A stretch of DNA of 64,000 bases from the IMG/VR virus record IMGVR_UViG_2718217859_000011, positions 23,757 to 87,756 of that record; one strand, written 5' to 3'. The position numbers and the translations under genes are program-made. This document shows, in pieces, positions 1-64,000 of the stretch. Source of the DNA: a virus (taxonomy: Duplodnaviria; Heunggongvirae; Uroviricota; Caudoviricetes). The notes under the pieces are model-generated. The model was not told the origin of the DNA, made no database searches, and saw nothing but the letters and a program-made list of their open reading frames with translations. Every line of letters begins with the position of its first letter. Within the stretch, counting starts at the first letter, position 1.

Positions 1-19
1 TCTTCTGCATGTGCCATAA

Positions 20-48
20 CCTGCCGTAACAACCCGGCAGGTTTTTTT
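20..48 (+). terminator. Putative rho-independent terminator (GC hairpin cctgccg/cggcagg followed by T7)
   Basis: Inverted repeat at 20-41 followed by ttttttt at 42-48. Confidence 0.45.
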
Positions 49-255
49 ATTGAATAAATTTCCGGTTTCTTCCACCATCGCACCGGCCAGGCGACTATGA
101 GGGGACAACGCCGCGCTCCGTTAACGCAGTAAACCCCGGTGTGTATCGTTTTTGATTATCCCCGCACACTCGCGCAGAGGAGTCTCCCTGTCGGGCTGCG
201 GTCTCTGTTAATGCGGAAATACGGCGACAATACCGCGCATGGATAATAAGGTCGC

Positions 256-480
256 TCAACACACTGGCTGTAATGCAGCCGATACCATGCGGCATTTAGC
301 GGCATTCATCGTACACTCAACGGTTAGCTCTTCATTCGTGGCATTCACCTGAAAGATCCGGGAGTGTAATTGCGTACATTTACCACTGAACGAACCTTCA
401 ACAAGAACACGACCACGCTGCAAAATACGGAACAGAATTGTTCCCTGAAAAGGCTTTACGGTTACCAGTAATTTCTTCAT
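256..480 (-). CDS. Hypothetical small protein (74 aa) downstream of the lysis genes
   Basis: ORF with GGAG RBS 5 nt upstream of ATG at 480; no family recognised. Confidence 0.4.
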   Translation of the reverse strand: MKKLLVTVKPFQGTILFRILQRGRVLVEGSFSGKCTQLHSRIFQVNATNEELTVECTMNAAKCRMVSAALQPVC

Positions 481-503
481 GCATTCTCCGGATAACAAAA
501 ATA

Positions 504-971
504 CTAGTTAATACACTGAGTGCGGATATATTCCTGCGCCCCTTCCAGCTGCTTCTGCATCATCATCAACCGCTCTCTGAGAGTGAAATAATCCCGTTCA
601 ACTGTGTCTGCCAGTCGGGGGCCGGTTGCATTATCCACGCCGGAGGTGCCGGTGGCTTCACGCACGGTACCGGAGCAGGTGGCGTTGATCCGCAGGCGCT
701 TACGACCAGCGGCAACATCAGCACGCAGAGTTTCATTTTCAGCTCTCGCATCGGCTAATTCCCTCGAGTATCTGGCATCAAGTGCAGCGACATCACGCTG
801 GCGTATCTGCATATCAGTAATTGTCGCGTTCGCCAGCTCCAGCTCTCTGACTTTTTTATCGCGCTGCGCTTTGTAGGTGATGGCGTTATCGCGGTAATGA
901 TTCAGCCCCAGACCAAGCGCACCACAGGCTACCAGCAGGACAATAATCACCACACACAGAACACGGTTCAT
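504..971 (-). CDS. Rz: Rz-like i-spanin (lysis)
   Basis: 155 aa, N-terminal TM segment, strong resemblance to lambda Rz ([31 protein letters not shown] motifs); embedded Rz1 frame. Confidence 0.85.
566..751 (-). CDS. Rz1: Rz1-like o-spanin lipoprotein embedded in the +1 frame of Rz
   Basis: 61 aa, lipobox LVVSAC, proline-rich ([15 protein letters not shown]) like lambda Rz1; fully nested in Rz. Confidence 0.8.
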
Positions 972-1111
972 ATCCCCCTCACCCCAGCATCCCCGACGAA
1001 GACAACATCATCCAGCCTAAGAGCAACCAGCATTAGTGAAAATGAAATGCCGACGATTACACAGAGGATCTTCGCCAGCGTTATGAGCTTGTCTGACATG
1101 CTTAATCCTCT

Positions 1112-1294
1112 TCACGATTTCAACGCAATGACCAGTTTTGCCAGCCCATACAGCATCGGAGACACAGCAATACCGACCGCCACCCACTTAATAGCAAAAG
1201 CCAGCGCTCTGCTGATGTCATCAGTTACAGGCGCTTTCAGTTCAAGGCCGTTTTTCATAGTCAACCTCAACAGAATTCGTTTATACTTTTCCAT
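1112..1294 (-). CDS. Small membrane protein (60 aa) between endolysin and Rz
   Basis: ORF starting MEKYKRILL with GGGAG RBS; C-terminal hydrophobic segment. Confidence 0.4.
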   Translation of the reverse strand: MEKYKRILLRLTMKNGLELKAPVTDDISRALAFAIKWVAVGIAVSPMLYGLAKLVIALKS

Positions 1295-1326
1295 GTTCTC
1301 CCTTGCCTTATCCAAGGTCAGAAACA

Positions 1327-1362
1327 CAAAACCCCGCTTGCTGCCAACAAACGGGGTTTTAC
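1327..1362. terminator. Hairpin aaaccccg...cggggtttt (possible bidirectional or partial terminator)
   Basis: Inverted repeat ccccg(n)cgggg flanked by A/T runs on both strands. Confidence 0.3.
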
Positions 1363-1449
1363 TTTTATTCACTTAGGTTTTGCCAGTTCGCAGGATTTCG
1401 TGTTATCCGTCCGCGTTGGTCAACGTCATTTTTCAGCAAAATATTCTGC

Positions 1450-1983
1450 TTATCTGTCGATTCCCCAGCACGCCAGCGCACTTTCCTGATCTCGCCGGGA
1501 TACCTGACCGTAGCAATTATTTGAGCGGATACGGCAGTCTCTGCCACCGTCCTTAATCCACCAGCGAATCGCTTCACACGCTCCCCTGCGATCGCCTGCA
1601 TTAATTCGTTTATAAAACGTCGACGGGAAACACTTACCGGGGCCAATGTTATACGGACAGAATGACGCGATCCCCGCTTTCTGGGGTTCAGTCAGTGGCA
1701 CTTTGATGTTTTTCGCCACCCATGCCAGCGCCTTGTCACGTTCAATGGCGTTAACCCGGTCGCATTTTTCCTTTGACAGCTTCATGCCAGGAATAACAGG
1801 CTTACCATCCACCCGGGTGGCTCCACGGCAGATGGTCCAGATCCCCGCACCATCACGGTATGCCGTGGTGTGGTTACCTTCCTTTTCATCCAGAAACTGG
1901 TCGAGGATTTCAGGCGCAGGCGCACCTGCGGCAATCAGCGCCAGAACGGCAGCCGACAGACCGTATTTGATTTTGGTGTTCAT
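1450..1983 (-). CDS. SAR endolysin (phage lysozyme, GH24-like)
   Basis: 177 aa; N-terminal signal-arrest-release-like hydrophobic stretch (GLSAAVLALIAAGAPA) followed by a lysozyme catalytic region (EGNHTTAYRDGAGIWTICRG). Confidence 0.8.
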   Translation of the reverse strand: MNTKIKYGLSAAVLALIAAGAPAPEILDQFLDEKEGNHTTAYRDGAGIWTICRGATRVDGKPVIPGMKLSKEKCDRVNAIERDKALAWVAKNIKVPLTEPQKAGIASFCPYNIGPGKCFPSTFYKRINAGDRRGACEAIRWWIKDGGRDCRIRSNNCYGQVSRRDQESALACWGIDR

Positions 1984-2111
1984 GGATATTTATCAGGATT
2001 TATCGGTTCCGAATCCCTGGATATGTTAAGTCTTCAGCCTGCCAGTGGTGGGCACTGGTGTTTTACCTGATGGCTGAAATATATCTGACAATTCCCGTCG
2101 AGGATTTAGCA

Positions 2112-2426
2112 ATGTATAACGATGAACATAAATATACCGCCTGCATGCAGGCCATGAATGAACAATTTAAATCAGCATTCCTTAAACTCATTCAGCAAAA
2201 CCACGAAGCAGTAAAATCCATTCAGGCTGAGCCGTATGGACACCTCACACCACCAACTCTCGACATTATGTCCAGAATATTAACACCAGCCATGCTTCTA
2301 CGTCTGAAAGACAATATAAATGACTGGTTAAACGAAGAATTAAACTACCTTGAATGTGAGTGGGATCATCATTACGCCAAATCACAAAAAGAACGCATCT
2401 TCCGTCGATTATCCGGCAACAGATAA
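2112..2426 (+). CDS. Hypothetical protein (104 aa), oriented against the late operon
   Basis: ATG at 2112 with GAGGA RBS; convergent with the 2436-3077 gene; no family recognised. Confidence 0.5.
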   Translation: MYNDEHKYTACMQAMNEQFKSAFLKLIQQNHEAVKSIQAEPYGHLTPPTLDIMSRILTPAMLLRLKDNINDWLNEELNYLECEWDHHYAKSQKERIFRRLSGNR

Positions 2427-2435
2427 CGAGCCAGC

Positions 2436-3077
2436 TTATATACGTCCTTTAAGATAAGTCAGTCCTGGATGAAACCAGTAAGCCGGCACTTTTTTAAAGG
2501 GCGGATTATCAAAATCACGAAGAAGAGCCTCCCGCACAACTGCATCCTTGTCCGCACCACTGGCCAGCGCTTCAATCTCAGCAGCTACCTGCAGATATCC
2601 CATGCAACGACCAATGCGCTTCATTAGTCCCTGCTTTTTATTGTTCTTCAGGTAATCAATGGCAAATTCAATGAGCGCCTCACTGTGCTGGTGCGATGCT
2701 GGTGTTACTTTTCCATCTTCACGGATCGTGATATTCCAGTCATCGCTTGTCACAATAAAAGATGGCCGATTATCCCCCCATTCCTGGTCTTTATCCGGTG
2801 CAGACGCAATAAAATAACGTTTATTGCCTTCCTCTCCGGCACTTTTAACTGTAATGGAGTACTTTTCTGACAATGCGGTCGGTAAAAACTTTTCCTGCAA
2901 AATCTTCGCAAAGGTCCTGCGAGCAATTTTGATGCAATCATCGTAAAACGCTGCTTCCTGCTCATCGCGGCGTTTTTTTTCATCTTCAGAAACCATCAGC
3001 ACCGACAGTTTTTTATTCAGTTCAGTGATTTCATTTTCCAGGCAACTTATGCGCTGATTCATTTCTTCATGGTTCAT
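2436..3077 (-). CDS. Hypothetical protein (213 aa, N-terminal coiled coil), cargo gene inserted between pinholin and endolysin
   Basis: ATG 3 nt after the pinholin stop with GGGGAGAG RBS inside the end of the pinholin gene; AT-rich relative to flanks. Confidence 0.55.
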   Translation of the reverse strand: MNHEEMNQRISCLENEITELNKKLSVLMVSEDEKKRRDEQEAAFYDDCIKIARRTFAKILQEKFLPTALSEKYSITVKSAGEEGNKRYFIASAPDKDQEWGDNRPSFIVTSDDWNITIREDGKVTPASHQHSEALIEFAIDYLKNNKKQGLMKRIGRCMGYLQVAAEIEALASGADKDAVVREALLRDFDNPPFKKVPAYWFHPGLTYLKGRI

Positions 3078-3080
3078 CGT

Positions 3081-3296
3081 CTACTCTCCCCGCGCCGCCT
3101 TACGCCGGTCCTCTCTGATTTTGAAATACAGGTTAGTCAGGTACGTCAGCAGGCCAAACAGCAGACTCCCCAGCACACCTATCGCCACCCACTGGGACGG
3201 AGAGACTTTGTCCAGCAGCTGCAGTAACCAGTATCCCGTCCCCACCGCTGACGTGGTGTATGACACACCTGTTGTGATTTTTTCCATCTGGTACAT
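3081..3296 (-). CDS. Pinholin (phage 21 S21-like holin/antiholin with dual start MYQM)
   Basis: 71 aa; C-terminus [27 protein letters not shown] matches the S21 pinholin pattern; two TM segments; dual-start motif Met1/Met4. Confidence 0.8.
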
Positions 3297-3597
3297 ACCC
3301 CGTCTCCCGTTATCCGGAAGCTGACAACAATAAAAAAGCCACCCGTTAATTACTGATGGCTCTGATGCATAAACGTCATCATTCCCGACCGTTATGATTG
3401 ACAATGGTTATCATTTTTATATAAAAATACTCCCGATATGTGTTACATATCATTTCTCCACGGGGAATATCCCCACGCCAGCGTCAGACTCGTTTTCCCG
3501 TTCTCTTCTGTGCTGGCGTTTTTTTATCATGATGTCGGTACATTTATCTCCAGCACCAGGCTTTCAATCTCAACACCATACGCGGAATTTTTGGGCG

Positions 3598-3627
3598 TAA
3601 AAAATCCCCTCCGGTGAGGGGATTTGC
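3598..3627 (-). terminator. Strong hairpin (aatcccctc cggt gaggggatt) upstream of the lysis cassette
   Basis: 9-10 bp GC-rich stem with flanking A/T runs; lies between the moron block and the pinholin gene. Confidence 0.4.
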
Positions 3628-3856
3628 TTATGTAAACATTTACACTGCTTACCTGCATGGTGCCGGGTGCCTCCCGGTGAATTCAGTATCAGCACCTGAA
3701 TCCGCAATTATCCCATATACCTACTTGCTGATTGCCCCTCCGCACAGGGGGATTCACCATGCGAAATTTTTTTAACAAATGCTCAGTCTGACAGGCAACT
3801 GTCAACTGACTGAATTGTGAGACAATTAAAATTTTCTGGGCGTAACTGATACCCGG

Positions 3857-4021
3857 TTAACTACCTGGCATGTCCTTTTTCACCAAAGGAAAAAGCACCA
3901 CCACAATACCGACCACCAGCACTCCATCCGCCAGCACCGACATGATCCTGCTGGTGAAATCCACCATCACCACCAGAAACAGCAGGAGTGCCACAGCGGC
4001 CAGACGCAGTTTTACCGTCAC
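3857..4021 (-). CDS. Small hydrophobic peptide (54 aa, GTG start overlapping the TerB-like stop)
   Basis: Reverse-strand frame VTVKLRLAAVALLLFLVVMVDF...VVVLFPLVKKDMPGS; GTGA start/stop overlap with the upstream gene; below the 60-aa ORF-track cutoff. Confidence 0.35.
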   Translation of the reverse strand: MTVKLRLAAVALLLFLVVMVDFTSRIMSVLADGVLVVGIVVVLFPLVKKDMPGS

Positions 4022-4449
4022 AGGTGGTTCTCCAGTCGCAGGCCAAGAACACCAGCAATCTCTTCCAGAACCTTACGCTCTTCCGGCTCAATTTCACCAT
4101 CTGCTTCAGCAATGGCCACCGCCACATCCAGCACATCTTCCGCTTCACGCGTATCGTGTTTCACATCTTCAATTTCACGCAACGCTGCACGACGACCAAT
4201 TTTAAAATTGGTGTCAAGCTGACCTGTGATCGTGGCACTGATGGCATTAATTTCTGACGTAAATGCGGACAATGCTGGCTGGTTACGTAATACCTGTTCG
4301 ATCTTCGCTTTCTCTGAAGTCTCACATTCACCATCTGCATAGGCCACCAGGTAGGCAGCATTAATAACCGCCTGTGCCAGATCGCGTTTCTCAAACTTTT
4401 TAATTTCAGTTGCTGCTCTGCGGGTTTTCTTTTTGAAAATACCAAACAT
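4018..4449 (-). CDS. TerB-like (tellurite-resistance TerB family) protein
   Basis: 143 aa with paired ADGExxxxE-type motifs (LVAYADGECETSEKAKIEQV, IAEADGEIEPEERKVLEEI); AAAGGAAA RBS. Confidence 0.55.
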   Translation of the reverse strand: MFGIFKKKTRRAATEIKKFEKRDLAQAVINAAYLVAYADGECETSEKAKIEQVLRNQPALSAFTSEINAISATITGQLDTNFKIGRRAALREIEDVKHDTREAEDVLDVAVAIAEADGEIEPEERKVLEEIAGVLGLRLENHL

Positions 4450-4622
4450 CGTGACTTTTCCTTTTAGTGGGTGAGCCTGCGCCCGGGGGTGACCAGCCCA
4501 CAGAGAAAGTCACACTGACCATCCAGTAAGCTCCCCCCTGAAAAGCTCTGTGGTTTTTGATATGCGCCGGGCGTGGCGCGGATACAAAAAAGGCCCGCAA
4601 AAGCGAGCCAGGAAAATAAGTA

Positions 4623-4699
4623 TGGCGCGTTGTACTGGATTCGAACCAGTGACCGATTGCTTAGAAGGCAATTGCTCTGTCCGACTGAGCTAACAACGC
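4623..4699 (-). tRNA. tRNA-Arg (anticodon UCU)
   Basis: Reverse complement GCGTTGTTAGCTCAGTCGGACAGAGCAATTGCCTTCTAAGCAATCGG...GGTTCGAATCC..ACAACGCGCCA folds as a cloverleaf; anticodon loop CTTCTAA. Confidence 0.8.
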
Positions 4700-4712
4700 A
4701 TGATGCAGATAA

Positions 4713-4793
4713 TGGACCGCCATCGAGGACTCGAACCCCGCACCAACAACCCTGTTATCGTGTCGTCTGCTCTTCCTGATGAGCTAATGGCGG
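4713..4793 (-). tRNA. tRNA-like sequence with atypical anticodon arm (possible degenerate tRNA)
   Basis: Acceptor stem CCGCCAT/ATGGCGG, D-arm and T-arm (GGTTCGAGTCC) are recognisable but no clean 5-bp stem with 7-nt anticodon loop could be folded by eye. Confidence 0.35.
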
Positions 4794-4800
4794 TATGTTA

Positions 4801-4876
4801 TGGTGGCCCTTGCTGGATTTGAACCAGCGACCTGGCGATTATGAGTCGCTCGCTCTCACCACTGAGCTAAAGGGCC
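4801..4876 (-). tRNA. tRNA with anticodon CAU (Ile2/Met type)
   Basis: Reverse complement GGCCCTTTAGCTCAGTGGTGAGAGCGAGCGACTCATAATCGCCAGGTCGCTGGTTCAAATCCAGCAAGGGCCACCA; anticodon loop CTCATAA. Confidence 0.75.
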
Positions 4877-4916
4877 GGGCGCAGGATAATAACGGTACGT
4901 AACTAATTCTGCAATA

Positions 4917-5975
4917 TCATCCGTTCTGACTGACTAAATCCTGAACTTCCCTCACCGTCTGATCAAAACGCCCGGTCTCCAGCTCAACGCCAATTGCACG
5001 ACGTCCCAGCGCCATCGCTGCTTTGACCGTCGAACCCGACCCCATGAAAAAATCTGCAACCAGAGCTCCCGGACGACTGCTGGTGGTAATTATCTGACGC
5101 AACATCTCCGCCGGTTTTTCACAGGGATGTTTGCCGAGGTAATACTGTACAGGCTTATACATCCAGACATCCGTATACGGAACAGCAGCCGATACAGAAA
5201 AATAACGCCGCAAAGATTTGTACTCCTCCAGCGGGCTGGCATATTGCCGGTTAAGTTCACTGTATGTGCTGACCAGCTGGTGGTGTGGCTTTTCCAGTTC
5301 CCCGCGTTGATGTTTTTCTGCTGCAACACGCGCAAACAACGCCTGCAGTTTTCTGTAATCATCCTCGTTCGGTAACTGCCACTGGCGGGCACCAAACCAG
5401 TGCGACACCATGTTTTTCTTTCCGGTGGCTTCCGCTATCTGTTTTGACGTTATTCCCAGTGATTCACGCGCATCACGAAAGTAAGAAATCAGCGGGGCCA
5501 TGACGTGCTGTTTTAGCTCGCGCCCCTTTGCCGCATAGCCGTCATTTTTGGGCTGGTATGGCCCCTGATAATGTTCTGCAAACAGAATGCGTTCTGTCGC
5601 CGGGAAATACGCCCGCAGGCTTTCCTTGCTGCACCCGTTCCAGCGCCCGGACGGCTTCGCCCAGATAATGTGATTCAGCACATTAAAGCGTTCACGCATC
5701 ATGATTTCGATATCAGATGCCAGGCGATGACCACAGAACAGGTAAAGACTTCCGGCGGGCTTTAATACCCGCCAGAACTGCGCCAGACACTGGTCCAGCC
5801 ATTTCAGGTAATCATCATCGCCCTTCCACTGGTTATCCCAGCCCTCGGGCTTCACTTTAAAGTATGGCGGGTCTGTGACTATCAGGTCGACAGAGTTTTC
5901 CGGTAAGGCCTGGATAAACTCCAGGCAATCAGCGTTGATTAACTCACAACTGGATATTTTTACAGTATCAACCAT
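4917..5975 (-). CDS. DNA methyltransferase (N6-adenine/N4-cytosine type; DPPY motif before the C-terminal SAM-binding FMGSGST)
   Basis: 352 aa; motif IV VTDPPY near the N-terminus and FxGxG near the C-terminus (beta-class permutation). Confidence 0.8.
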   Translation of the reverse strand: MVDTVKISSCELINADCLEFIQALPENSVDLIVTDPPYFKVKPEGWDNQWKGDDDYLKWLDQCLAQFWRVLKPAGSLYLFCGHRLASDIEIMMRERFNVLNHIIWAKPSGRWNGCSKESLRAYFPATERILFAEHYQGPYQPKNDGYAAKGRELKQHVMAPLISYFRDARESLGITSKQIAEATGKKNMVSHWFGARQWQLPNEDDYRKLQALFARVAAEKHQRGELEKPHHQLVSTYSELNRQYASPLEEYKSLRRYFSVSAAVPYTDVWMYKPVQYYLGKHPCEKPAEMLRQIITTSSRPGALVADFFMGSGSTVKAAMALGRRAIGVELETGRFDQTVREVQDLVSQNG

Positions 5976-6125
5976 AGATCAATAAGCACTTCTCTGATAG
6001 GCTCATACCGCTTTTGCGCAAAGCAGATGGGCCTGAGGTTTGCTTGTGACCCCAACGCATGAGCAGATGGCTGGCAGGTGCCGCTAACACCCACCAGCCG
6101 CCCATTACCACAAATTAAAAAGCCT

Positions 6126-6323
6126 TCACTGCGGAAGGCGTCTGTAACAACCGAACTGATAATCTGCCAGACCCGCCATAACAAGCTGGGTCAGTATTAA
6201 CTGACAGCGTTCGCGTGAAAGGTAAGTATTCTGCGCAATTTCCCCGACGGTCGCCGGTTCGGTGACACTTAATTCATTAAACACCACTCTGGCGGTTTCG
6301 GTCATATCCTGCTGTTTTAGCAT
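6126..6323 (-). CDS. Small putative DNA-binding protein (65 aa)
   Basis: ORF from MLKQQDMTETARV; HTH-like segment EIAQNTYLSRERCQLILTQL. Confidence 0.35.
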   Translation of the reverse strand: MLKQQDMTETARVVFNELSVTEPATVGEIAQNTYLSRERCQLILTQLVMAGLADYQFGCYRRLPQ

Positions 6324-6497
6324 GTCTTTTTCCCTTTTCTGGTTAACGTGACATACCAATACCTCTTGTCGAAAAAGCCAGCAAGCTGAAAGACCGGTAT
6401 TAATAACCACCAGCGCGTTTAATATACCGCACCACTTTCGGGGCATAAAAAAATGCTCAATGACGGGCAGTAAAAATTCTTTGTTACTCAGGTGATT

Positions 6498-7217
6498 TTA
6501 ACGCACCCTGACAATGTTAATTTCAAAATCATCAATATGTCCGCTATTAAGTATAACGAATTTCGTACTCCCACTTCTGTACGATTTTGATAACACAAGA
6601 CGATCATCATAGCGTGCAAGAACGTAATACCAGACATTATCATAGTGGATCGACTGATATTCCCTCTTAAACTGGGGTTTGTACCAACCGGCAATAAGAG
6701 AGAATGTCCAGAAATAAATCATGAATCCAGCCATCATGAACTCAATTCGGTGATGGCGAATAAAAGATACTTCCGAAAAGCATTTGACTGAAATAAGTTT
6801 TCTTCCTGACCTGACAAAAAGCGTAATTATAAAGACAGCAATAACACAAAAAATAAGCACATCTGGCTCAACGTACTGATGAATGACCGAAAATTCCAGA
6901 ACAGGTGGAATAAAAAGCAGCAATATTGCCAGAAAAAGTCTGATAAAACTCAAATTCTGTATATTGTTTTTTTGTTTTATGCCTAAAAAGAAAACAATAC
7001 CAACACCCCATCCAGTAAGGAATATAACGATAACGGTCACAGCATAAAACAAACTTCGGGCCACATCATCAACGCCAGCTCCGACAACCCACCATGGAAA
7101 GCCATAGTAAAAGGAAGTACCCCATCCATAGAAATAAGCGCTTCCCCATCCAAGACAGCCCATATAAGCAATAAAAAGTGAAGAGTTCCTCAGTAGAGTA
7201 CTGTCATCCATACCCAT
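6498..7217 (-). CDS. AT-rich multi-pass membrane protein (239 aa), late-operon moron
   Basis: 5-6 predicted TM segments rich in W/Y/F/G; markedly AT-rich coding sequence; lies directly downstream of the candidate late promoter. Confidence 0.55.
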   Translation of the reverse strand: MGMDDSTLLRNSSLFIAYMGCLGWGSAYFYGWGTSFYYGFPWWVVGAGVDDVARSLFYAVTVIVIFLTGWGVGIVFFLGIKQKNNIQNLSFIRLFLAILLLFIPPVLEFSVIHQYVEPDVLIFCVIAVFIITLFVRSGRKLISVKCFSEVSFIRHHRIEFMMAGFMIYFWTFSLIAGWYKPQFKREYQSIHYDNVWYYVLARYDDRLVLSKSYRSGSTKFVILNSGHIDDFEINIVRVR

Positions 7218-7351
7218 CTCTCTAACAATTTAAAAACATTGACTCACCTTACATAACAAAGGAGATTCCATGCAGTCAAGAGACTTCAGAGCAGGAGAAA
7301 CTCATTGCACAATCGCCATCACGTTTAACGTTATGCACCGCTTTTCGGGCA

Positions 7352-7373
7352 CAAAAAACCCGCTCTATGGCGG
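7352..7373 (-). terminator. Candidate early terminator of the late promoter transcript (tR'-like)
   Basis: Hairpin cccgc-tctatg-gcggg followed by T6 on the minus strand, about 50 nt downstream of the candidate promoter. Confidence 0.4.
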
Positions 7374-7422
7374 GCTGTAAAAATTCTTCTAACGTCAGGC
7401 ATAAAGCACCCATAATTAGGGC

Positions 7423-7450
7423 AAACTTACCACAGATTCGGGAAAAATCA
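7423..7450 (-). promoter_or_regulatory. Candidate late promoter (pR'-like) immediately downstream of the Q-like gene
   Basis: Minus-strand TTGATT, 16-bp spacer, TAAGTT; position relative to the Q-like gene and downstream hairpin. Confidence 0.3.
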
Positions 7451-7456
7451 ATAACA

Positions 7457-8278
7457 CTAGCACATTACCCTCTTTAACTGCCGCTCCGCCCATGCCTCTT
7501 CAATGTCAAACCGAACCACCAACGTATCGTAAAAGCGCTTCACTGATTTTTTCCATGTATCAAGTGTAATAGCACTCGTCACTTTGCATATGGCATTAAA
7601 TGCCTCTGTTGACGGCAATCTTTCATAGCCACGACCGCCACAACGCTGGCAGTCCCTGATAACCGGCATCCCCCGTTTTTCCGACTCTTCACGATGAACG
7701 GCAATACCGCGCCCACGGCAGTCTTTACAGGCAGTGGAAATCTCCCCCTTCCCTTTACATTCCGGGCAGGAAACTTTTACCACCTCCCTGACTTTTTTCC
7801 ATTCTTCCCAGTAAGACGGATACACACCTTTCGTACACTTTGCCCATACTGGCGGCTTGCCATCCGGATACTGAACCTTGTTTGTAAAAACTTCGCTTTC
7901 AATAAATCTTTCCCCATGGCAACAAGGGCACTGCTTTTTACTCGCTGCGCTGCGGGCGTAATCCTCAAAAGCGTACGAAGCCATAATGCGCATCACTACC
8001 GGTTTTATTTCTGCCGGGAGTTTTCTTAACGCCGAGACGCGATCGCACTGACTTAATGCATAATCTGCCAGTAATTCTGTTGCCCGCGCCCTGTCATTCA
8101 TACTAATGCCCATTTTCCCCAGGAACGCAGAAAATCCCATCTCAGCCCGGTTCTGTGTCATACCCTGCGCAGCCATCACATCAGTGATACTCAGCGCATC
8201 TTTTGACGTCGAAGCGGATGCATCAGTCAGGCCTGGGGATTTTGGGGAATAGTATTTCGGTAAATCTTCCAGTTTCAT
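7457..8278 (-). CDS. Late-gene antiterminator Q-like protein (Cys-rich zinc-binding)
   Basis: 273 aa with multiple CxxC pairs (CPCC, CPEC, CKDC, CQRC); sits between rusA and the late promoter/lysis region, as in lambdoid phages. Confidence 0.55.
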   Translation of the reverse strand: MKLEDLPKYYSPKSPGLTDASASTSKDALSITDVMAAQGMTQNRAEMGFSAFLGKMGISMNDRARATELLADYALSQCDRVSALRKLPAEIKPVVMRIMASYAFEDYARSAASKKQCPCCHGERFIESEVFTNKVQYPDGKPPVWAKCTKGVYPSYWEEWKKVREVVKVSCPECKGKGEISTACKDCRGRGIAVHREESEKRGMPVIRDCQRCGGRGYERLPSTEAFNAICKVTSAITLDTWKKSVKRFYDTLVVRFDIEEAWAERQLKRVMC

Positions 8279-8649
8279 TTTTGGACCTGACCGTCATGCA
8301 TTATTTCGTAAATCTTCACACCCAGCCGACCACCAGGAACAGGCAGTCCGCGCACAATATTAATTTCATCAAACTGCTCGTCGTCGATAAGCAGTCCCGC
8401 ATGCGTCAGCGCATCCAGCGGTGCCTTCAGGATATTGTCCAGGTCACGACGGCGTTTATCCGGTGGCTCTGCAATAATTTTTATTGCCAGCCTTCCCGAC
8501 AGGTTTAATTTCAACCGCTGCTGGCGAACAATGAGCGCCAAATCACGGCGATAACGCTCACCGGCTTTTGATACAAAATATGTGCTGCCATGACGTCGCC
8601 AGTAGGTGTTCACCGTCAGCGGGTAAGGCAAAACAAACTCTATACACAT
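8275..8649 (-). CDS. rusA: RusA Holliday-junction resolvase
   Basis: 124 aa; LPYPLTVNTYWRR and RRRDLDNILKAPLDAL motifs typical of RusA. Confidence 0.8.
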   Translation of the reverse strand: MCIEFVLPYPLTVNTYWRRHGSTYFVSKAGERYRRDLALIVRQQRLKLNLSGRLAIKIIAEPPDKRRRDLDNILKAPLDALTHAGLLIDDEQFDEINIVRGLPVPGGRLGVKIYEIMHDGQVQK

Positions 8650-8661
8650 CAGTACCCCCTT

Positions 8662-9651
8662 TTACCCAAGCACGCCGGTTGCAAAGGCGTGATCAAGAAA
8701 ACGAAAAATTAAATCAACCTGAGAACCATGGTTTTCTTCGAACGCCAGCAGATCCGCATGAAGTTCGTTGTGATGCTCCCGGCACAGCGGTAGTGTAAAA
8801 ATATCGTGGGCCTTTGTTCCCATTCCGCCCTGACCATGACCAATCAGGTGATGGGGATCGTCGGCTGGCTTACCACAACACGCACACGGCTGTGTCTTTA
8901 CCCAACGCGTGTATTTCTCATTCACCCAGCGGCGACGTTTGGGGCGTAACATAAAAGACACCGGCGACTCCGGATCCACTTTCAGCGCCAGCACCTTTTT
9001 CGCTTTATCCTGGATGATGCTGGTGGCAGGAACCGAAGGCCCAAGGTCACACTCCCGGGTGACAGACGGCACAACAGGCGTCGGTAATCTCAGTGCCTTA
9101 CGGGCTGCACTTTCCGGTAAGGCATCCGCCAGGTCATTACGAGCCAGCCACCAGCACAGTTCCGGCATTGTCACAACGTGACTGTCATCAAAACCGAGAT
9201 CCCGACGCACAACAGACAACACCCAGCGGGCACAGTTATCCGTTGCCATTGATTCCAGCCGTTCCGTGAACTGATCGCGCAGCTGGTTATCGCAGTGCCA
9301 GCACAGACGGATTGCGCCCGGAGCGTGTCGCATTGTTGTCATGTTCTCGCTGTGCCAGTCGGAATGAAGCCACTGGCAGCCTTTTTCACGAAGTAACCAG
9401 CGTTCAAGACATTCCACGCCACCAGCACGACGGATCACTGCCTCATTGCGGAACACGGCCCGAACGGCAGGATCATCCGCCAGCGGTTGTGATGCCGCCG
9501 GAACGGCACCACTGGCGAAAGATGAATAACGTTCCGGCTCAGGCTCCAGCAGGACACGCCCCTGCATAAACAGGGGCATCAACTCTGAACCTGGCCTGAA
9601 CAATACGATCCCCATACGTGGGGCAATTTCAGGGGTCAGTAGTGCTCTCAA
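8662..9651 (-). CDS. DUF968-type nin-region protein with C-terminal HNH-like motif
   Basis: 329 aa; C-terminal CACCGK...HHLIGHGQGG...LCREHHNELH resembles an HNH/zinc-finger nuclease motif. Confidence 0.55.
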   Translation of the reverse strand: MRALLTPEIAPRMGIVLFRPGSELMPLFMQGRVLLEPEPERYSSFASGAVPAASQPLADDPAVRAVFRNEAVIRRAGGVECLERWLLREKGCQWLHSDWHSENMTTMRHAPGAIRLCWHCDNQLRDQFTERLESMATDNCARWVLSVVRRDLGFDDSHVVTMPELCWWLARNDLADALPESAARKALRLPTPVVPSVTRECDLGPSVPATSIIQDKAKKVLALKVDPESPVSFMLRPKRRRWVNEKYTRWVKTQPCACCGKPADDPHHLIGHGQGGMGTKAHDIFTLPLCREHHNELHADLLAFEENHGSQVDLIFRFLDHAFATGVLG

Positions 9652-9660
9652 CGTAGAACC

Positions 9661-10176
9661 TCACAGCACAATCTGTTTCAGTTTCTGTACCGCTTTCCCC
9701 ATATCCGCCATAGCATCAACAAACTCATCAAATTTACGACTTGCCATTCCATACGCCTGGAGGATTTCCAGTTTCAGAGGATCCAGTTGCTTTTTAATTT
9801 CCGCACGATCATTAAATTTCTTCTCTGCTTCTTCCGCAGCCCTGATCAGCTCCTCAGCATGCCTGCGTAATTCATCCGGAGTAACGGTCTTTTTAATCAC
9901 AACGGGTTCCTCTGTTTTTACTGGTATTTCACTATTTACTGCCTGATGTCCAAATTTAGGATGATGTAACGTTGTAGTTCTTCCATCATTCGCAACGACC
10001 AGAAGTCCACTGTCGCGGATAATGCCAATGAGTATCTCCTTATCCCTTTTATTCAGCAGACTGTACGCCTGCACTTTCTGTGATATCTGGGTCAGTGTTG
10101 CGCCTTCCGGCATTCGTTCAACAAAACGTTTAACCCTGGATAAAACTGGCTGCAGATGGGGTGGTGTAATTCTCAT
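9661..10176 (-). CDS. Hypothetical protein (171 aa, coiled-coil C-terminus)
   Basis: ORF in the nin region; no family recognised. Confidence 0.45.
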   Translation of the reverse strand: MRITPPHLQPVLSRVKRFVERMPEGATLTQISQKVQAYSLLNKRDKEILIGIIRDSGLLVVANDGRTTTLHHPKFGHQAVNSEIPVKTEEPVVIKKTVTPDELRRHAEELIRAAEEAEKKFNDRAEIKKQLDPLKLEILQAYGMASRKFDEFVDAMADMGKAVQKLKQIVL

Positions 10177-10191
10177 GCTCCACGCCTCCCA

Positions 10192-11007
10192 TCAGTGAAC
10201 GGTATCGAGCAGCTTTAACAGCTCAGGGAATCGGGATTCGAAGAAATGCGGCTGCGTCTCGCGCGGATTTGCAGGACTGGTGATGTTCTTGCCGAACATG
10301 CAGCCTTTCGCCGTCAGCGACCAGAATTTTTTGATGTTGTTAATCGCGGTACGGCTGTATCGTTCGCGTTGTTCAACAATCCCCAGCTTCGCCATCTGGT
10401 GATATGCCTGACTAGCCGTCAGGCGGATACCATACTGCTTCAGCAGTGCACTCAGCGACAGCGTAGGGCGGCTTGAACCATCTGGCGCATCAGCAGGTGC
10501 ATCAATGGCATAGATCGGCATAAGTTCAGGAAGACCTGCTACCTTTGATAATTTCTGGTATGCACCAAGTTTCGAGGAGTTTGACAGATTTAGAGTCTTT
10601 GCTGCTGATTCAAGCAGAATGACCCCGGATTTAATTTTGTCGGATGTGGTTTCTTCTGGTGATGAATTATGAAGCGCATCAAAAGTACGTATCACTTTTA
10701 AGCTGAATGCCGGGCTGATCCACATTGCATATGCATAGACCAGCTCTTTACAGACATACGTCCCACCATTGCGCCCCTGAATGGTGATGACAGGAATACT
10801 ACGGGAATCTCCCGTAGTTTCTTCTTCCAGTAATTCCACAAGAGCCTTCGTTTCAGGACGACGCATAAACTCGTGAACTTCCAGCGAACGGGAGGAGCGA
10901 TTCTCACCAGCGGCAAGAAGAGCAGCTTTCTGAAGGTCGTTAAGACAGTAGTTAGATTCAAAGTACTGGCGCACAGAAACGCCATCAATTACAAGCAACT
11001 GATTCAT
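10192..11007 (-). CDS. KilA-N domain protein (antirepressor-like)
   Basis: Start at 11007 with GGAGAA RBS; N-terminal KilA-N-like segment (GRNGGTYVCKELVYAYAMWISPAFSLKVI). Confidence 0.6.
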   Translation of the reverse strand: MNQLLVIDGVSVRQYFESNYCLNDLQKAALLAAGENRSSRSLEVHEFMRRPETKALVELLEEETTGDSRSIPVITIQGRNGGTYVCKELVYAYAMWISPAFSLKVIRTFDALHNSSPEETTSDKIKSGVILLESAAKTLNLSNSSKLGAYQKLSKVAGLPELMPIYAIDAPADAPDGSSRPTLSLSALLKQYGIRLTASQAYHQMAKLGIVEQRERYSRTAINNIKKFWSLTAKGCMFGKNITSPANPRETQPHFFESRFPELLKLLDTVH

Positions 11008-11158
11008 TGGTTTCTCCACAAATTTCGGGACTGCACTCCCTTTTCGTTGATGCAAGATGAACTTACTGCGATTTTTAATAGTTATCAAGGATACACTGTT
11101 CATAAATACAGTATCTTTAACGAGGTAATACCCAAATTTAGGGTGTTGCTCAATTCCG

Positions 11159-11554
11159 TTACCGAGTTGCTAATTTGCAACTCGCTTTTTCGTACTTACT
11201 GATAGTGATCTCGACCTTACCTTCCGGGATAACCGGTCCCCACTCCACCAGCATTCTTTTCACCTGACTGTCGTCTTCCCACACCCCCGCGTGGGTCAGG
11301 GCGTCAAACAGCGCCTTGTTATAGTTGTCCAGATCGCGGATCCGGTTATCCGGAGGAAACAACACGATCTCCACTGAAGCAGGTGCCGACGTTGGTTTCG
11401 GCAGACGACGTAACTGCTCAACTATTGCTGCGCACGCCGCGCTCTGGAATTTTCGCCCCGCCGCGCTTATCAGGCTCTTACCAGCAAACGCCCCTTTGTT
11501 GGGGTGTCGCCAGTACGTGTTCACGCTGGGCGGGAAAGGCAGTATTAGCTTCAT
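11159..11554 (-). CDS. Second RusA-family resolvase paralog
   Basis: 131 aa; PPSVNTYWRH and NRIRDLDNYNKALFDALTHAGVWEDD match the RusA signature. Confidence 0.7.
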   Translation of the reverse strand: MKLILPFPPSVNTYWRHPNKGAFAGKSLISAAGRKFQSAACAAIVEQLRRLPKPTSAPASVEIVLFPPDNRIRDLDNYNKALFDALTHAGVWEDDSQVKRMLVEWGPVIPEGKVEITISKYEKASCKLATR

Positions 11555-11877
11555 ACTTTCAGGCCCCTCTCATGTAACCAGTGGGTTGCACGCAGCCTGG
11601 CGTTTTCCTCACCGGCAAGCAGTGAGCGGATAATCCCGACCGCCTCGCTGTCGTCGTCCTTCATCGCAGTATGAAGCGTTATCCCCCGGGCCACGCCACG
11701 CTTTATCGTGATGACGCCTTTTTTCTCCAGTGCGCGAAGATGCTCCACCGCTGCATTCACTGAACGGTATCCCAGCATGGTTGCCACCTCCTGATTGGTT
11801 GGCGGGAAGCCACGTTCTTGCTGGTAAGAAATCAGCATATCCAGCACCTGCTGCTGACATTGAGTTAACGTCGTCAT
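11551..11877 (-). CDS. LexA-like N-terminal DNA-binding domain protein (no peptidase domain)
   Basis: 108 aa from MTTLTQCQQQVLDMLISYQQERGFPPTNQEVATMLGYRSVNAAVEHLRALEKKGVI (LexA-type winged HTH); TAATG stop/start overlap with the upstream gene. Confidence 0.5.
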   Translation of the reverse strand: MTTLTQCQQQVLDMLISYQQERGFPPTNQEVATMLGYRSVNAAVEHLRALEKKGVITIKRGVARGITLHTAMKDDDSEAVGIIRSLLAGEENARLRATHWLHERGLKV

Positions 11878-12371
11878 TAAGCCCCCACGTAATTCCCTGA
11901 CAGATACCATTCATCACCCGATACAGCGCGCTTGCTGCTTTTCCGTAAGCACCGCTCACGACGCGCCAGAAAATTGTTTCGTTCTGGCTGGGAGTGGCTT
12001 TCACGGAATGCCTCCATCCACACCGTTGCAGCTCGACGGAATAAGCTCCTAGACTCCAGTTCTTCAGCCTGGCGGGTCAGGCACAAAATCACCCGGGGGT
12101 CGTTAGTGCCGACATAGAAATTGCGCACAGGTCTGGTTTCACGAACAGATTGTGGTTCCGGCTCCTGCGCTCTCTCAGTCAGGCGCGGGAAATGTCTGCG
12201 TGTATCTCCTTCACAACGGTGAGCCACACGCCCACTCTGACGTAACTTGCTTGCTGACTGCAGAACGCGCTGCCGTGAGTAACCAGCAAAAGCATCCGCA
12301 ATGTCTCCGGAAGTACACCCCGGATGGGCTTCAATGAATTTCTGAACTTCATTCAAAAGACTCATAATCAC
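11877..12371 (-). CDS. Hypothetical protein (164 aa) in the position of the replication partner gene
   Basis: ATGA overlap with the stop of the O-like fragment; no DnaC or lambda P signature seen. Confidence 0.45.
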   Translation of the reverse strand: MIMSLLNEVQKFIEAHPGCTSGDIADAFAGYSRQRVLQSASKLRQSGRVAHRCEGDTRRHFPRLTERAQEPEPQSVRETRPVRNFYVGTNDPRVILCLTRQAEELESRSLFRRAATVWMEAFRESHSQPERNNFLARRERCLRKSSKRAVSGDEWYLSGNYVGA

Positions 12372-12769
12372 CCCCTGAATCCTGCCGGGATCTGGCTGTA
12401 GTCCACGTTGTCGTAACTGGCTTTGAAGTACGGGTCCTCGCGTCTGGCTGCAGATACTGCAGGAACTTCCCAGGATTCTTCGAAATGACGATCCGGACCA
12501 AAGAACGTGACAGCCTGTTTCACAAATTGTGTGCCGCTGTTACCCATCGCAGATACCCAGCCCGCGTAGCGTTTCACACCTTCCAGCATGGTTTCGGGGT
12601 TTACCCCCTCATTCAAACGGGCTTTCCAGGCTTTGAAGGCTGCAGATTTTAAATTGCCACCAGCACGTTTGGGATAGGCCAGCCATGCCTGCTCAAACTC
12701 CGGAGAGTATTCCGGTCGGTTTGAACGAACTCGCACAGACTCATCAGCAGATGCACCAACAGCTATTGG

Positions 12770-12925
12770 TTCATTGACTGGTTCTTTGACTGGTTCAAAA
12801 GAGTGACTGGTTCTGGGTGAATCTCCTGCACTACCCCCTGGTGCAACTCCTGCACTACCTGGTGAATTTGCTGCACCAGATAGTGAATTATTTGCACTAC
12901 CCCCTAGTGAATCTCCTGCACCATC
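12770..12925. repeat. Iteron-like direct repeats (lambdoid ori within the O gene)
   Basis: Tandem imperfect repeats (tgactggttc x3; tgcactacc..ggtgaat units) that remain in frame and encode GSAG-type linker repeats. Confidence 0.5.
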
Positions 12926-12946
12926 AAGATGAAGGAGATAGATATT

Positions 12947-12951
12947 ACTTG
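12947..12951. repeat. Target-site duplication ACTTG (left copy) of the Mu-like insertion
   Basis: Identical 5 bp at 51963-51967. Confidence 0.6.
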
Positions 12952-13110
12952 TGTGGGGTAGTGATCAATTCTGGGCGGACTTAGTGCAGCCTGGTAGAAC
13001 CAGCAAGCCTTGTGTGGCGCGGGGTGTGGTGATTTAGTGTGATTCTGGGCGGATTTGTGAGAAATGACCAAAAACGCTTTTTTTTGCGCTTTTTTCTGGG
13101 CGCTTTTGAT
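12952..13110. repeat. Mu-like left end with three direct TTCTGGGCG-containing repeats (putative transposase binding sites)
   Basis: caattctgggcgga (12966-), gattctgggcgga (13040-), ttttctgggcgc (13093-); terminal TG. Confidence 0.5.
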
Positions 13111-13263
13111 CTGGTTCTGCTACAAACTTAACGGGTTTTAAATGCTTTTAAAAAAGTGTTTTATCCTTACCCGTTTTCCTCAATTTGTTCTCATCTGTGT
13201 GTTCGGTTTTGTTGTGGTTATTGCTGATTAGCTAACAGCACACGCCCCGCCAAAACGAGGCGC

Positions 13264-13926
13264 TTATGCTGATTTCTTGTTTACAGGCTTAGTTTCTTGC
13301 TCCGGTGTGACGGGAACGCGATCACCTGGTGTTCCAGCACAGAAAATAGCTTTGGCGCGGCGCAAAATCTCTTTGTCATTTTCCTCATCGCCAGCTAATG
13401 CCATGCAAACAGCGTCTTTAAGCGATTGCCTGATGTTCAGGCTTTGAATGGCCTTCCTTTGTTCCTCAAGTTCGCTATCGGCTTGCTTGGTTTGCCTGGT
13501 GGGTTGCTGTAGGCGTTCAAGGACTCCTTTGATGCCAATACAACACAGCATATCAATAAGACGCTCTCTATCTTCTGGAGTAGCTCGCCTTAGTATTTCA
13601 TCGACAATACTTGTGTTTGGGCGGTTAACGTCTTCTGTAGGCACCTTTTTTTCTATTATTGGATCACGATCGCCCTCACCGTAGACCAGCCATTCCAGTG
13701 ATACATTCTCTAATTTTGCTATCGTAGCGACCACATTTAGGCCGGGAGTGGTGCCTTTCTCAAAGTAGTTATTTATGGTCGAGTACGGCAACCCCCAGTC
13801 TGAGGTGGCTTTACGCAGACTCCTAGTGCCAACCAGTTGCTTGATTCTGTCCTGAATGCTTTCTTTTCTATTCTGAGAAAAGGAAAAATCATCGGCGGTT
13901 TGTTTACTCACTTTCTTTCCTCTCAA
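13264..13926 (-). CDS. Mu-like repressor (c / Repc family)
   Basis: 220 aa, divergent from ner; N-terminal DNA-binding region and C-terminal region resembling Mu repressor. Confidence 0.65.
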   Translation of the reverse strand: MRGKKVSKQTADDFSFSQNRKESIQDRIKQLVGTRSLRKATSDWGLPYSTINNYFEKGTTPGLNVVATIAKLENVSLEWLVYGEGDRDPIIEKKVPTEDVNRPNTSIVDEILRRATPEDRERLIDMLCCIGIKGVLERLQQPTRQTKQADSELEEQRKAIQSLNIRQSLKDAVCMALAGDEENDKEILRRAKAIFCAGTPGDRVPVTPEQETKPVNKKSA

Positions 13927-14040
13927 TCTATTGATTTACAACACATTTCTACAAAAAGACTTTCTTTTCACCAAAGCAAGAAAAGAAAGCTTGTAATTTT
14001 CTATTTATGGATCAATACTTATATCCGAAGGGATAACACG

Positions 14041-14062
14041 GCGGTGTTATCCGCACGGATAA
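14041..14062. promoter_or_regulatory. Perfect palindrome GGATAACAC-ggcg-GTGTTATCC in the c/ner intergenic region (candidate operator)
   Basis: 9-bp inverted arms with 4-bp spacer; additional GGATAAC half-site at 14066-14072. Confidence 0.4.
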
Positions 14063-14079
14063 CTTTTAAGGGTAACCTA

Positions 14080-14316
14080 ATGATGGTTAGAAATGAAGTA
14101 ATGAACAAAGACTGGCACCGCGAGTACATCGTTGCCGCTGTGCACACCAAAGGTTTTACATTGCGTGAACTTTCTGAACGCGCTGGTCTAAAAAAAGACT
14201 CTTTAAAAAATGCACTGTATCGCTCATGCCCTAAATATGAACGCATCATAGCCGATGCTATTGGTGTGGAACCTGCGGAGATCTGGCCAAGCCGGTATGC
14301 CAGTAAGGCGGCGTAA
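14080..14316 (+). CDS. ner: Ner-like DNA-binding protein
   Basis: 78 aa; WHREYIVAAVHTKGFTLRELSERAGL...IADAIGVEPAEIWPSRY resembles Mu Ner/Nlp. Confidence 0.8.
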   Translation: MMVRNEVMNKDWHREYIVAAVHTKGFTLRELSERAGLKKDSLKNALYRSCPKYERIIADAIGVEPAEIWPSRYASKAA

Positions 14317-16358
14317 TGTTTTATTCAGCCAATGAGCTGGCCGGTCTTCCTGGTTTGCCCGGTACAGTTCAGGGGGTGCGCTGGACGCTCAATCGGATCA
14401 CAGATACGCACCCGGAATGGAAGCGCAAGCGCGAAGGCACCAAAGCATTCGAGTATCACATCGACTGCCTGCCCGCTGAAGCGCAGAAAGTTTTACGTAA
14501 GCGCCTGACCCATCAGGTTCTGGAAGATGCACAACTGCCCGCCGTGGTTGAGCAGAAGGCAGTTAAAAACGTCGCCGTTCGCGATGAACTGGAAGTGATG
14601 GTCAAATGCCCGGAACTGGCATTACGCGAAGTCCAGGCACTGACCGACAAGCAAAAGGCCATTGCTGATGCGCGGATATTGCTGGCTACTGAAGTGCATA
14701 AACTGCGTGAATACGCCGGAATGACCAGGAAGGCCGCGTTAAAGCACATCGTTGATGGTGTGCGCATGGGGGCGTTGCCTGACCGCATTATCGAAGCAGC
14801 GAATACTGCAAATGCACGTCAGGGAAAGCGAACCGGTGTCAGCACCGGCAGCCTGGATAGCTGGTACTCCAGCTGGGTGATGGCGCGCGGTGATGCCAAT
14901 CAGTTACTGGCGTTACTGGCTCCCGGTCATCATAAGGGAACACCGTGGGAGCAGGTCTGGTGGTTGAGCGATTTCTTTATGTTCTATCGCTCATGGAAGC
15001 GCCCGACCGTTGAATATGCGTATCGCGAGTTTTCAGCCTGGTGGCATGAGAAGCACGCGAACGATGCGGGAATGCTGGCGGCACTGCCTTCCGTTCACGC
15101 AGTAAGACGGGTATTAAGCAGTGTCCCGGTGATTGTTAAGGAGCGTTTCCGCTCCACCGGTTCAGCCTGGCGTTCGCTCAATCCCTTTGTGCGACGCGAC
15201 TGGAGCACATTACCGGTTAATGCGGTATGGGTCGGGGATGGTCACTGTATGAAACTGATGGCATTCAGCCCTGCCACCGGGAATACATTCCGGCCAGAAG
15301 TGACGCTGGTTATGGATGCAGGACAACGCTTTATTGTGGGCTGGTCGCTGTCCCTGTCGGAGAACGTGGTGGCCGTTGCTGATGCATTGCGTCATGGCAT
15401 GTCACAACACGGAATACCGCTGATTTATTACTCCGATAACGGGGGCGGTGAAAAAAACCGGGTGCTTGATGCCGATATTACCGGGATTTTGCCCCGGCTG
15501 GGTGTGGAACATCACACGGGGATACCAGGTAACCCGCAGGGGCGCGGGGTAATAGAACGGGCAAACAAAGGAATACCCAAAGATGTGGCTCTGAGTTTCC
15601 AGACGTACTGCTCAAAAAATGCAGACAAGGAAACGGTGATGATGCAGCAACGCATCACACAGTCAGCCATTAAGGCCACCCACAAAGGGAAGGAGCTGAC
15701 AAAGCGGCAGGTTAAAGCAATGGGAGAAGTCCCCACCTTTGAGCAATTGATGGCCGCAATAGAGCTGGAGGTAAAACGGTATAACAACCGCCCACACAGC
15801 AGCCTTCCCCGCAAAGAGGATGGCGAACATTACAGCCCGGCAGCGTATCGCCGGAAACTGATAAAAGAGCAGAAAGCTGAAATCGACATGCTGTCGCCGG
15901 AAGAACTTCACGAAATGTTCCGACCGGAAAGCATCTGCACAGTGCGACGCGGTGAAGTGGTGTTATTCAGAAACATCTATTTCTCCACAGAACTGGCAGC
16001 AGAGCACGGAAATGAAGTCAGGGTTTGTTACGACATTCACGACGCAAACAGCGTGATTGTCAGGCGGATGGACGGTTCTTATATCTGCGATGCCATCTGG
16101 AACGGTAACAAGGTTGATGCGTTCCCTAAAGCTGTTATCGAACAACAGCAGGAGAAACGCACCAGAGGCCGCATTGCACGGGCCGCGCAGAAAATCGAAG
16201 AGGCTAAACGCGAGCTTACTCCGGCTATTACGCAGAAACCTGACTTTAATTTTGGATTTGGTCTGGAGCGCCCGGAGAAAAAGGAAAAAGAAGAACTTTA
16301 TTTATTCGCATCTGAACGCGAACGCAATTTAAAGAAAAACGGCACAAACAACCGTTAA
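14316..16358 (+). CDS. A: Mu-type DDE transposase A
   Basis: 680 aa; N-terminal end-binding region (ANELAGLPGLPGT) and DDE core resembling MuA; followed by the B gene. Confidence 0.85.
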   Translation: MFYSANELAGLPGLPGTVQGVRWTLNRITDTHPEWKRKREGTKAFEYHIDCLPAEAQKVLRKRLTHQVLEDAQLPAVVEQKAVKNVAVRDELEVMVKCPELALREVQALTDKQKAIADARILLATEVHKLREYAGMTRKAALKHIVDGVRMGALPDRIIEAANTANARQGKRTGVSTGSLDSWYSSWVMARGDANQLLALLAPGHHKGTPWEQVWWLSDFFMFYRSWKRPTVEYAYREFSAWWHEKHANDAGMLAALPSVHAVRRVLSSVPVIVKERFRSTGSAWRSLNPFVRRDWSTLPVNAVWVGDGHCMKLMAFSPATGNTFRPEVTLVMDAGQRFIVGWSLSLSENVVAVADALRHGMSQHGIPLIYYSDNGGGEKNRVLDADITGILPRLGVEHHTGIPGNPQGRGVIERANKGIPKDVALSFQTYCSKNADKETVMMQQRITQSAIKATHKGKELTKRQVKAMGEVPTFEQLMAAIELEVKRYNNRPHSSLPRKEDGEHYSPAAYRRKLIKEQKAEIDMLSPEELHEMFRPESICTVRRGEVVLFRNIYFSTELAAEHGNEVRVCYDIHDANSVIVRRMDGSYICDAIWNGNKVDAFPKAVIEQQQEKRTRGRIARAAQKIEEAKRELTPAITQKPDFNFGFGLERPEKKEKEELYLFASERERNLKKNGTNNR

Positions 16359-16376
16359 TTTAAAAGGTATTTAATT

Positions 16377-17270
16377 ATGAGTTTAATTACGCAATTAAAT
16401 GACGTAATGGCCCGTCGCGGCTATACGCAGACCCACGTCGCCCGTGCTATTGGTCGTAGCAGCGCCGTTATCAGCCAGTATTTGCAGGGTAAATATCAGG
16501 GCGATATGTCTGATATTGAAGAACGCATTTCTGCCTTTGTGACCCGTGAGCGGGAAAAAGAAAACAGCCGCCGTATTAAAGCAAAGTTTGTGACCACCGG
16601 TATGGCTGCCAAAGGACTGGAGGTGCTGGCCTACGCTCACCTGGAATGTGAAATCTGTGTGCTGTATGGCGCAGCAGGTCTTGGCAAAACAATGATTCTG
16701 CGTGAATACGCCGCCAGAAACCGGGATGCGGTCCTGATTGAAGCCGACCCGGGCTATACAGCCAGAACACTGCTTGAGGAGCTGTGCCGCCAGCTGGGGG
16801 TAAAAGTTCGCGGCAATATCCACGAACTGATTGATGCATGTGTGCGAGAACTGCGTGATTCCGGTCGTCTGCTGATGGTGGACGAGGCTGAACTGCTCCC
16901 CTATCGCGCACTGGAGGTTCTGCGCCGTCTGCATGACAAAGCGGGTATCGGGGTTGTTCTGGCGGGTATGCCTCGCCTTCTGATTAACCTCAAGGGGCGT
17001 CGTGGTGAGTTCGCCCAGTTATACAGCCGCGTGGCGCTGGCGCTTAACCTGGGCGATACGTTGTCGCAGGAAGATTTTAACCAGATAGCTACCGGGTTGA
17101 TGCCGGAAGCAGCAGAGCCGGAAATCAGCGAGGCGCTTTATACACGTTCGCTGGGTAATGCCCGCCGTCTGTTCAAGCTGGCGCGTGGTGTGTACCGGAT
17201 TTGTGATATCAGCGATGCGCCGGTCAGTGTGCAGGCCATTGATAAATTCGCAGAAATGTTAATTCACTGA
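16377..17270 (+). CDS. B: Mu B-like ATP-dependent target-DNA activator
   Basis: 297 aa; N-terminal HTH, Walker A GAAGLGKT, Walker B LLMVDEAE. Confidence 0.8.
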   Translation: MSLITQLNDVMARRGYTQTHVARAIGRSSAVISQYLQGKYQGDMSDIEERISAFVTREREKENSRRIKAKFVTTGMAAKGLEVLAYAHLECEICVLYGAAGLGKTMILREYAARNRDAVLIEADPGYTARTLLEELCRQLGVKVRGNIHELIDACVRELRDSGRLLMVDEAELLPYRALEVLRRLHDKAGIGVVLAGMPRLLINLKGRRGEFAQLYSRVALALNLGDTLSQEDFNQIATGLMPEAAEPEISEALYTRSLGNARRLFKLARGVYRICDISDAPVSVQAIDKFAEMLIH

Positions 17271-17509
17271 TGGAGAACAAGACGATGGACAAGCAGACCA
17301 TTAACGCCGTCCGTTCCCGTGCCCGTGTGGCCATCCACACCACTGGTGGTCGTGTAACGGGACAACATCACCGTTTACCTGTGGTTTATGCCTGCCCGCC
17401 CGTGGGTGGTCCTGTATGGCCGGTAACGGAAATCATCCAGACATTCAGCGGCCTGCGCCGCGTGGTTAAAACGTCCTGTATCGACGGCTGCACCGTCGTA
17501 TGGCAATGA
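17270..17509 (+). CDS. Hypothetical early protein (79 aa)
   Basis: ATGA overlap with B stop. Confidence 0.4.
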   Translation: MENKTMDKQTINAVRSRARVAIHTTGGRVTGQHHRLPVVYACPPVGGPVWPVTEIIQTFSGLRRVVKTSCIDGCTVVWQ

Positions 17510-17521
17510 GAGGAAATCAGA

Positions 17522-17737
17522 ATGGCGGTCAAGTTAGAAGTAATTATCTATACCGATGAAAACGGTACGCTTCGTGTCAGGAGCATGGGGGCTGTTGATA
17601 AAAAAGGATTTACGGATGAAGAGGTCGGAGTAAGACAACGGTTATGGGAGGTAATGAATCAAACTCTTAATAAAGAATTTAACGGCGTTGATTTATTTTC
17701 TGTTGGCGTGGAACCCTGCGCGCAAAACACACATTAA
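17522..17737 (+). CDS. Hypothetical early protein (71 aa)
   Basis: ORF with RBS in the Mu-like semi-essential early region. Confidence 0.4.
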   Translation: MAVKLEVIIYTDENGTLRVRSMGAVDKKGFTDEEVGVRQRLWEVMNQTLNKEFNGVDLFSVGVEPCAQNTH

Positions 17738-17766
17738 TTTGTAAATATCACTGAGGTAATTTAATT

Positions 17767-18411
17767 ATGACGACTGAAAATAAAGTTAAGCAATACACGA
17801 AAACTGAAGCGCCTGAAGGTTACTGGGTGGATGCCCGTGGCGTAATGACACCTGAAAGTCTTATCAAAGATATTGACCGCGACCGTGAGCAGCTGGTCGG
17901 TGAGCTTGTGGAGATGGTGATTGCTGCCTCCGCCTCACTGCGTGAACTGAAACTGCGTGCGTTTGGTGATATTCAGGCGTTTATTGACCTGTCGGCGGAG
18001 AAATACGGCGCTGTGAAAGGCGGTAAAAAAGGGAATATCACGCTTTACAGCTTTGACGGGCGTTACAAGATTCAGCGCGCCATGCAGGACCGTATCGCGT
18101 TTGATGAACGCATTCAGACCGCGAAGTCGCTGATTGATGATTGCCTGGCTGACTGGACGGAAGGTGCACGTCCTGAAATAAAAGCCATCATCAGCGAAGC
18201 ATTCAGCACGGACAAGGAAGGCAACATCAACACCGGGCGCGTTCTGGCTCTGCGTCGTCTCGATATTACGGAGGAGCGCTGGGATAACGCCATGAAACTG
18301 ATTGGTGAAGCCGTCCAGGTGGTTGGCAGCAAAAGCTATATCCGCGTGTATGAGCGCGTCGGTGATTCCGACGAATACCGCGCAATCCCGCTTGATATTG
18401 CAGGGGTTTAA
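17767..18411 (+). CDS. Mu-like early-region protein (214 aa)
   Basis: ORF typical of Mu-like early regions; family not resolved by eye. Confidence 0.45.
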   Translation: MTTENKVKQYTKTEAPEGYWVDARGVMTPESLIKDIDRDREQLVGELVEMVIAASASLRELKLRAFGDIQAFIDLSAEKYGAVKGGKKGNITLYSFDGRYKIQRAMQDRIAFDERIQTAKSLIDDCLADWTEGARPEIKAIISEAFSTDKEGNINTGRVLALRRLDITEERWDNAMKLIGEAVQVVGSKSYIRVYERVGDSDEYRAIPLDIAGV

Positions 18412-18412
18412 C

Positions 18413-18646
18413 ATGCATCAGGATATCAAAGAGTACAGAGCCGGAAATAGTTGCGCGGCGTATTCGCTGGGCGCGTCCAGAGCAGAACAACGCGGCGATT
18501 ATGCCGAGGCTGAAAAGTTGTGGCGTAAGGCAGCGCAAAGCCCGTGTAGCACCCTGCGCCGCATCTGGGCTGAACATCGTGCGGAGTTCTGCGCTAACGC
18601 TCACCTGAAGGGATGGAGGCCACGCCATGAATGCGAAGAACTTTAA
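18413..18646 (+). CDS. Hypothetical early protein (77 aa)
   Basis: ATG at 18413 directly after the previous stop. Confidence 0.35.
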   Translation: MHQDIKEYRAGNSCAAYSLGASRAEQRGDYAEAEKLWRKAAQSPCSTLRRIWAEHRAEFCANAHLKGWRPRHECEEL

Positions 18647-18818
18647 TAAGCAGTATCCGCCAGGGACTCGCTTCATGCACACGGCACATCCGGCGTTGCG
18701 CGGTGGCCGGGTGGTGAAAACCGTTGCACCGGCCAGAGATTTTAAATGTGGTTGTGTGGTTGAAATTAATGTCGAGCCTTATTTCGTAAAAGTCGAAACA
18801 CTGAAAGCAGCGCATTAA
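18627..18818 (+). CDS. Hypothetical early protein (63 aa)
   Basis: ORF overlapping the upstream gene end. Confidence 0.35.
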   Translation: MNAKNFNKQYPPGTRFMHTAHPALRGGRVVKTVAPARDFKCGCVVEINVEPYFVKVETLKAAH

Positions 18819-18898
18819 TTTAATTCGTTTTTAATTGTTATTTAAAACAGGCGTAAACCCGCCGGGGCTGGCTTACGCCTGAATCTGAGGGATTCATT

Positions 18899-19627
18899 AT
18901 GGAAAATAAAAGCAAATATATCGCCAGAATTAAAAAACTGTTACGCCTTGCCAGAGGAACATCAAGCCCGGAAGAAGCCGCTAACGCTATTGCAAAAGCC
19001 CAGGCTTATATGCGCCAGCATGGTATCAGCGAAAACGACGCGGAATTGTTCGACATTCAGGAAGCTGCCAGCGCGGGTGCGCCGAGTGATGCCAGTACAC
19101 CGCCGCGTTATATGCACATCCTGTGTGACCTGGTATGTAAAGCCTTCGGTGTCGAGTGTTACATCTCCGGTGAATACCGGGCTTCTGGTTCACTCAAACG
19201 TTACGTTCGTTTTTATGGTCCTGACAGCCGCCCGGAAATTGCGGCCTACGCGTTTGATGTGCTTTCCCGTCAGATGATGGCAGAGCGTAATCAATATCAG
19301 GATAAACACTGTAAGCGTTGCAAACCATCCACGCGGGTGGCCCGTGGCGACCAGTTCTGCGAAGGCTGGGTCTTTGGTGCCCGTGATGTCATTGCGGTGT
19401 ATGACGTCTCCCCGGAAGAAAAAAGCCGCCTTGAGCTTTACAGAGAAAACCTGCACAGGACTAAAGTGCGGCGCGACGGGGATATGCGCACAGCTAAAGC
19501 GTGTCGGGGTGCAGAGTTTGCCGCTACTGCTGGTTTTATCGCCGGGAAAAATGCCAGGTTGCATCAGGGGGTTAATGGTCAGAGCAACAGGCCGCTGGCG
19601 CTGGGAGGGGATAACGATGGCTTTTAA
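18899..19627 (+). CDS. Hypothetical early protein (242 aa)
   Basis: ORF with upstream RBS; Cys-containing middle region (CKRCKPSTRVARGDQFCEGW). Confidence 0.45.
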   Translation: MENKSKYIARIKKLLRLARGTSSPEEAANAIAKAQAYMRQHGISENDAELFDIQEAASAGAPSDASTPPRYMHILCDLVCKAFGVECYISGEYRASGSLKRYVRFYGPDSRPEIAAYAFDVLSRQMMAERNQYQDKHCKRCKPSTRVARGDQFCEGWVFGARDVIAVYDVSPEEKSRLELYRENLHRTKVRRDGDMRTAKACRGAEFAATAGFIAGKNARLHQGVNGQSNRPLALGGDNDGF

Positions 19628-19844
19628 ACTTCTCAGTGTTACCGAAGCAATATACCAGCCGCCAGAAGAACGCCACGAATACAGGATGAATGACGGCAGC
19701 GCGGCGGTTGAGTTTCCCAAATATCCGGGGGCTTCCCGGTGGCGGTTCTATGACAGTGCGGGACGCCGGATTATTAAAAGAACCGTGCACAACGCCATGA
19801 AAGCCGCTGTAGAACGTCACAAAAGAAGGTTTAACTGCAAATGA
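19617..19844 (+). CDS. Hypothetical early protein (75 aa)
   Basis: ATG at 19617 with GGAGG RBS. Confidence 0.4.
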   Translation: MAFKLLSVTEAIYQPPEERHEYRMNDGSAAVEFPKYPGASRWRFYDSAGRRIIKRTVHNAMKAAVERHKRRFNCK

Positions 19845-20071
19845 ATATTGAATTTTATGACTACGGAGTCACCTCAAAAATCATTGTTACCTGCTGGTTC
19901 TGGGAGTTCCGTCGCTATTGCCGGGTTGTGGATGCGGCGTTGTTTGTGGCTCCTGAAGTGCGCCACCAGAGTGGCGGTGGCCTTTTAATGAAAACCGTCA
20001 TCACCGGTAAAACGGTCCCGATGTTACGGGCGTTTAAAGTGGCAAAACAGGAGGCTTGCAATGGTCATTGA
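19841..20071 (+). CDS. Hypothetical early protein (76 aa)
   Basis: ATGA overlap with the upstream stop. Confidence 0.35.
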   Translation: MNIEFYDYGVTSKIIVTCWFWEFRRYCRVVDAALFVAPEVRHQSGGGLLMKTVITGKTVPMLRAFKVAKQEACNGH

Positions 20072-20351
20072 TAAAACGATAACGATCGATGTAGCCATGA
20101 ATACAGGTCTGGCGCTTATCGGTTATGGCTATATCACTTTTATGTCATTCAGGTGGTTGATTTCTTCGTTCTTTAAGCAATGTGAAAAACGTTGCCGCAA
20201 AGACAAGCGCGTGAAGGCACTAAATGCGTTTAATGACGCTTTTGATATTGACCGTATGCAACAGGGAGACCCGGCACGCGTAATTACCCAGGGAGATGTC
20301 GTGATTTTGGTATACCGGAGTGAAAAAAATGAACAGGAGGCGGCGCAGTGA
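20061..20351 (+). CDS. Hypothetical membrane-associated early protein (96 aa)
   Basis: Hydrophobic N-terminal segment. Confidence 0.35.
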   Translation: MVIDKTITIDVAMNTGLALIGYGYITFMSFRWLISSFFKQCEKRCRKDKRVKALNAFNDAFDIDRMQQGDPARVITQGDVVILVYRSEKNEQEAAQ

Positions 20352-20656
20352 ACCAGCAAACCAGAATAAGCGATAAGAGCCTGACCAGACTGATTGCCGA
20401 TGCTGACAAAATGCTTGATATGCGCGGACCGATTGTAGACAGAGAGTGGTGGATGCTTTTACGGCAGTCCCTGGTTGAACTTCAGGAACGCCGGAGTGCT
20501 GGAATCATTCCAGTGACGCTGAGAGTAAAGGAGCATCAGGTCAGAGAGCTGGTTAATCAGTTACGAGATGTGGCAATCAAATACCACGGAACGCAGCAAT
20601 TACGGGAGCGTATTGCAACAACAGTCATTTATTCAGAACTGGTTTCAGGGGAATAA
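20348..20656 (+). CDS. Hypothetical early protein (102 aa)
   Basis: Overlapping start/stop with neighbours. Confidence 0.4.
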   Translation: MNQQTRISDKSLTRLIADADKMLDMRGPIVDREWWMLLRQSLVELQERRSAGIIPVTLRVKEHQVRELVNQLRDVAIKYHGTQQLRERIATTVIYSELVSGE

Positions 20657-20660
20657 TCAG

Positions 20661-20843
20661 ATGAAAAACCGTAAGGCAAAAATTCTGTTAGCTCGCAGAA
20701 ACGGTGTTGGGGTCTGGCGATGGTTGAGGATTAGTAACAGACGAGTGAGGTTGACGGGGTGTCGTGGTGTGATGGGGCACAGTTGTTGCAAAAAGCCCAG
20801 CGCGGCGCAAAACCGCTGGAAGAATCACACTAACGCAAAGTAA
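20661..20843 (+). CDS. Small basic protein (60 aa)
   Basis: ATG at 20661 with AGGGGA RBS; Arg/Lys-rich. Confidence 0.3.
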   Translation: MKNRKAKILLARRNGVGVWRWLRISNRRVRLTGCRGVMGHSCCKKPSAAQNRWKNHTNAK

Positions 20844-20874
20844 TTAAATAATAACCAATAGCAGACCAAAATAT

Positions 20875-21189
20875 ATGTTTTGGTCTGCCAAAAGCGATGT
20901 TTTGGTCATTATGAAGATTGAACAAATCGGAATGGCAGCCTTCCGGCAGCAGGCTGAAAGCGGTGGCGTGGATGAGTTCGTCGTGCAGAGGTTCGGTGGT
21001 GTGTATCACCTCTTCGCTGTGAATCGCCGCGCTGGTGTGTCTTATTTTCTACAGGAACGCCGTGGCGATTACAAGACGTGGCTGTCTCTTGACCGTGCCG
21101 CCGCGTTCCTGTCAGGGATTGGCGTTTCACGTTTTACCGTGCGTTTTGAGGATAACAAACATGCTGAAAAAGATGATCGGAGCCATTAA
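20875..21189 (+). CDS. Hypothetical early protein (104 aa)
   Basis: ORF preceding gemA. Confidence 0.35.
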   Translation: MFWSAKSDVLVIMKIEQIGMAAFRQQAESGGVDEFVVQRFGGVYHLFAVNRRAGVSYFLQERRGDYKTWLSLDRAAAFLSGIGVSRFTVRFEDNKHAEKDDRSH

Positions 21190-21559
21190 AGCCGGTCAGG
21201 CGTATCTGGGGTGGGATGATGTCCTTTATCGCCAGACGCTGGCCCGCCTGACCGGTAAAACCAGCACCACACGCTGCAACCTCGATGAACTGCGCATCAT
21301 CCGGGAATACATGCACGAACAGGGATTTCCGCGCAAAGCACCCGCCGGTAAAGGTCGCCGCCCCCGTGTTGCAATGAGCAGAAAATCAGTATTATCCAAA
21401 ATTGAAGCGTTGCTGGCTGATGCCGGTCGTTCCTGGGCATATGCAGAAGGGCTGGCATCTCACATGTATAAGCAACATGTGATCGAATGGCTGACGGATG
21501 AACAGCTTTTTGGGGTAATGGTGGCGCTGGTTAAAGATTCAAGAAGGAGAAATCAATGA
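21161..21559 (+). CDS. GemA-like regulatory protein (Mu gp16 family)
   Basis: 132 aa from MLKKMIGAIKAGQAYLGWDD; position before mor. Confidence 0.55.
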   Translation: MLKKMIGAIKAGQAYLGWDDVLYRQTLARLTGKTSTTRCNLDELRIIREYMHEQGFPRKAPAGKGRRPRVAMSRKSVLSKIEALLADAGRSWAYAEGLASHMYKQHVIEWLTDEQLFGVMVALVKDSRRRNQ

Positions 21560-22035
21560 TGAAAAAATGGTTGTTTTGTTTAGTAGGGGTTATTTTCTCT
21601 TGTTCTGCGTTGGCTCAGACAGAGGAACAGGCGCAAAAGGAACTGAAACGTTATCAGGATATGAAACCACAGGTTGAGCAACTTCTGAGGGAAAGCCTGA
21701 AACTCTATTATGACATGCCAGACGCTGCATCAGAATATAATAACGGTAACCCTGAAAAATGGCGTAAGGTCATAACAGGCCTGAAGGAATTCGATAAACA
21801 AATAGAGAAAATTGGCGGTAATGGCTTCGATCCTGTTTATAGTTCCTGTGTAAATATGGGGATTCAACTACAGGATTACTGGTCTAACGTCCTCGGCAAC
21901 AACAAACAGTTTCTCGAGCGTTCCAGAAGTTTGTTTATACAGGATCGCATGGATTGCTTTGATCAATTCGTCTTTGGTAAAGAACGTATAGAGGCCAGAA
22001 AAGACCTTGCCATTGTTAATGTCTGGGATGAATAA
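21556..22035 (+). CDS. Secreted/periplasmic protein with signal peptide (moron between gemA and mor)
   Basis: AAGGAG RBS; N-terminal signal peptide MMKKWLFCLVGVIFSCSALAQ; followed by its own terminator. Confidence 0.55.
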   Translation: MMKKWLFCLVGVIFSCSALAQTEEQAQKELKRYQDMKPQVEQLLRESLKLYYDMPDAASEYNNGNPEKWRKVITGLKEFDKQIEKIGGNGFDPVYSSCVNMGIQLQDYWSNVLGNNKQFLERSRSLFIQDRMDCFDQFVFGKERIEARKDLAIVNVWDE

Positions 22036-22042
22036 ACAGGAA

Positions 22043-22066
22043 CCTCCGCAAACGCGGAGGTTTTTT
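22043..22066 (+). terminator. Rho-independent terminator after the secreted-protein moron
   Basis: cctccgc-aaa-gcggagg hairpin followed by tttttt. Confidence 0.6.
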
Positions 22067-22129
22067 ATGAACTGTACAGGCGATCATGTATGGCTATAAT
22101 AACAGTAAGTTACTACCGGAGACGCCATC

Positions 22130-22597
22130 ATGCAGACCTTCAGTGAAACAGATCTTCGCGATGCGCAGGTACTGCTGCCCGATTCCGTACAGCAACTGAT
22201 TAGCGTGATTGGCTTCCCCGCCCTGACCCGGTTAATCCGTTCTTTTGGTGGCGTGACGTTAAGCGGTAAAACCGGCGCACACGCCGGACGCACCGGCGGT
22301 GTCCATGCCCTGTTACATGACGTGCTGACCGAAGACGAAATCAACAAATTGATCCGCTTTCTTGGCGGTGCACCGTTTTACATTCCTCGTTGCGATCATG
22401 CGTTACGTGCCCTGCGTAACACCCGTTTTATGGCTGATTTACAGCAGCATGTAAAAGACGGATGCTCACACCGGCAGGCGCTGGCACTACTCTGTCCCCG
22501 TTACGGGATTTCAGACCGGTACGCATGGCAACTGATACACCGACGACAAAAACAGACTTCGCTGAAAAGCCCCACCCAGGTGGGGCTTTTTGATTAA
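22130..22597 (+). CDS. Mor/C-family transcription activator (Mu middle/late regulator)
   Basis: 155 aa; C-terminal HTH region (CSHRQALALLCPRYGISDRYAWQLIHRRQ) typical of Mor/C. Confidence 0.6.
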   Translation: MQTFSETDLRDAQVLLPDSVQQLISVIGFPALTRLIRSFGGVTLSGKTGAHAGRTGGVHALLHDVLTEDEINKLIRFLGGAPFYIPRCDHALRALRNTRFMADLQQHVKDGCSHRQALALLCPRYGISDRYAWQLIHRRQKQTSLKSPTQVGLFD

Positions 22598-22622
22598 CAG
22601 GCCTCAGAAAAAGGAGACACTT

Positions 22623-22901
22623 ATGACCAACTATACGGCACCAGGCGAGTATACGGCCTACTCAGAGCAGGCCCGGGATGCTGCCGGACGCCGCTTCGCT
22701 TATATGAAAAATCTGGCCAGCCAGCTAAACCGAATGGCCGAACAACCGGATATGGTTGTTCAGGAAGAAGCGTTGCAGTGTGCCATTGCTGACATCATCG
22801 CCAGCGAAAACGAGATGCGCGCAGCGATGGAAAAGGCGAACGCCTCTGCTCCGCTTTGTAATAAACCTCTTATTACGCCGGATTCTCTTTCCCGCTTCTG
22901 A
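22623..22901 (+). CDS. Hypothetical protein (92 aa)
   Basis: AGGAG RBS; followed by a perfect palindrome. Confidence 0.4.
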   Translation: MTNYTAPGEYTAYSEQARDAAGRRFAYMKNLASQLNRMAEQPDMVVQEEALQCAIADIIASENEMRAAMEKANASAPLCNKPLITPDSLSRF

Positions 22902-22904
22902 TTT

Positions 22905-22928
22905 AGCACCCCGCCGCGGCGGGGTGCT
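22905..22928. promoter_or_regulatory. Perfect 24-bp palindrome agcaccccgccg/cggcggggtgct
   Basis: 12-bp arms without loop, no downstream T-run; terminator or protein-binding site. Confidence 0.35.
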
Positions 22929-23084
22929 GAACTCCCCCAGCAGTACCCACCACACCAGACCGTTTACCCTCTCCACTCAGACCACAAGGCACCTTAAGGG
23001 ATAGCGCCCGGCAAAAGTCATTCTGTGCCTTTGACCGGGTGTTATTTACGGGCCGTCAGTGGCTCAGATTTACAGGAGAAACTC

Positions 23085-23477
23085 ATGTCTGAACCCTTAT
23101 CAGGCGGCGGAGCTGTGGCAGTCACCATCGGTGGTGCCAGTGTGTTTGGTCTTCTCACCAATACCGATTTTGGCGTCGTGGTGGGCGCGTTTGCCGGGGC
23201 GCTTTTTGTTGTCACGCAACAGAAAGAAATCCCGGTGTGGCGAATGGCCATCCACCTGCTCGTCGCGTTTGTGGTTGGCGTTCTGGGGGCTGGCGTGGCT
23301 GCGTCACTGATGCAGTGGCTGACCCACTACAACGACAAGCCGCTCGATGCATTGTGTGCGGTCGGTGTCTCGGCGTTATCCATCAAGATACTGACCTTTC
23401 TTTATCAACAGGAAATTTCATCGCTGTTCGGCCTGTTTTCCAGACTGCGCGGCGGAGGGGGTGGAAATGGAAAGTAG
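23085..23477 (+). CDS. Membrane protein, holin candidate (130 aa)
   Basis: Several hydrophobic segments; immediately upstream of the endolysin gene. Confidence 0.4.
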   Translation: MSEPLSGGGAVAVTIGGASVFGLLTNTDFGVVVGAFAGALFVVTQQKEIPVWRMAIHLLVAFVVGVLGAGVAASLMQWLTHYNDKPLDALCAVGVSALSIKILTFLYQQEISSLFGLFSRLRGGGGGNGK

Positions 23478-23745
23478 CCTTGCCGGTATCGTGAATGTCT
23501 GGCTGTGTCTCGCCATTGTGCTGGGGTTGTTTGTGTATCGCCGTCACGGTGCGGCGCATAAACCGATGATTACCTGGCTGGCGTACTGGCTGATGCTCGG
23601 CTACATCATCATCCCGTTCCGCTGGCTGTCAGGTACATACACACACTCCAGCTGGCTGGTTGTGGCGCTGAATCTGGTGTTCTGTGCGCTTATCGTGTGG
23701 GCGCACGGGAATTTGTCAAAAATCCTTTCGTTACTGCGGAGGTGA
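23461..23745 (+). CDS. Membrane protein (94 aa, three TM segments), holin/antiholin candidate
   Basis: Hydrophobic profile; lysis-cassette position. Confidence 0.4.
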   Translation: MEMESSLAGIVNVWLCLAIVLGLFVYRRHGAAHKPMITWLAYWLMLGYIIIPFRWLSGTYTHSSWLVVALNLVFCALIVWAHGNLSKILSLLRR

Positions 23746-23747
23746 AT

Positions 23748-24125
23748 ATGTCGGAAAAATTCCGTTTCAGTCAACGTAGCGAGAAAAATCTGGCTGGTGT
23801 AAAACCACAACTGGTGGCGGTTGTACGCCGTGCGCTGGCGTTGTCGGACGTCGATTTTGGTATTACCGAAGGTTTACGCACGAAAGAACGTCAGAAACAA
23901 CTTGTCGCTGAAGGCAAGAGCCAGACCATGAACAGCCGTCACCTTACTGGCGATGCTGTTGATGTCGTGGCTTACGTTGGTGGCACCATTTCATGGGACT
24001 GGCCGTTATACGAAAAAATCGCCCGAGCCTTTAAACAGGCTGCCGCAGAGCTGGGTGTCGCCATCGAATGGGGCGGAGACTGGAAAACGCTGAAAGACGG
24101 GCCTCATTTCCAGTTAAAACGCTGA
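23748..24125 (+). CDS. Endolysin, peptidase M15-like (L-alanyl-D-glutamate peptidase type)
   Basis: 126 aa from MSEKFRFSQRSEKNL; motifs SRHLTGDAVDV and DGPHFQ; GGAGG RBS. Confidence 0.65.
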   Translation: MSEKFRFSQRSEKNLAGVKPQLVAVVRRALALSDVDFGITEGLRTKERQKQLVAEGKSQTMNSRHLTGDAVDVVAYVGGTISWDWPLYEKIARAFKQAAAELGVAIEWGGDWKTLKDGPHFQLKR

Positions 24126-24138
24126 TGCGGGAGGGATT

Positions 24139-24321
24139 ATGAACAGAAGTCACTGGCCCCACAGAACGCCACGTAAAGCCGTGCGCTGTGTTCTGGCCCT
24201 GTTTCTGGTGATGTTGCTTCCGGTGGGATGCACTGACATTAACAGAGCGGGCCAGCTGTTTGACGCGGCGGCACAGGTCTGCCGGATTATCGACGGTATC
24301 CGGCAGTGTTCGCAGAACTGA
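24139..24321 (+). CDS. Small lipoprotein (spanin candidate)
   Basis: 60 aa; lipobox-like LLPVGC after a signal sequence. Confidence 0.4.
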   Translation: MNRSHWPHRTPRKAVRCVLALFLVMLLPVGCTDINRAGQLFDAAAQVCRIIDGIRQCSQN

Positions 24322-24341
24322 TTTTTTGAAGGTCTGGCACA

Positions 24342-24548
24342 GTGAGCGTTATCAGATTTACAGAATACACAGGTTCAGGAGGTGCAGGCGCTGTCATGGT
24401 GCTCGCTGAACGCATCACCCATTTTTACCGTCAGCACGGTACACATGATGGCACTGTCATTGAACTGGATACCGGGAAAAACGTGTTCGTTCTTGAAAAT
24501 CCCGACGAAGTTCAGCGCAGGATTGAACAGGCTCAGAAGGACACTTAA
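24342..24548 (+). CDS. Hypothetical protein (68 aa)
   Basis: ORF between lysis and packaging genes. Confidence 0.35.
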   Translation: MSVIRFTEYTGSGGAGAVMVLAERITHFYRQHGTHDGTVIELDTGKNVFVLENPDEVQRRIEQAQKDT

Positions 24549-25048
24549 TGGCGTGGTCACAGGATATCAGGGACAAAGTCCGTAACGGGTACATCTTTGA
24601 CCAGCTTCCGCTGGATATCGTCGCCATGAAGTACGCCGTGCCGCACGATACCGCGCGGCGCTGGAAAACGCAGGCGATGAAGAACGGTGACGACTGGGAC
24701 AAGCTGCGGGCCGCTCACGCGCTCGCCGGTGACGGGCTGGAAAGTGTCGCCCGCACCGTGCTTATCAGTCTGGTGGTGAAGTGTCAGACGACGCTTGAAC
24801 GGCTGAACCAGAACCCGGACATCCCGCCGCAGGAGTCCGTCGAACTGCTGGCGAGTCTGTCTGACAGTCTCAGTAAGGCGGTGGCCAGCAGTAAAAAAAT
24901 CCTGCCGGAAACCGACCGGCTCGCCACGGCACTGGAAGTGGTGCAGCGGCTCGGCGCGTTCATCAAGGAGCGTCACCCGGCACAGTATGCCGCGTTCCTT
25001 GAGGTGCTCGAAGGCTTCGCTAAAGAGCTTGAGGATAATTTCAGTTAA
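24548..25048 (+). CDS. Putative terminase small subunit / DNA-binding packaging protein (Mu gp27-like)
   Basis: 166 aa, positioned upstream of the large terminase; assignment by position only. Confidence 0.35.
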   Translation: MAWSQDIRDKVRNGYIFDQLPLDIVAMKYAVPHDTARRWKTQAMKNGDDWDKLRAAHALAGDGLESVARTVLISLVVKCQTTLERLNQNPDIPPQESVELLASLSDSLSKAVASSKKILPETDRLATALEVVQRLGAFIKERHPAQYAAFLEVLEGFAKELEDNFS

Positions 25049-25094
25049 CCACAGCGGCCCGGTTTTCCGGGCCGTCTGATATTCGGGATTTGTA

Positions 25095-25835
25095 ATGCAA
25101 AAACAGATTATTGGTAACGCAACGTTGTATTGCGGTGATGTTCTTGATGTGCTGCCAGCGTTATCCGAACGTTTTGATGCCGTCATTACCGACCCGCCTT
25201 ACAGCAGTGGTGGCACACATAAATCAGACCGCAGCATAGCCCCTTCGGACAAGTATGTCGGTCACACCCGGTATGCCGAGTTCACCGGCGATAACCGCGA
25301 CCAGCGCAGCTGGGCGTTCTGGTGTTCCATGTGGATTTCTCATGCATTGCACAGGCTGAATCCCGGCGGTTATTTCATGGTGTTCAGTGACTGGCGACAA
25401 CTACCGGCGCTTACCGATGCATTTCAGGCCGGTGGTGTGCTGTGGCGTGGTCTGGTTGTCTGGGATAAAACGCAGGCTTCCCGTGCGCCACACACCGGCT
25501 ATTTCCGGCATCAGGCCGAGTATGTGGTCTGGGGCAGCAACGGAAAACTCGACAAATGCCCGCACGGTGGCCCGTTCCCTGGTGTGATTACGCAGCGTGT
25601 TGTCCCGTCTGAAAAACTGCACATGACCGCAAAGCCAGTTCAGCTGATGGCCGAGCTGGTTAAACCGCTGGCACCGGATGCGCACGTCCTCGATCCGTTT
25701 ATGGGAAGCGGCACCACCGCCATCCCTGTACTTGCCCGTGGCGGACGGTTTACCGGCATTGAAATGACTAACCAGTATTTTGATATCGCCTGCGCACGTA
25801 TCGAAAAAGCGCAGGCAGAAGCAGCGCAGGTGTGA
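25095..25835 (+). CDS. DNA methyltransferase (N6-adenine/N4-cytosine type) inserted between packaging genes
   Basis: 246 aa; motif IV ITDPPYSSGG N-terminal and motif I FMGSGTT C-terminal. Confidence 0.8.
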   Translation: MQKQIIGNATLYCGDVLDVLPALSERFDAVITDPPYSSGGTHKSDRSIAPSDKYVGHTRYAEFTGDNRDQRSWAFWCSMWISHALHRLNPGGYFMVFSDWRQLPALTDAFQAGGVLWRGLVVWDKTQASRAPHTGYFRHQAEYVVWGSNGKLDKCPHGGPFPGVITQRVVPSEKLHMTAKPVQLMAELVKPLAPDAHVLDPFMGSGTTAIPVLARGGRFTGIEMTNQYFDIACARIEKAQAEAAQV

Positions 25836-25836
25836 C

Positions 25837-27477
25837 GTGGCAAAACGTAAACTTTCCATTAAAGAGTTTCAGAGAAGCTTACAGGAGTACATCGCCAACC
25901 TCCGCCAGACCATTGAGGCTGAATGTCTGGGGTTTGATGTTAACCCGCAGGCCACACAGGCCCGCCGGGCGGCAGTCTGCGACCCGGTGACGGGCTACGA
26001 TTATTTTGTCGAAAACTATTTCCCGCACTACGTCCGCAACCCGGCAAAAAGTGAGCTGCATAAATACCTGTTCAGCCGTCTGCCACAGGTTGTGGCAAGC
26101 CCGGACCCGGAGAACGACGCCATCGCCGCGCCCCGTGGTGAAGCAAAATCCACGCTGGTGACTCAGCTGTTTACCCTGTGGACCATTATCCGGGCCATTA
26201 AACATTATCCGGTCATCATTATGGACAGTATCGACCAGGCTTATCCGATGCTGGAAGCCATCAAGGCTGAACTGGAGTTTAACCCCCGTTTAAAAAACGA
26301 TTTCCCGGAGGTGTGCGGGCAGGGTCGCGTCTGGCGTATGGGGACCATCGTCACAGCCAACAATATCAAGGTGACCGTTGCCGGTAGTGGTAAAAAGCTG
26401 CGTGGTCTGCGCCACGGCCCGTACCGTCCTGACCTGGTTATCCTCGACGATATCGAGAACGACGAGATGGTGCGTAACCCGGAGCAGCGCGACAAGCTGC
26501 ATGACTGGCTCACCAAAACCGTGATGCCACTGGGTGAGGCTGGCGGTAAAACCGATATTATTTATATCGGAACCATCCTGCATTACGACTCCGTACTGTC
26601 GCGCACGCTGAATAACCCGATGTGGAAAACGGCCCGTTTTAAGGCCGTCATTCAGTGGCCTGCCAATATGAAGTTGTGGGACGAGTGGGAAGAACTCATC
26701 CGCAACAAACAGCCGGAAGCGGCGGAGGCACTTTACCGGCAGAACGAAGCCGAGATGCTCGCCGGGTCGGTGGTGTCATGGGCGGCGCGTCCCCTGCTGG
26801 CACTGATGAAAATCCGTGTCCGTGACGGTCACGACACCTTTGATTCTGAATACCAGAACGACCCGGTCAGCGGTGAAGATGCGCTGTTTGCGGGCTGCAT
26901 TAAGTTCTGGGTTAACCGTCTTGATGAATGGGTGTTCTACGGCGCTGTTGACCCCAGTCTCGGGAAGAAAAACAAAAACCGCGACCCGTCGGCCATTCTC
27001 GTGGGGGGCTTTAACCGCTTTACCGGCATTCTGGATGTGGTTGAAGCCGATATCCGCCGACGTCTGCCAAATAAACTTATCGAAGACGTGATCAAGTATC
27101 AGCGGGAATACCACTGTCTGTGCTGGTCGTTTGAGTCCGTTCAGTTTCAGGAGTTTCTGCGTACCGTGCTGGTTGAGCGTTCGGCGGCGCTGGGCGTACC
27201 GGTTCCGGCGCTGCCGGTCATCCCTCTGGAGGATAAGGCGCTGCGTATTGAGTCCCTTCAGCCGCATATGGCCAACGGCCTGATTCGCATCAGTCCCGCA
27301 CATCAGACTCTGATTGACCAGCTGCGCCACTACCCCAAAGCCGACCATGATGACGGCCCGGACTGTCTGCACATGCTGTGGACGCTGGCAGTGTCGCGCA
27401 GCGCAAAATTTCAGATACACACCCCACGCAGCACCGGGCGTGACCGTGGCGGGCGTTTTGGTTCAGGAGGATGGTAA
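25837..27477 (+). CDS. Terminase large subunit (Mu gp28-like)
   Basis: Long ORF (frame open from 25780; likely GTG start at 25837, 2 nt after the MTase stop); precedes the portal gene. Confidence 0.65.
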   Translation: MAKRKLSIKEFQRSLQEYIANLRQTIEAECLGFDVNPQATQARRAAVCDPVTGYDYFVENYFPHYVRNPAKSELHKYLFSRLPQVVASPDPENDAIAAPRGEAKSTLVTQLFTLWTIIRAIKHYPVIIMDSIDQAYPMLEAIKAELEFNPRLKNDFPEVCGQGRVWRMGTIVTANNIKVTVAGSGKKLRGLRHGPYRPDLVILDDIENDEMVRNPEQRDKLHDWLTKTVMPLGEAGGKTDIIYIGTILHYDSVLSRTLNNPMWKTARFKAVIQWPANMKLWDEWEELIRNKQPEAAEALYRQNEAEMLAGSVVSWAARPLLALMKIRVRDGHDTFDSEYQNDPVSGEDALFAGCIKFWVNRLDEWVFYGAVDPSLGKKNKNRDPSAILVGGFNRFTGILDVVEADIRRRLPNKLIEDVIKYQREYHCLCWSFESVQFQEFLRTVLVERSAALGVPVPALPVIPLEDKALRIESLQPHMANGLIRISPAHQTLIDQLRHYPKADHDDGPDCLHMLWTLAVSRSAKFQIHTPRSTGRDRGGRFGSGGW

Positions 27478-27480
27478 TTA

Positions 27481-29076
27481 ATGGCACAGCTTGTTGATAT
27501 TTACGGACGCCCGCTGAAACGTGAGGCACTCAAAACCACGCAGTCGGTCAGAGTGGCAGAACGGCTGCGCATTTATCCCGACCACCCGTCCCGTGGTCTG
27601 AATATCAGAAAACTGCCGCGCATTCTGGAAGCTGCCGAACGCGGCTATCTTCCGGCGCAGGCGATGCTGTTTGCGGATATGGAAGAACGTGATGGCCATC
27701 TGTTCGCAGAGATGGAAAAGCGCAAAAAAGCCTTGCTGACGCTGGACTGGTCGGTGGAGCCGCCCCGCAATGCCTCGAAGGCAGAAAAGGAGCTGGCCGC
27801 CGCCGTGGATGAATGGCTGCACGGTATCCCGGACATGGAGGACATCATCCTCAACGGGATGAGTAGTGTCGGTTACGGCTTCAGCTGTCAGGAAATCAGC
27901 TGGGCGTTCGTGGATAAAACGTGGTTACCGGATGCGGTGACGCTGCGCCCGCATAACTGGTTTATTACCCTGCCGGAACACAATGACGAACTCCGCCTTG
28001 ATGACGGCAACCGTGGGGAAGATGGTAAGGACGGCTCCGCACTGTGGCCGTTCGGCTGGCTGGTTCATCGTTACAACGCCCGGTCGGGGTTCCTGGGTTC
28101 ATCCGGCCTGTTCCGCGTACTGGTCTGGCCGTATCTGTTTAAAAACTTTGCGTTGCGTGATATGGCGGAATTTCTGGAGATTTACGGCCTTCCGGCGCGC
28201 ATTGCGTACTATGCACAGGGCACCAGTGACGAAGACCGGGACAACATTCTCGAAGCCCTGGTTAATCTGGGCCATGAAGCGGTGGCAGCCCTGCCGCAGG
28301 GTAACGAAATCGAGTTCAAGGAAGCCGCGTCCGGTGGGCCGGAGGCGTTCATGTCGATGGTGGAATGGGCGGAGCGTACCACCTCAAAAGTGATTCTGGG
28401 CAGTACGCTGACCAGCCAGGCTGACGGTAAAACCTCCACCAACGCGCTGGGTAATGTGCATAACGAGGTCCGGCACGACATTCTGGCCGCCGATGCGCGC
28501 CAGCTGTCCGGCATGTTCAGCAGCCTGATACAGATGATGGCCAGCCTCAACGGCTGGCAGGATATCCCGCCACGCCGTCTGCCGCGTCTGGTGTTTGATG
28601 TGCAGCAGGAAGCCGACATTAAGGGGGTGGCGGAAGCCGTCAGTGTGCTGGTCAACAATGTGGGAATGAAGGATATCCCGGTGTCGTGGGTGCGCAAAAA
28701 AACCGGTATCCCCACCCCGAAAGACGGCGAAGAGGTACTGGTTCCGGTGGCACAGCGTCTCCCTGTGCAGGCCGGTCTCAGCCAGCTGCGTGAGCGGATG
28801 AATGTTGCCGCACTCAGTCAGCAGGACAACGGGGAGGACGACCCGGCACAGCGCGCCATCGACCGGGCAGCACTTCCGGCAGAGGCCATCGCGCAGGGAA
28901 TGAACGAACTGGTGGCCCCGCTGGTGCAGGCCATACAGGAAGGCCGGAATGCAGACGAGGTCATGAACGTACTGGCGGATGCATGGACGGAGCTGCCGGA
29001 TGACACACTGCGGCAGTTGCTGGCGCAGGCATTCTTTGTGGCGGATATCTGGGGGCGACTGAATGCCGACAGCTGA
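27481..29076 (+). CDS. Portal protein (Mu gp29/H-like)
   Basis: 531 aa; position after the terminase. Confidence 0.75.
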   Translation: MAQLVDIYGRPLKREALKTTQSVRVAERLRIYPDHPSRGLNIRKLPRILEAAERGYLPAQAMLFADMEERDGHLFAEMEKRKKALLTLDWSVEPPRNASKAEKELAAAVDEWLHGIPDMEDIILNGMSSVGYGFSCQEISWAFVDKTWLPDAVTLRPHNWFITLPEHNDELRLDDGNRGEDGKDGSALWPFGWLVHRYNARSGFLGSSGLFRVLVWPYLFKNFALRDMAEFLEIYGLPARIAYYAQGTSDEDRDNILEALVNLGHEAVAALPQGNEIEFKEAASGGPEAFMSMVEWAERTTSKVILGSTLTSQADGKTSTNALGNVHNEVRHDILAADARQLSGMFSSLIQMMASLNGWQDIPPRRLPRLVFDVQQEADIKGVAEAVSVLVNNVGMKDIPVSWVRKKTGIPTPKDGEEVLVPVAQRLPVQAGLSQLRERMNVAALSQQDNGEDDPAQRAIDRAALPAEAIAQGMNELVAPLVQAIQEGRNADEVMNVLADAWTELPDDTLRQLLAQAFFVADIWGRLNADS

Positions 29077-30229
29077 CGATGTTGACCTGGGGTATGCGTA
29101 CACACTGAAACCGGAAGAAGCGATTAAGTATTTCGAAAGTAAGGGATACGTTATCGGCTTCCGCTGGCACGATGTGAAGGATATCGCCAACGCCCGGGCG
29201 TTCACGGTGGCGGGCGTGCTGAAACTGGATGTGCTGAAGGATATCCGTGATGGCCTGACGGCCGCACTGGCTGACGGCGGGACGTTCCGGGAGTTTGCTG
29301 CACAACTGGAGCCACTGCTGGAGAAAAAAGGCTGGCTGGGTAAAAAACTGATTGTGGACGAGGACACCGGCGAACTGCACGGCAGACAGCTGACGCCGCG
29401 CCGGTTGCGCACGATATTTGATACCAACATTCAGTCGTCCTACAACGCCGGACGTTATCAGCAACAGATGGCGAACGTGGCCGACCGGCCTTATTTTGAG
29501 CGCGTGGCGGTGATGGACCTTCACACACGCCCGAAACACGCCGCCCTGAACGGCTTTACCGCCCGGGCGGATGACCCGGTCTGGGAGTATTTCTACGCCC
29601 CTGACGGGTACGGATGCCGCTGCCGTATCCGGGCGCGTTCGGCGTCTGATGTGGAGAAATATGGCCTGACGGTGCAGAGCAGCGAGGGGCGACTGGTTGA
29701 GGTTGAGCAGGAATATGGCCAGCCGGGCCTGACCATCAGAACAATGGGACTGAAGATGCCGGACGGCTCCGTGTATACCGCCGACCCGGGCTTCGGATTT
29801 AATCCCGGTCGGGTGGCATGGCAGCCGGAACTGGAGAAATATGATTACCGCAGTGCCCGCCAGTATGTCACCGGCACTCTGACCGGGCCGGATTTTGCCC
29901 GGGGACTGGCGAACGTCAGCGAACTGGATGCGCGCCAGCGATATCCGCTGGCCATCCGTTCACCGGAACAGGTCGCCGCCACGGGCGCTGCACGGCAGAC
30001 GGTAAACCTTACGGCTGACGTTATGAAGCGCCTCAGTGCAACAGACACGCCCCCGGCCGCCGCCGACTATGTGCTGATGCAGCAGACCATCGAACGGGCG
30101 GAGCATGTCACGCAGGACGGCAACGCGTGGCGGTATGCGTTACAGTCGGGCGACCGCTGGTCAGTGGCGACGGTTGAGGATGACGTGCTGACAGACTGGG
30201 TTATGCAGGATACCCCGGAGGCATCATGA
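29063..30229 (+). CDS. Head morphogenesis protein (Mu F/gp30-like)
   Basis: 388 aa; overlaps the portal stop. Confidence 0.7.
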   Translation: MPTADDVDLGYAYTLKPEEAIKYFESKGYVIGFRWHDVKDIANARAFTVAGVLKLDVLKDIRDGLTAALADGGTFREFAAQLEPLLEKKGWLGKKLIVDEDTGELHGRQLTPRRLRTIFDTNIQSSYNAGRYQQQMANVADRPYFERVAVMDLHTRPKHAALNGFTARADDPVWEYFYAPDGYGCRCRIRARSASDVEKYGLTVQSSEGRLVEVEQEYGQPGLTIRTMGLKMPDGSVYTADPGFGFNPGRVAWQPELEKYDYRSARQYVTGTLTGPDFARGLANVSELDARQRYPLAIRSPEQVAATGAARQTVNLTADVMKRLSATDTPPAAADYVLMQQTIERAEHVTQDGNAWRYALQSGDRWSVATVEDDVLTDWVMQDTPEAS

Positions 30230-30777
30230 GCAACGGTAAACTGGATATTAAGATTGATTTAAGCGCGTATAACACCACGCTGGGGAAACTGATTCGTTCC
30301 GTGAAGGACCGGCGCGATCTGATGACGGCACTTGCGGGTTCCATGCTGGATGCGGTTGAGACTAACTTTGAACAACAGGGGCGCCCGAAATGGATGGGCT
30401 GGAGTCCGGCTTATGCGAAACGGCGCGGCCCCGGGCAAATCCTTCAGAAATCCGGGCGACTGGCTGCCAGTATCCGCTCTGCGGTTAACAATAACGAGGC
30501 CACGGTCGGGACAAACGTCCGTTATGCCCGTATCCACAACGAAGGCGGCGAAATCCGCCATCAGGCACGGACGCAGAACCTGTATTTTAAACAGTACAAA
30601 AACGGCAGCGTCAGCACCCGCTTTGTGAAAAAGCGCAACAGTAATTTTGTGCAGAGCGCAACGGTCGGAGCGTATACGGTCAACATGCCCGCGCGCCCCT
30701 TCCTTCAGCTTGTACAGGACGACATCGACGAGCTGGAGAACACCGCAAACCGCTATTTTGCGCGTGTGATTGACTGA
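30226..30777 (+). CDS. Virion morphogenesis protein (Mu G-like)
   Basis: 183 aa; ATGA overlap with F. Confidence 0.6.
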   Translation: MSNGKLDIKIDLSAYNTTLGKLIRSVKDRRDLMTALAGSMLDAVETNFEQQGRPKWMGWSPAYAKRRGPGQILQKSGRLAASIRSAVNNNEATVGTNVRYARIHNEGGEIRHQARTQNLYFKQYKNGSVSTRFVKKRNSNFVQSATVGAYTVNMPARPFLQLVQDDIDELENTANRYFARVID

Positions 30778-30932
30778 ATGACCACAAACGCGCTGTAATC
30801 GTCTGTGGCAACATAAACGCCTCACGGATGAGGCATTACAGCACCGCACCCCGTAAATGCTGTCAGAATCGTTTTTAAAAGGGTTTTAAAAACGGTTTTA
30901 TTTCCCCTTTTATCCTTTCGCGTTATGGCTGG

Positions 30933-32102
30933 GTGCTGAACACCCTCCACAGTACCCCGTGTTCCCCTTCCGTCATCATGCCGCGTATGAAACTGAACAT
31001 TGCGGCGTTAAGCCTCGAAATTACTAAAGCAACCCACAGCGAAATCCAGCTGTTTCCGGCGGGCGAGTTCAGCGCGGTGGATGGTCGCCCACATACCGAT
31101 GAAGTCGAAAGCGGTAAATGGGTGCTGACCGCTGAACTGGCCGCGCAGCTTGTCGCGCAGGTGGCCGCCCGTACCACGCCTTTTGTCATTGATTACGAAC
31201 ATCAGACGCTGCGCGCCGTAAACAACGGCAAGCCCGCCCCGGCGGCGGGCTGGTTCAGCCAGGTGGAATGGCGAGAAGGCGCGGGCCTGTATGCCACCGG
31301 TGTGGAGTGGACGGATAACGCGGTGGCCATGATTGCCGCCGGTGAGTACAAATTTATTTCCCCTGTTTTTGCCTACAACAAGCGCGGCGAAGTGCTGGAG
31401 CTGTTACATGCTGCGCTGACCAATACCCCGGCGCTCGACGGTATGGACGCGGTCATGCTGGCTGCGGCCAGCCGTCTGGCGAGTCTGTCAACTGAAACGG
31501 AGAACACAACGGTGGATGAAGAACTGTTAAACGACTTGCTGTCCAGTCTGCGCTGGATGCTTAACCTCCCGGTTACCTCAACGGCGGAAGATATCAAAAA
31601 CGAGCTGCAAAAGGTCGTTGACATGATTTCGAACGGTCAGGGAACGGCGGCGGCATCCGTCAGCCTGCTGGCCCTGCTGAATCAGAAAGACGAGCAAATC
31701 GCCAGCCTGTCAGCCAGTGCCTATGACCCGTCAAAACACATTTCCCTTGCGGCCTTTGAAGAACTTCAGGGGCGTTATGCCGCACTGGCGCAACAGTCCG
31801 GTGAGGCCGAAGCCGGGGCACTGATTCAGGCGGCGCTGTCTGACGGGCGACTGCTTCCGGCGCAGGAAGACTGGGCGAAAGATTACGCCAGCCGCGATAT
31901 CAACGGCTTTAAGTCCTGGCTGGATAACGCACCAAAACTTGTTGCACTCAGTCAGACCCAGACCGGCGGTAAACCACCCCAAACGCCGTCGCCTGCCCCG
32001 GCGCAGATTAAAACCGGTGATGACATCGATGTCGATATCGCCATTTGTTCAATGATGGGCGTTGATCCAGAGGATGTCGCCCGTTACGCAGGAGACAAGT
32101 AA
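30933..32102 (+). CDS. Head protease/scaffold (Mu I-like); N-terminus uncertain
   Basis: 389-aa frame starting at GTG 30933 (alternative ATG starts at 30978/30987); precedes the major head gene. Confidence 0.6.
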   Translation: MLNTLHSTPCSPSVIMPRMKLNIAALSLEITKATHSEIQLFPAGEFSAVDGRPHTDEVESGKWVLTAELAAQLVAQVAARTTPFVIDYEHQTLRAVNNGKPAPAAGWFSQVEWREGAGLYATGVEWTDNAVAMIAAGEYKFISPVFAYNKRGEVLELLHAALTNTPALDGMDAVMLAAASRLASLSTETENTTVDEELLNDLLSSLRWMLNLPVTSTAEDIKNELQKVVDMISNGQGTAAASVSLLALLNQKDEQIASLSASAYDPSKHISLAAFEELQGRYAALAQQSGEAEAGALIQAALSDGRLLPAQEDWAKDYASRDINGFKSWLDNAPKLVALSQTQTGGKPPQTPSPAPAQIKTGDDIDVDIAICSMMGVDPEDVARYAGDK

Positions 32103-32498
32103 ATGGATCGCAATACCCCCTATCGTGACGGCGAGCTGAACCCGGTGCCGGTTGCCGCTGCGACCGAAATTTTTGGCGGCCATATGGTGGCCGTTAACGC
32201 ATCCGGTTATGCCGTTCCGGCCAGTGCCACGGCCTCACAGATTACGCTGGGCGTGTCTGATGGCTGGGTGGATAACAGCACCGGCAGCGATGGCGACGCC
32301 ACCGTTCTGGTGCGTTGCGGCAAAGCCTTTCTGATGGCGAACAGCACCTCAGACCCGGTCACGCAATCGCAGGTCGGCAAGGTGTGCTACGTGGAAGACA
32401 GCGTGACCGTGGCAAAAACCGACAACAGCAGCGCCCGCCCTGTCGCCGGGAAAATAATCGGCATCGGTGACGATGGCGTCTGGGTTCATTTCAGTTAA
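32103..32498 (+). CDS. Hypothetical head-associated protein (131 aa)
   Basis: Directly between the protease/scaffold and major head genes. Confidence 0.4.
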   Translation: MDRNTPYRDGELNPVPVAAATEIFGGHMVAVNASGYAVPASATASQITLGVSDGWVDNSTGSDGDATVLVRCGKAFLMANSTSDPVTQSQVGKVCYVEDSVTVAKTDNSSARPVAGKIIGIGDDGVWVHFS

Positions 32499-32508
32499 GG
32501 AGCAAAAC

Positions 32509-33417
32509 GTGATAGTCAACGTTAAAAACGTCAAACAGATTTTTATCAATCTGAAGGCCACCTTCCAGAAAGCCTTCGACCAGTCACCAACTGACTGGCA
32601 GAAGGTGGCAATGGAAGTGCCATCAAACGGCAAGGAGAACGACTACAGCTGGTTAAGTCGTTTCCCGAAAATGCGCGAGTGGATTGGTGACAAGGTCGTT
32701 AAATCACTGGCGGCATTTAACTACACCATCCGTAACAAGGACTGGGAAGCCACGGTTGAAGTCGATCGTAACGACATCGAGGACGACCAGATTATGGGCT
32801 ATGCCCTTCAGGCGAAAGGGGCCGGACAGTCGGCGGCAGAGCTACCAGCAGATATTGTGGCGTCCCTTATCAGTAACGGTTTTACCAATCCCTGTTACGA
32901 CGGCCAGCCGTTCTTTGATACCGACCACCTGGTCGCCGGTAAATCGGTGTCCAACAAAGGCACCAAAAAACTCAAAGTTGGCTCGCTTGCCGAGGCGAAA
33001 GCCTCCTACGGTGCCGCCCGTACATCCATGCGCAGCCTGAAAGATGACGAAGGCGCATCCCTTAAAATTCGCCCGAATCTGCTGGTTGTGCCACCGGCGC
33101 TGGAAGATGACGCGAACTACCTGATGACCGCCGAGAAGTTCCCGGACGGTACGCCGAACCCGTACCGCAACACCGCCGACGTGCTGGTGATGCCGGAGCT
33201 GGCGTCGGATTCTGCATGGTTCCTGTTTGACACCACCAAACCGGTGAAACCGCTGATTTATCAGCTGCGTAAAAAGCCTGTTTTTGTGGAGCAGACGGAC
33301 TACAGCAGCGACAACGTGTTCGCGCGTAAGAAGTTCCTGTTTGGTGCCGAAGCGCGCTGTAACGGCGGTTACGGCTTCTGGCAGATGGCATTTGGTTCTG
33401 ATGGTACGACGGAGTAA
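32509..33417 (+). CDS. Major head subunit (Mu T/gp34-like)
   Basis: GTG start at 32509 with AAGGAG RBS at 32497-32502. Confidence 0.7.
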   Translation: MIVNVKNVKQIFINLKATFQKAFDQSPTDWQKVAMEVPSNGKENDYSWLSRFPKMREWIGDKVVKSLAAFNYTIRNKDWEATVEVDRNDIEDDQIMGYALQAKGAGQSAAELPADIVASLISNGFTNPCYDGQPFFDTDHLVAGKSVSNKGTKKLKVGSLAEAKASYGAARTSMRSLKDDEGASLKIRPNLLVVPPALEDDANYLMTAEKFPDGTPNPYRNTADVLVMPELASDSAWFLFDTTKPVKPLIYQLRKKPVFVEQTDYSSDNVFARKKFLFGAEARCNGGYGFWQMAFGSDGTTE

Positions 33418-33420
33418 TGC

Positions 33421-33762
33421 ATGGAAAAGGTGATTGAAATTACCGCCCGCCGTGAAGGTTTTCGCCGCTGCGGTGTGGCGCACAGTGCAACCACGAAGGC
33501 ATGGCCTGCGGATGCGTTCACCCCGGAACAGCTGGCGGTGCTGAAGGCTGACCCCATGCTGATTGTGGTGGAGCGCGATAAAGCGTCCGGCCAGAACGAC
33601 GCGCTCCGGGGTGATGAACTGGCCGCACAGCTTGATGCCGAGCGTCAGAAAGTCAGCGAACTGACGGCGCAACTGGAAGAAGAGCGCCAGAAAGTCAGTG
33701 AACTGACCGCACGGCTGAACGCCGCACAGAAAACACAAAAAGCGGACAAAAAGGAGAAGTAA
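33421..33762 (+). CDS. Hypothetical head-tail region protein with coiled coil (113 aa)
   Basis: Repeated ELTAQLEEERQKVSELTA segment. Confidence 0.4.
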   Translation: MEKVIEITARREGFRRCGVAHSATTKAWPADAFTPEQLAVLKADPMLIVVERDKASGQNDALRGDELAAQLDAERQKVSELTAQLEEERQKVSELTARLNAAQKTQKADKKEK

Positions 33763-33765
33763 CCC

Positions 33766-34197
33766 ATGTCTTACGCCACACCGGAACAGTTCATCAGGGC
33801 GTTCAGTGAACGCGAGGCACGCACACTGACGGATGAAGACATGACGGGATTCATCGACGAAGAAAAGCTGGCCTCCGCGCTTGCGCGTGCCAGTGCCCAG
33901 ATTGATGGCTATCTGGTGGGGCGTTACCGGACCCCGTGGCCTGACAGCCCGGGGATTCTGGTGGGTTACTGCTGCGATATCGCCCGTTATCACCTGGCGA
34001 CCGATTACCGTATCTGCTCAGAAGAAATTCAGATGCGCTACCGGGACGCCATCCGCTTTCTGGAGAAAGTCGCGGCAGGACAAATCAACCTCGGACGGGA
34101 TACGTCCGGCAGCGTGATCCAGTCATCGTCACAGGTGCGTATCCGCTCCGGCTCCCGTCAGTTCGGGCGTGAGTCCACGCGGGGAGGTGCATTCTGA
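33766..34197 (+). CDS. Head-tail joining protein (Mu gp36-like)
   Basis: 143 aa; position and size. Confidence 0.55.
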   Translation: MSYATPEQFIRAFSEREARTLTDEDMTGFIDEEKLASALARASAQIDGYLVGRYRTPWPDSPGILVGYCCDIARYHLATDYRICSEEIQMRYRDAIRFLEKVAAGQINLGRDTSGSVIQSSSQVRIRSGSRQFGRESTRGGAF

Positions 34198-34250
34198 TTA
34201 CTGAAATTGAACGGGCGCTGGTTGAGCGTCTGCGCTGTGGTCTGGGGCAT

Positions 34251-34847
34251 ATGGTGCAGGATGTCCGCACCTATGCCGGTGAACTGGATGAAGACCCGGG
34301 CCGGATTGTTCGCAGCCTTCCGGCAGCCTGGGTGACGTTCGGCGGCATCGTGAAAACCGAACGCTATTCCACGTCACGCCGGAAATACATTGCCACCGGA
34401 CGCTTTGTGGTTGTGGTGGGTGATTACAACACCCGCAGCGAACAGAGCGCCAGACAGGGAGGCACCGTCCGGGATGAAGTCGGGACAAACCTGCTGGTTG
34501 AATCCGTCCGCCGTCTGCTGACCGGTCAGGATTTGGGGCTGGAGATTGATTATTTCGAACCCGGGCGGGTCAGGACGCTGTTTAACACCGGCGTGGCAGA
34601 GCGGGCAATGTCCGTATTTGCCTGTGAGTTCGATACCCGCTGGGTGGAGCACGCGCTGGAGAACGGCAAATGGCCGGAGCGCGGCGCAGAAGCGGACCGC
34701 CTCTTCAACCGCTACCACGGCAGGCTGTCAGACCCTGACCCGGAACTGCTGAACCTTGGCATCCTGTACCAGATGCAGGACAGCGACGCTGAAATATCAG
34801 GGCTGACTGAATTAAGAGAGCAACAGCATGAACAAAATGAAGGTTAA
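34251..34847 (+). CDS. Mu gp37-like protein; start may lie upstream
   Basis: 198 aa from ATG 34251; frame open upstream to 34194. Confidence 0.5.
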   Translation: MVQDVRTYAGELDEDPGRIVRSLPAAWVTFGGIVKTERYSTSRRKYIATGRFVVVVGDYNTRSEQSARQGGTVRDEVGTNLLVESVRRLLTGQDLGLEIDYFEPGRVRTLFNTGVAERAMSVFACEFDTRWVEHALENGKWPERGAEADRLFNRYHGRLSDPDPELLNLGILYQMQDSDAEISGLTELREQQHEQNEG

Positions 34848-35070
34848 GGCGGCTCCCGGGATGAAGTTCCCGATGGAGGATAACGCCCGGAAATACATCA
34901 CCACGGAAGCAGTGACCGTTGAGAACACCGCTTATTACCGGCGCGCCGTTCAGGACGGTGACCTGATTCTGGTGAAGGATGAGCCTGAAACCACCGTGAC
35001 GGCTGAACAGGACGCCGTGCAGGTAAAAGCGAAGGCGAAGAGAGAGAAACAGGTGGATTCCGATGAGTGA
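34828..35070 (+). CDS. Hypothetical protein (80 aa) preceding the sheath gene
   Basis: Small ORF with conserved synteny position. Confidence 0.4.
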   Translation: MNKMKVKAAPGMKFPMEDNARKYITTEAVTVENTAYYRRAVQDGDLILVKDEPETTVTAEQDAVQVKAKAKREKQVDSDE

Positions 35071-36484
35071 AATTCAGTTTGACACCATTTCGGGCGGCAT
35101 CCGTAAGCCCGGTGTGCATTTTGAGTTCAATACCCGGCTGGCCGTTAACACGCTGCCGGGTAACGAACAGCGTGTTCTGGTGATTGGCCCGATGCTGTCA
35201 GGCGGCACCGCCACGCCCCTGAATGCGGTTTCCGTGTATTCCGAAGACGAAGCGGATTTGTATTTCGGGGCCGGTTCGCTGGCCGCTGCAATGGCGCGCG
35301 CGGCTATTAATGCCAACAGCTATCTGCAACTGGATGTTATCGGTATTGCAGACAGTGGCGCAGGAAAGGCAGCAACCGGCGCGGTTACCGTCAACGGTAC
35401 GGCAATCAGCAGCGGCACACTGTCGGTATGGGTTGCTGGTGAGCAGGTCACGGTGGATGTGGAAACCGGCGATGAACCGTCGAAAATCATTCCTGCACTG
35501 GTGGAGGCAATGACGCAGACGCCATCGCTTCTGGTCACGGGGGAATACAAATCAGAAGCCTCTCAGCTGACGGTGACCACCCGGACCAAAGGAGCCTGGG
35601 GGAATGACATTACCCTGTCAGCATCCACCACGGCAGGTGGTCTGACCGTGAGCGCCACGCCGATGGCGAACGGTGAAATGGACCCGGATATTCAGCCCGC
35701 ACTGGATGCGGTCTTTGCCGCCGGTCACAACATTCTGATTTGTCCGTTCAGTACCACGCCAGCCCTTGCCGCCCTGAAGCAGCATCTGGAGAAAACCGGG
35801 AACGCGATGGAACAGCGCGGCGCGATTGGCTGTGCGGGCTGGACGGGCAGTCTCGGAAACGGGATCACCCTGGCAGCCGGTGTGAACAGCGGGCGCGTGT
35901 CCGTCCCCTGGTATCGCGGCTCCGTGAAGCTGCCAGCGGTACTGGCTGCCATCTACGGCGCTGTGATGGCGGGCGAGGAAGACCCGGCGCGTCCGCTGAA
36001 CTCGCTGGCGCTGTCCGGGCTGGATGTGGTCGCCATGTCACAGCGTGAAAGCCGTAACGAGCAGGAAAACGCCCTGCATAACGGCCTGACGCCGGTTGAG
36101 GTTGGCCCGGGTAACACGGTGCAGATTGTGCGTGCGGTCAGTACGTACACGGTTAACGCACAGGGCGTGACTGACGTCTCGTTACTGGATATCACGTCCA
36201 TCAGAACGCTGGACTACACCCGCAAGGCGTGCCGCGAACGCATCAGCCTTCGCTTCCCGCGCGAAAAACTCAGCACCCGCACTATCGCAAAAGTGGAAAG
36301 CGAACTGTATGACGTGCTGATTAAGCTGGAGGAAGCGGAAATTCTGGAGAACGTGGAAGCGAACAAGGCAAAGCTGCGCGTTCAGCGAAACGGGAAAGAT
36401 GCAAACCGTCTCGACTGCGTGGTTCCGGCGGATGTGGTTAACGGCCTGCATGTGTTTGCCGGTCGCATCGACATGATTTTGTAA
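35063..36484 (+). CDS. Tail sheath protein (Mu L-like)
   Basis: 473 aa; followed by tube, chaperone and tape-measure genes. Confidence 0.8.
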   Translation: MSEIQFDTISGGIRKPGVHFEFNTRLAVNTLPGNEQRVLVIGPMLSGGTATPLNAVSVYSEDEADLYFGAGSLAAAMARAAINANSYLQLDVIGIADSGAGKAATGAVTVNGTAISSGTLSVWVAGEQVTVDVETGDEPSKIIPALVEAMTQTPSLLVTGEYKSEASQLTVTTRTKGAWGNDITLSASTTAGGLTVSATPMANGEMDPDIQPALDAVFAAGHNILICPFSTTPALAALKQHLEKTGNAMEQRGAIGCAGWTGSLGNGITLAAGVNSGRVSVPWYRGSVKLPAVLAAIYGAVMAGEEDPARPLNSLALSGLDVVAMSQRESRNEQENALHNGLTPVEVGPGNTVQIVRAVSTYTVNAQGVTDVSLLDITSIRTLDYTRKACRERISLRFPREKLSTRTIAKVESELYDVLIKLEEAEILENVEANKAKLRVQRNGKDANRLDCVVPADVVNGLHVFAGRIDMIL

Positions 36485-36496
36485 GGAGCGCGGTAA

Positions 36497-36871
36497 ATGT
36501 CCATTAAAGAATATGTCGGCTCGATTGTGCTGGAGGTGGACAGCCAGGAAATCGAGATCACCGACTTCGATGTTCAGATCAACACCGGGCGAAAGCTGGT
36601 CAAGACCATGAACAAAACTGGCAGGGCAAAAGGCTTTGCCCGTGGCATTGCCACTTACGATATTTCAGTTTCGGCGGTTATCCCTGATACCAACGAGCCG
36701 GACTGGGAAAATCTGGAAGGTGTGAAAATTTCAATTTATCCGCTCAGCAACAGCGGCAAGCGCACCTCCTATCTGGACTGCTTCACTGTTGAAGTGGGTG
36801 AGAAATACACCGTCGACAGTGAAGCGAAAATTGATATCAAAATGGCTGCACTCAGGAAGGTGACAGGATGA
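36497..36871 (+). CDS. Tail tube protein (Mu M-like)
   Basis: 124 aa directly after the sheath gene. Confidence 0.75.
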   Translation: MSIKEYVGSIVLEVDSQEIEITDFDVQINTGRKLVKTMNKTGRAKGFARGIATYDISVSAVIPDTNEPDWENLEGVKISIYPLSNSGKRTSYLDCFTVEVGEKYTVDSEAKIDIKMAALRKVTG

Positions 36872-37251
36872 CTTTGATTAATACACAGACCGGCGAACTG
36901 TCTGATGGCGTGGTATTTAACGGCACCGTTCATAAAAACTTTGAGCTGCGTCTGCCGGTCATGCGTGATAACGGGCAGGCACTGGAAGAAACCGAAGAAC
37001 GCTTTCAGACGGTGGACGGCTTCGCGGCAGATTATTACTACCGTTGCGCAGTGATGGCGGCAACGCTGGTCCGTCTTGGGGATATCCCGCAGGAAGAACT
37101 GACGGCGGATCTGTTGCACGACAACATGACGCCGGACGATTTTAATATTCTGCTGGCATCACGCAACGTCCTGAAGGTAAAGCGGAACGGCGGGAATCCC
37201 GGCTCGCCGGACTCCGGCTCGCAGTCCTTATCCTCGGGCGCTACGGAATAA
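36868..37251 (+). CDS. Tail assembly chaperone
   Basis: 127 aa between the tube and tape-measure genes. Confidence 0.55.
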   Translation: MTLINTQTGELSDGVVFNGTVHKNFELRLPVMRDNGQALEETEERFQTVDGFAADYYYRCAVMAATLVRLGDIPQEELTADLLHDNMTPDDFNILLASRNVLKVKRNGGNPGSPDSGSQSLSSGATE

Positions 37252-37428
37252 CCGAAGAGCAAATCATGACCATGAGCCGTCCCGAGCTGGACGGCTGGCT
37301 TGCCGCCGTTGACAGGCTGAACGGCGGCGGTTCAGGAAGAAAGGACACCTCACAGACCACCCGCCAGTCATTTAAATCCCTCAGAAAGAAACGCAGAAAA
37401 GGTAAGCAGAAAAATGGCCGGTAATTTC
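37146..37428 (+). other. -1 frame extension overlapping the chaperone 3' end (candidate programmed frameshift product)
   Basis: -1 frame open from 37146 to a stop at 37426-37428, bridging the chaperone stop and overlapping the tape-measure start. Confidence 0.3.
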
Positions 37429-39393
37429 AAAGTTGGCATGACCCTGACTGCGAAGGACGAAGCCTCGCAGGTTCTGGAAAAGGGACAAAAACAGGTTATC
37501 AAAGCCACCGAAGGTGTAACAAAGGCAACACGGAAGGCAGGCGCAGAGCAGAAGCGTACCGAGCAGGAAAGCATTAACAGCACGAAAAAGGCCGCAAAAG
37601 AGATACAGCGTGCCGCCCGTGCCCGGGAAACGCTCGGTATTCGTGCAGAACGTGAAATCCGGCGTGAAATTTATCAGACAGTTGCCAGCTATAACCGTCT
37701 GGCCCGCGCCGGTTTTGAATCTGCGCAGGAGCAGGAGCGCGCCATGCAGGCCGCCCGGGAAAAAGCCCGGGCACTCAAGCGTGAACTGGATGGCGTCACT
37801 CAGGCTCAGATGAAGATGGCGAAAACACCTGTTATCCCGGAGCCGGGGCGTTTTGCACGTGCGGCAGCATTTGGCGGGAATGCCGTGACAATAGGTGGTG
37901 GTATCGCGGCAGGTGCTGCCATTATGGCGCAGCCGGTCAAAAAGCAGATGAGCTACGAACGCCAGCTGGCAATGATGGCCAATACCGCCTTCAGTGATGG
38001 CGGACTGGAGGGGCGCAAAGCCGGTCTTGAGCAGATGAAAAGCAGCATCCGTAACGCGGTGACCTATGGTGGCGGCACAAAAGAGGATGCAGCCGAAACA
38101 CTGGATGCCCTGCTGAAAGATGGCGGTATTTCATTTGACACAGCCAGCAAGTGGCTGCCTGAACTGATGAAATACGCCACGGCTTCCGGTGCATCAGCGA
38201 CAGACCTGGCTAATGTGATGCTTAAGGGCAAAAAGACTTTTGGATTCAGGGATGAAGATATTTCCACCGTTCTGAATATGGCAATTGCAGCGGGCAAAGA
38301 AGGCAGCTTTGAACTGAGCGACATGGCCCGATGGTTATCTTCGCAACTGGGGTCAGCGTCAGCTGCGGGGATGAAAGGCAAAGATGATTTCGTCAAGATT
38401 CTGGCACTGAATGAAGCTGCTGCCATCACGGCGGGAAGCAGTGATGAGGCCGGAAATAACGTGTTTAACCTGCTGGCTAAACTGACCAGCCACGATATTG
38501 AAACAGCGGCAAAGAGCATTGATTACAACGGTAAAGGAATTGATTTTTCCGGTACGCTGGTTCAGGCGCGCGAGCATGGGCTTGATCCGATAGATGCGCT
38601 GTCCAGCCTGATAGACAAAATCGTTGCCAGCGATAAACGCTTTCAGGAGTTGCAAAAGAAACTGGCCTCCGCCCGGGATAAAGGTGAGCAGACGGCTGTT
38701 TACGATTCGATGGCAAAACTCCTTGAAGGCTTTGGTGTCGGGAAACTGGTTGCAGACCAACAGGCGTTAAAAGCGTTGCTGGCTTACCGTAACAACCCTG
38801 AATACCGCAAGAAGGTTGAAGATGCGGTTAATCAGCAGCGCACCCTGCCGGAAGGTCAGCGCGCGGGTGATGTGGATTTTAACTTCATATCCGGCCTCAA
38901 TGACTTTAAAACCGAACAGGCTAAAAACACGCTTGAATTTTCACAAATGGATGGTGTGAAAAAACTGGCTGATGCATCCGGGACTGTGGCCGATGCCATA
39001 AGCTGGGCGGGTGAAAAATTTCCGGGGCTGACCACAGCAGTGGTGACAGCTACCACAGCCATTAAAGCGATGACAGCAGCGGCCGTCACGTTTGCGGGGC
39101 TGAAACTTATTACCGGTAATCCAGTGTCCGGAGGAGCAGATAAGCCCGATGATACTGGGGATACTGCATCCAAAGTTAAAGATATCAGTGAAGTCGCTTC
39201 CGGCAATCAGGGACGTCTGGGAAAAATAATGGGCGCTGCCGGAAAAATTGCAACCATTTACGCAGGCTATGAGGCCGCAGAAGAACTTTATGGGGCTGTT
39301 GTTGGCGATACCATCAAGAACTTTACAGATAATCATGGTTTGTTTTTTGCAGACGATGGCTCCTTGTTCTTTACCCGTGAAGGAATGCTTAAA
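37414..39393 (+). pseudogene. Tail tape measure gene, 5' part (interrupted by IS66-family insertion)
   Basis: Frame continues in phase at 42093-42361 after removal of the IS and one TSD copy; last 8 codons before the stop at 39418-39420 are IS-encoded. Confidence 0.75.
39386..39393. repeat. Target-site duplication TGCTTAAA (left copy) of the IS66-family element
   Basis: Identical 8 bp at 42093-42100. Confidence 0.7.
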
Positions 39394-39423
39394 GTAAGCG
39401 ACTCGTCAGAACCGTATTGATAT

Positions 39424-40995
39424 TTACTGAGAGCTCAGATCAACTTTCCAGGGCAACAGATCGCGTACCCGGTTTGCCGGCCAGTCCTGGATATGTTCAA
39501 TGACGTAACGCAGCCACTTTTCTGGCTCCACATTGTTCAGACGGCATGTGCCGATCAGCGAGTACAACACCGCCGCATGTTCACCACCGCTGTCGGAACC
39601 CGCGAACATCCAGTTTTTCCGGCCTACGGCCACTCCCCGTAAGGCGTTCTCTGCGATGTTGTTGTCGATTTCCACCCAGCCATTACTGCAGTACACGTTC
39701 AGTGCATCCCACTGTTTCAGCAGGTATGCGAACGCTTTTGCCGTATCTGAGTGACGCGACAGTGTTTTCATCTGTTGCTGTATCCAGTCATACAGTGACT
39801 GCATCAGTGGCGCGGCTCTGGCTTTTCTTGCCGCCAGACGCTGTTCTGCTGAACAGCCCCGGACCTCTGCCTCGATGGCATACAGTTCACCGATACGCTG
39901 CAGGGCTTCCGTGGTGATGTAGGTGGGCGCTCTTGCATGCACATCGTGGATTTTTCTCCGGGCATGAGCCATACACGCGGCTTCCGTTATTCTGCCGGAT
40001 TCGTATAACGCCCGGTAACCACCGTAAGCATCGGCCTGAAGCACACCGCTGTAACCGGCCAGGTGATTTTGTGGATGGATACCTTTCCGGTCCGGACTGT
40101 ACGCGAACCAGACCGCCGGGGGCATCTGTGAACCGGCGTTACGGTCATCACGGACGTAGACCCACAGCCGGGCTGTCCGGGTTTTACCGCTGCCCGGCTC
40201 CTGGACCGGGACGGGGATATCATCAGCATGGACTTTACCGGGCATCAGCACATACTGGCGCAGGACGTCATACAGCGGCTCCAGCAGTTCAGCAACAGCA
40301 CCTGTCCAGCGCCCCAGTGTGGCACGGCTCAGCTCCACTCCCTGACGACGGTATATTTCTGACTGGCGGTATAACGGCAGATGGTCTGCATATTTCCCGG
40401 TGACAACATGGGCCAGAAGCCCCGCTCCGGCATAACTGCGTGCAATGGGTTTTGAAGGTACTGGTGCCTGCACGATATGGTCGCACCGGCAACAGGCCTG
40501 TTTCGGACGTTGTGTTTCGATAACCTTAAAGGCGCTGCTGATAAGCTCCAGTTGCTCTGACACATCACATCCCAGAGAACTGAGTTCACCACCACAGGCA
40601 GGACAGCATTCCTCTTCCGGCCGGATAACCCGGGTTTCACGGGGAAGTGAGGCCGGTAACGGTTTACGGGCTGAAGACTGGCGCAGGGCGGATGGCAGTA
40701 CCGGGTCATATTGCTCACCCAGCGTTTCCGCCATTTCTTCCTGAAGTGCGCTGATTCGCTCCTGTGCTTCCTGTATCTGCCGTTCGGTTTTTGCACGAAG
40801 TTTTTCTGAGCTTTTACCGAACTGCATACGTTGCAGTTTCGCAACCAGCGCCTTCAGCCGGTTGATTTCGGAAGCATAAGCCGCCACCCGCTGTGAGAGC
40901 AGGCGGTTGTATTCAGCCATCTGGCGGATGGTGTCCTGTTGCGTCTGCAACAGTGCCCGCAGGCGGGCGTTCTCATGAGCAAGTGAGGTGTCCAT
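39424..40995 (-). CDS. IS66-family transposase TnpC
   Basis: 523 aa; N-terminal leucine zipper, Cys-rich zinc-finger region (CPACGG...CRCDH) and DDE core. Confidence 0.85.
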
Positions 40996-41014
40996 ATCCT
41001 CACTTTACAACGGG

Positions 41015-41362
41015 TTATATGCGGATTCCAGCGCGTTCCGTTCGTTTCGGGTGCTTCCAGTTGATACCTTCAAGAAGCATGGATAACTGAGCCGGAGTAA
41101 GGTGCACCTTGCCGTCACGGGTGACTGGCCAGACGAAGCGGCCCCGCTCCAGGCGTTTGGTGAAGAGGCACAGTCCGTCACTGTCAGCCCACAACACTTT
41201 TATCTGGTCACCCCGGCGTCCGCGGAAGATGAACAGGTGTCCGGAGAACGGGTCATCCTTCAGGACGTTCTGAACTTTTGATGCCAGGCCGTTAAAGCCA
41301 TTTCGCATATCGGTGATACCTGCAACCAGCCAGATACGCGAACCTGCAGGGAGAGATATCAT
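41015..41362 (-). CDS. IS66-family TnpB (Orf2)
   Basis: 115 aa; typical size and sequence of IS66 Orf2. Confidence 0.8.
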   Translation of the reverse strand: MISLPAGSRIWLVAGITDMRNGFNGLASKVQNVLKDDPFSGHLFIFRGRRGDQIKVLWADSDGLCLFTKRLERGRFVWPVTRDGKVHLTPAQLSMLLEGINWKHPKRTERAGIRI

Positions 41363-42039
41363 CAGTGGCTGCTCCCTTTTATTTCGCGGATAAGTGTCTG
41401 TAATAACGCCGGCGTCAGTTTACCTTTAAGCCTGAGAGTTCCGGCCGGCAGAACCAGCTCACAACACAGACTGTCGGACGGTGTATTTATCTGCTCTGGT
41501 TCCTGTGCGGGGGCCGGGATTTTATTATCCGGCTCCGGCGTTAACGTCACGGGAAGCAGTGCCGGCATATTTTTTCCGGAAGGCAGCAGGCCACCTTTCC
41601 GGTATTGATGGCGCCAGTTGAAGAGCAGGTTATCGTTGATTCCGTTTTCCCGGGCGATCTGCGCCACACAGGCTCCGGGCTGCAGTGACTGCTCCACTAA
41701 GGCGATTTTAAACTCATAAGGGAAGTTGGGCCGCCGGGGACGTTTTTTTACCACGGGGGCTTCGGATATAACGGTGCTTTCAGGACGTACGACTGGTACC
41801 GTGGAAAATTGTCCGTAAAGGCAGGCATCAAGTTCCTGCTCCGACATGCCTGCGGGCAAAGGCCACGAAAGGCCAGCTCTCCGAAAGCGCACGAACATAC
41901 TACAAACTGTTGATTTTGGTACACCCAGGCGACGCCCGGCCACAACCCGGGGTAAATGTTCTTCAAAGTGAAGACGTAAAGCTTCAGTGATCCAGGTCCG
42001 GTGTTTCATACGATAGTGTCCATTAAAAATGATGGACAT
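41362..42039 (-). CDS. IS66-family accessory protein TnpA (Orf1)
   Basis: 225-aa ORF with ATGA overlap to tnpB; HTH-like N-terminal region. Confidence 0.55.
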   Translation of the reverse strand: MSIIFNGHYRMKHRTWITEALRLHFEEHLPRVVAGRRLGVPKSTVCSMFVRFRRAGLSWPLPAGMSEQELDACLYGQFSTVPVVRPESTVISEAPVVKKRPRRPNFPYEFKIALVEQSLQPGACVAQIARENGINDNLLFNWRHQYRKGGLLPSGKNMPALLPVTLTPEPDNKIPAPAQEPEQINTPSDSLCCELVLPAGTLRLKGKLTPALLQTLIREIKGSSH

Positions 42040-42092
42040 TATTTTTGTAGAGCCGGAGGAAACAGACCAGACGGTTTAAATGAGCCGGTTAC

Positions 42093-42100
42093 TGCTTAAA
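42093..42100. repeat. Target-site duplication TGCTTAAA (right copy) of the IS66-family element
   Basis: Matches 39386-39393. Confidence 0.7.
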
Positions 42101-42361
42101 CGGGATAATGAGCTGAAAGCCGCAGCTGATGCTCTGCCATCACCGGAGCAGGTGAACAAAGCCGCCGGAAACACAACGCCTGAATCAGCATCAAAGCAAC
42201 CCGGACGCATCACCCAGCCGGAATACCTCACGCACTGGGGACCACCTGCCAGCCCCATTAATTTCACCACACAACTGGTGCTCGATGGTCAGGTCGTGGC
42301 GGAGGCAGTGAACAAATACAACCTTCAGGACGGCAACAGAGGCACGGGAGGAACTTACTGA
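42093..42361 (+). pseudogene. Tail tape measure gene, 3' part
   Basis: In phase with 37414-39393 across the duplicated 8 bp; ends by overlapping the next gene. Confidence 0.7.
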
Positions 42362-43710
42362 TGGGCTGGGCTGAAAACCTGCAAAACGCCTCCTTTCGTG
42401 GCGTGCAGTTTGATGTACTGAACACGGATGAACAAATCAGCCGCGACCATGCGGTCTATGAATACCCGTTTGTTGACGGGGCGGATTTGCACGACCTCGG
42501 ACGCAAGGCGCGACCGTTCCGCATGACGGCGTTCCTGTGGGGGGAGTATTACGAATATAAACTTGAAAAGCTGATCGCCGCCCTGGATAAAGGCGGTGAT
42601 GGTGAGCTGATTCACCCGGTTTACGGCTCCGTACCGTCGGTGATTGTGACCGGCTACAGCATCCGCCATGACGCAGAAAGCCCGGACAGCTGCACCATCG
42701 ACATGAGTTTTCTGGAGAACCGCACCGGCAGCGCGTTGTTCAGCACCCCGTTACCGGAGCTGTTTGCACAGAAGTTATTTGAAGAACTGGATAAGTTACT
42801 GGCACAGTTAAGCGAATTATTTGACGCTGTTACGGCCCCTTTAAAGACCATTAACAGCGTGATTAAAAAAATCCAGACGGTGCGTGCCACGCTGGTGAAT
42901 ACCCTGCTGACATTCAAAAGCGATTTTCTCTCATCCATCGACAATATGATGTCACTGGCCAGCGAACCCGGAAAGTTCATCGGCGGGCTGGCAGAGGTGC
43001 TGGAAATCCACACGTCAGATGTCGGGCACGCGGTGCCGGTGCTGGAGCGTACTGATTCCGCCACCACGACCGGACTGACCGGGGAAGACAGCGTCGCCAG
43101 TTCTGCGACAGTGATGACCTGCTGGAATGAGGTGATGGCAGATATGGATGAGCTGGTCGCACTGCCGGTCGCACTGGTCAGCGGTGATAAAACGCCGTCT
43201 GTGGCACTTCCGCCGGATGCGTCCGTGGAAGACGTGCAGGACGTGAAAGCGGCATATGCGGTTCTGGCAGCCTCAGAGCTGGCCAGCGTGGCGACGGCGA
43301 TACTGTCAGATGAGGCCCAGTCAGAGCAGCTTATACCGGCGGATATCGGGCGACTGGTCGGGGATGTGCGCACCCGCTTACAGGCAGCCATCACGCTGTT
43401 CCGTGAACGCTATGAAGGCGAACGCGAACGGATAACCGAAACCGCATCACCGCTGGGGCTGATGTACCCGGAAATCATTCAGAGCATGAAGAACGTGGCG
43501 GCATCCGTGCAGGATGTCGGCCTGCTGGTTCTGTCTCGCCGCCCACCGCTGACGCAGAAACAGGTGCAGGCGGACAGCTGTCTGCTGTTGCTGGCGTGGC
43601 AGTGGTACGGCGATTACAGCCGTGCGGCAGAGCTGCAACGTCTGAACCCGCAGCTGCGTGACCCGAACAACATAACCGCCGGGATGGTGATTAATGCCTA
43701 TGCAAAATAA
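42361..43710 (+). CDS. DNA circularisation protein (Mu N/gp43-like)
   Basis: 449 aa immediately after the tape measure. Confidence 0.7.
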   Translation: MGWAENLQNASFRGVQFDVLNTDEQISRDHAVYEYPFVDGADLHDLGRKARPFRMTAFLWGEYYEYKLEKLIAALDKGGDGELIHPVYGSVPSVIVTGYSIRHDAESPDSCTIDMSFLENRTGSALFSTPLPELFAQKLFEELDKLLAQLSELFDAVTAPLKTINSVIKKIQTVRATLVNTLLTFKSDFLSSIDNMMSLASEPGKFIGGLAEVLEIHTSDVGHAVPVLERTDSATTTGLTGEDSVASSATVMTCWNEVMADMDELVALPVALVSGDKTPSVALPPDASVEDVQDVKAAYAVLAASELASVATAILSDEAQSEQLIPADIGRLVGDVRTRLQAAITLFRERYEGERERITETASPLGLMYPEIIQSMKNVAASVQDVGLLVLSRRPPLTQKQVQADSCLLLLAWQWYGDYSRAAELQRLNPQLRDPNNITAGMVINAYAK

Positions 43711-44905
43711 CGACGACAAAATCAGCCTGGTCATTGCCGGAAGGTCGCATTCTGACTGGAGCAGTTATCGTATTGACAGCGATTTCCTGAAAGCCGCCGA
43801 CGGCTGGCAGCTTCAGCTGGGACTGCCTGAAAAGGTGTTCCCGGCGGATATCGTCCGGGGTGCGCCGGTCCGTTTGCAGGTGGGAGACGAGACGGTCCTC
43901 AGTGGTCGCGTGGACAGCGTGCGCCGCAGTGTATCCCGTCAGAGCTGCACGCTGACCCTGTCCGGGCGTGATGATGCCGCCATCCTGGTGGACTGTGCCG
44001 CACCGGTGTTCAGCGCCAACCAGCTGACACTGGACGAGGTCATCGACAGGATAGTCAGACCGCTGGGGATACAGCGCATCCGTATTCAGGCGTCCGGTGT
44101 GTCACGTAATGACAAGGTCGTTATAGAGCCGGGGATGCGTGCGTGGGATGCACTGGCTAAAGCTGCCGCCGGTCGCGGCTTATGGCCGTGGTTTGAGCCT
44201 GACGGGACGCTGGTTGTGGGTGGCCCTGACTACACCACCACGCCGGTGGACACGCTGATTATGAAGCTGGACGGCACCGGGAACAACGTGATGGAGCTGG
44301 ACGATACCCGGTCCATTAACGGCTGTTTCTCCGAGCTGACGGTGCTGGCCCAGAGCCACGCCCGCCGCGCAGACAGCAAGAAACAACTGGCCGTGGTGCC
44401 GCTGGATATCTGGAACGAGGACGGCAGCGTGCGCACATTGTCCGGGCAGGACAGCGGTAATACGGACAGTGGCCAGACGGGCATTCATAACATGAAAGCC
44501 GTGGCCACCGACCCCACCGTGGATTATTACCGCCCGCAGATAATCACCCAGGGCGACACCAGTAACATGGAGCAGGTGAACTGGCGCGCCAAAAAAATGA
44601 TGAGTGATGCCCGTCTGTCGGGGCTGGATATCGTCGCACTGGTTGCAGGTCATCGCACGGCGGACGGTGTCCTGTGGCAGCCCGGCCAGCGTGTGCGGAT
44701 TGTCAGCGAACCCCACGGCATCGACGCCATCTTTTTCCTGATGGGGCGTGAGTTCAGCGGAGGCCGGAGCGGGCAGACAACCCGGCTCCGCTTTAAGGAG
44801 GATGGCGTGTGGATACCTGATGCCTTCCCGCGCGAGACGAAACGCCATCACCGCAGGGGCAAAAAGAAAAAAGAGGTCGCCATTGTTAAGGTCTGGGAGA
44901 AATGA
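43694..44905 (+). CDS. Baseplate hub protein (Mu P/gp44-like)
   Basis: 403 aa; synteny. Confidence 0.7.
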   Translation: MPMQNNDDKISLVIAGRSHSDWSSYRIDSDFLKAADGWQLQLGLPEKVFPADIVRGAPVRLQVGDETVLSGRVDSVRRSVSRQSCTLTLSGRDDAAILVDCAAPVFSANQLTLDEVIDRIVRPLGIQRIRIQASGVSRNDKVVIEPGMRAWDALAKAAAGRGLWPWFEPDGTLVVGGPDYTTTPVDTLIMKLDGTGNNVMELDDTRSINGCFSELTVLAQSHARRADSKKQLAVVPLDIWNEDGSVRTLSGQDSGNTDSGQTGIHNMKAVATDPTVDYYRPQIITQGDTSNMEQVNWRAKKMMSDARLSGLDIVALVAGHRTADGVLWQPGQRVRIVSEPHGIDAIFFLMGREFSGGRSGQTTRLRFKEDGVWIPDAFPRETKRHHRRGKKKKEVAIVKVWEK

Positions 44906-45558
44906 TGTGGGACAAGGTTAATCAGCGCATACAGCAGGCACTGGCCGCCGTTCGCCAGGCATTCAGGGTGGTGACCGGTACGGTGGACAGTTCGACCAAA
45001 GTACAGTTGCTTCAGCTGAACGGGCTGGCAGGCGAACAGCTGGACGGTGCGGAGTATTTTCAACATTACGGCCTCACCACATCCCCGCCGCCCGGCTCGA
45101 TGGGTATTGCCGTTCCGCTGAATGGTAATACCTCCCATACCGTCGTCGTGGCCACAGAGCACGGCGCATATCGCCTGACGGAATTGAAACCCGGGGAAGT
45201 GGCCCTGTATACCGACGAAGGCGCGAAAATTGTGCTGAAGCGCGGACGTGTGATTGAAACGGAGTGTGATATTTACCGGGTGAAATGTAATTCGTTTGAA
45301 GTTGAAGCAAAGGACAGCGCTGGTTTTATTACTCCCCAACTTACCGCAAGTGAGCAATTAATTGCTGAAGGGAAAATATCCGGTAATGGGGGTATGGCCA
45401 TTAAAGGCGGCAAAGGAAAATATACTGCCACCTTTGAAGGCAATATCAACCACACAAGCGGTGTGATTACCTCCGTTGACGTCACCATTAATGGCGTTAA
45501 AATCGGAACGCACAAACACCCGACCCCACACGGCATGTCTGACACGCCGGTTAATTAA
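44902..45558 (+). CDS. Baseplate assembly protein (Mu Q/gp45-like)
   Basis: 218 aa; synteny. Confidence 0.6.
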   Translation: MMWDKVNQRIQQALAAVRQAFRVVTGTVDSSTKVQLLQLNGLAGEQLDGAEYFQHYGLTTSPPPGSMGIAVPLNGNTSHTVVVATEHGAYRLTELKPGEVALYTDEGAKIVLKRGRVIETECDIYRVKCNSFEVEAKDSAGFITPQLTASEQLIAEGKISGNGGMAIKGGKGKYTATFEGNINHTSGVITSVDVTINGVKIGTHKHPTPHGMSDTPVN

Positions 45559-45611
45559 GTGCTGAACACCCTCACCTGATTCTGACCTGTCCATGCTGCC
45601 AGACTGGCGGC

Positions 45612-45962
45612 ATGGACCAGACGATTTCACCTGCAACCGGCGACTACGAACGCCGCCGGATTTATACACTCCATAACGCGGTTTATCTGCGACTGGCGAC
45701 ACCGCTTGGCAGTTACTGGGCGGATGCGTCGCTGGGGTCACGCCTGCACGAACTGAAGCGGGAAAAAGACGTTTCCCGTGTTCACAGGCTGGCGGCGCAG
45801 TATGCCAGCCAGGCACTTCAGCCCCTGCTTGATGACGGGCGGGCAAAATCCATTACCGTTGACACGAAAGCGGGCCAGCGAGGCTGGCTGTTGCTGTTAA
45901 TCACCGTCACGGATAACGCGGGCACACCGCAGACGTTTGAACACCCTGTGAGGATTATGTAA
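45612..45962 (+). CDS. Baseplate protein (Mu gp46-like)
   Basis: 116 aa; synteny. Confidence 0.5.
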   Translation: MDQTISPATGDYERRRIYTLHNAVYLRLATPLGSYWADASLGSRLHELKREKDVSRVHRLAAQYASQALQPLLDDGRAKSITVDTKAGQRGWLLLLITVTDNAGTPQTFEHPVRIM

Positions 45963-47041
45963 TGCCGTTTCCTGTTCCGGGCGTTGCTGAAAACACAGAA
46001 CGCCAGCTACGTGATATCGCTAACGCCCTGCCGGGAGAAACCATCGACACCGGCGCTGACAGCGATTACCGCATTCGTGCAAATGCCGTATCCGGCGTGG
46101 CGGACGGACTTTATATGCATCAGGGATGGATCCTCCGTCAGGTGTTTCCTGACACGGCAGACCCTGAATATCTGGAGCTGCACTGCCGTACGCGCAATGT
46201 TTTTCGTAAAAAAGCAACGGCCTCATCCGGTCCGGTAGTGATTACCGGCACACCCGGTAAGACGCTGCCAGCCGGTGCGGAAATTCGTGGTGAAGGTGTC
46301 AGCGTGGCCACCACAGCAGACTGCACCATCGGTGATGAAGGCAGCGCAGAGGTGACGGTAAAAAGCACCGCCACGGGTGTACAGACGAACGCATCCGCAA
46401 CGCAGACGGCAACGCTGGTCAGCCCGCCGGAAGGCATCAACAGCACGGTGACGATTAAATCCCTGACCGGTGGAACGGACAGGGAAAGTGACACCGACCT
46501 GCTGGCGCGTTATCTGGATATCCTGCGCAGGCCGCCCGCTGGCGGTAACAAATATGATTACAAACGCTGGGCGCTGGAAGTGGATGGCGTTACCTCAGCA
46601 TATGTGGAGCCGTTACGTCGTGGGTTGGGGACGGTTGATGTGGCCATTACGTCAGCCAATGACCTCCCTTCGCAGGAACTGATTAATGCCGTGCTGGCAC
46701 ATATTGAGGAAGTCCGCCCGGTCACAGCGAAGGACACAATGGTACTGGCCCCGACGAAAAAAGCCGTTGATTTCGTTGTTCGGGTAAAAACCAGCGGCCT
46801 GACCGTTGAGCAGATAAAACCGCAGATAACTGACGTTATCACGGATTTTATGAACCGGCTGGAGCCGGGGCAGGAATTAATAATTTCACAACTGGAAACC
46901 CAGATTTCATTAATTTCCGGTGTCAGTGACCGGCGAATCATTACGCCAGCAGACAACGTAAAAGCCATTATTAACGCGTCAACGTGGGAATGGCTGCGCC
47001 CGGGAAATATTGATATTCAGTCTTTTCCACGTGAGGGGTGA
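45962..47041 (+). CDS. Baseplate J-like protein (Mu gp47-like)
   Basis: 359 aa; synteny. Confidence 0.65.
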   Translation: MPFPVPGVAENTERQLRDIANALPGETIDTGADSDYRIRANAVSGVADGLYMHQGWILRQVFPDTADPEYLELHCRTRNVFRKKATASSGPVVITGTPGKTLPAGAEIRGEGVSVATTADCTIGDEGSAEVTVKSTATGVQTNASATQTATLVSPPEGINSTVTIKSLTGGTDRESDTDLLARYLDILRRPPAGGNKYDYKRWALEVDGVTSAYVEPLRRGLGTVDVAITSANDLPSQELINAVLAHIEEVRPVTAKDTMVLAPTKKAVDFVVRVKTSGLTVEQIKPQITDVITDFMNRLEPGQELIISQLETQISLISGVSDRRIITPADNVKAIINASTWEWLRPGNIDIQSFPREG

Positions 47042-47045
47042 TTTT

Positions 47046-47618
47046 ATGAATATGGTCGATTTATTTCGCGCCATGCTGCCACCTGTCAGTTATGACCTGA
47101 ACGGGAAATATATTTCCGCAGAACTGACAGCCGAGGCTGACGTCATGGAGGCCGTGAAGGCCTCAGCGGCGCGCGTTCTGGCACAAATCACCCCGTTGCA
47201 GGCATCGATGACGCTGTCCGACTGGGAGCGCGTGTACAGTGTTGTCCCCCGTGAAGAGGCAACACAACAGGAGCGGCGGCAGAACATTCTGGTAAAAATG
47301 GCAGCCACTGGCGGACTGTCAATCCCTTACTTTAAGAGCCTTGCCGCCAGTCTGGGCTATACCATCACCATTACGGAGCCGCGACCGTTCCGGGTGGGGA
47401 TAAACCGCTGCGGCGACCGTCTGCTGATACCGGAAATCCGCTGGGCGTGGCAGGTCAACGTTATCGGGACAAAAACACCGGTCTACCGGTTCAGAACGGG
47501 CGCATCGGCAACCGGCGAACCTCTGACGGCCTTTGGTGAATCCATTTTAGAAAACACGTTTAAAGACCTTAAACCGGCTTTTACAGACTGTTATTTTACG
47601 TATGAGGTGGAGGAATAA
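47046..47618 (+). CDS. Tail protein (Mu gp48-like)
   Basis: 190 aa; ATG at 47046. Confidence 0.55.
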   Translation: MNMVDLFRAMLPPVSYDLNGKYISAELTAEADVMEAVKASAARVLAQITPLQASMTLSDWERVYSVVPREEATQQERRQNILVKMAATGGLSIPYFKSLAASLGYTITITEPRPFRVGINRCGDRLLIPEIRWAWQVNVIGTKTPVYRFRTGASATGEPLTAFGESILENTFKDLKPAFTDCYFTYEVEE

Positions 47619-48421
47619 TGCAGAATTTAATGCCCCCGGTGAATACGCCGGATAAGTTATTTCATGATGGTGACCCGACTCAGGGAATTGAGGGAACCAT
47701 CGTTACTGCTGAATTTATGAATAATCATCAGGCAGCAACGCGTGATTTGCAGCAGGAGGTGATTAACGTCCTTAAAGAGGCTGGCGTCACCCCTGACCCG
47801 GAAAAACAAAACCAGCTGGTTGAGGCGCTGACCTCGTTTATTGGTCAGAAAGTCCCGGATGCATCGCTGACGCAAAAAGGCGTGGTGCAGCTTAACAGTG
47901 CTGTTAATAGTGAATCAGAAACAGAAGCTGCCACACCAAAAGCGGTCAAAATTGCGATAGATAACGCAAACGCCAGACTGGCAAAAGACCGTAACGGCGC
48001 AGACATCCCGAATAAACAGTTGTTTCTGGATAACATCAGCGGTGTGCCAAAAGCACGCAAGGTCAACGGTATGGCCCTGACTTCGGATATCACCATCAGC
48101 AGCATCAGCGGCAACGCCGGAACAGCAACCCGCCTTCAGAACGCCCGCAGAATCAACAATGTGCTGTTTGATGGCTCCAGCGATATCACAATCACCAGTA
48201 CCGATTCTGGTGCTGTGCGTAATTTCCAGTATACCAACGAGGTGTTTCATAATCCCGGCGGTGCTGAAATTACATGGACATTCCGGGCACCTTCCGGCTG
48301 TCAGTTGTCAGGCATTTATGTCCAGGAAACGGGAGATAATACAGCAGACAATATCGGTGGTGTGTATTACAAATCCGCGCAGATTTATATCAATGGCTCA
48401 TGGCGCACCGTATCCGGTTAA
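47618..48421 (+). CDS. Tail fibre protein (set 1)
   Basis: 267 aa; shares an ATPKAVK motif with the second fibre. Confidence 0.6.
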   Translation: MQNLMPPVNTPDKLFHDGDPTQGIEGTIVTAEFMNNHQAATRDLQQEVINVLKEAGVTPDPEKQNQLVEALTSFIGQKVPDASLTQKGVVQLNSAVNSESETEAATPKAVKIAIDNANARLAKDRNGADIPNKQLFLDNISGVPKARKVNGMALTSDITISSISGNAGTATRLQNARRINNVLFDGSSDITITSTDSGAVRNFQYTNEVFHNPGGAEITWTFRAPSGCQLSGIYVQETGDNTADNIGGVYYKSAQIYINGSWRTVSG

Positions 48422-48435
48422 TTAAGGAGAAAATA

Positions 48436-48960
48436 ATGGAACTCAGAAACGTCACGCGTTATTACCCGGAAGAAATGCCTTATGGTGAAAACATTCAGTA
48501 TTTCCGCAGTGAAGACGGACAGGATTTTTATGAATCACTGGATAAATTCACGAAGAAATACAAATTGTGTATTCACCCTGAAACCGGCGTGATTTATTCG
48601 ATGGCGGAAGACGTGTCCCGTCTTTATCCGGCTGGTTTCACTATTGTGGAAGTGGACGAACTGCCGGAGGGTTTTGGCATTGAAGCCTGCTGGTATTACC
48701 GGGATGGCGAAGTGCTGCCGGTTCCGGTTGATTATTCGCAACTGGCAGAAAAGCAACGCCAGCGTCTTCTGGCTGAAGCCAGGGACATCACCTCCGACTG
48801 GAAAACCGAGCTGGGACTGGGCACCATCAGCGACGATGACAAAGCCCGTCTTACGCAGTGGATGGCATATATCAAAGCGGTGAAGGCGCTGGATTTAAGC
48901 CTGGTCAGTGATAAATCTTCCTTTGATTTAATTCAGTGGCCGGAAAAACCTGACGTGTAA
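48436..48960 (+). CDS. Tail fibre assembly chaperone (set 1)
   Basis: 174 aa directly downstream of fibre 1. Confidence 0.65.
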   Translation: MELRNVTRYYPEEMPYGENIQYFRSEDGQDFYESLDKFTKKYKLCIHPETGVIYSMAEDVSRLYPAGFTIVEVDELPEGFGIEACWYYRDGEVLPVPVDYSQLAEKQRQRLLAEARDITSDWKTELGLGTISDDDKARLTQWMAYIKAVKALDLSLVSDKSSFDLIQWPEKPDV

Positions 48961-49008
48961 AACAGTAACGGTCGCTGTCTGGTGACCGTTTTCAGTTCAG
49001 AAGGCTTT

Positions 49009-51288
49009 ATGTCTGTATTAATTTCAGGAGCGCTGATTAATGGCGCTGGCATTCCGATGGCGGAATGCAAAATTTATTTAGATGCACTGGTTAATACCAG
49101 TGAAGTGGTTATTGAATCATTTGCGGTTATTGAAACCGATGCGGCGGGACAGTATGCCTTTGAAGCACAAAAAGGCAAATACACCGTACACATCAAACAA
49201 AAGAACGGCCCTAAGTGCTGTGTGGGTGATATTTCGGTTTACGATGACTCAAAGCCCGGCACACTGAATGATTTTCTGACCGCGCTGGATGAAGGCGACC
49301 TCAAGCCCGACGTGGTGAAACGCTTTGAGGAAATGGTGGCGCAGGCGCAGCAGAGCGCGGAAGCAGCAGCGGAAAGCGAGCGACAGGCCGGGCAACATGT
49401 CGCTGATGCGCAGAAGATAAAGGAAGACTGCGAGACGCTGGCGGATAACGTACAGCAGAATGCAGAAGCCGTTGCCGAAGACAAAAATCAGGTGGCGTTG
49501 CTGGCGTCATCTGCCACACAGGATGCAGCCCGCGCAGAGCAGGCTGTCAAGGATGCCGACACGATAGTCCGGAAAGCGGTCGATAAACTTGCTGATGCTG
49601 CAACGCTGACCGGCGAGGCAAAAGCCAGTGCCGGAGCTGCCGCACAAAGCGAACAGAATGCGGAAAATCACGCTGATAATGCAGCACAAAGCGCACAGCA
49701 GACCGCGCAGGATGTGCAGGCAACGGTCACAGCCCGCAGTGATGCGGAACGTTTTGCGGGTGAGGCAGAAAACAGCGCACAGTCATCAGGCACAGCGCGG
49801 GACGAATCAGTCGATGCCGCCGAACGCGCCCGCCTTTATCATAATACCGCATCATCAGCAGCGACCAGTTCAGGACTGTCGGCAAATGCGGCGCTGGGGT
49901 ACAAAAACAGCGCCGCTGAATACGCCCGACAGGCTAAAGCCAGCCAGGATGCAGGTGCAGACAATGCGCAGGAAGCGAAACAGTACAGGGATGAGGCACA
50001 GCAGATAGTTGATGACCTGAATGCAACAAATGCCAGCACGACAGAAAAAGGTCTGGTGCAACTCTGTAGTGATACGGACAACGACAGCGAGGAACTGGCT
50101 GCCACGCCAAAGGCTGTCAAAGACGTCATGGACGAGACGAAAACAAAAGCGCCACTGGACAGCCCGGCCTTCACCGGCACCCCAACCACCCCAACCCCAC
50201 CGGATGATGCCGCCGGTCTGGAAGCAGCGAACGCAGCGTTTGTGCGCAAACTGCTTGCTGCGCTGGTTGGCTCATCGCCGGAAGTTCTGGACACCCTGAA
50301 CGAGCTGGCAGCGGCGCTGGGCAATGACCCGAACTTTGCGACGACAATCACAAACGCGCTGGCAGGCAAACAACCGCTTAATGACGTCTTAACGGCAATC
50401 AGCGCACTGACGCAACGGGCAGATAATCTTCTGTACTTCAATACAGACGGGAATGCCTCACTGTCTCTGCTGTCAGAGAAGGGCCGCGCATTACTGGCGC
50501 ATGACACGGCTGAAGCCATGCGCACGGAGCTTGAGCTGAGCGCGTCTGCGACGATGGAACCCCAGAGTGATATCCGTGACCGCACACCGGGCAGGCTGGC
50601 CCTGTCCGGGATGTATGGGTTTGGACAGGCATTCACCAGCGCCGAAGCTCTGTCATTTAACGGACAGGCTGATTTCGTTGAGTGGTTGAAGAAAGTCACG
50701 CCGGGGCGGTATGCGGTCAGTATTGCGGACTCCTCCACGCTGCTGGTGGGCACCACGAAATTTAACGGTATCATTGATGTGATGTGGTCACCCTCTGATA
50801 ACAATGGTTCAGACTCAGCGCGTAAATTCAAAACGCTGCTGTACTACAACCAGTATTACGAGGATGAGCACAGCATACATTGTATGCGTTATCGCTACAG
50901 TGGTAACAGCTGGAATGCAACATCAAGCCTTATTGTGTATGACGGCAACTCCCTGGCATATCTGATGTCCTCAACCGCCGGTAATGGTCCGTTCTCATAT
51001 TACCAATACCCGGCCGTCGGTGTGCCGATTATGGCGGTATATCAGGGAGAAAGTTTTGGTGAAAATGCTTCTCTGGGACTCGGTGATACTGTGCCGGGTT
51101 CCCGTCTTGGTCCTCTGGCCATGAGTGCACAGGTTAGTGATACAGGGACATACGCATCCTCACCGCAGGTTGTGATTGGCGGTGCCGGTGAATACAACTT
51201 CCCCGGTCGTTACAAGGCGCTTTCGGGCCTGGGTAACAATTATGGTACTCAGCGTGGCTTTATCGGTCTTTTTGTACGCATTGAGTAA
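49009..51288 (+). CDS. Long side tail fibre protein (set 2)
   Basis: 759 aa; Ala/Gln-rich repeats, ATPKAVKDVMDE motif, C-terminal variable domain. Confidence 0.7.
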   Translation: MSVLISGALINGAGIPMAECKIYLDALVNTSEVVIESFAVIETDAAGQYAFEAQKGKYTVHIKQKNGPKCCVGDISVYDDSKPGTLNDFLTALDEGDLKPDVVKRFEEMVAQAQQSAEAAAESERQAGQHVADAQKIKEDCETLADNVQQNAEAVAEDKNQVALLASSATQDAARAEQAVKDADTIVRKAVDKLADAATLTGEAKASAGAAAQSEQNAENHADNAAQSAQQTAQDVQATVTARSDAERFAGEAENSAQSSGTARDESVDAAERARLYHNTASSAATSSGLSANAALGYKNSAAEYARQAKASQDAGADNAQEAKQYRDEAQQIVDDLNATNASTTEKGLVQLCSDTDNDSEELAATPKAVKDVMDETKTKAPLDSPAFTGTPTTPTPPDDAAGLEAANAAFVRKLLAALVGSSPEVLDTLNELAAALGNDPNFATTITNALAGKQPLNDVLTAISALTQRADNLLYFNTDGNASLSLLSEKGRALLAHDTAEAMRTELELSASATMEPQSDIRDRTPGRLALSGMYGFGQAFTSAEALSFNGQADFVEWLKKVTPGRYAVSIADSSTLLVGTTKFNGIIDVMWSPSDNNGSDSARKFKTLLYYNQYYEDEHSIHCMRYRYSGNSWNATSSLIVYDGNSLAYLMSSTAGNGPFSYYQYPAVGVPIMAVYQGESFGENASLGLGDTVPGSRLGPLAMSAQVSDTGTYASSPQVVIGGAGEYNFPGRYKALSGLGNNYGTQRGFIGLFVRIE

Positions 51289-51302
51289 TGAGGAAATCAG
51301 GC

Positions 51303-51881
51303 ATGAAAATCAGAGCGGTGAAAGGCATCAGAAACGCACATTATCTTGAAAATGGTGCGGTTGACTGCGAGGTGTTATTTGAAGGTGAAACGGAGTTTGC
51401 CCTGTATACCGCCATACAGGATGACACGGCCCCGACAGGCCAGCACATCTGGCAGGAGCTGCAAAGCGGGAAATGGGGCGAAATCGCCCCGTTCACTGTC
51501 ACGCCTGAACTTATTGCAGCGGCAAAGGATGCCAAAAGGCGGGAAATTGAGGCATGGCGCGACAGTCAGGAAAACGTTGAGTTTATTTTCACGTTTGATG
51601 GCCGTCGTTTTGATGGCGGAAAAACCTCGCAGTCACGCCTTGCCCCCGTGGTTGCAACAGCACAGGCCGGACTGCTTCCGGATGGTTTTTTCTGGACTGA
51701 TGCGGATAATAACAACGTCGTACTGACCAGGGAGAAACTTATTGCGCTGAACGATGCCATGATGGTGGCCATGGTGGCGGAGGGCTTTAAAATCCACGAA
51801 CGTCAGCGGAAGATGAAAGAGGAACTGAGTAGCCTGGAGGATTTACGCTCAATCAGAGCGATGGCGATTAGTGGTAATTAG
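51303..51881 (+). CDS. Tail fibre assembly chaperone (set 2)
   Basis: 192 aa directly downstream of fibre 2. Confidence 0.65.
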   Translation: MKIRAVKGIRNAHYLENGAVDCEVLFEGETEFALYTAIQDDTAPTGQHIWQELQSGKWGEIAPFTVTPELIAAAKDAKRREIEAWRDSQENVEFIFTFDGRRFDGGKTSQSRLAPVVATAQAGLLPDGFFWTDADNNNVVLTREKLIALNDAMMVAMVAEGFKIHERQRKMKEELSSLEDLRSIRAMAISGN

Positions 51882-51962
51882 CGGTCAATTCTGGGCTTTT
51901 GGGTTGCGCGCTCCCCGCCCGGAATTGCGCGTCAATTAGCCCAGAAAAAAACGCGAAGTTAC
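51880..51962. repeat. Mu-like right end with inverted copies of the end repeats
   Basis: gcccagaaaaaaacgc and cgcccggaattg are reverse complements of left-end motifs (gcgcttttttctgggcg, caattctgggcg). Confidence 0.5.
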
Positions 51963-52202
51963 ACTTGAGTTACCTTTTTCACCTTTCCGGGTGACTTTTT
52001 TTACCAGCCCAGACTCACAAAGGGCCGCAATATGATTCATCACAGAACGTTTGCTAATCTCGCACTGGTCAGCAATATGCTGGTAGCTGGGCCAGCACTC
52101 CCCCTGATCGCTGGCATTATCAGCCAGCTTGATCAGAACCAGTTTTCGCAATGGATTACCCACTCGAATTTTCATCGCTTTAACCATCAGCTCCATACTC
52201 AT
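51936..52202 (-). pseudogene. 5' fragment of lambdoid O-like replication initiator gene (N-terminal HTH domain), truncated by the Mu-like insertion
   Basis: 88-aa ORF whose last 9 codons are encoded by the Mu-like right end; joins in frame with 12368-12951. Confidence 0.6.
51963..51967. repeat. Target-site duplication ACTTG (right copy) of the Mu-like insertion
   Basis: Matches 12947-12951. Confidence 0.6.
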
Positions 52203-52423
52203 GCTGCACCTCCGAGATGCTTCATGTTTTTTCCGGAGCGAAAGGCTATAAGCGGCATACTGACGCGGTAATTACGGCCCAGCGGTTCACAAATCACCTT
52301 CTGACATTCACGGTCAACCAGGCTAACACGTAGAACATGCCCTGCTGGCGTGGTGTACCACTGACCGGGGAGAGGACAACGGAAAGTCTGATTGGTAAAT
52401 CGTTTGAAAATATTCCGGATCAT
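52199..52423 (-). CDS. Hypothetical protein (74 aa)
   Basis: ATGA overlap with the downstream gene. Confidence 0.4.
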   Translation of the reverse strand: MIRNIFKRFTNQTFRCPLPGQWYTTPAGHVLRVSLVDRECQKVICEPLGRNYRVSMPLIAFRSGKNMKHLGGAA

Positions 52424-53571
52424 TTACGCCCCCTTACCTCTGAAGAGTTCAGCGACGAATGAATAAGACGGGCAAGAAATGCCGCATCGTTAATTCGGTC
52501 ATACAGACTTACAGCCAGCGGTGATTCAGCTTTTTCCAGCATGGGATAAAGCTGCTGCAACCAGACCTGATGAATTGATGAAATGTAGGAATAGAGTACG
52601 CTGGCGTTATGTGCAACGTCGCTCGGTACAGCGGGCTTTGAAAGCTGTTTCTCCATCTGGTTAAAGGCATTGATGTATGCCTCTTTGAACTGGGCAGCAC
52701 GTTTACCCGTGAAACCCATAGCAAGAAACGCAAAACCGTCGCGGGTTATTTGATAGCAAGGTAGTTTGCGGCCTGTGCAATCGGTGTAATCACTCACCGA
52801 AAAATTGCGGGCAGTGAATGATGCGGAGCATTCAAGCGTGCGGATCTTTTTCAGTACATCGTCATGACGTTTGGAGAAGAAGTTGGCAACAGCCAGGGAT
52901 GAAGTAACAGCCTGACCATCAACGATGGCAATTTCAGGTTGAGTGAGGGTTGGGATCGTAGCCATGATGGCAGCCTCTTTGGTGATTTTTAATAACTCAC
53001 CACCAAGGCTTTCCACGACCTTATTGGTGGTGAGACGTACAGGGGTGGAAATACCGGTCACCAAAGAACCCGGCCCAACCGAAGTTGGCCCTGCACGCCC
53101 CACCATAATTTGGGCGTAATGCTGCTCATGACACAAAAAAACCGCAAGAGCGCGGTTGTGCGCTTTGGTGAATTCCGGGTTTCCACGCCCGGCACCCGCT
53201 TTATAAGGTGCCTGAACAGTGTAACGTCCCGGAATGGCAGAATCAATGTGCTGGTGGTCCTTCACACTCAACAAAATCACGCCTGAATTTCCACAAAGGG
53301 CTAAAGCACTCATGCGGGTAGTCTTTGCGAAGATAGATAACGCGCTGTGTTTCTGGCTCCCAACGAATAACATGAACATAAAGTCCTCTTCCGTCACGAA
53401 ACCAGCGGTTAAGTTCCTGCACAACTCGCCCCCCACAGTCAGGTAAAGTTCTCTGTGGTTACTTACAGCCAGGAGATTTGGTAATCTGCATTCATGCCGT
53501 AACAACAGGTGTTCAGCGACGCTGACCACCAGCTGTTGCGACAAATGGTTATTTGCCGTTAAACTGTTCAT
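52420..53571 (-). CDS. Rha-family regulatory protein (Rha domain from the ATG at 52965; the N-terminal 200 codons of the open frame are of uncertain status)
   Basis: C-terminal 181 aa MATIPTLTQPEIAIVDGQAVTSSLAVANFFSKRHDDVLKKI resembles the Rha family; AAGAGG RBS before 52965. Confidence 0.5.
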   Translation of the reverse strand: MNSLTANNHLSQQLVVSVAEHLLLRHECRLPNLLAVSNHRELYLTVGGELCRNLTAGFVTEEDFMFMLFVGSQKHSALSIFAKTTRMSALALCGNSGVILLSVKDHQHIDSAIPGRYTVQAPYKAGAGRGNPEFTKAHNRALAVFLCHEQHYAQIMVGRAGPTSVGPGSLVTGISTPVRLTTNKVVESLGGELLKITKEAAIMATIPTLTQPEIAIVDGQAVTSSLAVANFFSKRHDDVLKKIRTLECSASFTARNFSVSDYTDCTGRKLPCYQITRDGFAFLAMGFTGKRAAQFKEAYINAFNQMEKQLSKPAVPSDVAHNASVLYSYISSIHQVWLQQLYPMLEKAESPLAVSLYDRINDAAFLARLIHSSLNSSEVRGRK

Positions 53572-54131
53572 GCGTTAGTTTCTCCACAGATACAAAACGC
53601 CACGACGCCCGGAGCTGCACACTCGCGGGCGTCACTCTTTTCTGGAGCGCAAAAGATTTTGTAGACCAGTGCTGCATGCTCCTGGAGCTTCGAAATTGAC
53701 AGATACAACTCATCATTAATTGCTGTCTGCTCGTGTGGCTCCACTACCCCATCTTCGATTGCCGAACGAATCTGCTTTGAGTAACTCCCGATCTGTTCGA
53801 TGACTTCCAGCAGGCGCTGGTTTATATCGGCGTTCTCTACTTCCTCAATTTCAGGAAGCGATACAAACACCCCACCAGCAGACTGTGCGACAGCATCCGC
53901 AATGTAGTGAGTGCCAGCCGCGCGCTGTAAAATCATTGCCCATCCCAGCGGGAAAATCTGATCGCCATCTGCACGAAGGCGGTTGAATAAAGCGTTCTCT
54001 GTTACATCCAGCCACTCAGCAGCTTCAGAGTAACCCCCCGGCAACGCCGCGATAGTTTTTCTGACAGCTTTCACGTACCACTCAGGCTGTTTTTCTACTT
54101 TCCAGTGATGCTTACCCACGGTTAGCCTCAT
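53568..54131 (-). CDS. Hypothetical regulatory protein in the cII position
   Basis: 187 aa directly downstream of the Cro-like gene; assignment by position only. Confidence 0.4.
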   Translation of the reverse strand: MRLTVGKHHWKVEKQPEWYVKAVRKTIAALPGGYSEAAEWLDVTENALFNRLRADGDQIFPLGWAMILQRAAGTHYIADAVAQSAGGVFVSLPEIEEVENADINQRLLEVIEQIGSYSKQIRSAIEDGVVEPHEQTAINDELYLSISKLQEHAALVYKIFCAPEKSDARECAAPGVVAFCICGETNA

Positions 54132-54162
54132 CGTTCTGTGGTTAAAAATTAAAGGTGTTCTG

Positions 54163-54363
54163 TTAATCTTTCGGATAGATATCCGGTCTTAAGTCAGATT
54201 TCGTAATTGCACCTGACGTGCATTGCTCAAGTTTTTTAGCCAGCACAAAACTGGCTTTTTTATAACCATTGAAAACCAGCCGTAAGTAGCCTGGTGTTGA
54301 GCCAACTTTTCCGGCCAACTCGCCCTGCTGTTCTTTGGTTAAAGAGTCCCAATACGCTTTCAT
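54163..54363 (-). CDS. Cro-like repressor (Cro/CI-type HTH)
   Basis: 66 aa from MKAYWDSLTKEQQGELAGKVGSTPGYLRLVFNGYKK; divergent from the CI-like gene. Confidence 0.6.
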   Translation of the reverse strand: MKAYWDSLTKEQQGELAGKVGSTPGYLRLVFNGYKKASFVLAKKLEQCTSGAITKSDLRPDIYPKD

Positions 54364-54366
54364 ACA

Positions 54367-54437
54367 ATATGTATCTCTTATATACATATTACATGATTGA
54401 AATGAACCTTCAAGATACTTGTACCCTATCGGTACAA
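54367..54437. promoter_or_regulatory. Immunity-region operator/promoter segment with two palindromes
   Basis: ATATGTAT-n7-ATACATAT (54367-54389) and TTGTACC-ctatc-GGTACAA (54419-54437) between the divergent Cro-like and CI-like genes. Confidence 0.4.
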
Positions 54438-54453
54438 AGGTTTTAATTTCGTT

Positions 54454-55128
54454 ATGAAAACAGTCCATGACATCCGGCGGTCTAACGCCAGAAAACTGAG
54501 AGATGGTGTTGGCGGGAATTCTTCCTTTGCCACCATGATTGATCGCGAACCAACCCAGACCAGCAGGTTTATGGGAGATGGTGCTACTAAAAATATCGGT
54601 GACAGCATGGCACGGCACATCGAAAAATGTTTCGACCTGCCTGTCGGATGGCTTGATCAAGAACACCAGACAACGAACATCACAAAAAAACCTGATGTTT
54701 CAATCACTAATAAACAAATAACGTTAGTCCCTGTCATATCATGGGTACAGGCCGGAGCATGGAAAGAAGTTGGCTATTCTGAGGTTGATTTGAGCACAAC
54801 AGAAACATATCCCTGCCCTGTACCCTGTGGCGAAATGACTTATATATTGAGGGTGATTGGTGATTCAATGATTGATGAGTACCGTCCGGGGGACATGATT
54901 TTTGTCGATCCAGAAGTACCAGCCTGCCACGGTGATGACGTTATTGCATTGATGCACGATACAGGTGAAACCACCTTCAAAAGGTTGATAGAAGACGGGA
55001 CACAGCGTTATCTCAAAGCATTAAACCCCAACTGGCCTGAGCCTTACATTAAGATAAACGGTAATTGCTCTATCATTGGTACAGTTATTTTCTCAGGAAA
55101 ACCAAGAAGATACAAAATTAAAGCCTGA
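54454..55128 (+). CDS. CI-like repressor (N-terminal HTH, C-terminal LexA/S24-type peptidase domain)
   Basis: 224 aa; C-terminal region with Ser...Lys-type self-cleavage domain pattern (RVIGDSMIDEY...KRL). Confidence 0.7.
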   Translation: MKTVHDIRRSNARKLRDGVGGNSSFATMIDREPTQTSRFMGDGATKNIGDSMARHIEKCFDLPVGWLDQEHQTTNITKKPDVSITNKQITLVPVISWVQAGAWKEVGYSEVDLSTTETYPCPVPCGEMTYILRVIGDSMIDEYRPGDMIFVDPEVPACHGDDVIALMHDTGETTFKRLIEDGTQRYLKALNPNWPEPYIKINGNCSIIGTVIFSGKPRRYKIKA

Positions 55129-55140
55129 TCAATGTCTATG

Positions 55141-55166
55141 AACCTGCTTCGGCAGGTTTTTTTATA
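55141..55166 (+). terminator. Rho-independent terminator after the CI-like gene
   Basis: aacctgc-ttcg-gcaggtt hairpin followed by ttttttt. Confidence 0.6.
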
Positions 55167-55323
55167 CTTGACAATGTACCATTAAGATACATAATGTACC
55201 TGCATAAGATATCGAACAGGCAGGACGCCCACGAAGTAGCCGTCCGGGGCATACGAAGACCGGAATGATTCGTAAATAAAAAAGCGCCCAAGTGGACGCT
55301 TCACTTTTGAACTGGATTTATAA

Positions 55324-55533
55324 TCAATTATTTTCTTCATAAATGTTTTGTAATGTATTTATGAGATTTGGTATTTCTTTTATGGGAAAAGAATATATTG
55401 GACTTTCGATAATTTTATCAGATTCAAATGGTGGTTGTTTGCAGGACAGTTGAACTATAACTGAATTATGATCTTTAACTGGCACACAGTACCAACCACA
55501 TACATCAAAAACAGGAGTATTTTGATTATCCAT
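55324..55533 (-). CDS. Small AT-rich protein (69 aa) adjacent to the immunity region
   Basis: ATG at 55533 with GAGG RBS; very AT-rich gene and flanks. Confidence 0.4.
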   Translation of the reverse strand: MDNQNTPVFDVCGWYCVPVKDHNSVIVQLSCKQPPFESDKIIESPIYSFPIKEIPNLINTLQNIYEENN

Positions 55534-55799
55534 TATGTCCTCGACAACTAAAAACACTGCGTACAAACCTCAAAAGCAGGGAGTTATTTATAAAATTTCA
55601 TAAAGAATAATTACTGATAGCGACAATTCATTGTTCTTGAATTTTGAAAAATAGCAAGACAAAACAATGTAAACTTATTTAAGAAAACTTCTTATTATGT
55701 AAACAAAACAACCAATTCGTTATATAGGAAAAACAAATAGTACGCAAGAAAATATTCAACAGGGGTATTACATTCAACCATAAGAGTAATCGTCTCTTT

Positions 55800-56377
55800 G
55801 GTAACTAATACCGAACATTTTATTGTAACACGTCGTATGGCACATGCGTCGTTAGCGGTCTGGGGACGTTAAAGGGGACAATCCACTCCTTGCTCGGGCA
55901 AACAAACCAGGTAGCCGGAATGTGCAAGTCAATGATGATGCTGATAAGACGCCTAACCAGCGTGGCGATCCGGTTTGACGCCTGGGAAGAGACCAGGGTG
56001 CAACGATGAGGGCATTTATGGAGCCGCGACAAAGTGTGGTGCCGTAACTGGCTAAGTGCTCTCAGCGTTGTGGTAATCCGCGAAATGGCGCGGCGGTAAG
56101 TATGGCGGGGTTACTCTTTCCCCGTTGAGGACACCGGATTGTCAGGTTGACCATACGCCTGAGTGACAACCCCACCACAACAGCCACTGCTTTGGCGGTA
56201 CCAGTTTGTACACTTGCTTCCGGCTGGTACCGCTCTTTTTACAAAACAGAGAAGAGCATCACCGGACGACGGGCTCATAACCCAATCCATCCGGGCGGCT
56301 GCCACCGCAGGTGTTCTTCTCTGTTTTGTGGAGAAACCAACCGACCTTGCAGGGTCGATATGATGAGGAGCAGCAAA
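55800..56377 (+). other. ORF-poor, structured leader region upstream of the early operon
   Basis: About 580 bp without a convincing ORF on either strand; several long inverted repeats. Confidence 0.35.
56196..56240 (+). terminator. Strong hairpin with U-tract inside the leader (candidate terminator/attenuator with boxA-like CGCTCTTTTTA)
   Basis: gcggtaccag...ctggtaccgc 10-bp stem followed by tcttttta. Confidence 0.45.
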
Positions 56378-56614
56378 ATGGCTAGCGAACGCAGTACTGA
56401 TGTGCAGGCATTTATCGGGGAGCTGGACGGCGGCGTATTTGAAACCAAAATCGGCGCAGTTCTCAGTGAAGTCGCTTCCGGTGTGATGAACACGAAAACC
56501 AAAGGTAAGGTCTCACTCAACCTGGAAATCGAACCATTTGATGAGAACCGTGTGAAAATCAAACACAAACTCTCATATGTTCGCCCGACTAACCGCGGGA
56601 AAATTTCCGAATAA
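56378..56614 (+). CDS. Hypothetical early protein (78 aa); frame continues past an in-frame TAA to 56740
   Basis: GAGGAG RBS before ATG 56378; in-frame TAA at 56612-56614 followed by 41 further sense codons. Confidence 0.45.
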   Translation: MASERSTDVQAFIGELDGGVFETKIGAVLSEVASGVMNTKTKGKVSLNLEIEPFDENRVKIKHKLSYVRPTNRGKISE

Positions 56615-56805
56615 GACACCACCGAAACGCCGATGTATGTCAATCTCGGTGGTCGCCTGACTATTCTGCAGGAAGACCAGGGACAATTACTGACTCTTGC
56701 CGGTGAACCTGACGGAAAACTACGCGCAGCAGGTCATTAATATCGTTCTTAATTAACTGATTATTTATCTCATCACTGAATATCTTTATATAGTGAGGAC
56801 TTATT

Positions 56806-57630
56806 ATGTCTCAGAACTTAGACGCAACCGCAATTAATCAAATCCATGCCCTTATTTCTGCTCAGGGTGTTAATGAAATTATCAGTAAGATTGGTGCCGA
56901 TGCTGTGGCATTGCCTGAGAATTTCCGCATTCATGATCTGGAAAAATTTAATTTAAATCGCTTCCGTTTCCGTGGTGCGCTTTCCACTGCCAGCATCGAT
57001 GACTTTACCCGTTATTCTAAAGATCTTGCAGATGAAGGCACCCGCTGCTTTATCGATGCCGATAATATGCGTGCCGTCAGTGTGCTTAACCTGGGTACTA
57101 TTGATGAACCAGGTCACGCAGATAACACCGCCACTCTCAAACTGAAAAAGACAGCGCCGTTCTCTGCTCTGTTGTCTGTTAATGGCGAGCGTAACTTCCA
57201 GAAGTCACTGGCAGAATGGATTGAAGACTGGGCCGACTACCTTGTGGGCTTTGATGCTAATGGTGACGCCATTCAGGCAACAAAAGCAGCTGCGGCAGTC
57301 CGTAAAATCACAATTGAAGCAAACCAGACCGCTGATTTTGAAGACAATGACTTCAGCGGCAAACGCTCTCTGATGGAGTCTGTCGAAGCGAAGACCAAAG
57401 ACATTATGCCAGTGGCATTTGAATTTAAATGCGTTCCGTTTGAAGGTCTGAAAGAACGTCCGTTTAAATTACGCCTCAGCATTATCACTGGCGATCGTCC
57501 TGTACTGGTTCTGCGCATTATTCAGCTGGAAGCGGTGCAGGAAGAAATGGCTAACGAATTTCGTGATCTGCTTGTTGAGAAATTCAAAGACAGCAAAGTA
57601 GAAACCTTTATTGGTACTTTCACCGCCTGA
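56806..57630 (+). CDS. YfdQ-like prophage protein (DUF2303-type)
   Basis: 274 aa; recalled resemblance to CPS-53 YfdQ (unverified). Confidence 0.5.
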
Positions 57631-57757
57631 TTTCATTACTGCAAATGCCCCTGCGGGGGCATTTATGGAAACGTAATTAACTCAATAATCGCCTGAAGGC
57701 GAGGGTTTTCTTTAACCAAAATTCAGAGCGGTGCAGCGCATATACGTGGAGAACAAA

Positions 57758-58294
57758 ATGTCATTTATTAAAACTTTTTCCGGGAAGCATTTTTATTATG
57801 ACAAGATAAATAAAGACGACATCGTGATTAACGATATCGCGGTTTCCCTTTCAAATATCTGCCGCTTTGCCGGTCATCTTTCTCACTTCTACAGTGTCGC
57901 CCAACATGCGGTGCTTTGCAGCCAGCTGGTGCCGCAGGAATTTGCTTTTGAAGCGTTAATGCATGATGCAACAGAAGCGTATTGCCAGGACATTCCCGCA
58001 CCACTGAAACGCCTTCTTCCTGACTATAAACGGATGGAAGAAAAAATAGACGCCGTAATCCGTGAGAAATACGGGTTACCCCCAGTTATGAGTACACCCG
58101 TGAAATATGCCGATCTCATCATGCTGGCAACCGAACGCCGCGATCTCGGGCTTGATGATGGCTCTTTCTGGCCTGTACTGGAAGGCATCCCGGCAACAGA
58201 GATGTTCAACGTGATTCCACTGGCACCGGGCCATGCCTACGGGATGTTTATGGAACGCTTCAACGAGTTATCGGAATTACGCAAATGTGCATAA
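57758..58294 (+). CDS. HD-domain phosphohydrolase (YfdR-like)
   Basis: ATG at 57758; HD motif region (HLSHFYSVAQHAV, EALMHDATEAY). Confidence 0.55.
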   Translation: MSFIKTFSGKHFYYDKINKDDIVINDIAVSLSNICRFAGHLSHFYSVAQHAVLCSQLVPQEFAFEALMHDATEAYCQDIPAPLKRLLPDYKRMEEKIDAVIREKYGLPPVMSTPVKYADLIMLATERRDLGLDDGSFWPVLEGIPATEMFNVIPLAPGHAYGMFMERFNELSELRKCA

Positions 58295-59163
58295 CTCATG
58301 TAGTTAGTTTTTCTGGCGGGAGAACATCCGCATATCTTGTTCACCTGATGGAAGAACAAAGAAAGGCTGGCAATAACGTCTGCTACATCTTTATGGATAC
58401 CGGTTGCGAACATCCGCTGACATACCGCTTTATCCGGGAGGTTGTGAAGTTCTGGGACATACCACTAACTGTGTTACAGGTCGATATAAATCCTGAGCTT
58501 GGGCAGCCAAATGGTTATACAGAATGGGAGCCAAAGGATATTCAGACACGAATGCCGGTGCTTAAACCGTTTATGGACATGGTTAAAAAGTACGGTACGC
58601 CATACATCGGCGGCGCGTTCTGTACTGACAGGCTAAAACTCATCCCTTTCACGAAATACTGCGATAACCATTTCGGGCGAGGTAATTACATCACATGGCT
58701 GGGTATTCGTGCAGACGAACCCCGTAGGCTGAAACCGAAATCGGGCGTCCGGTATCTTGCCGAGCTGTCAGATTTTGATAAGTCGGATGTTATCCGGTGG
58801 TGGCGAAAACAACCTTTTGATTTGCAAATCCCGGAGCATCTCGGGAACTGTGTTTTCTGCATCAAAAAGTCAACGCAAAAGCTGGGGCTTGCATGTAAAG
58901 ACGAACCAGGTCTGATGCGAGTTTTTAATGAGCTGGTTACAGGCAAACACGTCAGGGATGGTCATCGCAGAACAGGTAAAGACATTATGTACCGTGGTCA
59001 CCTGACGCTTGACGGAATTGCCAGAATGTCTGCCAACAGCGACTACAGAAATTTGTATCAGGCGATGGTACAGGACAGGCGATTCGATACCGGCTCGTGT
59101 TCAGAGTCATGTGAAATCTGGGGTGATCAATTGGAATTGGAATTCGAAGAGGTAGGGGTATGA
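58285..59163 (+). CDS. PAPS-reductase-like PP-loop protein
   Basis: 292 aa; PP-loop SFSGGRTS near the N-terminus. Confidence 0.65.
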   Translation: MCITHVVSFSGGRTSAYLVHLMEEQRKAGNNVCYIFMDTGCEHPLTYRFIREVVKFWDIPLTVLQVDINPELGQPNGYTEWEPKDIQTRMPVLKPFMDMVKKYGTPYIGGAFCTDRLKLIPFTKYCDNHFGRGNYITWLGIRADEPRRLKPKSGVRYLAELSDFDKSDVIRWWRKQPFDLQIPEHLGNCVFCIKKSTQKLGLACKDEPGLMRVFNELVTGKHVRDGHRRTGKDIMYRGHLTLDGIARMSANSDYRNLYQAMVQDRRFDTGSCSESCEIWGDQLELEFEEVGV

Positions 59164-59507
59164 CAACCGAAATTAACTACCATGCACTGCTTGAGCGCGC
59201 ACGGAATAAAGTGCAGAGCATTGAGTTCGCCTTAACACAGAGTGCATTCGCTGAGATTCGCGCTGAGCTTGAAAATGATTTAGAACTGGCACGGATTGCA
59301 CTGGCATCTCTGGAAGTTGAGCCAGATGAACGCGCAGCCTATGAATTATTTATGGAAAAGCGTTTCGGTAAAACAGTCGATCGTCGGAGAGCAAAAAACG
59401 GTGATAACGAGTACATGGCGTGGGATATGGCTCTCGGCTGGGTCGTCTGGCAACAACGCGCTGGCATGAGTCTTTCAACTGCACAACCACAGGAGGGTCA
59501 ACAATGA
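59160..59507 (+). CDS. Hypothetical protein (115 aa)
   Basis: ATGA overlap with neighbours. Confidence 0.4.
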   Translation: MTTEINYHALLERARNKVQSIEFALTQSAFAEIRAELENDLELARIALASLEVEPDERAAYELFMEKRFGKTVDRRRAKNGDNEYMAWDMALGWVVWQQRAGMSLSTAQPQEGQQ

Positions 59508-59698
59508 ACAACTTAATGACAACAAAACAAGTCGCCGAATTCTGTGGCGTTTCAATATCGACGGTGCTTCGCTGGAACAGCGTAAACCGGAGAACTGGCC
59601 AGAAGTACAGGCCTGATTTTCCAGATCCTGATATTAAATCATGCCCAAATAAATGGGCATCACGCAAGATTTACAGGTTTGCAGGAGTTATTGAATGA
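59504..59698 (+). CDS. AlpA/Xis-family DNA-binding protein (excisionase-like)
   Basis: 64 aa; MTTKQVAEFCGVSISTVLRW HTH typical of AlpA/TorI/Xis. Confidence 0.6.
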   Translation: MNNLMTTKQVAEFCGVSISTVLRWNSVNRRTGQKYRPDFPDPDIKSCPNKWASRKIYRFAGVIE

Positions 59699-59987
59699 CG
59701 TATGTGAACAGACACGTCTATGGCACGGTAAGCGTCTGTCTGAGCGATACAGGCACGGACGTTGCTATCCACAAGCATTAATTATCAGGAAACGGGGACC
59801 GCTCCCCAAGCATGATGTATTGAAACGAAGACATTTACACAATGATAGAAAAAATACTAAAATAATGATTCAACTCAAAGAGTTGATGTACATAAAATGC
59901 CTCACCAGCCTAGGTGAACATTTTCATGGGTGGGGAAAAACATGATGTGGACCACACTTCCCCCTCTAAAAAGAGGGGAAAGAGTAT

Positions 59988-59995
59988 GGTTTTGT
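59988..59995. repeat. Target-site duplication GGTTTTGT (left copy) of IS1
   Basis: Identical 8 bp at 60764-60771. Confidence 0.7.
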
Positions 59996-60050
59996 GGTGA
60001 TGCTGCCAACTTACTGATTTAGTGTATGATGGTGTTTTTGAGGTGCTCCA

Positions 60051-60326
60051 GTGGCTTCTGTTTCTATCAGCTGTCCCTCCTGTTCAGCTACTGACGGGGT
60101 GGTGCGTAACGGCAAAAGCACCGCCGGACATCAGCGCTATCTCTGCTCTCACTGCCGTAAAACATGGCAACTGCAGTTCACTTACACCGCTTCTCAACCC
60201 GGTACGCACCAGAAAATCATTGATATGGCCATGAATGGCGTTGGATGCCGGGCAACAGCCCGCATTATGGGCGTTGGCCTCAACACGATTTTACGTCACT
60301 TAAAAAACTCAGGCCGCAGTCGGTAA
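60051..60326 (+). CDS. insA: IS1 InsA
   Basis: 91 aa [23 protein letters not shown]... Confidence 0.9.
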
Positions 60327-60748
60327 CCTCGCGCATACAGCCGGGCAGTGACGTCATCGTCTGCGCGGAAATGGACGAACAGTGGGGCTATGTCGGGGCT
60401 AAATCGCGCCAGCGCTGGCTGTTTTACGCGTATGACAGTCTCCGGAAGACGGTTGTTGCGCACGTATTCGGTGAACGCACTATGGCGACGCTGGGGCGTC
60501 TTATGAGCCTGCTGTCACCCTTTGACGTGGTGATATGGATGACGGATGGCTGGCCGCTGTATGAATCCCGCCTGAAGGGAAAGCTGCACGTAATCAGCAA
60601 GCGATATACGCAGCGAATTGAGCGGCATAACCTGAATCTGAGGCAGCACCTGGCACGGCTGGGACGGAAGTCGCTGTCGTTCTCAAAATCGGTGGAGCTG
60701 CATGACAAAGTCATCGGGCATTATCTGAACATAAAACACTATCAATAA
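60245..60748 (+). CDS. insB: IS1 InsB (expressed as InsAB' by frameshift)
   Basis: 167-aa ORF overlapping insA in the -1 frame. Confidence 0.9.
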
Positions 60749-60763
60749 GTTGGAGTCATTACC

Positions 60764-60771
60764 GGTTTTGT
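60764..60771. repeat. Target-site duplication GGTTTTGT (right copy) of IS1
   Basis: Matches 59988-59995. Confidence 0.7.
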
Positions 60772-60818
60772 TGTACACTAAAGGCCATATGGTTTTTTAT
60801 TATGTTTGGATAAGATAA

Positions 60819-61004
60819 ATGAATGTAATAGCATTTGATGAAATAGAATCTAGCATAGCCGCCAATGATCAGGTTGATTCTATCTGCATTGAATTAACAA
60901 CATTTAATCAAGATAATGTCATTTCATTTGAAAGTAAAAAGAAAAATAAAGAAATTCTTGATGCATTTTTTGAAATAATAAATACTGATATAGTTTTCGA
61001 CTAG
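60819..61004 (+). CDS. Small acidic AT-rich ORF (61 aa) upstream of the deaminase gene
   Basis: Weak; could be a real small protein or a noncoding/sRNA region. Confidence 0.3.
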   Translation: MNVIAFDEIESSIAANDQVDSICIELTTFNQDNVISFESKKKNKEILDAFFEIINTDIVFD

Positions 61005-61091
61005 GTAATTAGCAATGGCTGAAGCAGCAAAAAAACTCCACAAAAGCTGAATGAAAAAAAAGGCTCAACATCGGCATCATCACTTGAGATT

Positions 61092-62609
61092 GTGAATTCA
61101 CGACAATCAAAAGATATTTATCTTGGATTGTGTGGATATGTTGGATGTGGCATGAGAACGATAAACAAAATTATCGAAGAGATATCCAAAGAATGGGGGT
61201 ATAATGTTGTACACATCCGCATAAGTGCGCTTATGGAAAACCCATTATATTTTGAGCCAGCAGCACTGAAGGTATCCGAAAGCACACAAGTTAATAGACA
61301 TTTAAAACTCCAGGATATTGCCAATAAACTTCGTAAACATTACAAAAAAAATGAGTTGCTTGCAGAAGCTGCTATTGCAGCAATCGCAGCAGAGAAAAAT
61401 AATATTGATTATAATAATGATGAATATAAAGGTACTGTCTTCATCATTGATCAATTCAAAAGGCCGGAAGAAATAGAGTTATTCAGAGTTATATATCAGC
61501 ATAATTTCTATTTGTTAGGAGTTTTGCGCGATTTAGATTACCGAATTCCGAATCTCATTGATGACGAATCGACAAAGAACGACCTTCATTTAATTATCAA
61601 TATTGATAATAAATCCTCTGATCCGTATGGACAAAGAACCGGGGAGACCATTCTTGATTCAGATTTTTTTATTAAAAATAACTTCAGCCAAAAAAGTGAA
61701 TTAAAGAAGAAGATTGATCGGTTTTTCGGTCTTATTCATGGCAAAAATGGTTTAACACCAACTTTTAACGAGAAAGGTATGTATGCTGCCTTTTCAACAT
61801 CATTACAATCAGCTTGTTTATCACGTCAAGTAGGGGCTGCACTGTTTGATGATGAAGGGAATTTGCTTGCCGTGGGTAAGAACGACGTACCTAAAGCTGG
61901 TGGCGGGTTGTATAGCAGTGATGATTTTGATAACGATCATCGATGCGTTCACAAAAGTGGTAAGTGTTATAATGATGCAAACAAGCTAAAAATTAAAGAC
62001 CGTATAAAAAGCATATTATCAACCGAAGTAAGAACTGTATTAGGTATTTCCGCAGGACAAACTGTTGCCGATATTAATATAACACGACTTCTAAACAAAT
62101 TAGATAATATTGCAGAAGGCATTTACAAAGACAGCAAAATATCAAGTGTAATGGAGTACTCCAGATCAATTCATGCTGAAATGGACGTCATTACATCAAT
62201 GGCTAGAAAACAAAACGGCGATACTAAAGATAAAATTCTTTTTACGACAACCTATCCCTGCCACAACTGTGCAAGGCATATTGTCGCAGCTGGAATAAAA
62301 AAAGTAGTATATATAGAGCCATTTGATAAAAGCCTTGCTCTTGATCTGCATAATGATGCAATAACAAAGAACGAAGAATCTTCCAAAGTAATATTTTGTG
62401 ATTTTGAGGGGGTATCACCCCGCCGCTACCATAAATTTTTTAGACCAACGGATGAACGTAAAGATGATAAAACAGGGGCTGCAAATAAATTTAATGCTCG
62501 CTACAAAAATCATATAGATGTTCAATATCTTGATGATTATAGAAAGTATGAGACTGTTGTAGCTAAGAAATTTATAAACGAGATTGCTAAACCAGAGTCT
62601 CAGCCATAA
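61092..62609 (+). CDS. Two-domain protein: N-terminal NTP-binding-like domain + C-terminal cytidine/deoxycytidylate deaminase domain (AvcD/dCTP-deaminase-like defence candidate)
   Basis: 505 aa; C-terminal zinc-deaminase signature HAEMDVI ... PCHNCARHIVAAGIKKVVYIEP; N-terminal glycine-rich loop GLCGYVGCGMRT; strongly AT-rich. Confidence 0.65.
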   Translation: MNSRQSKDIYLGLCGYVGCGMRTINKIIEEISKEWGYNVVHIRISALMENPLYFEPAALKVSESTQVNRHLKLQDIANKLRKHYKKNELLAEAAIAAIAAEKNNIDYNNDEYKGTVFIIDQFKRPEEIELFRVIYQHNFYLLGVLRDLDYRIPNLIDDESTKNDLHLIINIDNKSSDPYGQRTGETILDSDFFIKNNFSQKSELKKKIDRFFGLIHGKNGLTPTFNEKGMYAAFSTSLQSACLSRQVGAALFDDEGNLLAVGKNDVPKAGGGLYSSDDFDNDHRCVHKSGKCYNDANKLKIKDRIKSILSTEVRTVLGISAGQTVADINITRLLNKLDNIAEGIYKDSKISSVMEYSRSIHAEMDVITSMARKQNGDTKDKILFTTTYPCHNCARHIVAAGIKKVVYIEPFDKSLALDLHNDAITKNEESSKVIFCDFEGVSPRRYHKFFRPTDERKDDKTGAANKFNARYKNHIDVQYLDDYRKYETVVAKKFINEIAKPESQP

Positions 62610-62615
62610 CTGTTT

Positions 62616-62654
62616 CCACTCCTTATTTCTGTAAGGATAAGGAGTGGTGTTTTT
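62616..62654 (+). terminator. Rho-independent terminator after the deaminase gene
   Basis: ccactcctta...taaggagtgg stem followed by tgttttt. Confidence 0.55.
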
Positions 62655-62761
62655 ATAAGTATAATGACCGTCTCTTCATAAATCGGCAAATCGAAATATC
62701 AGCAACCAGTTAATTATAAGCCAAGAATCATTACTATTTTCTTACTCTGTATGTCTATTCA

Positions 62762-64000
62762 TTATTCAATAGGCTGTCTGTTGGAACCTAAATTAGTGTA
62801 AGTAAGAATCGAATCAACCCTATCCCACCATGCCTGATAGGCTTTACGCTGTTCTTCTAGATAATCGCTCTTATCATAAACTTGCCATACCCCTGGCAGT
62901 TTATGACCGAGCATTATTTCAGCAATATGAGGCGCAGTAAGATCAGAAAAGTTTGTTCGTGCTGTTCGTCTCAAATCATGAAGAGACCAATGAGGAAATT
63001 GATACCCCAAACGCCGCCATGCGTACTGCATTAAATTGTAAGGCAGCGACTGCAATGATGTCCGACCAACTGGCTCCTTGCTTCCTTCCTTGGTAAAAAG
63101 CATATCGGAACCGTTGTTCATAGAGATAACGTATTTTATAAGCTCTTCAACCGGTTCAATAATGGGGCGCTTTAGCGGTTCGCCTGTTATATCACCTGTC
63201 TTATGTCGTTCTGGCGGTACAGTCCATACCTTATTAATGAAATCAAAATCATCCATCCTGGCAGTAATCAGCTCTGAACTACGACAGCCGAAATGCAGCA
63301 ATAGTTTAATGAAGGCCCGGTATTTGGGAACCATTCGAGAACCATCGATCGCAGCATAAAGGATTTTAATTTCATCGTGTGTCAGAAACCGTTTCTTCTG
63401 ACCTTTACGTATATCCATATCTTTACCCGTGATATCCGACAGAGGGCGAGTTTCAATGAGCTTTCTCTTATACGCCCAGACATGGGCCTGCTTTGCGTTA
63501 ATTAGCAATCGGTCTGCTATTGCTGGAGTCTTAGTGCTAAGAGGCTCCAGGACCTCTAACCAATCATGCAATGTAGCTACATCGTGAGGGATAATCCCGA
63601 TTTTAGAGAACAGGTGCAGTTCAAATGAGCGGAGTATCTGCTCAGAACCTTTTTTATTTTTTACACAATATGCGTCATACCAGGCACGGATCACAGACTC
63701 CACCGTCATGGCTTCAGTAGCTTTGCGTTTTTCTGCCTGCTTGACCAATCGTGGATTGCGGTTTGACTCGAGTTCACCACGAAGACGGATAACTTCTTCT
63801 CTGGCCTCTTTTAGTCCAGTTGCCGGGTAAGTTCCGATATCAAGACGCTCACCTTTCCCTGCCCATTGATAACGATATTGGAACACTACGCGACCTTTCG
63901 GTGATACTCTGACAGACAGACCATCCCGATCTGATTTAACCAAAACCTTATCACGTTCCTTTCCAACGACTGAACGCAACCACGCATCAGAAAGCGCCAT
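62762..64000 (-). CDS. Tyrosine recombinase/integrase (prophage integrase)
   Basis: 412 aa; C-terminal catalytic region with R...HxLRR...Y pattern (HDLRRTARTN, LGHKLPGVWQVYD); ATG at the window edge. Confidence 0.85.
   Translation of the reverse strand: MALSDAWLRSVVGKERDKVLVKSDRDGLSVRVSPKGRVVFQYRYQWAGKGERLDIGTYPATGLKEAREEVIRLRGELESNRNPRLVKQAEKRKATEAMTVESVIRAWYDAYCVKNKKGSEQILRSFELHLFSKIGIIPHDVATLHDWLEVLEPLSTKTPAIADRLLINAKQAHVWAYKRKLIETRPLSDITGKDMDIRKGQKKRFLTHDEIKILYAAIDGSRMVPKYRAFIKLLLHFGCRSSELITARMDDFDFINKVWTVPPERHKTGDITGEPLKRPIIEPVEELIKYVISMNNGSDMLFTKEGSKEPVGRTSLQSLPYNLMQYAWRRLGYQFPHWSLHDLRRTARTNFSDLTAPHIAEIMLGHKLPGVWQVYDKSDYLEEQRKAYQAWWDRVDSILTYTNLGSNRQPIE

Follow-up and report, generated by a model that had tools for sequence, protein, structure and literature searches.

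Disruption of the replication-initiator gene in a lambdoid prophage of Escherichia coli 08-00022 by a Mu-like prophage with a 4-bp target-site duplication

The stretch of 64,000 nucleotides analyzed here (referred to as the window), which comes from E. coli 08-00022 (NZ_CP013662.1), almost certainly carries three mobile elements nested within one another: a lambdoid prophage, a Mu-like prophage inserted into it, and an IS66-family element inserted into the latter. The Mu-like prophage lies inside the replication-initiator gene of the lambdoid prophage, and its arrival there by transposition, proposed in a sequence-only reading of the window, is borne out by the rebuilt gene, which equals an intact allele. 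The case is a fresh instance of a known process, a clean and ordinary nested mobile element; Mu-like phages within Stx and other prophages of STEC have already been reported, and both halves of the initiator gene are already flagged as pseudogenes in RefSeq. The sole mildly unusual point of the locus is the 4-bp duplication.

The split initiator gene is encoded on the minus strand. Its C-terminal 192 codons with the stop occupy positions 12368 to 12951 (a PGAP pseudogene “missing N-terminus”), whereas the N-terminal codons, which encode the HTH domain, occupy positions 51968 to 52202 (a PGAP pseudogene “missing C-terminus”). As it stands, the N-terminal open reading frame (positions 51936 to 52202) has the previously noted length of 88 residues, but only 80 of these are native; the other 8 come from read-through into the Mu-like right end, up to a stop at position 51936. 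Deletion of positions 12952 to 51967 joins 52202→51968 to 12951→12368 in a single frame, as had been predicted, and yields an intact open reading frame, although its 819 nucleotides encode 272 amino acids and a stop rather than the expected product of about 280 residues. The two comparisons suggested at the time, with intact O-like genes and with strains that lack the Mu-like element, both supported this reconstruction. In the same lambdoid prophage, strain OkiPb01676 encodes a protein (WP_000061516.1) that is 100% identical to the rebuilt one, and the replication proteins of SfV, mEp460, and Stx2c phages match the rebuilt protein at 99.3% identity along its entire length. The empty site contains a single ACTTG in GB089 and in the near-identical OkiPb01676 prophage, which aligns with the Mu-deleted window at 99.965% identity across the junction (8 mismatches and 0 gaps in 22,958 bp). 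Relative to this unoccupied prophage, the insertion is a simple one, with no host-prophage sequence lost. The insertion junction is present in 1 of 5,426 complete E. coli genomes.

The description of the disrupted gene as lambda-O-like holds for its position, its iterons, and its PHROG function (“replication initiation”) but not for its Pfam assignment: the rebuilt initiator has no Pfam match to Phage_rep_O (PF04492) at E ≤ 0.01. It resembles lambda O/ori, the mEp460 replication protein, and SfV orf39 (99.3% identical) in having an N-terminal HTH domain, iterons within its own coding sequence, and a place downstream of cII-like and Rha genes in the early-right operon, here followed by nin-like and Q genes; the PHROG assignment is “replication initiation (O-like)”. 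In contrast to lambda O, its N terminus is HTH_36/DnaD_N-like (HTH_36, 44.1 bits, residues 17 to 67; DnaD_N, 24.3 bits, below the cutoff of 27), the PHROGs matched by its C-terminal half are DnaD-like loader and primosomal ones, and the gene directly downstream encodes a PerC-family regulator instead of a P-type helicase loader. Judging from these matches, the disrupted gene is best described as an O-analogue of the HTH_36/DnaD-like type, not as a member of the Pfam lambda-O family. Tandem Repeats Finder detects within it an iteron-like array (positions 12817 to 12921) of approximately 4.6 copies of a 24-nt unit (GTGAATCTCCTGCACTACCCCCTA), and a further 12-nt repeat is found at positions 12767 to 12797. 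The array encodes a linker, as had been noted, which is G/S/A/N-rich in the rebuilt protein. Its end is separated from the insertion point by approximately 30 bp, and the array, by analogy with lambda ori inside O, is presumed to be the origin of the outer prophage.

The Mu-like prophage comprises 39,012 bp (positions 12952 to 51963, with early genes on the plus strand), or 36,305 bp without the IS66-family element and its duplication, and was delimited by gene content and by ends conserved at nine independent insertion sites. Its termini, 5′-TGTGGGG...GAAGTTACA-3′ (TGTGGGG...GTTACA), are of the canonical 5′-TG...CA-3′ type. On the plus strand, the left end (positions 12952 to 13110) contains three TTCTGGGCG-type repeats that start 18, 92, and 143 nt from the terminus, and the right end (positions 51800 to 51963) has repeats starting 18 and 40 nt inward, with an inverted copy at 67 nt. 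These repeats are putative transposase-binding sites.

The early region encodes a repressor with a CI-type HTH on the minus strand (positions 13264 to 13911, PGAP coordinates; Pfam Phage_CI_repr; phrog_3037, transcriptional repressor, 3e-59) and, on the plus strand, a Ner-like HTH protein (14080 to 14316; Pfam HTH_35, 5e-25; PGAP), the 680-residue transposase A (14316 to 16358; phrog_310, 1.9e-196), and, immediately downstream of A, a MuB-like AAA+ transposition ATPase (16377 to 17270; AAA_22, 8.7e-23; phrog_296, “DNA transposition protein”, 3.5e-104). The transposase matches Mu-transpos_C with 57.8 bits (cutoff, 21.7) and HTH_Tnp_Mu_1 with 40.5 bits (cutoff, 23.3), while its rve core scores 25.5, below the cutoff of 32.6, and its similarity to MuA (4FCY) is marginal (phmmer E value of 4e-4). 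The label “Mu-like” is therefore due to Pfam and PHROG profiles and to gene order, not to closeness to Mu. Further along the plus strand are the Mor-type late activator (22130 to 22597; phrog_836, 4e-42; PGAP “Mor transcription activator family”); a head module with the large terminase, Mu-type portal, gpF, gpG, protease, and gpT major head protein (25837 to 33417; Pfam Portal_Mu, 1.5e-95, Phage_Mu_F, and Mu-like_gpT, 2.6e-94, in agreement with PGAP); the tail sheath, tube, chaperones, and N-terminal 660 codons of the tape-measure gene (35063 to 39393; Pfam sheath and PhageMin_Tail; PGAP); and the tape-measure C terminus, DNA-circulation/baseplate-hub protein, baseplate genes, tail fibers, and assembly proteins (42101 to 51881; PGAP; phrog_184, baseplate hub, and tail-fiber PHROGs). 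The Mu-type late gene set of Mor, Mu portal, gpF, gpT, and a contractile tail with the DNA-circulation protein is thus represented. Of the “complete Mu-type gene order” claimed earlier, the order is upheld by Pfam, PGAP, and PHROG assignments but the completeness is not, because the tape-measure gene is split by the IS66-family element.

This element spans 2,699 bp on the minus strand (positions 39394 to 42092). It belongs to the IS66 family by its tnpA-tnpB-tnpC genes (PGAP: ISCro1 family), its GTAAGCG.../GTAACCG... terminal inverted repeats, and its 8-bp duplication, TGCTTAAA, located at positions 39386 to 39393 and 42093 to 42100. Deletion of the element together with one copy of TGCTTAAA restores a 746-residue tape-measure open reading frame that ends at position 42361. 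An identical copy of its TnpB protein (WP_000624622.1) is found in GB089.

The pentamer ACTTG, taken in the sequence-only reading for a 5-bp target-site duplication, is indeed present at positions 12947 to 12951 and 51963 to 51967. The window holds 37 copies of it, so the pentamer as such is not noteworthy; what matters is that it stands exactly at the element boundaries. The true duplication is the 4-bp CTTG (positions 12948 to 12951 and 51964 to 51967), and the fifth matching base is a coincidence. Consequently, the one-base offset suspected at the right end does not exist; the element ends with ...ACA-3′, and the A of the right repeat is its own last base. Across nine independent insertions of the element family, the base following ...GAAGTTAC is always A, whereas the position 5 nt to the left of the element holds different bases (A, A, C, C, A, T, A, G, C). 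With the right-hand A invariant and the left-hand base variable, the element ends with TG...CA and the duplication is 4 bp. It is 4 bp at all nine loci, which are unrelated and share no flanking sequence: the O-like gene, a capsid gene, a molybdopterin enzyme gene, RHS, an intergenic site, mhpT, eutC, fliH, and a holin gene.

The alternative would be a classical Mu-type 5-bp duplication of ACTTG, with element ends ...GTTAC that stop one base short of CA. This is what the five bases matching on both sides in the window suggest, and a five-base match is also seen in 3 of the 8 other insertions. However, the fifth base differs in the five insertions that discriminate between 4 and 5 bp (C, C, T, G, and C on the left versus the invariant A on the right). 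Empty sites were verified for four of the nine loci; those rebuilt on the 4-bp model match intact mhpT (500/500) and fliH (450/450) without gaps, and both intact genes lack the A. Further, assigning the A to the element, so that the right end reads ...CA, is the only way to place the first end repeat at 18 nt from each terminus, and 4-bp duplications are annotated in GenBank for the sister lineage of Sp18-like Mu phages inside Stx phages (LC727881 and LC727895). A 5-bp duplication is accordingly very improbable, and for the element family as a whole it is already refuted. We also considered whether ACTTG could be part of the element, as some BLAST matches elsewhere extend past the ends by a few bases; on inspection, these proved to be chance or partial flank matches.

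The two other alternatives concern the insertion itself. The initiator fragments could be naturally separate genes, or the block could have arrived by site-specific or homologous recombination instead of transposition, but nothing speaks for this except that each fragment is an open reading frame. Phages (more than 30) and E. coli genomes (hundreds) encode intact 272-residue homologues, the identical allele in the OkiPb01676 prophage is unsplit, and the element, found at many unrelated loci, carries the gene of a Mu-type DDE transposase but lacks its own integrase gene. This explanation is already refuted, its remaining probability being negligible. It is also highly unlikely that the junction is an assembly chimera of the lambdoid prophage with a Mu-like prophage from elsewhere. 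Such an error might be suspected from the occurrence of the junction in a single genome and from the repeated prophage modules in that genome, e.g., the DUF4376 tail-fiber region, which is present at 7 places. However, the Mu-like element is single-copy in the 08-00022 genome, both junctions fall exactly at its conserved termini, with a target duplication that misassembly would not yield there, and the flanks rejoin with no base lost or gained.

We infer the following order of events leading to transposition into the initiator gene and the subsequent IS insertion. The lambdoid prophage, of approximately 49.5 kb, sits at the yjjG/prfC site. The lysogen that carried it would have been infected by a Mu-like transposable phage, whose integration by DDE transposition split the replication-initiator gene behind codon 80, a point that separates the HTH domain from the iteron-encoded linker. 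The transposase is expected to have joined the 3′-CA ends of the element to target phosphates staggered by 4 bp, with gap repair of this stagger producing the CTTG duplication. The tape-measure gene would then have been hit by an IS66-family element that the strain lineage already harbored, generating the 8-bp duplication. This order is suggested only by the consideration that infection would have been impossible for a phage lacking its tape measure.

It is reasonable to consider the outer prophage defective given the loss of its initiator. Its early-right operon would also have been parted from nin/Q by 39 kb of oppositely oriented DNA, so that upon induction it should neither replicate nor turn on its late genes. 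Additional lesions annotated in RefSeq, namely a frameshifted portal gene, an IS1A insertion, and an internal stop in yfdP, strengthen this assessment, although other prophages in the cell could supply its replication functions in trans. The inner prophage is likely unable to build tails, but since its ends and its repressor, A, and B genes are intact, it may still be capable of transposition. The locus can serve as a textbook-type example of how resident prophages are hit by Mu-like phages and thereby helped towards becoming defective remnants: the Mu-like insertion costs the lambdoid prophage its initiator and interrupts its early operon, and the IS then cripples the invader. For genome annotation, it means that the 88.6-kb “prophage” at prfC is in truth three elements.

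The same family of Mu-like elements is carried by EPEC E2348/69, with the prophage inserted in eutC, and by approximately 48 other complete E. coli genomes. These elements share gene order, protein lengths, and the 4-bp duplication with the window copy; in 40 genomes, the first 300 bp of the ends show 87 to 100% identity, and DNA identity is about 90 to 95% over most of the element. The window copy differs in its insertion site, in the IS66-family insertion, in a lambdoid-type tail-fiber module at the right end, and in encoding an M15-peptidase endolysin, which is replaced by a GH108 enzyme in 4 of the 6 relatives examined. In a comparison with 50,697 phage records, the DNA of the element matched only in a 165-bp patch, with no closely related isolated phage, and the best phage match of its transposase was to Pseudomonas phage VW-6B (50% identity). 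Literature searches on the E2348/69 prophage and strain 08-00022 returned nothing useful. With Mu itself, the element shares the order c, ner, A, B, mor, lysis, head, contractile tail, and fibers, the Pfam Mu transposase, portal, F, and gpT domains, TG...CA termini with multiple end repeats, and insertion at many unrelated loci without shared flanks. Unlike Mu, it generates a 4-bp rather than a 5-bp duplication (PMC8705779), has no gin or mom annotated in the window copy, and encodes a transposase in which MuA is barely detectable by pairwise search.

The Sp18-like Mu phages of STEC (LC727881 and LC727895; PMC10132054) are likewise nested in lambdoid prophages, but their transposase is only 44% identical to the one in the window and their ends are TG...TA; the insert in LC727881 is at 35.7 kb, whereas the initiator gene is near 10.2 to 11.0 kb in sister Stx2c phage records. 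Duplication lengths given in the literature are 5 bp for the Mu type and 6 bp for the B3 type (PMC8705779), neither of which was seen in the nine insertions, and our literature searches for a stated 4-bp rule in Mu-like phages found no paper. Going by nine of nine insertion scars and two GenBank feature annotations, E. coli Mu-like prophages of the present and Sp18-like lineages very likely integrate with a stagger of 4 bp, in place of the 5 bp of Mu. Beyond this locus, the combination of a 4-bp duplication and TG...CA ends in the element family is the more general result of this analysis and corrects the boundary calls. If true, the 4-bp stagger would imply a different target-DNA geometry in the transpososomes, and prophage-finding rules based on a 5- or 6-bp scar would misplace the ends by one base, as happened in the sequence-only reading. 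Of the nine insertions examined, three hit prophage genes; we weighed whether prophage origins are deliberately targeted but set this idea aside, as purifying selection against core-gene insertions would give the same pattern. In CC119 STEC, 6 of 10 Mu-like phages are located in mobile elements (PMC10132054).

The Mu-like element of Escherichia coli 08-00022 occupies positions 12952-51963 of the window, which is the reverse complement of NZ_CP013662.1 5093695-5157694 (record position = 5157695 - window position). When 12952-51967 is removed, minus-strand segments 52202-51968 and 12951-12368 join as a single 819-nt open reading frame (ORF) of 272 amino acids. In the split gene, the N-terminal ORF has 88 aa, of which 80 are native and 8 come from read-through, and the C-terminal fragment (12951-12368, minus strand) begins with a G/S/A/N-rich linker encoded by approximately 4.6 copies of a 24-nt repeat (12817-12921). 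Over all 272 residues, the rebuilt initiator is 99.3% identical to the annotated replication proteins of SfV (orf39), mEp460, and a dozen Stx2c phages. Each half is contiguous in hundreds of E. coli genomes, either junction is present in only 1 of the 5,426 complete ones, and both halves are already listed as pseudogenes in RefSeq.

Two strains, OkiPb01676 and GB089, have an unoccupied insertion site. The outer prophage of OkiPb01676 is that of 08-00022, with identical accessions for the integrase, IS1A, Rha, PerC, and KilA-N proteins. The window with the Mu-like element deleted matches it across the junction at 99.965% over 22,958 bp (8 mismatches, no gaps), and its intact gene product, WP_000061516.1, equals the rebuilt protein at every residue. 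This gap-free match and the identical intact gene indicate that the element arrived by simple insertion that left the flanks intact. The sequence-only reading, which had a Mu-like insertion splitting a replication gene in one frame, is thus borne out by the 272-aa ORF and the intact OkiPb01676 allele. In GB089, the empty site reads ...GATATTACTTG|AGTTACC... and contains ACTTG once; in the window, copies of this pentamer are found at 12947-12951 and 51963-51967. Since ACTTG occurs 37 times across the window, only its position at the boundary is meaningful.

The ends of the element were defined by comparing nine independent insertions of its family: the one in the window and those in a capsid gene, a molybdopterin-enzyme gene, RHS, an intergenic site, mhpT, eutC, fliH, and a holin gene. 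In all nine, the left terminus is TGTGGGG and the right terminus is ...GAAGTTAC followed by A, whereas the base 5 positions to the left of the element varies (A, A, C, C, A, T, A, G, and C). The invariant A on the right is accordingly the last base of the element, giving it canonical TG...CA termini, and only with a CA end is the distance from the terminus to the first TTCTGGGC end repeat 18 nt on both sides. The duplicated bases then number four at each site (CTTG, ACTT, TTTG, CTTC, CTGG, ATTC, CACT, ATTG, and GTCG), and the empty sites rebuilt under this 4-bp model match the intact mhpT (500/500) and fliH (450/450) genes without gaps. With the terminal A assigned to the element, the fifth matching base in the window becomes a coincidence, so that the 5-bp duplication ACTTG proposed earlier shrinks to 4 bp and the one-base offset noted at the right end disappears.

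The Sp18-like Mu phages, a sister lineage found inside Stx phages (LC727881 and LC727895), have transposases 44% identical to that of the Mu-like element, and 4-bp duplications, GATG and AGAG, are annotated in the two records. Their annotated termini are TG on the transposase-proximal side and ...TATA-3' on the other (LC727881.1 and LC727895.1). Mu duplicates 5 bp and B3 6 bp, and a scar of 5 or 6 bp is the one used for such phages (PMC8705779); our literature search found no paper stating a 4-bp duplication in Mu-like phages. The 4-bp duplication is the sole departure from the textbook description of a Mu-like phage and has already been noticed by database annotators for the sister lineage.

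The gene order of the block matches that of Mu. It encodes a CI-type repressor and a Ner-like HTH protein, a 680-aa transposase (Pfam domains Mu-transpos_C and HTH_Tnp_Mu_1), a MuB-like AAA+ ATPase, the Mor activator, holins and an endolysin, head proteins (large terminase, Mu-type portal, gpF, gpG, protease, and gpT), and tail proteins (sheath, tube, tape measure, DNA-circulation/baseplate-hub protein, baseplate components, and tail fibers). The transposase barely matches MuA and shows no more than 50% identity to any phage transposase, and no close DNA relative of the element was found among isolated phages. Of the 5,426 complete E. coli genomes, 49 carry a member of its family, among them EPEC E2348/69 (in eutC); 08-00022 holds one copy. 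The endolysin (23748-24125) is an M15 metallopeptidase, as in the STEC316 copy, and a GH108 enzyme is found at this position in 4 of the 6 relatives examined. The DNA-methyltransferase gene at 25095-25835 is missing from one relative (L010).

Apart from the tape measure gene, all the genes compared match those of the relatives in length. The tape measure gene is split by a 2,699-bp IS66-family element (tnpA/B/C; ISCro1 family according to PGAP) at 39394-42092, with GTAAGCG-type inverted repeats and an 8-bp duplication, TGCTTAAA, at its borders (39386-42100 with the duplication). Taking it out restores a 746-aa tape measure ORF that ends at the start of the next gene. The prophage described earlier as complete therefore has the Mu gene order but a disrupted tape measure gene. 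There are three levels of nesting: an IS66-family element in a Mu-like prophage in a lambdoid prophage. The IS most likely hopped in after the Mu-like integration, because infection would have been impossible for a phage that lacked its tape measure. GB089 encodes an identical IS66 TnpB protein.

Mu-like phages within other prophages have already been documented. In CC119 STEC, mobile elements housed 6 of 10 Mu-like phages, and a Mu-like phage was present in several Stx phages (PMC10132054). In the family studied here, two more nested copies lie in a capsid/prohead-protease gene (NZ_CP082831.1) and a holin gene (NZ_CP041431.1), so that 3 of the 9 examined insertions are in prophages. Given these cases, 08-00022 is a further well-resolved instance of a known process. 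The original observation is confirmed, and its interpretation holds at its core, with three details in error: the length of the duplication together with the definition of the ends, the initiator family, and the "complete" status.

The tail fiber and assembly genes of the Mu-like element (49688-51572) share 95.9% identity across 1.9 kb with the side tail fiber module of the outer prophage (L016 29265-31148; record 5179264-5181147), which lies inverted some 71 kb away. Relatives of the element diverge from it past position 47757. The similarity suggests an exchange of this module between myovirus-type and siphovirus-type prophages, and the inverted copies are a substrate for inversion.

The outer prophage extends from the integrase gene (62762-64000) adjoining yjjG to a DinI-like gene adjoining prfC and spans approximately 88.6 kb with the insert and 49.5 kb without it. 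Its split gene is an O-analogue that lies after the cII-like and Rha genes, contains iterons, and matches PHROG "replication initiation" families at 1e-87. The earlier label of a lambda-O-like gene thus holds for position, iterons, and PHROG function but not for family, as the Pfam search returned HTH_36 and a sub-threshold DnaD_N rather than Phage_rep_O; no P-like gene follows it. The outer prophage has lost its initiator, from which we infer that it fails to replicate; we also infer that the 39-kb insert is polar on the nin/Q region.

The outer prophage shows further signs of decay that do not depend on the Mu-like insertion: an IS1A in the early-left region (shared with OkiPb01676), yfdP with a stop inside it, and a portal gene with a frameshift according to RefSeq (window 60051-60748 and, outside the window, record 5161677-5163268). 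Immediately upstream of the gene for the Rha/Ash regulator, Rfam places a C4 antisense RNA (83.6 bits) beside isrK (67 bits) at 53023-53211 on the minus strand, an arrangement that resembles the P1-type c4/ant anti-repressor control module. The 505-aa gene adjoining the integrase (61092-62609) is an anti-phage dCTP deaminase in RefSeq (phrog_9198 and dCMP-deaminase PHROGs) and is defense cargo of the outer prophage. Finally, the late-regulatory region of the outer prophage encodes on the minus strand (3593-3791 and 4623-4876) an STnc100 sRNA (148.7 bits) and a small cluster of tRNAs, in which ARAGORN finds Arg-tct and a CAT-anticodon tRNA (Ile in RefSeq), with a RefSeq "tRNA-OTHER" in between.

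Follow-up and report, generated by a model that had tools for sequence, protein, structure and literature searches.

An exchangeable last gene in the early operon of a Mu-like prophage, for a predicted exported four-helix-bundle protein

The window, by which we mean the whole 64,000-nucleotide stretch of viral DNA analysed here, contains a Mu-like prophage, and between the GemA gene and the Mor-family gene of this prophage lies an open reading frame for a 159-residue protein (gene X; positions 21556–22035, + strand, as are the parts of the gemA–mor region described below), which begins with ATGATG. The initial annotation had placed such a reading frame between gemA and mor and had given it an AAGGAG ribosome-binding site, and both assignments are confirmed here. 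The upstream neighbour, gemA (gp16 family; 21161–21559), matches Pfam PF06252 (E = 3.5e-18) and phrog_286, and an alignment of the slot states described below shows that its final ~10 codons vary with the state of the slot. The downstream neighbour (22130–22597) is a Mor/C-family transcription activator, as identified by Pfam PF08765 (28.3 bits against a cut-off of 24.9), by phrog_836 (“late transcriptional activator”) and by pairwise identities. The ribosome-binding site (21544–21549) is located inside the gemA coding sequence, six bases 5′ of the ATG of X, and this ATG overlaps the TGA stop codon of gemA as ATGA. The GC content of gene X is 0.41, compared to 0.52 for gemA and 0.54 for mor.

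Gene X was compared with two of its alleles. The allele of the enteropathogenic Escherichia coli (EPEC) strain E2348/69 (gene E2348C_RS14200) gives a dN/dS of 0.15 at a dS of 1.28, and a Salmonella allele gives 0.14 at 0.55. Such low dN/dS ratios at high dS mark gene X as a real coding gene under constraint. An RNA element at the locus was also considered and dropped, since a search of the region with Rfam gave nothing above threshold and the sub-threshold matches were caused by the terminator hairpin that follows the gene.

The X protein begins with a segment laid out like an SPase I signal peptide (MMKKWLFCLVGVIFSCSALA; 21556–21615). The residues MMKK are followed by a hydrophobic core of 9–13 residues and by ALA|QTEE, with cleavage predicted after ALA on the basis of hydropathy, the −3/−1 rule and conservation. 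The Kyte-Doolittle maximum is 3.1 over 9 residues, and nothing later in the protein exceeds 1.0; by hydropathy, no hydrophobic segment follows the signal peptide and no transmembrane helices flank the mature domain. The layout is kept in all 18 aligned relatives, in agreement with the Sec-type signal peptide that had been proposed for X, and we predict that the protein is exported by the Sec route and cleaved by SPase I. Lipoprotein processing (SPase II) was rejected, as Cys16 is replaced by a phenylalanine in two relatives (P0006 and P0007) and the −2 position is a phenylalanine.

The mature domain comprises 139 residues (21616–22032), which form four helices according to the family alignment (A2) and the structural model. 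An AlphaFold model computed with the 18 sequences has a pLDDT of 89.9 and a pTM of 0.81, and we predict with high confidence that mature X is a compact four-helix bundle containing two invariant cysteines. Four residues, Gly64, Cys98, Trp109 and Cys134 (precursor numbering), are invariant across the 18 sequences of alignment A2, down to ~20% identity. In the model, Cys98 and Cys134 occupy facing registers of the antiparallel helices 3 and 4. From this arrangement we infer a disulfide bond between them, which would fit a periplasmic location. Fold searches returned only generic four-helix bundles at 3–11% identity, among which Talin rods and designed bundles score equal to sensor domains, and Foldseek gave no match at E ≤ 0.001.

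Searches by sequence likewise gave few assignments. The window protein has no significant match in Pfam, PHROGs, NCBIfam or PADLOC, none of the 18 family members matches Pfam at E ≤ 0.01, and a sequence search of solved structures returned no match to X. More specifically, Pfam, NCBIfam and PADLOC gave no significant match to lysozyme-inhibitor, virulence or anti-phage defence families. Distant members do match PHROGs of unknown function (P0019 and P0026 match phrog_29261; P0017 matches phrog_29261 and phrog_30411; E = 1e-19 to 5e-8), and the window protein and its close relatives are below the reach of these two profiles. In a database of 5.8 billion proteins, only 9 clusters match the family; a full HMM search of 1.84 billion representatives identified 12 at E ≤ 0.001, and further searches added a few more members. 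The phage database contains no DNA or protein match to the window X and none to P0013 or P0017, and its sole family match is that of P0019, in one Klebsiella Mu-like phage. IMG/VR holds 5 loci, which are close relatives of X only, and none for P0010. No family X locus was found in species-representative genomes, and our literature search found no paper naming accessions of family X proteins.

Comparison of six E. coli prophages (DNA alignment A4) defined a variable slot (21530–22071) consisting of the C-terminal tail of gemA, the cargo reading frame and the terminator hairpin. Homology common to all six stops after GGTGGCGCTG and restarts at CTGTACAGG. E. coli RM9088 and a group of bovine isolates from Okinawa match the X region of the window at 100% identity. 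The flanks of the slot are present in 57 of 5,426 complete E. coli genomes. We inferred the slot state of each genome from the span of the match and checked five representatives; independent counts came from a separate search with each cargo gene. Family X occupies the slot in 22 of the 57 genomes, 10 with the window type (98–100% nucleotide identity) and 12 with the E2348/69 type (76%), and the independent gene search also found 22. An unrelated exported protein of 112 residues with a weak Sel1-repeat signal occupies it in 12 genomes (13 by independent search), and another unrelated exported protein, of 174 residues, in five (five by independent search). All matches to X and all matches to the Sel1-like gene adjoin gemA, and the 174-residue gene occurs only in the five genomes already given that state. 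The three cargo genes all have a GC content of 0.38–0.43, and each opens with a predicted signal peptide.

The initial annotation had suggested a comparison with Mu-like prophages that lack the gene, and this is available on the same backbone: the slot is empty in 18 of the 57 genomes, with 95 bp between gemA and mor, and the flanks of the empty slots are 96–97% identical to those around X. X is accordingly neither a core gene of Mu-like phages nor, from the searches above, one of known function. Of the two alternative cargoes, the 112-residue protein is WP_029392799.1 (L002, 1054–1392), whose weak Sel1-repeat match gives no family assignment, and the 174-residue protein is WP_089600771.1 (L003, 1106–1630), which also has no family assignment and comes from mice in at least 3 of its 5 genomes.

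The two E. coli alleles of X are 93–95% identical in their first 120 nucleotides and 58–75% identical beyond. The flanking genes have a dS of ~0.1, compared to 1.28 for X, a difference of about tenfold. Because X is so much more diverged than its flanks, and because identity falls after the first 120 nucleotides, we conclude that old alleles of X have been recombined into a young, near-identical backbone. We describe X as an accessory gene that is open to exchange and that lies last, at the 3′ end, in the early operon of this Mu-like prophage.

The gene had been credited with a dedicated rho-independent terminator. A strong hairpin does follow it: AACCTCCGC-AAAC-GCGGAGGTT (22041–22062) and the adjoining T-run (the whole feature spanning 22041–22066) have a folding energy of −18.4 kcal/mol (z = −4.9), and 0 of 200 shuffled sequences folded equally well. 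The hairpin is not dedicated to X, however. The corresponding site of the empty-slot relatives L004 and L006 also carries a terminator, in which GCCCCTGC-CTTG-CAGGGGC runs into six T, and the type of hairpin is independent of the cargo. In the six-prophage alignment, type 1 is common to the window and to the prophages with the Sel1-like cargo, and type 2 is common to the E2348/69 allele of X, the 174-residue cargo and the empty slots. For both reasons we assign the terminator to the backbone, where it would end the early operon, and not to the cargo.

A scan for a simple sigma-70 consensus identified only two promoter-like sites on the + strand, at 20824 and at 22073. The latter, TGTACA-16-TATAAT (22073–22100), follows the terminator and precedes the Mor-family gene, and both the site and the mor leader are identical in all six E. 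coli prophages compared. In the intergenic regions of Salmonella and Yersinia relatives (L020, L008 and L011), the TGTACA and TATAAT hexamers are kept and the spacers have diverged. With both hexamers retained in all three hosts and the spacer free to change, the site looks functional. In phage Mu, the early transcript ends with mor; the succession of a terminator and a promoter-like site between gemA and mor seen here is unlike that arrangement. Directly upstream of X, the same scan found no sigma-70-like site, and a weak or atypical promoter could escape a consensus of this simplicity. By eye, a near-site, TTGCAA-15-TATTAT, can be discerned inside gemA (~21369–21395), with a spacer outside the usual range. 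Given this near-site and the simplicity of the scan, expression of X in the lysogen is therefore possible. As no promoter-like site was found upstream of X and the terminator belongs to the backbone, we regard X as the final gene of the early operon, and not as an autonomous unit with a promoter and terminator of its own.

Every family member whose context could be read is located in a Mu-like prophage, and such phages carry the family in Escherichia, Salmonella, Yersinia, Xenorhabdus and Klebsiella. The gene order is gemA-X-mor in E. coli, Salmonella and Yersinia; gemA-HI_1489_N-mor-X-mor2 in Xenorhabdus, where mor2 is a second Mor-family gene; gemA-mor-X-endolysin in two metagenome-derived contigs; and gemA-X-endolysin in Klebsiella phage ST405-OXA48phi1.1, in which mor is not annotated. 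The gemA-mor arrangement that X interrupts had been called otherwise conserved. Adjacency of the two genes does hold in near relatives, but not in Mu-like phages at large, as the Xenorhabdus order illustrates and as reported for other Mu-like phages with genes between gemA and mor (PMC4553209).

Of the 7 lineages read, 6 (all but Klebsiella) had their downstream sequence folded. In each of these 6, no further gene lies between X and a hairpin, which sets X apart from the genes that follow, and X has a lower GC content than the locus around it; a T-run accompanies the hairpin in 5. Of the two Mor-family genes of Xenorhabdus (L012, 5535–5990 and 6561–7019), the first shares 34% identity and the second 53% with the Mor-family protein of the window. 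In view of the greater similarity to the second, the position of X directly upstream of that activator is conserved. The window “mor” also sits just before the lysis genes, and it may correspond to Mu C and not to Mor. X thus recurs, as an optional occupant, at one position in Mu-like phages and is not a one-off insertion. Some copies may be decaying, since P0018 (106 residues) resembles a frameshifted or truncated allele of the E2348/69 type. In distant homologues, the intergenic region downstream of X opens with a common motif, CCACTGAACCCCTTC or a near variant (L012, 6466–6500; L023, 6451–6480; L024, 6475–6500), which is followed by the hairpin. This motif may be a regulatory site, for example for a Mor-type activator.

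Comparison with two other copies places the bounds of the Mu-like prophage at 12950–51967 of the window. Its left flank (11000–12950) matches lambdoid prophage genes (PerC, RusA, a LexA-family repressor and KilA-N), so the element seems to have transposed into another prophage. Other copies are located inside fliH in OkiPb01701 (L025, NZ_AP042598.1) and inside eutC in EPEC E2348/69 (L026, NC_011601.1), consistent with Mu-type transposition to random sites that disrupts a host gene each time. Relative to the OkiPb01701 copy, the tape-measure gene of the window, which starts at 37414, is interrupted by an IS66-family element (TnpA, TnpB and a 523-residue TnpC; 39424–42039, − strand). The prophage copy in the window is probably defective, though gene X is intact. 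In the tail-fibre region of some relatives, the fibre assembly genes point in opposite directions, which resembles the invertible G segment of Mu (L026, 35192–37434; L027, 12141–14294; L029, 11233–13397; L030, 11936–14058), and this region has the opposite orientation in the tcmA_3 copy. A long fibre gene and a DUF4376 gene take the place of the G-like module in the window, in the OkiPb01701 copy and in E. coli M8.

The ribosome-binding site inside gemA, the ATGA overlap, the lack of a promoter-like site upstream and the backbone terminator together suggest that transcription of X would start at the early promoter of the phage, along with that of the transposition genes, and that its translation would be coupled to that of gemA. 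The early operon of phage Mu is repressed in lysogens. By analogy with Mu, X would be made upon infection or induction and not in the repressed lysogen. We consider it likely that the anatomy, the mode of expression and the export of X are as proposed here.

What X does once exported is a matter for a more tentative proposal. In the course of lytic growth, the periplasmic protein would target the cell envelope or an incoming phage, and its likeliest role would be that of an exclusion, receptor-masking or envelope-protecting factor; the two unrelated exported proteins in the same slot of sister prophages would then be functional alternatives to it. Such a role is favoured by the alternation of three unrelated exported proteins in the slot, by a family distribution that follows the phage and not the niche of the host, and by the precedent of T4 Sp and T5 Llp, which are early periplasmic or envelope exclusion proteins of other phages. 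Slot content shows no one-to-one link with the tail-fibre module, on the weak evidence of only six prophages: the invertible G-like module is found alongside X allele 2, alongside the Sel1-like cargo and alongside an empty slot. The comparison thus lends no support to masking of the phage's own receptor. We consider the exclusion or envelope function possible rather than likely; the full account, in which X is an exported accessory protein of the early operon with periplasmic exclusion or envelope action, is offered just as tentatively.

The initial annotation had proposed instead that X is a lysogenic-conversion factor. X is indeed accessory, low in GC and predicted to be exported; it is intact in a prophage whose tape-measure gene is interrupted by IS66; and it is present in pathogens such as EPEC E2348/69. 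Against this reading, no promoter-like site precedes X, its ATG overlaps the stop codon of gemA, and in Mu lysogens the early operon is repressed. Furthermore, the family keeps a fixed position in Mu-like phages whose hosts differ widely in niche (E. coli, Yersinia, Xenorhabdus and Klebsiella), which points to a phage-centred role, and X matches no lysozyme-inhibitor or virulence family. Lysogenic conversion would be possible were a promoter missed by the scan; as matters stand, we find it rather doubtful.

The neighbourhood of X invites a different reading, namely that X is a periplasmic protein associated with lysis, whether antiholin-like, endolysin-modulating or spanin-like. In three lineages the gene is directly upstream of an endolysin gene, and elsewhere the next gene downstream is the activator ahead of the lysis genes. 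The i-spanins are exported helical proteins with conserved cysteines, as X is predicted to be, and the lysis cassette of the window contains a small lipoprotein reading frame and no obvious i-spanin: a 60-residue, o-spanin-like reading frame with the lipobox LLPVGC (24139–24321, + strand) directly follows the M15 endolysin gene, and no obvious i-spanin partner was seen nearby. Against this, the hairpin parts X from the downstream genes in most of the lineages read, X is missing from sister prophages with the same holin (WP_001372993.1), and it co-occurs with five unrelated endolysin families (M15, GH108, GH24, Amidase_2 and GH19). These three observations make a lysis role unlikely. Unlike an i-spanin (Rz-like), moreover, X is modelled as a compact bundle and not as an extended coiled coil, and no partner lipoprotein (o-spanin) gene is embedded in or adjacent to it. 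We rejected two specific forms of this reading: spanin identity, in view of the compact model, the missing partner gene and the optional nature of X, and an endolysin-specific inhibitor, in view of the five different endolysin families.

The predicted fold raises the question of whether X could interfere with host signalling from the periplasm, as a decoy or modulator. It would then be a soluble version of the four-helix sensor bundle of a chemoreceptor or histidine kinase, and its binding to a ligand or to a sensor domain would change envelope signalling in the infected cell. In the model, X does share the four-helix-bundle fold of the 4HB_MCP and other periplasmic sensor domains (chemoreceptor ligand-binding domains, QseE and TorS). 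Unlike these, it is predicted to be soluble, without flanking transmembrane helices, a signalling domain or a Pfam match. Four-helix bundles are generic, and with Talin rods and designed bundles scoring equally well at the same low identities, with no Foldseek match at the threshold used and with no sequence-family match, we regard this reading as improbable. That X is neutral or decaying passenger DNA with no current function, as its optional presence, low GC and rarity (22 of 5,426 complete E. coli genomes) might suggest, is already disfavoured and very improbable, given the purifying selection across deeply diverged alleles (dN/dS 0.15 at dS 1.28), the invariance of four residues and the signal peptide down to ~20% identity, and a position kept over five genera.

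The periplasmic exclusion or envelope role can also be extended into a bolder proposal. The final position of the early operon may be a dedicated, exchangeable slot for exported periplasmic effectors in enterobacterial Mu-like phages, filled by at least three unrelated families or left empty. X would then be a previously undescribed four-helix-bundle effector with a specific target, such as a component of the incoming phage or the periplasmic domain of a host envelope sensor, and its diverged alleles would reflect differing target specificities. We put this forward as speculation, and consider it improbable as a whole.

Among known systems, the closest comparison is with morons, the term applied to X in the initial annotation. 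As defined by Juhala and Hendrix for lambdoid phages and summarised in PMC4378225, a moron is an autonomous extra phage gene with its own promoter and terminator. X resembles morons in being a single extra gene between genes that adjoin in close relatives, in a base composition that differs from that of its flanks, and in a product that we infer to act on or in the envelope. The accessory nature of the cargo, which is low in GC and missing from prophages with 96–97% identical flanks, bears out this part of the description. The autonomy does not stand, since X has no promoter-like site of its own, would be translationally coupled to the preceding gene through the ATGA overlap, and is followed by a terminator that belongs to the backbone. 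The locus is better described as an operon-embedded cargo slot.

The slot is also reminiscent of the regions of genomic plasticity in the Mu-like phages of Pseudomonas (the D3112 group; PMC4378225), where fixed backbone positions hold varied single accessory reading frames or none and show dips in GC. It differs from these in phage lineage and in the slot itself, and in that all three cargo genes are predicted here to encode exported proteins. If the working model is correct, X would resemble T4 Sp, T5 Llp and Cor as a small exported phage protein that acts in the envelope. It has no sequence or fold similarity to them, and it is not a lipoprotein.

On present evidence, X is an ordinary accessory phage gene, uncharacterised and located in a variable slot of a temperate phage, and not a new kind of system; that the slot is filled with exported proteins time and again is of modest interest. 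Genes of unknown function abound in the early “semi-essential” region of Mu-like phages. Within it, small proteins of three unrelated families, all predicted to be exported, recur at one fixed position, as the last gene ahead of the early terminator, and family X follows Mu-like phages across at least five enterobacterial genera. These proteins provide a small, defined set of candidates for periplasmic functions of phages, such as exclusion, receptor masking or envelope signalling. Near-identical backbones whose slot is filled, filled differently or empty offer natural controls for the study of such functions, and the carriers include the well-studied EPEC strain E2348/69.

Follow-up and report, generated by a model that had tools for sequence, protein, structure and literature searches.

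A predicted orphan beta-class DNA methyltransferase gene between the packaging genes of a Mu-like prophage, and its M.EcoGII-type counterpart in a lambdoid late region

What does a DNA methyltransferase gene do between the packaging genes of a Mu-like prophage, and whose DNA would its product modify? The question is raised by an open reading frame at 25095 to 25835 (+ strand) of the window, by which we mean the whole 64,000-nucleotide stretch of caudoviral DNA analyzed here. An initial annotation had read this gene as an orphan methyltransferase inserted among packaging genes, had paired it with a second methyltransferase of the same class at 4917 to 5975 in a lambdoid late region, and had offered anti-restriction self-methylation or epigenetic regulation as the likely role of both.

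Both open reading frames were confirmed, and both products match PF01555 (N6_N4_Mtase; cut-off, 26.7 bits), a family that covers N6-adenine and N4-cytosine methyltransferases alike, the Mu-borne enzyme (246 amino acids) with 87.3 bits (E = 1.9e-24) and the lambdoid enzyme (352 amino acids) with 146.1 bits (E = 2e-42). The Mu-borne enzyme is also matched by phrog_67, "DNA methyltransferase" (E = 1.2e-54), and by the PADLOC model MTase_II PDLC03321 (E = 1.9e-64). The motif order ascribed to the pair, DPPY first and FxGxG last, is present in each, with DPPY at residue 33 and FMGSG at residue 202 in the Mu-borne enzyme and DPPY at residue 35 and FMGSG at residue 310 in the lambdoid enzyme, that is, motif IV before motif I, the order of the beta class. 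An AF2 model, made for the Mu-borne enzyme only (pLDDT 84.7, pTM 0.85), has the seven-stranded fold of SAM-dependent methyltransferases, and its best PDB matches in Foldseek are CcrM, M.BceJIV and M1.HpyAVI (probability 1.00, E = 1e-14 to 7e-16, TM 0.66 to 0.75); model and matches depict a small, single-domain protein, reduced to the core and without a distinct recognition domain. The gene is thus predicted to encode a real phage DNA methyltransferase, capable of methyl transfer. N4-cytosine enzymes of the beta class typically carry SPPY or SPPF, and DPPY favors N6-adenine. Because its catalytic motif is DPPY, not SPPY, the Mu-borne enzyme is probably an N6-adenine methyltransferase. The exact protein is already public (ANP10404.1 and others) and annotated in more than 200 assemblies; megablast of the gene region against a phage genome collection gave no match, and in the literature we found nothing on the enzyme or its close relatives, expression and methylation included. 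The assignment of both enzymes to one class stands insofar as both are of the beta class, but they are not close kin: they have only the catalytic and SAM-binding motifs in common, with 32% identity over 63 amino acids (E = 5e-8) confined to the surroundings of these motifs.

The lambdoid gene (4917 to 5975, - strand) can be named more closely. Its product is identical to M.EcoGII at 303 of 349 residues (87%) over the full length, the M.EcoGII sequence being a machine-read copy from the SUPREM supplement (PMC11551740) in which a few errors are possible, and it shares 95% identity with the methylase of phage phiP27 and 87% with that of phage 1720a-02, which the authors of the M.EcoGII study named as a close relative (PMC5778455). 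Scores against the NCBIfam equivalogs YhdJ (PRK11524; 112.1, cut-off 292) and CcrM (NF050803; 67.7, cut-off 830) fall short. As had been proposed, the gene lies in a lambdoid late region, between Q and the tRNA, holin and lysozyme genes; its neighbors are small open reading frames, tRNAs and a TerB-family gene. Because the Q antiterminator is encoded upstream (7457 to 8278, - strand; PF03589, E = 7.4e-51), we place the methyltransferase in the late transcript, and two phage tRNA genes follow immediately downstream (4623 to 4876, - strand; Arg-TCT at 4623 to 4699 and a CAT anticodon at 4801 to 4876; ARAGORN and the RefSeq annotation of RM9088). Sequence comparison identifies it as an M.EcoGII orthologue and, by prediction, as a real phage DNA methyltransferase. 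Adenine is methylated by M.EcoGII whatever the surrounding sequence, and the lysogen does not express the enzyme (PMC5778455); reconstructed ancestors of its clade are still non-specific (PMC11551740). The statement that the target specificities of both enzymes are unknown is therefore wrong for this one: because of the 87% identity and the non-specificity retained in the clade ancestors, it most likely methylates adenine non-specifically once Q switches on the late operon. It is probably toxic if expressed.

The Mu-borne gene resides in a transposable prophage of 39,011 bp, including an insertion sequence (IS), at 12952 to 51962 (+ strand), which is itself inserted in the lambdoid prophage; its limits were set by blastn alignment to RM9088, where the element is missing, and comparison with the uninterrupted reference reveals a 5-bp target-site duplication, ACTTG, at 12947 to 12951 (left copy) and 51963 to 51967 (right copy). 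Mu-type genes in the window or in close relatives encode a MuA-like transposase, GemA, Mor, Portal_Mu and Mu F. The terminase module is not of the Mu type. Its first member, a DUF1804 protein (24548 to 25048, + strand; PF08822, E = 5.7e-53; phrog_756, "DNA binding protein"), occupies the position of a small terminase subunit, which makes it a candidate for that function on positional grounds; its equation with Mu gp27 was rejected (hhalign probability 0.1; Mu gp27 is PF11985), as was that of the TerL protein with Mu gp28, the two having no detectable similarity. The large-subunit gene terL (25837 to 27477, + strand; phrog_38, E = 1.2e-143; TIGR01630) has its true start at GTG 25837, as in the RefSeq annotation of the E2348/69 homologue, with an AGGTG ribosome-binding site inside the last codons of the methyltransferase gene, and a Mu-type portal gene (Portal_Mu) follows at 27481 to 29076 (+ strand; PF06074, E = 1.5e-95).

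Natural empty sites bear out the description of the gene as inserted between packaging genes. A segment of 743 bp (25084 to 25826, + strand) is limited to filled prophages, and methyltransferase-less E. coli relatives have the 7 bp TGTATAC in its place, the junction being defined by exact prefix and suffix matching in comparison with L001 (OkiPb01701) and L003 (Z1324SEC0014). The gene is present in 34 of the 54 complete E. coli genomes that have the region and absent from about 20, and the flanks of empty-site prophages are about 99% identical to those of filled ones, DUF1804 and TerL proteins included. The cassette consists of a single open reading frame, joined without a seam to the DUF1804 gene on one side and to terL on the other: upstream of the methyltransferase ATG it contributes 11 nucleotides only, the stop codon is separated from the terL GTG by 1 nucleotide, a spacing conserved in three genera (E. 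coli, Yersinia and Serratia), and the terL ribosome-binding site is the same with or without it. A GC-rich hairpin that follows the stop codon of the DUF1804 gene (25052 to 25078, + strand; dG -22.3 kcal/mol, z -3.3) belongs to the junction and not to the cassette; we considered whether it could be a target for Com-type regulation of the cassette and rejected this, as it also occurs in methyltransferase-less E. coli prophages and in Trabulsiella. Among cross-species relatives, scanned in an alignment without Mu gp27, DUF1804 directly adjoins terL in 10 of 11 and the methyltransferase gene is absent, and one empty prophage, examined whole, has no substitute modification gene annotated.

Though inserted, the gene is an old resident, because the DUF1804-methyltransferase-terL arrangement is kept in Yersinia and Serratia, its dN/dS is about 0.05 (0.046 relative to the Yersinia allele and 0.067 relative to the Serratia allele), and its GC content (0.557) is like that of the flanks. 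These dN/dS values resemble those of the flanking genes and show strong purifying selection. All of this portrays the methyltransferase as an ordinary accessory gene of one Mu-like transposable phage lineage.

The claim that neither gene adjoins a restriction endonuclease gene agreed with Pfam and PADLOC searches of the neighbors at both loci, in which nothing matched a restriction endonuclease or defence model; both methyltransferases are therefore orphans, and neither belongs to a Type II restriction-modification system with an adjoining cognate endonuclease gene. The prophage is without a com-mom module: a tblastn search of the window with Com, Mom and Gin from Mu gave nothing significant (best Com-like open reading frame, E = 0.23), and no Com-like open reading frame was found within 700 nucleotides upstream of the Mu-borne methyltransferase gene. 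A Mor/C-family transcription activator (22130 to 22597, + strand; PF08765, E = 1.9e-6) is encoded directly upstream of the lysis and packaging gene string, the position of gene C in Mu, and is presumed to activate late transcription. Four features argue for late co-expression of the methyltransferase with this string: (i) between the holins and terL the open reading frames lie close together or overlap; (ii) a crude promoter scan of the + strand from 22100 to the methyltransferase gene found no sigma-70-like site; (iii) the leader is only 11 nucleotides long; and (iv) the spacing to terL is conserved. Gene order and promoter scan together thus suggest that the gene would be expressed late only.

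On this basis we consider it likely that the Mu-borne enzyme is a beta-class N6-adenine accessory methyltransferase that methylates progeny DNA late in infection against restriction. The gene would be silent in the lysogen; in lytic growth the Mor/C-family activator would turn on its transcription at the late stage only, along with that of the genes for lysis and packaging. After replication of the phage DNA, and shortly before its packaging by the headful, the enzyme would methylate its adenines, and the progeny DNA would arrive in the next host resistant to adenine-methylation-sensitive restriction. Orphan methyltransferases in phage late regions, often beside terminase genes, are a well-known anti-restriction device. 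Of the two roles first offered, anti-restriction self-methylation is the best supported, and both methyltransferases probably protect phage DNA from host restriction, while epigenetic regulation finds no support for either gene. Protection by the Mu-borne enzyme would be conditional, because about one third of close relatives are without the gene. The role would be analogous to that of Mom in Mu and of the Hin1523/Hia5 methylases, the analogy to Mom being partial because, of the 31 non-redundant viral clusters of the enzyme family, only 3 have Com encoded upstream. In the present strain the methyltransferase may have no current function, since an ISCro1 copy (IS66 family; 39387 to 42103, - strand; 99.85% identity with the ISCro1 annotated in RM9088) interrupts the tape-measure gene, which is uninterrupted in a relative (745 amino acids), and the prophage may no longer produce virions. 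The check first proposed, in which methylomes of lysogen and cured strain are compared, would probably turn out falsely negative; it is the wrong assay for both genes because such late genes are silent in lysogens (M.EcoGII, PMC5778455; Hin1523/Hia5, PMC3299994).

How specific the Mu-borne enzyme is separates this explanation from its strongest competitor, a variant of it that differs in specificity alone, in which a non-specific or very degenerate enzyme methylates the phage DNA heavily and truly replaces Mom, in the manner of Hia5 or M.EcoGII. The lack of com-mom and the minimal core without a recognition domain are in keeping with such an enzyme, and homologues stand behind Com in three P2-like phages, which suggests that their expression is possibly toxic (PMC3091744). 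Moreover, adenine methylases without specificity have evolved in phages on at least two occasions (PMC3299994, PMC5778455), and the nearest characterized full-length relatives have short or degenerate targets (the M.EcoGIX type, with SAY, at about 28% identity, and M1.HpyAVI), but likeness to these degenerate-target enzymes is remote (23 to 28% identity), and Com is absent here and in most of the family. The putative DNA-contact central loops are nearly invariant among homologues 56 to 93% identical to the enzyme, which suggests a single target conserved in the family, possibly short or degenerate, and fits a defined target at least as well as a non-specific enzyme. We regard the non-specific enzyme as possible but not likely. 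It is also doubtful that, beside the Hia5 and M.EcoGII types, this large and highly conserved family makes up a third class of phage adenine methyltransferases that evolved independently and is non-specific or nearly so, serving as the Mom substitute of a mom-less enterobacterial Mu-like lineage.

That the enzyme methylates N4-cytosine instead of N6-adenine is quite unlikely. The breadth of PF01555 leaves room for either activity, the N4-cytosine enzymes rotifer N4CMT and M.PvuII are among the structural neighbors, and the same ambiguity was noted for the KS5 and KL3 homologues (PMC3091744). Against this, DPPY is invariant across the homologues, where N4-cytosine enzymes would be expected to show SPPY or SPPF, and the best matches in both structure and sequence are adenine enzymes.

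Lysogenic conversion, in which the gene would be expressed from the prophage and its product would methylate the host chromosome for epigenetic regulation, is likewise improbable. The cassette is polymorphic among strains. Genes for lysogenic conversion are often polymorphic in this way, and they typically have a promoter and terminator of their own. The orphan methyltransferases Dam and CcrM do regulate bacterial genes (reviewed in PMC5778455), but those prophage enzymes of similar placement that have been characterized are not expressed in lysogens (PMC5778455, PMC3299994). Moreover, no promoter-like site was found in or upstream of the cassette, only 11 nucleotides of which precede the ATG, and the gene is co-oriented with, and tightly coupled to, the late genes.

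Dam methylation controls pac cleavage in phage P1. A role in packaging, by methylation of a pac or terminase recognition site, would explain the place of the gene between the candidate small terminase gene and terL, to which it is coupled, and clusters of DNA-modification genes immediately ahead of those for terminase are known (the "ParB-Tls locus," cited in PMC6536676). Such a role is very unlikely, because packaging does without the methyltransferase in the roughly 20 E. coli prophages that lack the gene, their DUF1804 and TerL proteins being about 99% identical, and in 10 of 11 cross-species relatives, and because homologues are placed quite differently in other phages, where their neighbors are holin, tail sheath, integrase or primase genes.

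Late methylation of progeny DNA by a probable N6-adenine methyltransferase is therefore the explanation we retain. Its importance beyond annotation is small. Hundreds of E. coli assemblies already have this very protein annotated. Yet the lambdoid gene can now be named as an M.EcoGII orthologue, and the same Mu-like prophage occurs in nature both with and without the cassette, which offers a ready-made isogenic comparison for the protective role. Should the Mu-borne family prove non-specific, it would supply a compact reagent of the Hia5/EcoGII kind, unusually small.

Set against known systems, the two enzymes part company. M.EcoGII, a non-specific adenine methyltransferase of both DNA and RNA from a prophage of E. 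coli O104:H4, resembles the lambdoid gene product in size, class and lambdoid prophage setting; the Mu-borne enzyme is no member of this group, being about 100 amino acids shorter, without the long central region, and giving two short motif-level matches only (28% over 64 amino acids, E = 2e-5). CcrM, M.BceJIV and M1.HpyAVI have the fold and motif order of the Mu-borne enzyme but only 20 to 24% identity, so that their targets (GANTC, GTWWAC and GAGG-like, respectively) are not transferable to it; CcrM has an extra C-terminal domain that the Mu-borne enzyme lacks, and scores against the NCBIfam equivalogs YhdJ (PRK11524; 40.7, cut-off 292) and CcrM (NF050803; 51.6, cut-off 830) are far below threshold. 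The best NCBIfam subfamily is that of M.EcoGIX and M.BceJIII, PRK13699-type enzymes of conjugative plasmids (NF010253; E = 2.2e-21), with a score of 76.6 bits that lies below the 244 cut-off for membership and about 28% identity to the M.EcoGIX-type plasmid genes over the full length. These are small beta-class adenine enzymes that provide anti-restriction for DNA entering a new host; they are single-strand-specific, depend on DNA polymerase I and have the degenerate motif SAY (PMC7736820), features of the plasmid enzymes that need not hold for the Mu-borne enzyme.

Similar in setting are Hin1523, Hia5 and Nma1821, adenine methyltransferases of mom-less Mu-like prophages that are silent in lysogens (PMC3299994): like the Mu-borne enzyme they are orphans in a Mu-like prophage without mom and presumably act late against restriction. 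They are, however, Dam-like enzymes of the alpha class, with DPPY near residue 194 (PMC3299994), whereas the Mu-borne enzyme has the reverse motif order of the beta class, and their genes follow Com in the place of mom, at the right end, whereas ours lies between DUF1804 and terL with no Com. The Mu-borne enzyme is therefore their functional analogue and not their homologue. ORF48 of phage B3, a Com-associated methylase of a Mu-like phage, was likewise rejected as a homologue, being an unrelated D12/Dam-class enzyme.

Relatives by descent are found in other phages. Bpm of Bordetella phage BPP-1 is 53% identical to the Mu-borne enzyme, an orphan and annotated as an adenine methylase, for which we found no experimental specificity in the literature; it differs in being an early gene (cro-bpm-primase) of a podovirus, and the timing of expression is thus not uniform across the family. 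Other homologues lie in late regions, in the order holin-methyltransferase-lysozyme in Salmonella and lysis-methyltransferase-HNH-TerS-TerL in an E. coli prophage. True homologues of similar size (45 to 54% identity) also occur among the PF01555 methylases of P2-like phages, namely, Stenotrophomonas Smp131 gp04, that of Escherichia phage Chuche and Burkholderia phage KS5 gp20, which differ from the Mu-borne gene in having a genuine Com zinc-ribbon translational regulator upstream and in lying near tail, portal or integrase genes; such P2-like phage methylases are orphan accessory genes, for which the authors presumed protection of the phage DNA (PMC3091744).

The window carries two phage-borne methyltransferases, one of 246 amino acids in the Mu-like prophage (25095-25835, + strand) and one of 352 amino acids in the lambdoid late region (4917-5975, - strand), and both open reading frames, with the motif order that the initial annotation gave them, were confirmed. 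The positions of DPPY and FMGSG are residues 33 and 202 in the Mu-borne protein and residues 35 and 310 in the lambdoid one, which is the beta-class order in both cases. No restriction-endonuclease or defense model matched any neighbor of either gene, so both are orphans, as had been proposed. Both match PF01555 (N6_N4_Mtase; E of 1.9e-24 and 87.3 bits against a cut-off of 26.7 for the Mu-borne protein, E of 2e-42 for the lambdoid one), and the former also matches PHROG 67 "DNA methyltransferase" (E of 1.2e-54) and, over its full length, the PADLOC Type II methyltransferase model (E of 1.9e-64). They are not closely related to each other: the BLASTP alignment is confined to the motif regions (32% over 63 amino acids).

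The Mu-borne gene lies between a DUF1804 gene (24548-25048; PF08822, E of 5.7e-53; PHROG "DNA binding protein") and the terminase large subunit gene terL (phrog_38, E of 1.2e-143; TIGR01630), which is followed by a Mu-type portal gene. As in the RefSeq entry for the E2348/69 homologue and in the Yersinia and Serratia gene calls, terL truly begins at GTG 25837, 1 nucleotide past the methyltransferase stop; a longer, TTG-initiated frame from 25780 is a product of mechanical ORF listing. With a 2-kb query, the region was found in 54 of 5,426 complete E. coli genomes, 34 covering the whole query and about 20 lacking roughly 740 bp. Exact junction mapping revealed that the empty prophages have 7 bp (TGTATAC) in place of 25084-25826 (743 bp), and that they share the last 9 nucleotides of the methyltransferase frame (CAGGTGTGA), which at an empty site make up the ribosome-binding region of terL; the cassette is thus almost exactly one ORF, and terL has the same translation signals with or without it. 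A stable GC-rich hairpin directly after the DUF1804 stop (25052-25078; dG of -22.3 kcal/mol, z of -3.3, no clear T-run) is kept in methyltransferase-less relatives, Trabulsiella included, and is a candidate attenuator, RNA stabilizer, or processing site.

The description of the gene as inserted is borne out by species-representative genomes of 11 other taxa, 10 of which have DUF1804 directly followed by terL and none of which has this methyltransferase within 4.5 kb; gp27 is likewise directly followed by gp28 in phage Mu, and the adjacency is therefore the ancestral state. The gene is nevertheless no recent arrival, because (i) the DUF1804-methyltransferase-TerL-portal order and the stop/1-nucleotide/GTG spacing are kept in Yersinia and Serratia, where the methyltransferase (80% and 77% identity, respectively) has diverged to a degree similar to that of the flanking genes, (ii) dN/dS is 0.046 for the Yersinia allele and 0.067 for the Serratia allele, and (iii) its GC content (0.557) matches the flanks. 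The flanks of the E. coli empty sites are about 99% identical to those of the filled ones, and the empty sites stem from either a recent loss or an exchange of alleles. No other modification gene is annotated in the one empty prophage that was inspected in full, and the methyltransferase is therefore dispensable. Between the window and the E2348/69 allele, 38 of 50 nucleotide differences fall within 25275-25455 (gene nucleotides 180 to 360, approximately amino acids 60 to 120, a helix and a strand on the surface that follow motif IV), a recombination-like mosaic patch in an otherwise 99% identical gene that raises dN/dS of this pair to 0.27. In a Klebsiella locus (L020:4995-6523) and a Salmonella locus (L011:6542-7759), the DUF1804-terL junction is occupied by 1.2 to 1.5 kb of different small ORFs (in Salmonella, one runs in reverse), and accessory cargo seems to have settled at this junction repeatedly.

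The host element spans 12952-51962 (39 kb) between the two ACTTG copies of a 5-bp duplication (outer limits, 12947-51967), and its Mu-type genes encode transposase, GemA, Mor, portal, and F. It interrupts a helix-turn-helix gene of the lambdoid prophage, making the two nested; its ends were defined against E. coli RM9088, where the same lambdoid prophage is uninterrupted (99.7 to 99.9% identity). The terminase module is not of Mu type, with DUF1804 replacing the gp27 family: no similarity was detectable between DUF1804 and Mu gp27 (PF11985), so that "small terminase" is a positional assignment, or between TerL, which is of the psiM2/T7 type, and Mu gp28, BLAST included. This module (24548-27477) is combined with Mu-type transposition, regulation, portal, and head genes, and homologues of Com, Mom, and Gin are absent from the entire window. 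A copy of ISCro1 (IS66 family; 39387-42103) breaks the 3' end of the tape-measure gene (ORF 37414-39420), which is intact (745 amino acids) in a relative; the prophage is therefore probably tail-defective, and in this strain the methyltransferase may currently serve no purpose. A 200-kb Escherichia albertii plasmid (NZ_CP043265.1) carries the same methyltransferase (91.5% amino acid identity), and two 249-kb E. coli plasmid records contain the whole 2-kb region; Mu-like elements of this lineage transpose into plasmids too.

Because the cassette brings only 11 nucleotides before the methyltransferase ATG, a consensus scan of the + strand from 22100 to the gene found no promoter-like site, and the ORFs from the holins to terL are packed or overlapping, the gene would be expected to be co-transcribed with the genes for lysis and packaging, downstream of a Mor/C-family activator (22130-22597). 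Expressed late, the enzyme would methylate phage DNA after its replication and immediately before it is packaged by the headful. Of the two roles offered by the initial annotation, anti-restriction is the best reading, and nothing speaks positively for epigenetic regulation in the lysogen. A role in packaging itself, as the position beside terL might suggest, is unlikely, since near-identical terminase genes occur in relatives without the methyltransferase. The late-methylation reading has precedents in its favor. Mu-like prophages without mom carry the lysogen-silent adenine methyltransferases Hin1523, Hia5, and Nma1821, of extremely relaxed specificity; these are Dam-like, Com-linked, and in the mom position (PMC3299994), and hence analogues rather than homologues. 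In the P2-like phages Smp131, Chuche, and KS5 (PMC3091744 for KS5), the gene immediately preceding a true homologue (45 to 54% identity) encodes a genuine Com zinc-ribbon regulator. Pairs of Com translational regulators (PF10122) and PF01555 methylases occur in P2-like phages (L028:1341-2226, L004:5778-6720, and KS5 genes 20-21), so the DNA-modification enzymes under Com control are of no fewer than three unrelated kinds (Mom, Dam-like, and beta-class). Other homologues are flanked by holin and lysozyme genes in a Salmonella Mu-like prophage or immediately precede HNH-TerS-TerL in an E. coli prophage, and across 31 non-redundant viral clusters the gene adjoins many different module boundaries, with Com upstream in only three; in BPP-1, the homologue belongs to the early genes. 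The family thus amounts to a mobile accessory cassette, for which the analogy to Mom is only partial.

The lambdoid gene is preceded by the Q antiterminator and followed by phage tRNAs and lysis genes. The order within 3081-8278 is Q, a 239-amino-acid membrane-like ORF, a 106-amino-acid ORF, the methylase, two or three tRNAs (two by ARAGORN, with a "tRNA-OTHER" placed between these by RefSeq in RM9088), a TerB-family protein, DUF3927, and holin, and stx occupies this slot in Stx phages. At least 80% of the lambdoid 2-kb region is covered at one place in about 1,750 of the 5,426 E. coli genomes. Its target was listed as unknown, which was wrong: the protein shares 87% identity with M.EcoGII along its entire length (M.EcoGII sequence machine-read from the supplement of PMC11551740), 95% with the phiP27 methylase, and 87% with that of phage 1720a-02, cited as a close relative by the M.EcoGII authors (PMC5778455). 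For M.EcoGII, adenine methylation is independent of sequence context, and the lysogen does not express the enzyme (PMC5778455); reconstructed ancestors of its clade are likewise non-specific, and the closest site-specific relative shares only about 27% identity (PMC11551740). Judged from this orthology, the specificity is effectively known, and this allele is probably non-specific too. For both methyltransferases, comparing lysogen and cured-strain methylomes would probably yield a false negative.

For the Mu-borne enzyme, a confident AlphaFold2 model from a 36-sequence alignment (pLDDT of 84.7, pTM of 0.85) shows a minimal core with no separate recognition domain. Its best PDB matches are CcrM, M.BceJIV, and M1.HpyAVI (E of 1e-14 to 7e-16; 20 to 24% identity), all beta-class adenine methyltransferases. 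Low-confidence loops (approximately residues 38 to 69 and 125 to 140) partly overlap the family's most conserved sequence, and since residues 117 to 181 are nearly invariant among homologues 56 to 93% identical overall, the whole family reads as sharing one target. From what is established about motif IV, the invariant DPPY favors N6-adenine over N4-cytosine as the target base. The family comprises more than 5,700 proteins at E of ≤1e-20, and the exact protein is already public (e.g., ANP10404.1; 213 contigs). The nearest characterized relatives, M1.HpyAVI and the M.EcoGIX-type plasmid methylases (properties described in PMC7736820), are remote, the latter with about 28% identity and an NCBIfam score far below cut-off. 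The Mu-borne enzyme is thus a new, uncharacterized member of a well-known kind, and the lambdoid enzyme is an orthologue of the known M.EcoGII.

Follow-up and report, generated by a model that had tools for sequence, protein, structure and literature searches.

The window, by which we mean the whole 64,000-nucleotide stretch analysed, contains a Mu-like transposable prophage nested in a lambdoid prophage. Among the late genes of the inner prophage, the two parts of a tape-measure gene are separated by an insertion sequence that matches ISCro1 of the IS66 family (Table 1).

Table 1. Features of the window around the split tape-measure gene and at the borders of the Mu-like prophage
Feature	Position	Strand	Remarks
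Lambdoid HTH/iteron-bearing replication gene, 3' part	12368..12951	-	split by Mu-like prophage
4-bp duplication CTTG flanking Mu-like prophage	12948-12951 and 51964-51967		
Mu-like transposable prophage hosting the IS	12952..51963	+	ends TGTGGGG...GTTACA
Tape-measure gene 5' part, codons 1-660	37414..39393	+	ORF continues to 39420; PF10145, PHROG 794 E=3.7e-213
Left target-site duplication copy, TGCTTAAA	39386..39393	.	
ISCro1 (IS66 family), 2699 bp	39394..42092	-	opposite in orientation to phage late genes
Terminal inverted repeat, tnpC end, GTAAGCGACTCGTCAGAACCGT	39394..39415	.	identical ends in five other copies
IS-derived read-through	39394..39420	+	8 foreign codons (VSDSSEPY) and stop; ends 668-aa product
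tnpC, DDE transposase, 523 aa	39424..40995	-	PF03050 E=2.5e-103; zf-IS66, LZ_Tnp_IS66, IS66_C
tnpB, accessory, 115 aa	41015..41362	-	PF05717, NF033819
tnpA, accessory, 225 aa	41362..42039	-	NF038385, 296 bits, cut-off 150
Terminal inverted repeat, tnpA end	42071..42092	.	reverse complement is GTAACCGGCTCATTTAAACCGT
Right target-site duplication copy, TGCTTAAA	42093..42100	.	
Tape-measure gene 3' part, codons 661-746 and stop, detached	42101..42361	+	PHROG 794 E=4e-9
gp43-like gene (DNA circularization protein N, tube initiator)	42361..43710	+	PF07157, PHROG 184
Lambdoid replication gene, 5' part	51968..52202	-	two parts rejoin to 272-aa ORF

The split gene and its IS66-family element

As it stands, the tape-measure gene encodes 660 native residues followed by eight IS-derived ones and a stop, with the last 86 codons stranded 2.7 kb downstream; exactly this 668-aa truncated product is present on Logan contigs. 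Within the IS end, an in-frame ATG at 42080 opens a 93-aa ORF spanning the lost C-terminus. The original prediction held that the reading frame resumes in phase after the element, and indeed, once 37414-39393 and 42101-42361 are joined, the frame has 2241 nt (746 codons), and its only stop is the terminal one. That the interrupted gene is a tape measure, as also proposed, is borne out by the Pfam family PhageMin_Tail (PF10145; 72 bits, cut-off 33), by PHROG 794, which covers both fragments colinearly (profile positions 2-610, then 680-751), and by the gene order, the neighbours being those expected (PHROG 508, chaperone; PHROG 184, hub). The rejoined 746-aa protein aligns end to end with the intact 745-aa WP_042970742.1 of a related prophage (711/746 identical, 95%), and the alignment is unbroken at the insertion site (...FFTREGMLK/RDNELK..., the slash marking the site). 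Among cultured phages, tblastn returned partial, distant tape measures only, the best from a Klebsiella phage (46% identity, residues 4-539). Compared by BLASTP, the protein and Mu gp42 show no detectable pairwise similarity (best E=0.28), and the search of PDB sequences gave nothing at E<=1.

The element itself had been described as an IS66-family member of 2699 bp, carrying tnpA-tnpB-tnpC between imperfect terminal inverted repeats, and the description proved accurate. Its three minus-strand ORFs encode TnpA, TnpB and TnpC proteins that all score well over the curated Pfam and NCBIfam cut-offs for IS66 (for TnpC, NF033517 at 478 bits, cut-off 180), and its termini, GTAAGCGACTCGTCAGAACCGT and GTAACCGGCTCATTTAAACCGT, match at 16/22 positions in a manual alignment. 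Elements of this family have imperfect terminal inverted repeats of ~20-30 bp that begin with GTAAGCG or GTAA; those found here start with GTAAGCG and GTAACCG, and they are too imperfect for the automatic repeat finder, which gave no terminal inverted repeats for the element. The TGA stop of tnpA overlaps the ATG of tnpB (TGATG), in keeping with the translational coupling of the two genes in IS66, and a 19-nt spacer with GAGGA lies between tnpB and tnpC. Its proteins, their gene order, inverted repeats of the GTAAGCG type and a target duplication of 8 bp are all those of an IS66-family member. Many copies in E. coli match the element at 100% identity across positions 1-2699, and a copy at least 99% identical occurs in 1,791 records. 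There are no mismatches to another fetched copy (L003) or to copies labelled 'ISCro1 family' by PGAP (WP_000381395.1), the name ISCro1 referring here to a match with these NCBI/PGAP-labelled copies. The element itself shows nothing new, its sequence being that of the widespread form; what is new is the insertion site, which has no match in the 5,426 complete E. coli genomes.

The 8-bp repeat TGCTTAAA lies at exactly the positions predicted, abutting the element on both sides, and conforms to the 8-bp target-site duplication of the IS66 family. The octamer is not rare (four copies in the window, 2.4 expected), but its frequency is not the point; what matters is position, since two copies abut both ends of one element, for which the chance at fixed positions is 4^-8, or ~1.5e-5. 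Four of the five other ISCro1 copies that we fetched have perfect 8-bp duplications of their own (TATTCGCG, TATTGATG, ATGCATTT and TCCGTTGA), with identical element boundaries. The fifth, L003, is without a duplication and adjoins an IS1 remnant; we treat it as a rearranged copy and not as evidence against the boundaries. In the proposed event, ISCro1 would have transposed into codons 658-660 of the tape-measure gene, duplicating the 8-bp target.

One could suppose that the gene is naturally short or split and the IS merely intergenic, with no gene disrupted, given that the ORF on the upstream side has a length of 668 aa and has kept its matches to tape-measure families. Yet the final eight residues of that ORF come from the IS terminus, the C-terminal fragment matches the final part of the same PHROG profile, and no intact tape measure was found to end at codon 660. 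The two checks named in the original prediction also speak against a short gene: the intact homologue aligns continuously through the site, and the sequence across it is uninterrupted in 21 complete E. coli genomes. Finally, the two blastn matches to a related prophage (window 25827-39393 to L001 6932-20495 and window 42093-51967 to L001 20488-30362) overlap by exactly 8 bp, the duplication, and with the uninterrupted genomes and the continuous alignment they refute this reading, to which we assign practically no probability.

It is equally improbable that the assembly is at fault and that a misjoin caused by repeats put an IS copy into the prophage. Multi-copy repeats such as ISCro1, found in up to 34 places in a genome, are classic sources of misassembly, and the exact tape-measure/IS junction has no match in 5,426 complete E. 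coli genomes or among GTDB species representatives. A misjoin, however, would not yield a perfect 8-bp duplication and an in-phase resumption of the gene, and both junctions are exactly reproduced in independent SRA runs, SRR26621184, SRR24895026 and SRR16203540 among the carriers: an exact-protein look-up in Logan assemblies, whose contigs end 30 bp into the IS, recovered the left junction in five contigs (10 samples) and the right one in eight (16+6 samples), identical in sequence. The outcomes that the original prediction named as refuting it were not observed.

The enclosing prophages

The original prediction placed the IS in a Mu-like prophage and the latter in a lambdoid one, and all three layers are confirmed. 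When the flanks of the Mu-like prophage are rejoined (12351-12951 to 51968-52567), all 1201 bp agree at 100% identity with lambdoid prophages that lack the interruption, one such relative being annotated in RM9088. The gene order of the outer prophage is lambda-like, and its Pfam hits include a cI-like S24 repressor, a cII-like protein, Rha regulators, a Q antiterminator, RusA, a lysis cassette and an integrase, as expected of a lambdoid phage.

The label 'Mu-like' needs some qualification. It applies to the genome organisation only, which includes a MuA-type DDE transposase (PHROG 310, E=1.9e-196) and a MuB-type AAA+ target activator (PHROG 296, E=3.5e-104) at the left end; the transposase is 21% identical to MuA itself (E=3e-7), and the tape measure has no detectable pairwise similarity to its Mu counterpart. 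The ends TGTGGGG...GTTACA, of the form TG...CA, are common to four insertions of this lineage at unrelated sites: within the lambdoid replication gene, within fliH, between agaF and agaE, and between yigF and rarD.

All four of these insertions are flanked by 4-bp duplications (CTTG, ATTG, CCCT and AATC), two of which were confirmed by comparison with empty sites (100% identity). The target-site duplication is 5 bp in Mu and 6 bp in B3 (PMC8705779), and the present lineage shows neither length. A 5-bp duplication with the phage end at ...TTAC was considered and rejected: it would require a mismatch in two of the four insertions, and at the position concerned the empty fliH site has G, not A. 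For transposition biology, these 4-bp duplications are more interesting than the IS insertion itself and may deserve follow-up.

Probable consequences for tail assembly

A tblastn search with 43 late, lysis and structural coding sequences from a relative found the tape measure alone to be split, and since all 43 comparable late, lysis and structural genes are full length, this is the sole visible lesion among the genes compared. What the loss of the C-terminus would mean can be judged from two better-studied phages. In Mu, residues 674-690 of the 690-residue tape measure lie in the centre of the baseplate, touching the hub gp44 and the spike gp45 (PMC11915804), and in TP901-1, deletion of the C-terminal 30 aa of the tape measure leaves heads only (PMC5099701). 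Without its C-terminal end, the truncated protein would not dock in the hub and spike of the baseplate; tails would then assemble improperly and no infectious particles would form, while the transposition and lysis genes look intact. As there is neither detectable similarity to Mu gp42 nor a relative in PDB, the role of the C-terminus is transferred by position and neighbouring genes and not by homology. With this analogy in mind, it is reasonable to infer that the prophage is tail-deficient, as had been suggested.

The insertion may also reach beyond the tape measure. The start of the translationally coupled gp43-like gene overlaps the tape-measure stop, and the gene is thereby exposed to polarity: the 2.7 kb of IS now lying ahead of it are antisense and untranslated, and they may lower its expression. 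In a scan of 39200-42500, no promoter-like sites turned up, and terminator-like sites did not exceed the number expected by chance. In the annotation of Mu, an internal late promoter lies ahead of gene P, and the distal baseplate genes may hence be unaffected.

A further objection is that the insertion is real and tails nevertheless form, either with the truncated protein sufficing, with the 93-aa fragment complementing it, or with another prophage supplying the tape measure. The ATG at 42080 could in principle provide the missing C-terminal piece, the remaining tail genes are all intact, and some internal deletions near the C-terminus of the TP901-1 tape measure still give limited infectivity (PMC5099701). 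On the other hand, terminal deletions in the same phage abolish tail assembly, the C-terminus in Mu is integral to the hub-spike plug, the scanned interval yielded no promoter-like site, and tape measures are normally phage specific; we consider functional tails unlikely. Still less credible would be a two-piece tape measure (668 + 93 aa) that assembles, or a reversible on/off switch of particle production through rare, precise excision of ISCro1 at the 8-bp repeats. Overall, it is highly probable that an ISCro1 insertion has truncated the tape measure of the Mu-like prophage, an event that would be recent and would have cost the prophage its tails and infectious particles.

Comparison with known elements and phages

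For annotation, the two tape-measure fragments are best recorded as one pseudogene interrupted by ISCro1. A tool that judges by gene content would rate the Mu-like prophage as intact or complete, but it should be entered as one that probably cannot produce infectious particles. Beyond annotation, the case is of little importance.

ISCro1, which received its name in Citrobacter rodentium ICC168, is widespread in E. coli. It is reported to have expanded more than any other IS in C. rodentium and often to reside on other mobile elements (PMC3072379), and an insertion of it has been described in the region that regulates afa/dr in ST131 (PMC8764528). The window element shares with it the tnpA-tnpB-tnpC layout, the ends and the 8-bp duplications, the one discrepancy being in size: 2,824 bp is given in PMC8764528, whereas every full-length copy seen here has 2,699 bp. 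The three nested layers are an example of how IS elements accumulate on other mobile elements.

In comparison with Mu, the interrupted gene occupies the same position in a series of sheath, tube, chaperone, tape measure, gp43-like and gp44-like genes, and the downstream gene of the window is a true gp43 homologue (34% identity to the N-terminus of Mu gp43, E=1e-11). The phages differ in their tape measures, their transposases and the length of the target duplication, 4 bp instead of 5 bp.

As in 'grounded' or decaying prophages, an IS interrupts an essential morphogenesis gene, and in kind this is ordinary prophage decay, already known. The difference is one of stage: apart from this one visible lesion the prophage is complete, and decay here looks very early, and the locus provides a clean, datable example of its first step.

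Disruption of the tape-measure gene

Two ORFs of the Mu-like prophage hold the parts of its tape-measure gene: the first (37414–39420, 668 aa) matches Pfam PhageMin_Tail and positions 2–610 of 763 in PHROG 794 ("tail length tape measure protein"), and the second (42080–42361, 93 aa) matches positions 680–751 of the same profile. The original prediction, that an insertion sequence splits the gene and the frame resumes in phase behind it, holds: with the element and one flanking repeat deleted, 37414–39393 joined to 42101–42361 is a single 746-codon ORF. The two checks then proposed, alignment to an intact relative and a search for genomes lacking the element, agree. The rejoined ORF shares 711 of 746 residues, end to end, with the intact 745-aa tape measure of a related prophage in E. 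coli OkiPb01701, unbroken over the insertion point (...FFTREGMLK/RDNELK...), and the uninterrupted site is present in 21 complete genomes. That tape-measure homologues might naturally end at 39393 can be rejected, the intact homologue reading through. In DNA, 25827–39393 and 42093–51967 match consecutive stretches of the OkiPb01701 prophage that overlap by exactly 8 bp, the duplication.

That duplication, TGCTTAAA, lies at 39386–39393 and 42093–42100, exactly as claimed. The word occurs four times in the window versus 2.4 expected from shuffling, which makes it no rarity; what counts is the position of the two copies: both are flush against the two ends of a single 2699-bp element (39394–42092), an arrangement with a chance of 4^-8 for fixed positions. 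The termini, GTAAGCGACTCGTCAGAACCGT and GTAACCGGCTCATTTAAACCGT, are identical at 16 of 22 positions, confirming the imperfect inverted repeats described; they were not reported by an automatic repeat finder because they are too imperfect.

Identity of the element and its presence in sequenced organisms

The three minus-strand ORFs match IS66 profiles in the predicted order tnpA-tnpB-tnpC (see table), and tnpC additionally scores 478 bits with NCBIfam transpos_IS66 (cut-off 180). The stop codon of tnpA and the start codon of tnpB overlap (TGATG), and the 19-nt spacer between tnpB and tnpC contains GAGGA. The element agrees with the IS66 family in every character testable here and cannot be told apart from the ISCro1 of NCBI's annotation. 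Matches were found in 3,017 of the 5,426 complete E. coli genomes searched, 1,791 of the matching records having at least 99% identity; many copies are 100% identical over exactly positions 1–2699 and carry the label "IS66-like element ISCro1 family". Five full-length copies were fetched, all with the same ends as ours. Four have perfect 8-bp duplications of their own (TATTCGCG, TATTGATG, ATGCATTT and TCCGTTGA), while the fifth, without duplication, adjoins an IS1 remnant and, compared base for base, has no mismatches to the window copy. ISCro1 has been described as a member of the IS66 family; it has expanded in Citrobacter rodentium, there mostly on other mobile elements (PMC3072379), and has also been reported from E. 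coli ST131 (PMC8764528).

Coordinates and supporting matches of features, with target duplications of the Mu-like lineage
Feature	Coordinates	Strand	Match or remark
tnpA, 225 aa	41362–42039	-	NCBIfam IS66_access_TnpA, 296 bits vs cut-off 150
tnpB, 115 aa	41015–41362	-	IS66_TnpB; Pfam PF05717
tnpC, 523 aa	39424–40995	-	DDE_Tnp_IS66, E=2.5e-103; zinc-finger, leucine-zipper and C-terminal IS66 modules
N6/N4 DNA methyltransferase, 246 aa	25095–25835	+	PF01555; PHROG 67
Lambdoid helix-turn-helix gene, 272 aa	12368–12951 and 51968–52202	-	Split by Mu-like prophage; break after about codon 79
Duplication, lambdoid replication gene (window)	12948–12951 and 51964–51967		CTTG
Duplication, fliH (OkiPb01701)			ATTG
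Duplication, between agaF and agaE (STEC316)			CCCT
Duplication, between yigF and rarD (Z1323CEC0011)			AATC

None of the 5,426 complete E. coli genomes has the junction of tape measure and element, nor does any of the GTDB species representatives. An assembly artefact of the window is nevertheless ruled out, as both junctions occur on Logan contigs (SRA assemblies) and the insertion thus exists in a sequenced lineage. In exact-sequence look-ups, the 668-aa truncated product, including its eight IS-encoded residues, was found on 5 contigs (10 samples), and the 93-aa product on 8 contigs (16+6 samples). One fetched left-junction contig is identical to window 33414–39423 and ends 30 bp into the element; the right-junction contigs start 30 bp inside the opposite end. 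Such breaks just inside a repeat are the behaviour expected of short-read assemblers. The assemblies include SRR26621184, SRR24895026 and SRR16203540, with about 10–22 samples overall; the insertion, seen in several of these and in none of the complete RefSeq E. coli genomes, is thus the mark of one particular clone that has been sequenced.

Consequences for the prophage

A full-length tape measure cannot be made, as originally claimed: the truncated product consists of 660 native residues plus VSDSSEPY and misses the last 86. For the accompanying claim of a probable tail defect, the parallels are Mu and TP901-1. In Mu gp42, only the extreme C-terminus is ordered (residues 674–690 of 690), lying in the baseplate centre, where it binds hub gp44 and spike gp45; in the authors' conclusion, the tape measure is inseparable from stable baseplate assembly (PMC11915804). 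Removal of the C-terminal 30 residues in TP901-1 left heads only (PMC5099701). By analogy, the truncation would cost the prophage its tails. The Mu comparison is transferred by position and neighbours, not by tape-measure homology: a true homologue of gp43 follows downstream, BLASTP of the tape measure against gp42 gave nothing better than E=0.28, and no PDB relative of the tape measure was found. The start of the gp43-like gene coincides with the tape-measure stop codon (42361), and 2.7 kb of untranslated antisense IS now lies ahead of it, making polarity on this gene a possible second effect. A consensus scan gave no useful signal on polarity; in Mu, according to its annotation, a late promoter within gene N restarts transcription ahead of gene P.

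The 54 annotated CDSs of the OkiPb01701 prophage were translated and searched against the window. Of the 43 late, lysis and structural genes compared, every one except the tape measure is full length at 95–100% identity, including Mor, holins, endolysin, terminase, portal, head genes, sheath, tube, chaperone, gp43-, gp44- and gp45-like genes, wedge proteins and fibres; the ISCro1 insertion is therefore the only visible lesion among the 43. Together with the identity of the element to its widespread form and the perfect duplication, this suggests a recent event. The remaining 11 CDSs belong to the early region. Those for the MuA- and MuB-like proteins are complete in the window, those for the repressor and the Ner-like protein are divergent (42% and 49% identity) and align only in part, and two small ones have no counterpart. 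Compared with the closest relative, the late region is 98–100% identical and the immunity and early region (13264–14316, 17507–18914) is mosaic, some early genes being absent or replaced. Besides the element, the late region has one indel against the closest intact prophage, a 743-bp insertion (25084–25826) between the DUF1804 gene and terL, whose methyltransferase gene looks like a cargo ("moron") gene of the late operon.

Overall, the original prediction is supported in description and interpretation, the only caveats being that tail deficiency is inferred and that "Mu-like" has to be read loosely. Insertion of an IS into a morphogenesis gene is a standard way for prophages to decay, and the event is of a kind already known.

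Nesting and the Mu-like lineage

The predicted nesting, IS within Mu-like within lambdoid, is borne out. The Mu-like prophage spans 12952–51963 with ends TGTGGGG...GTTACA, and 12351–12951 joined to 51968–52567 matches uninterrupted prophages (strain RM9088 and others) at 100% identity over 1201 bp. The outer element has a cI-like S24 repressor, cII-like and Rha regulators, a Q-type antiterminator, RusA, a lysis cassette and an integrase. Its split helix-turn-helix gene contains iteron-like repeats (about 12800–12940), and with that gene broken the replication function of the lambdoid prophage is probably gone. Adjoining the integrase (62762–64000, -) is a gene (61092–62609, +) whose 505-aa product has a cytidine/dCMP deaminase domain; the matching gene in RM9088 carries the annotation "anti-phage dCTP deaminase", and this would be a defence gene at the integrase end. 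Downstream of the Q antiterminator, the late-regulatory region has two tRNA genes (4623–4699 and 4801–4876, -), called as Arg-TCT and, with a CAT anticodon, Met by ARAGORN; at the equivalent positions the relative RM9088 is annotated with tRNA-Arg and tRNA-Ile, and with a further "tRNA-OTHER" in between.

Four independent insertions of the Mu-like lineage all have 4-bp target duplications (see table), and for two the empty site was verified at 100% identity. The bases immediately outside TGTGGGG and GTTACA differ among insertions, and the ends of the Mu-like prophage are thus fixed. No Mu-like phage with a 4-bp duplication turned up in a full-text literature search, and the pattern perhaps deserves a separate study. 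According to a recent survey the recognised scars measure 5 bp in Mu and 6 bp in B3 (PMC8705779), compared with 4 bp here. The transposase is only 21% identical to MuA, and "Mu-like" accordingly denotes a distant relative of Mu.
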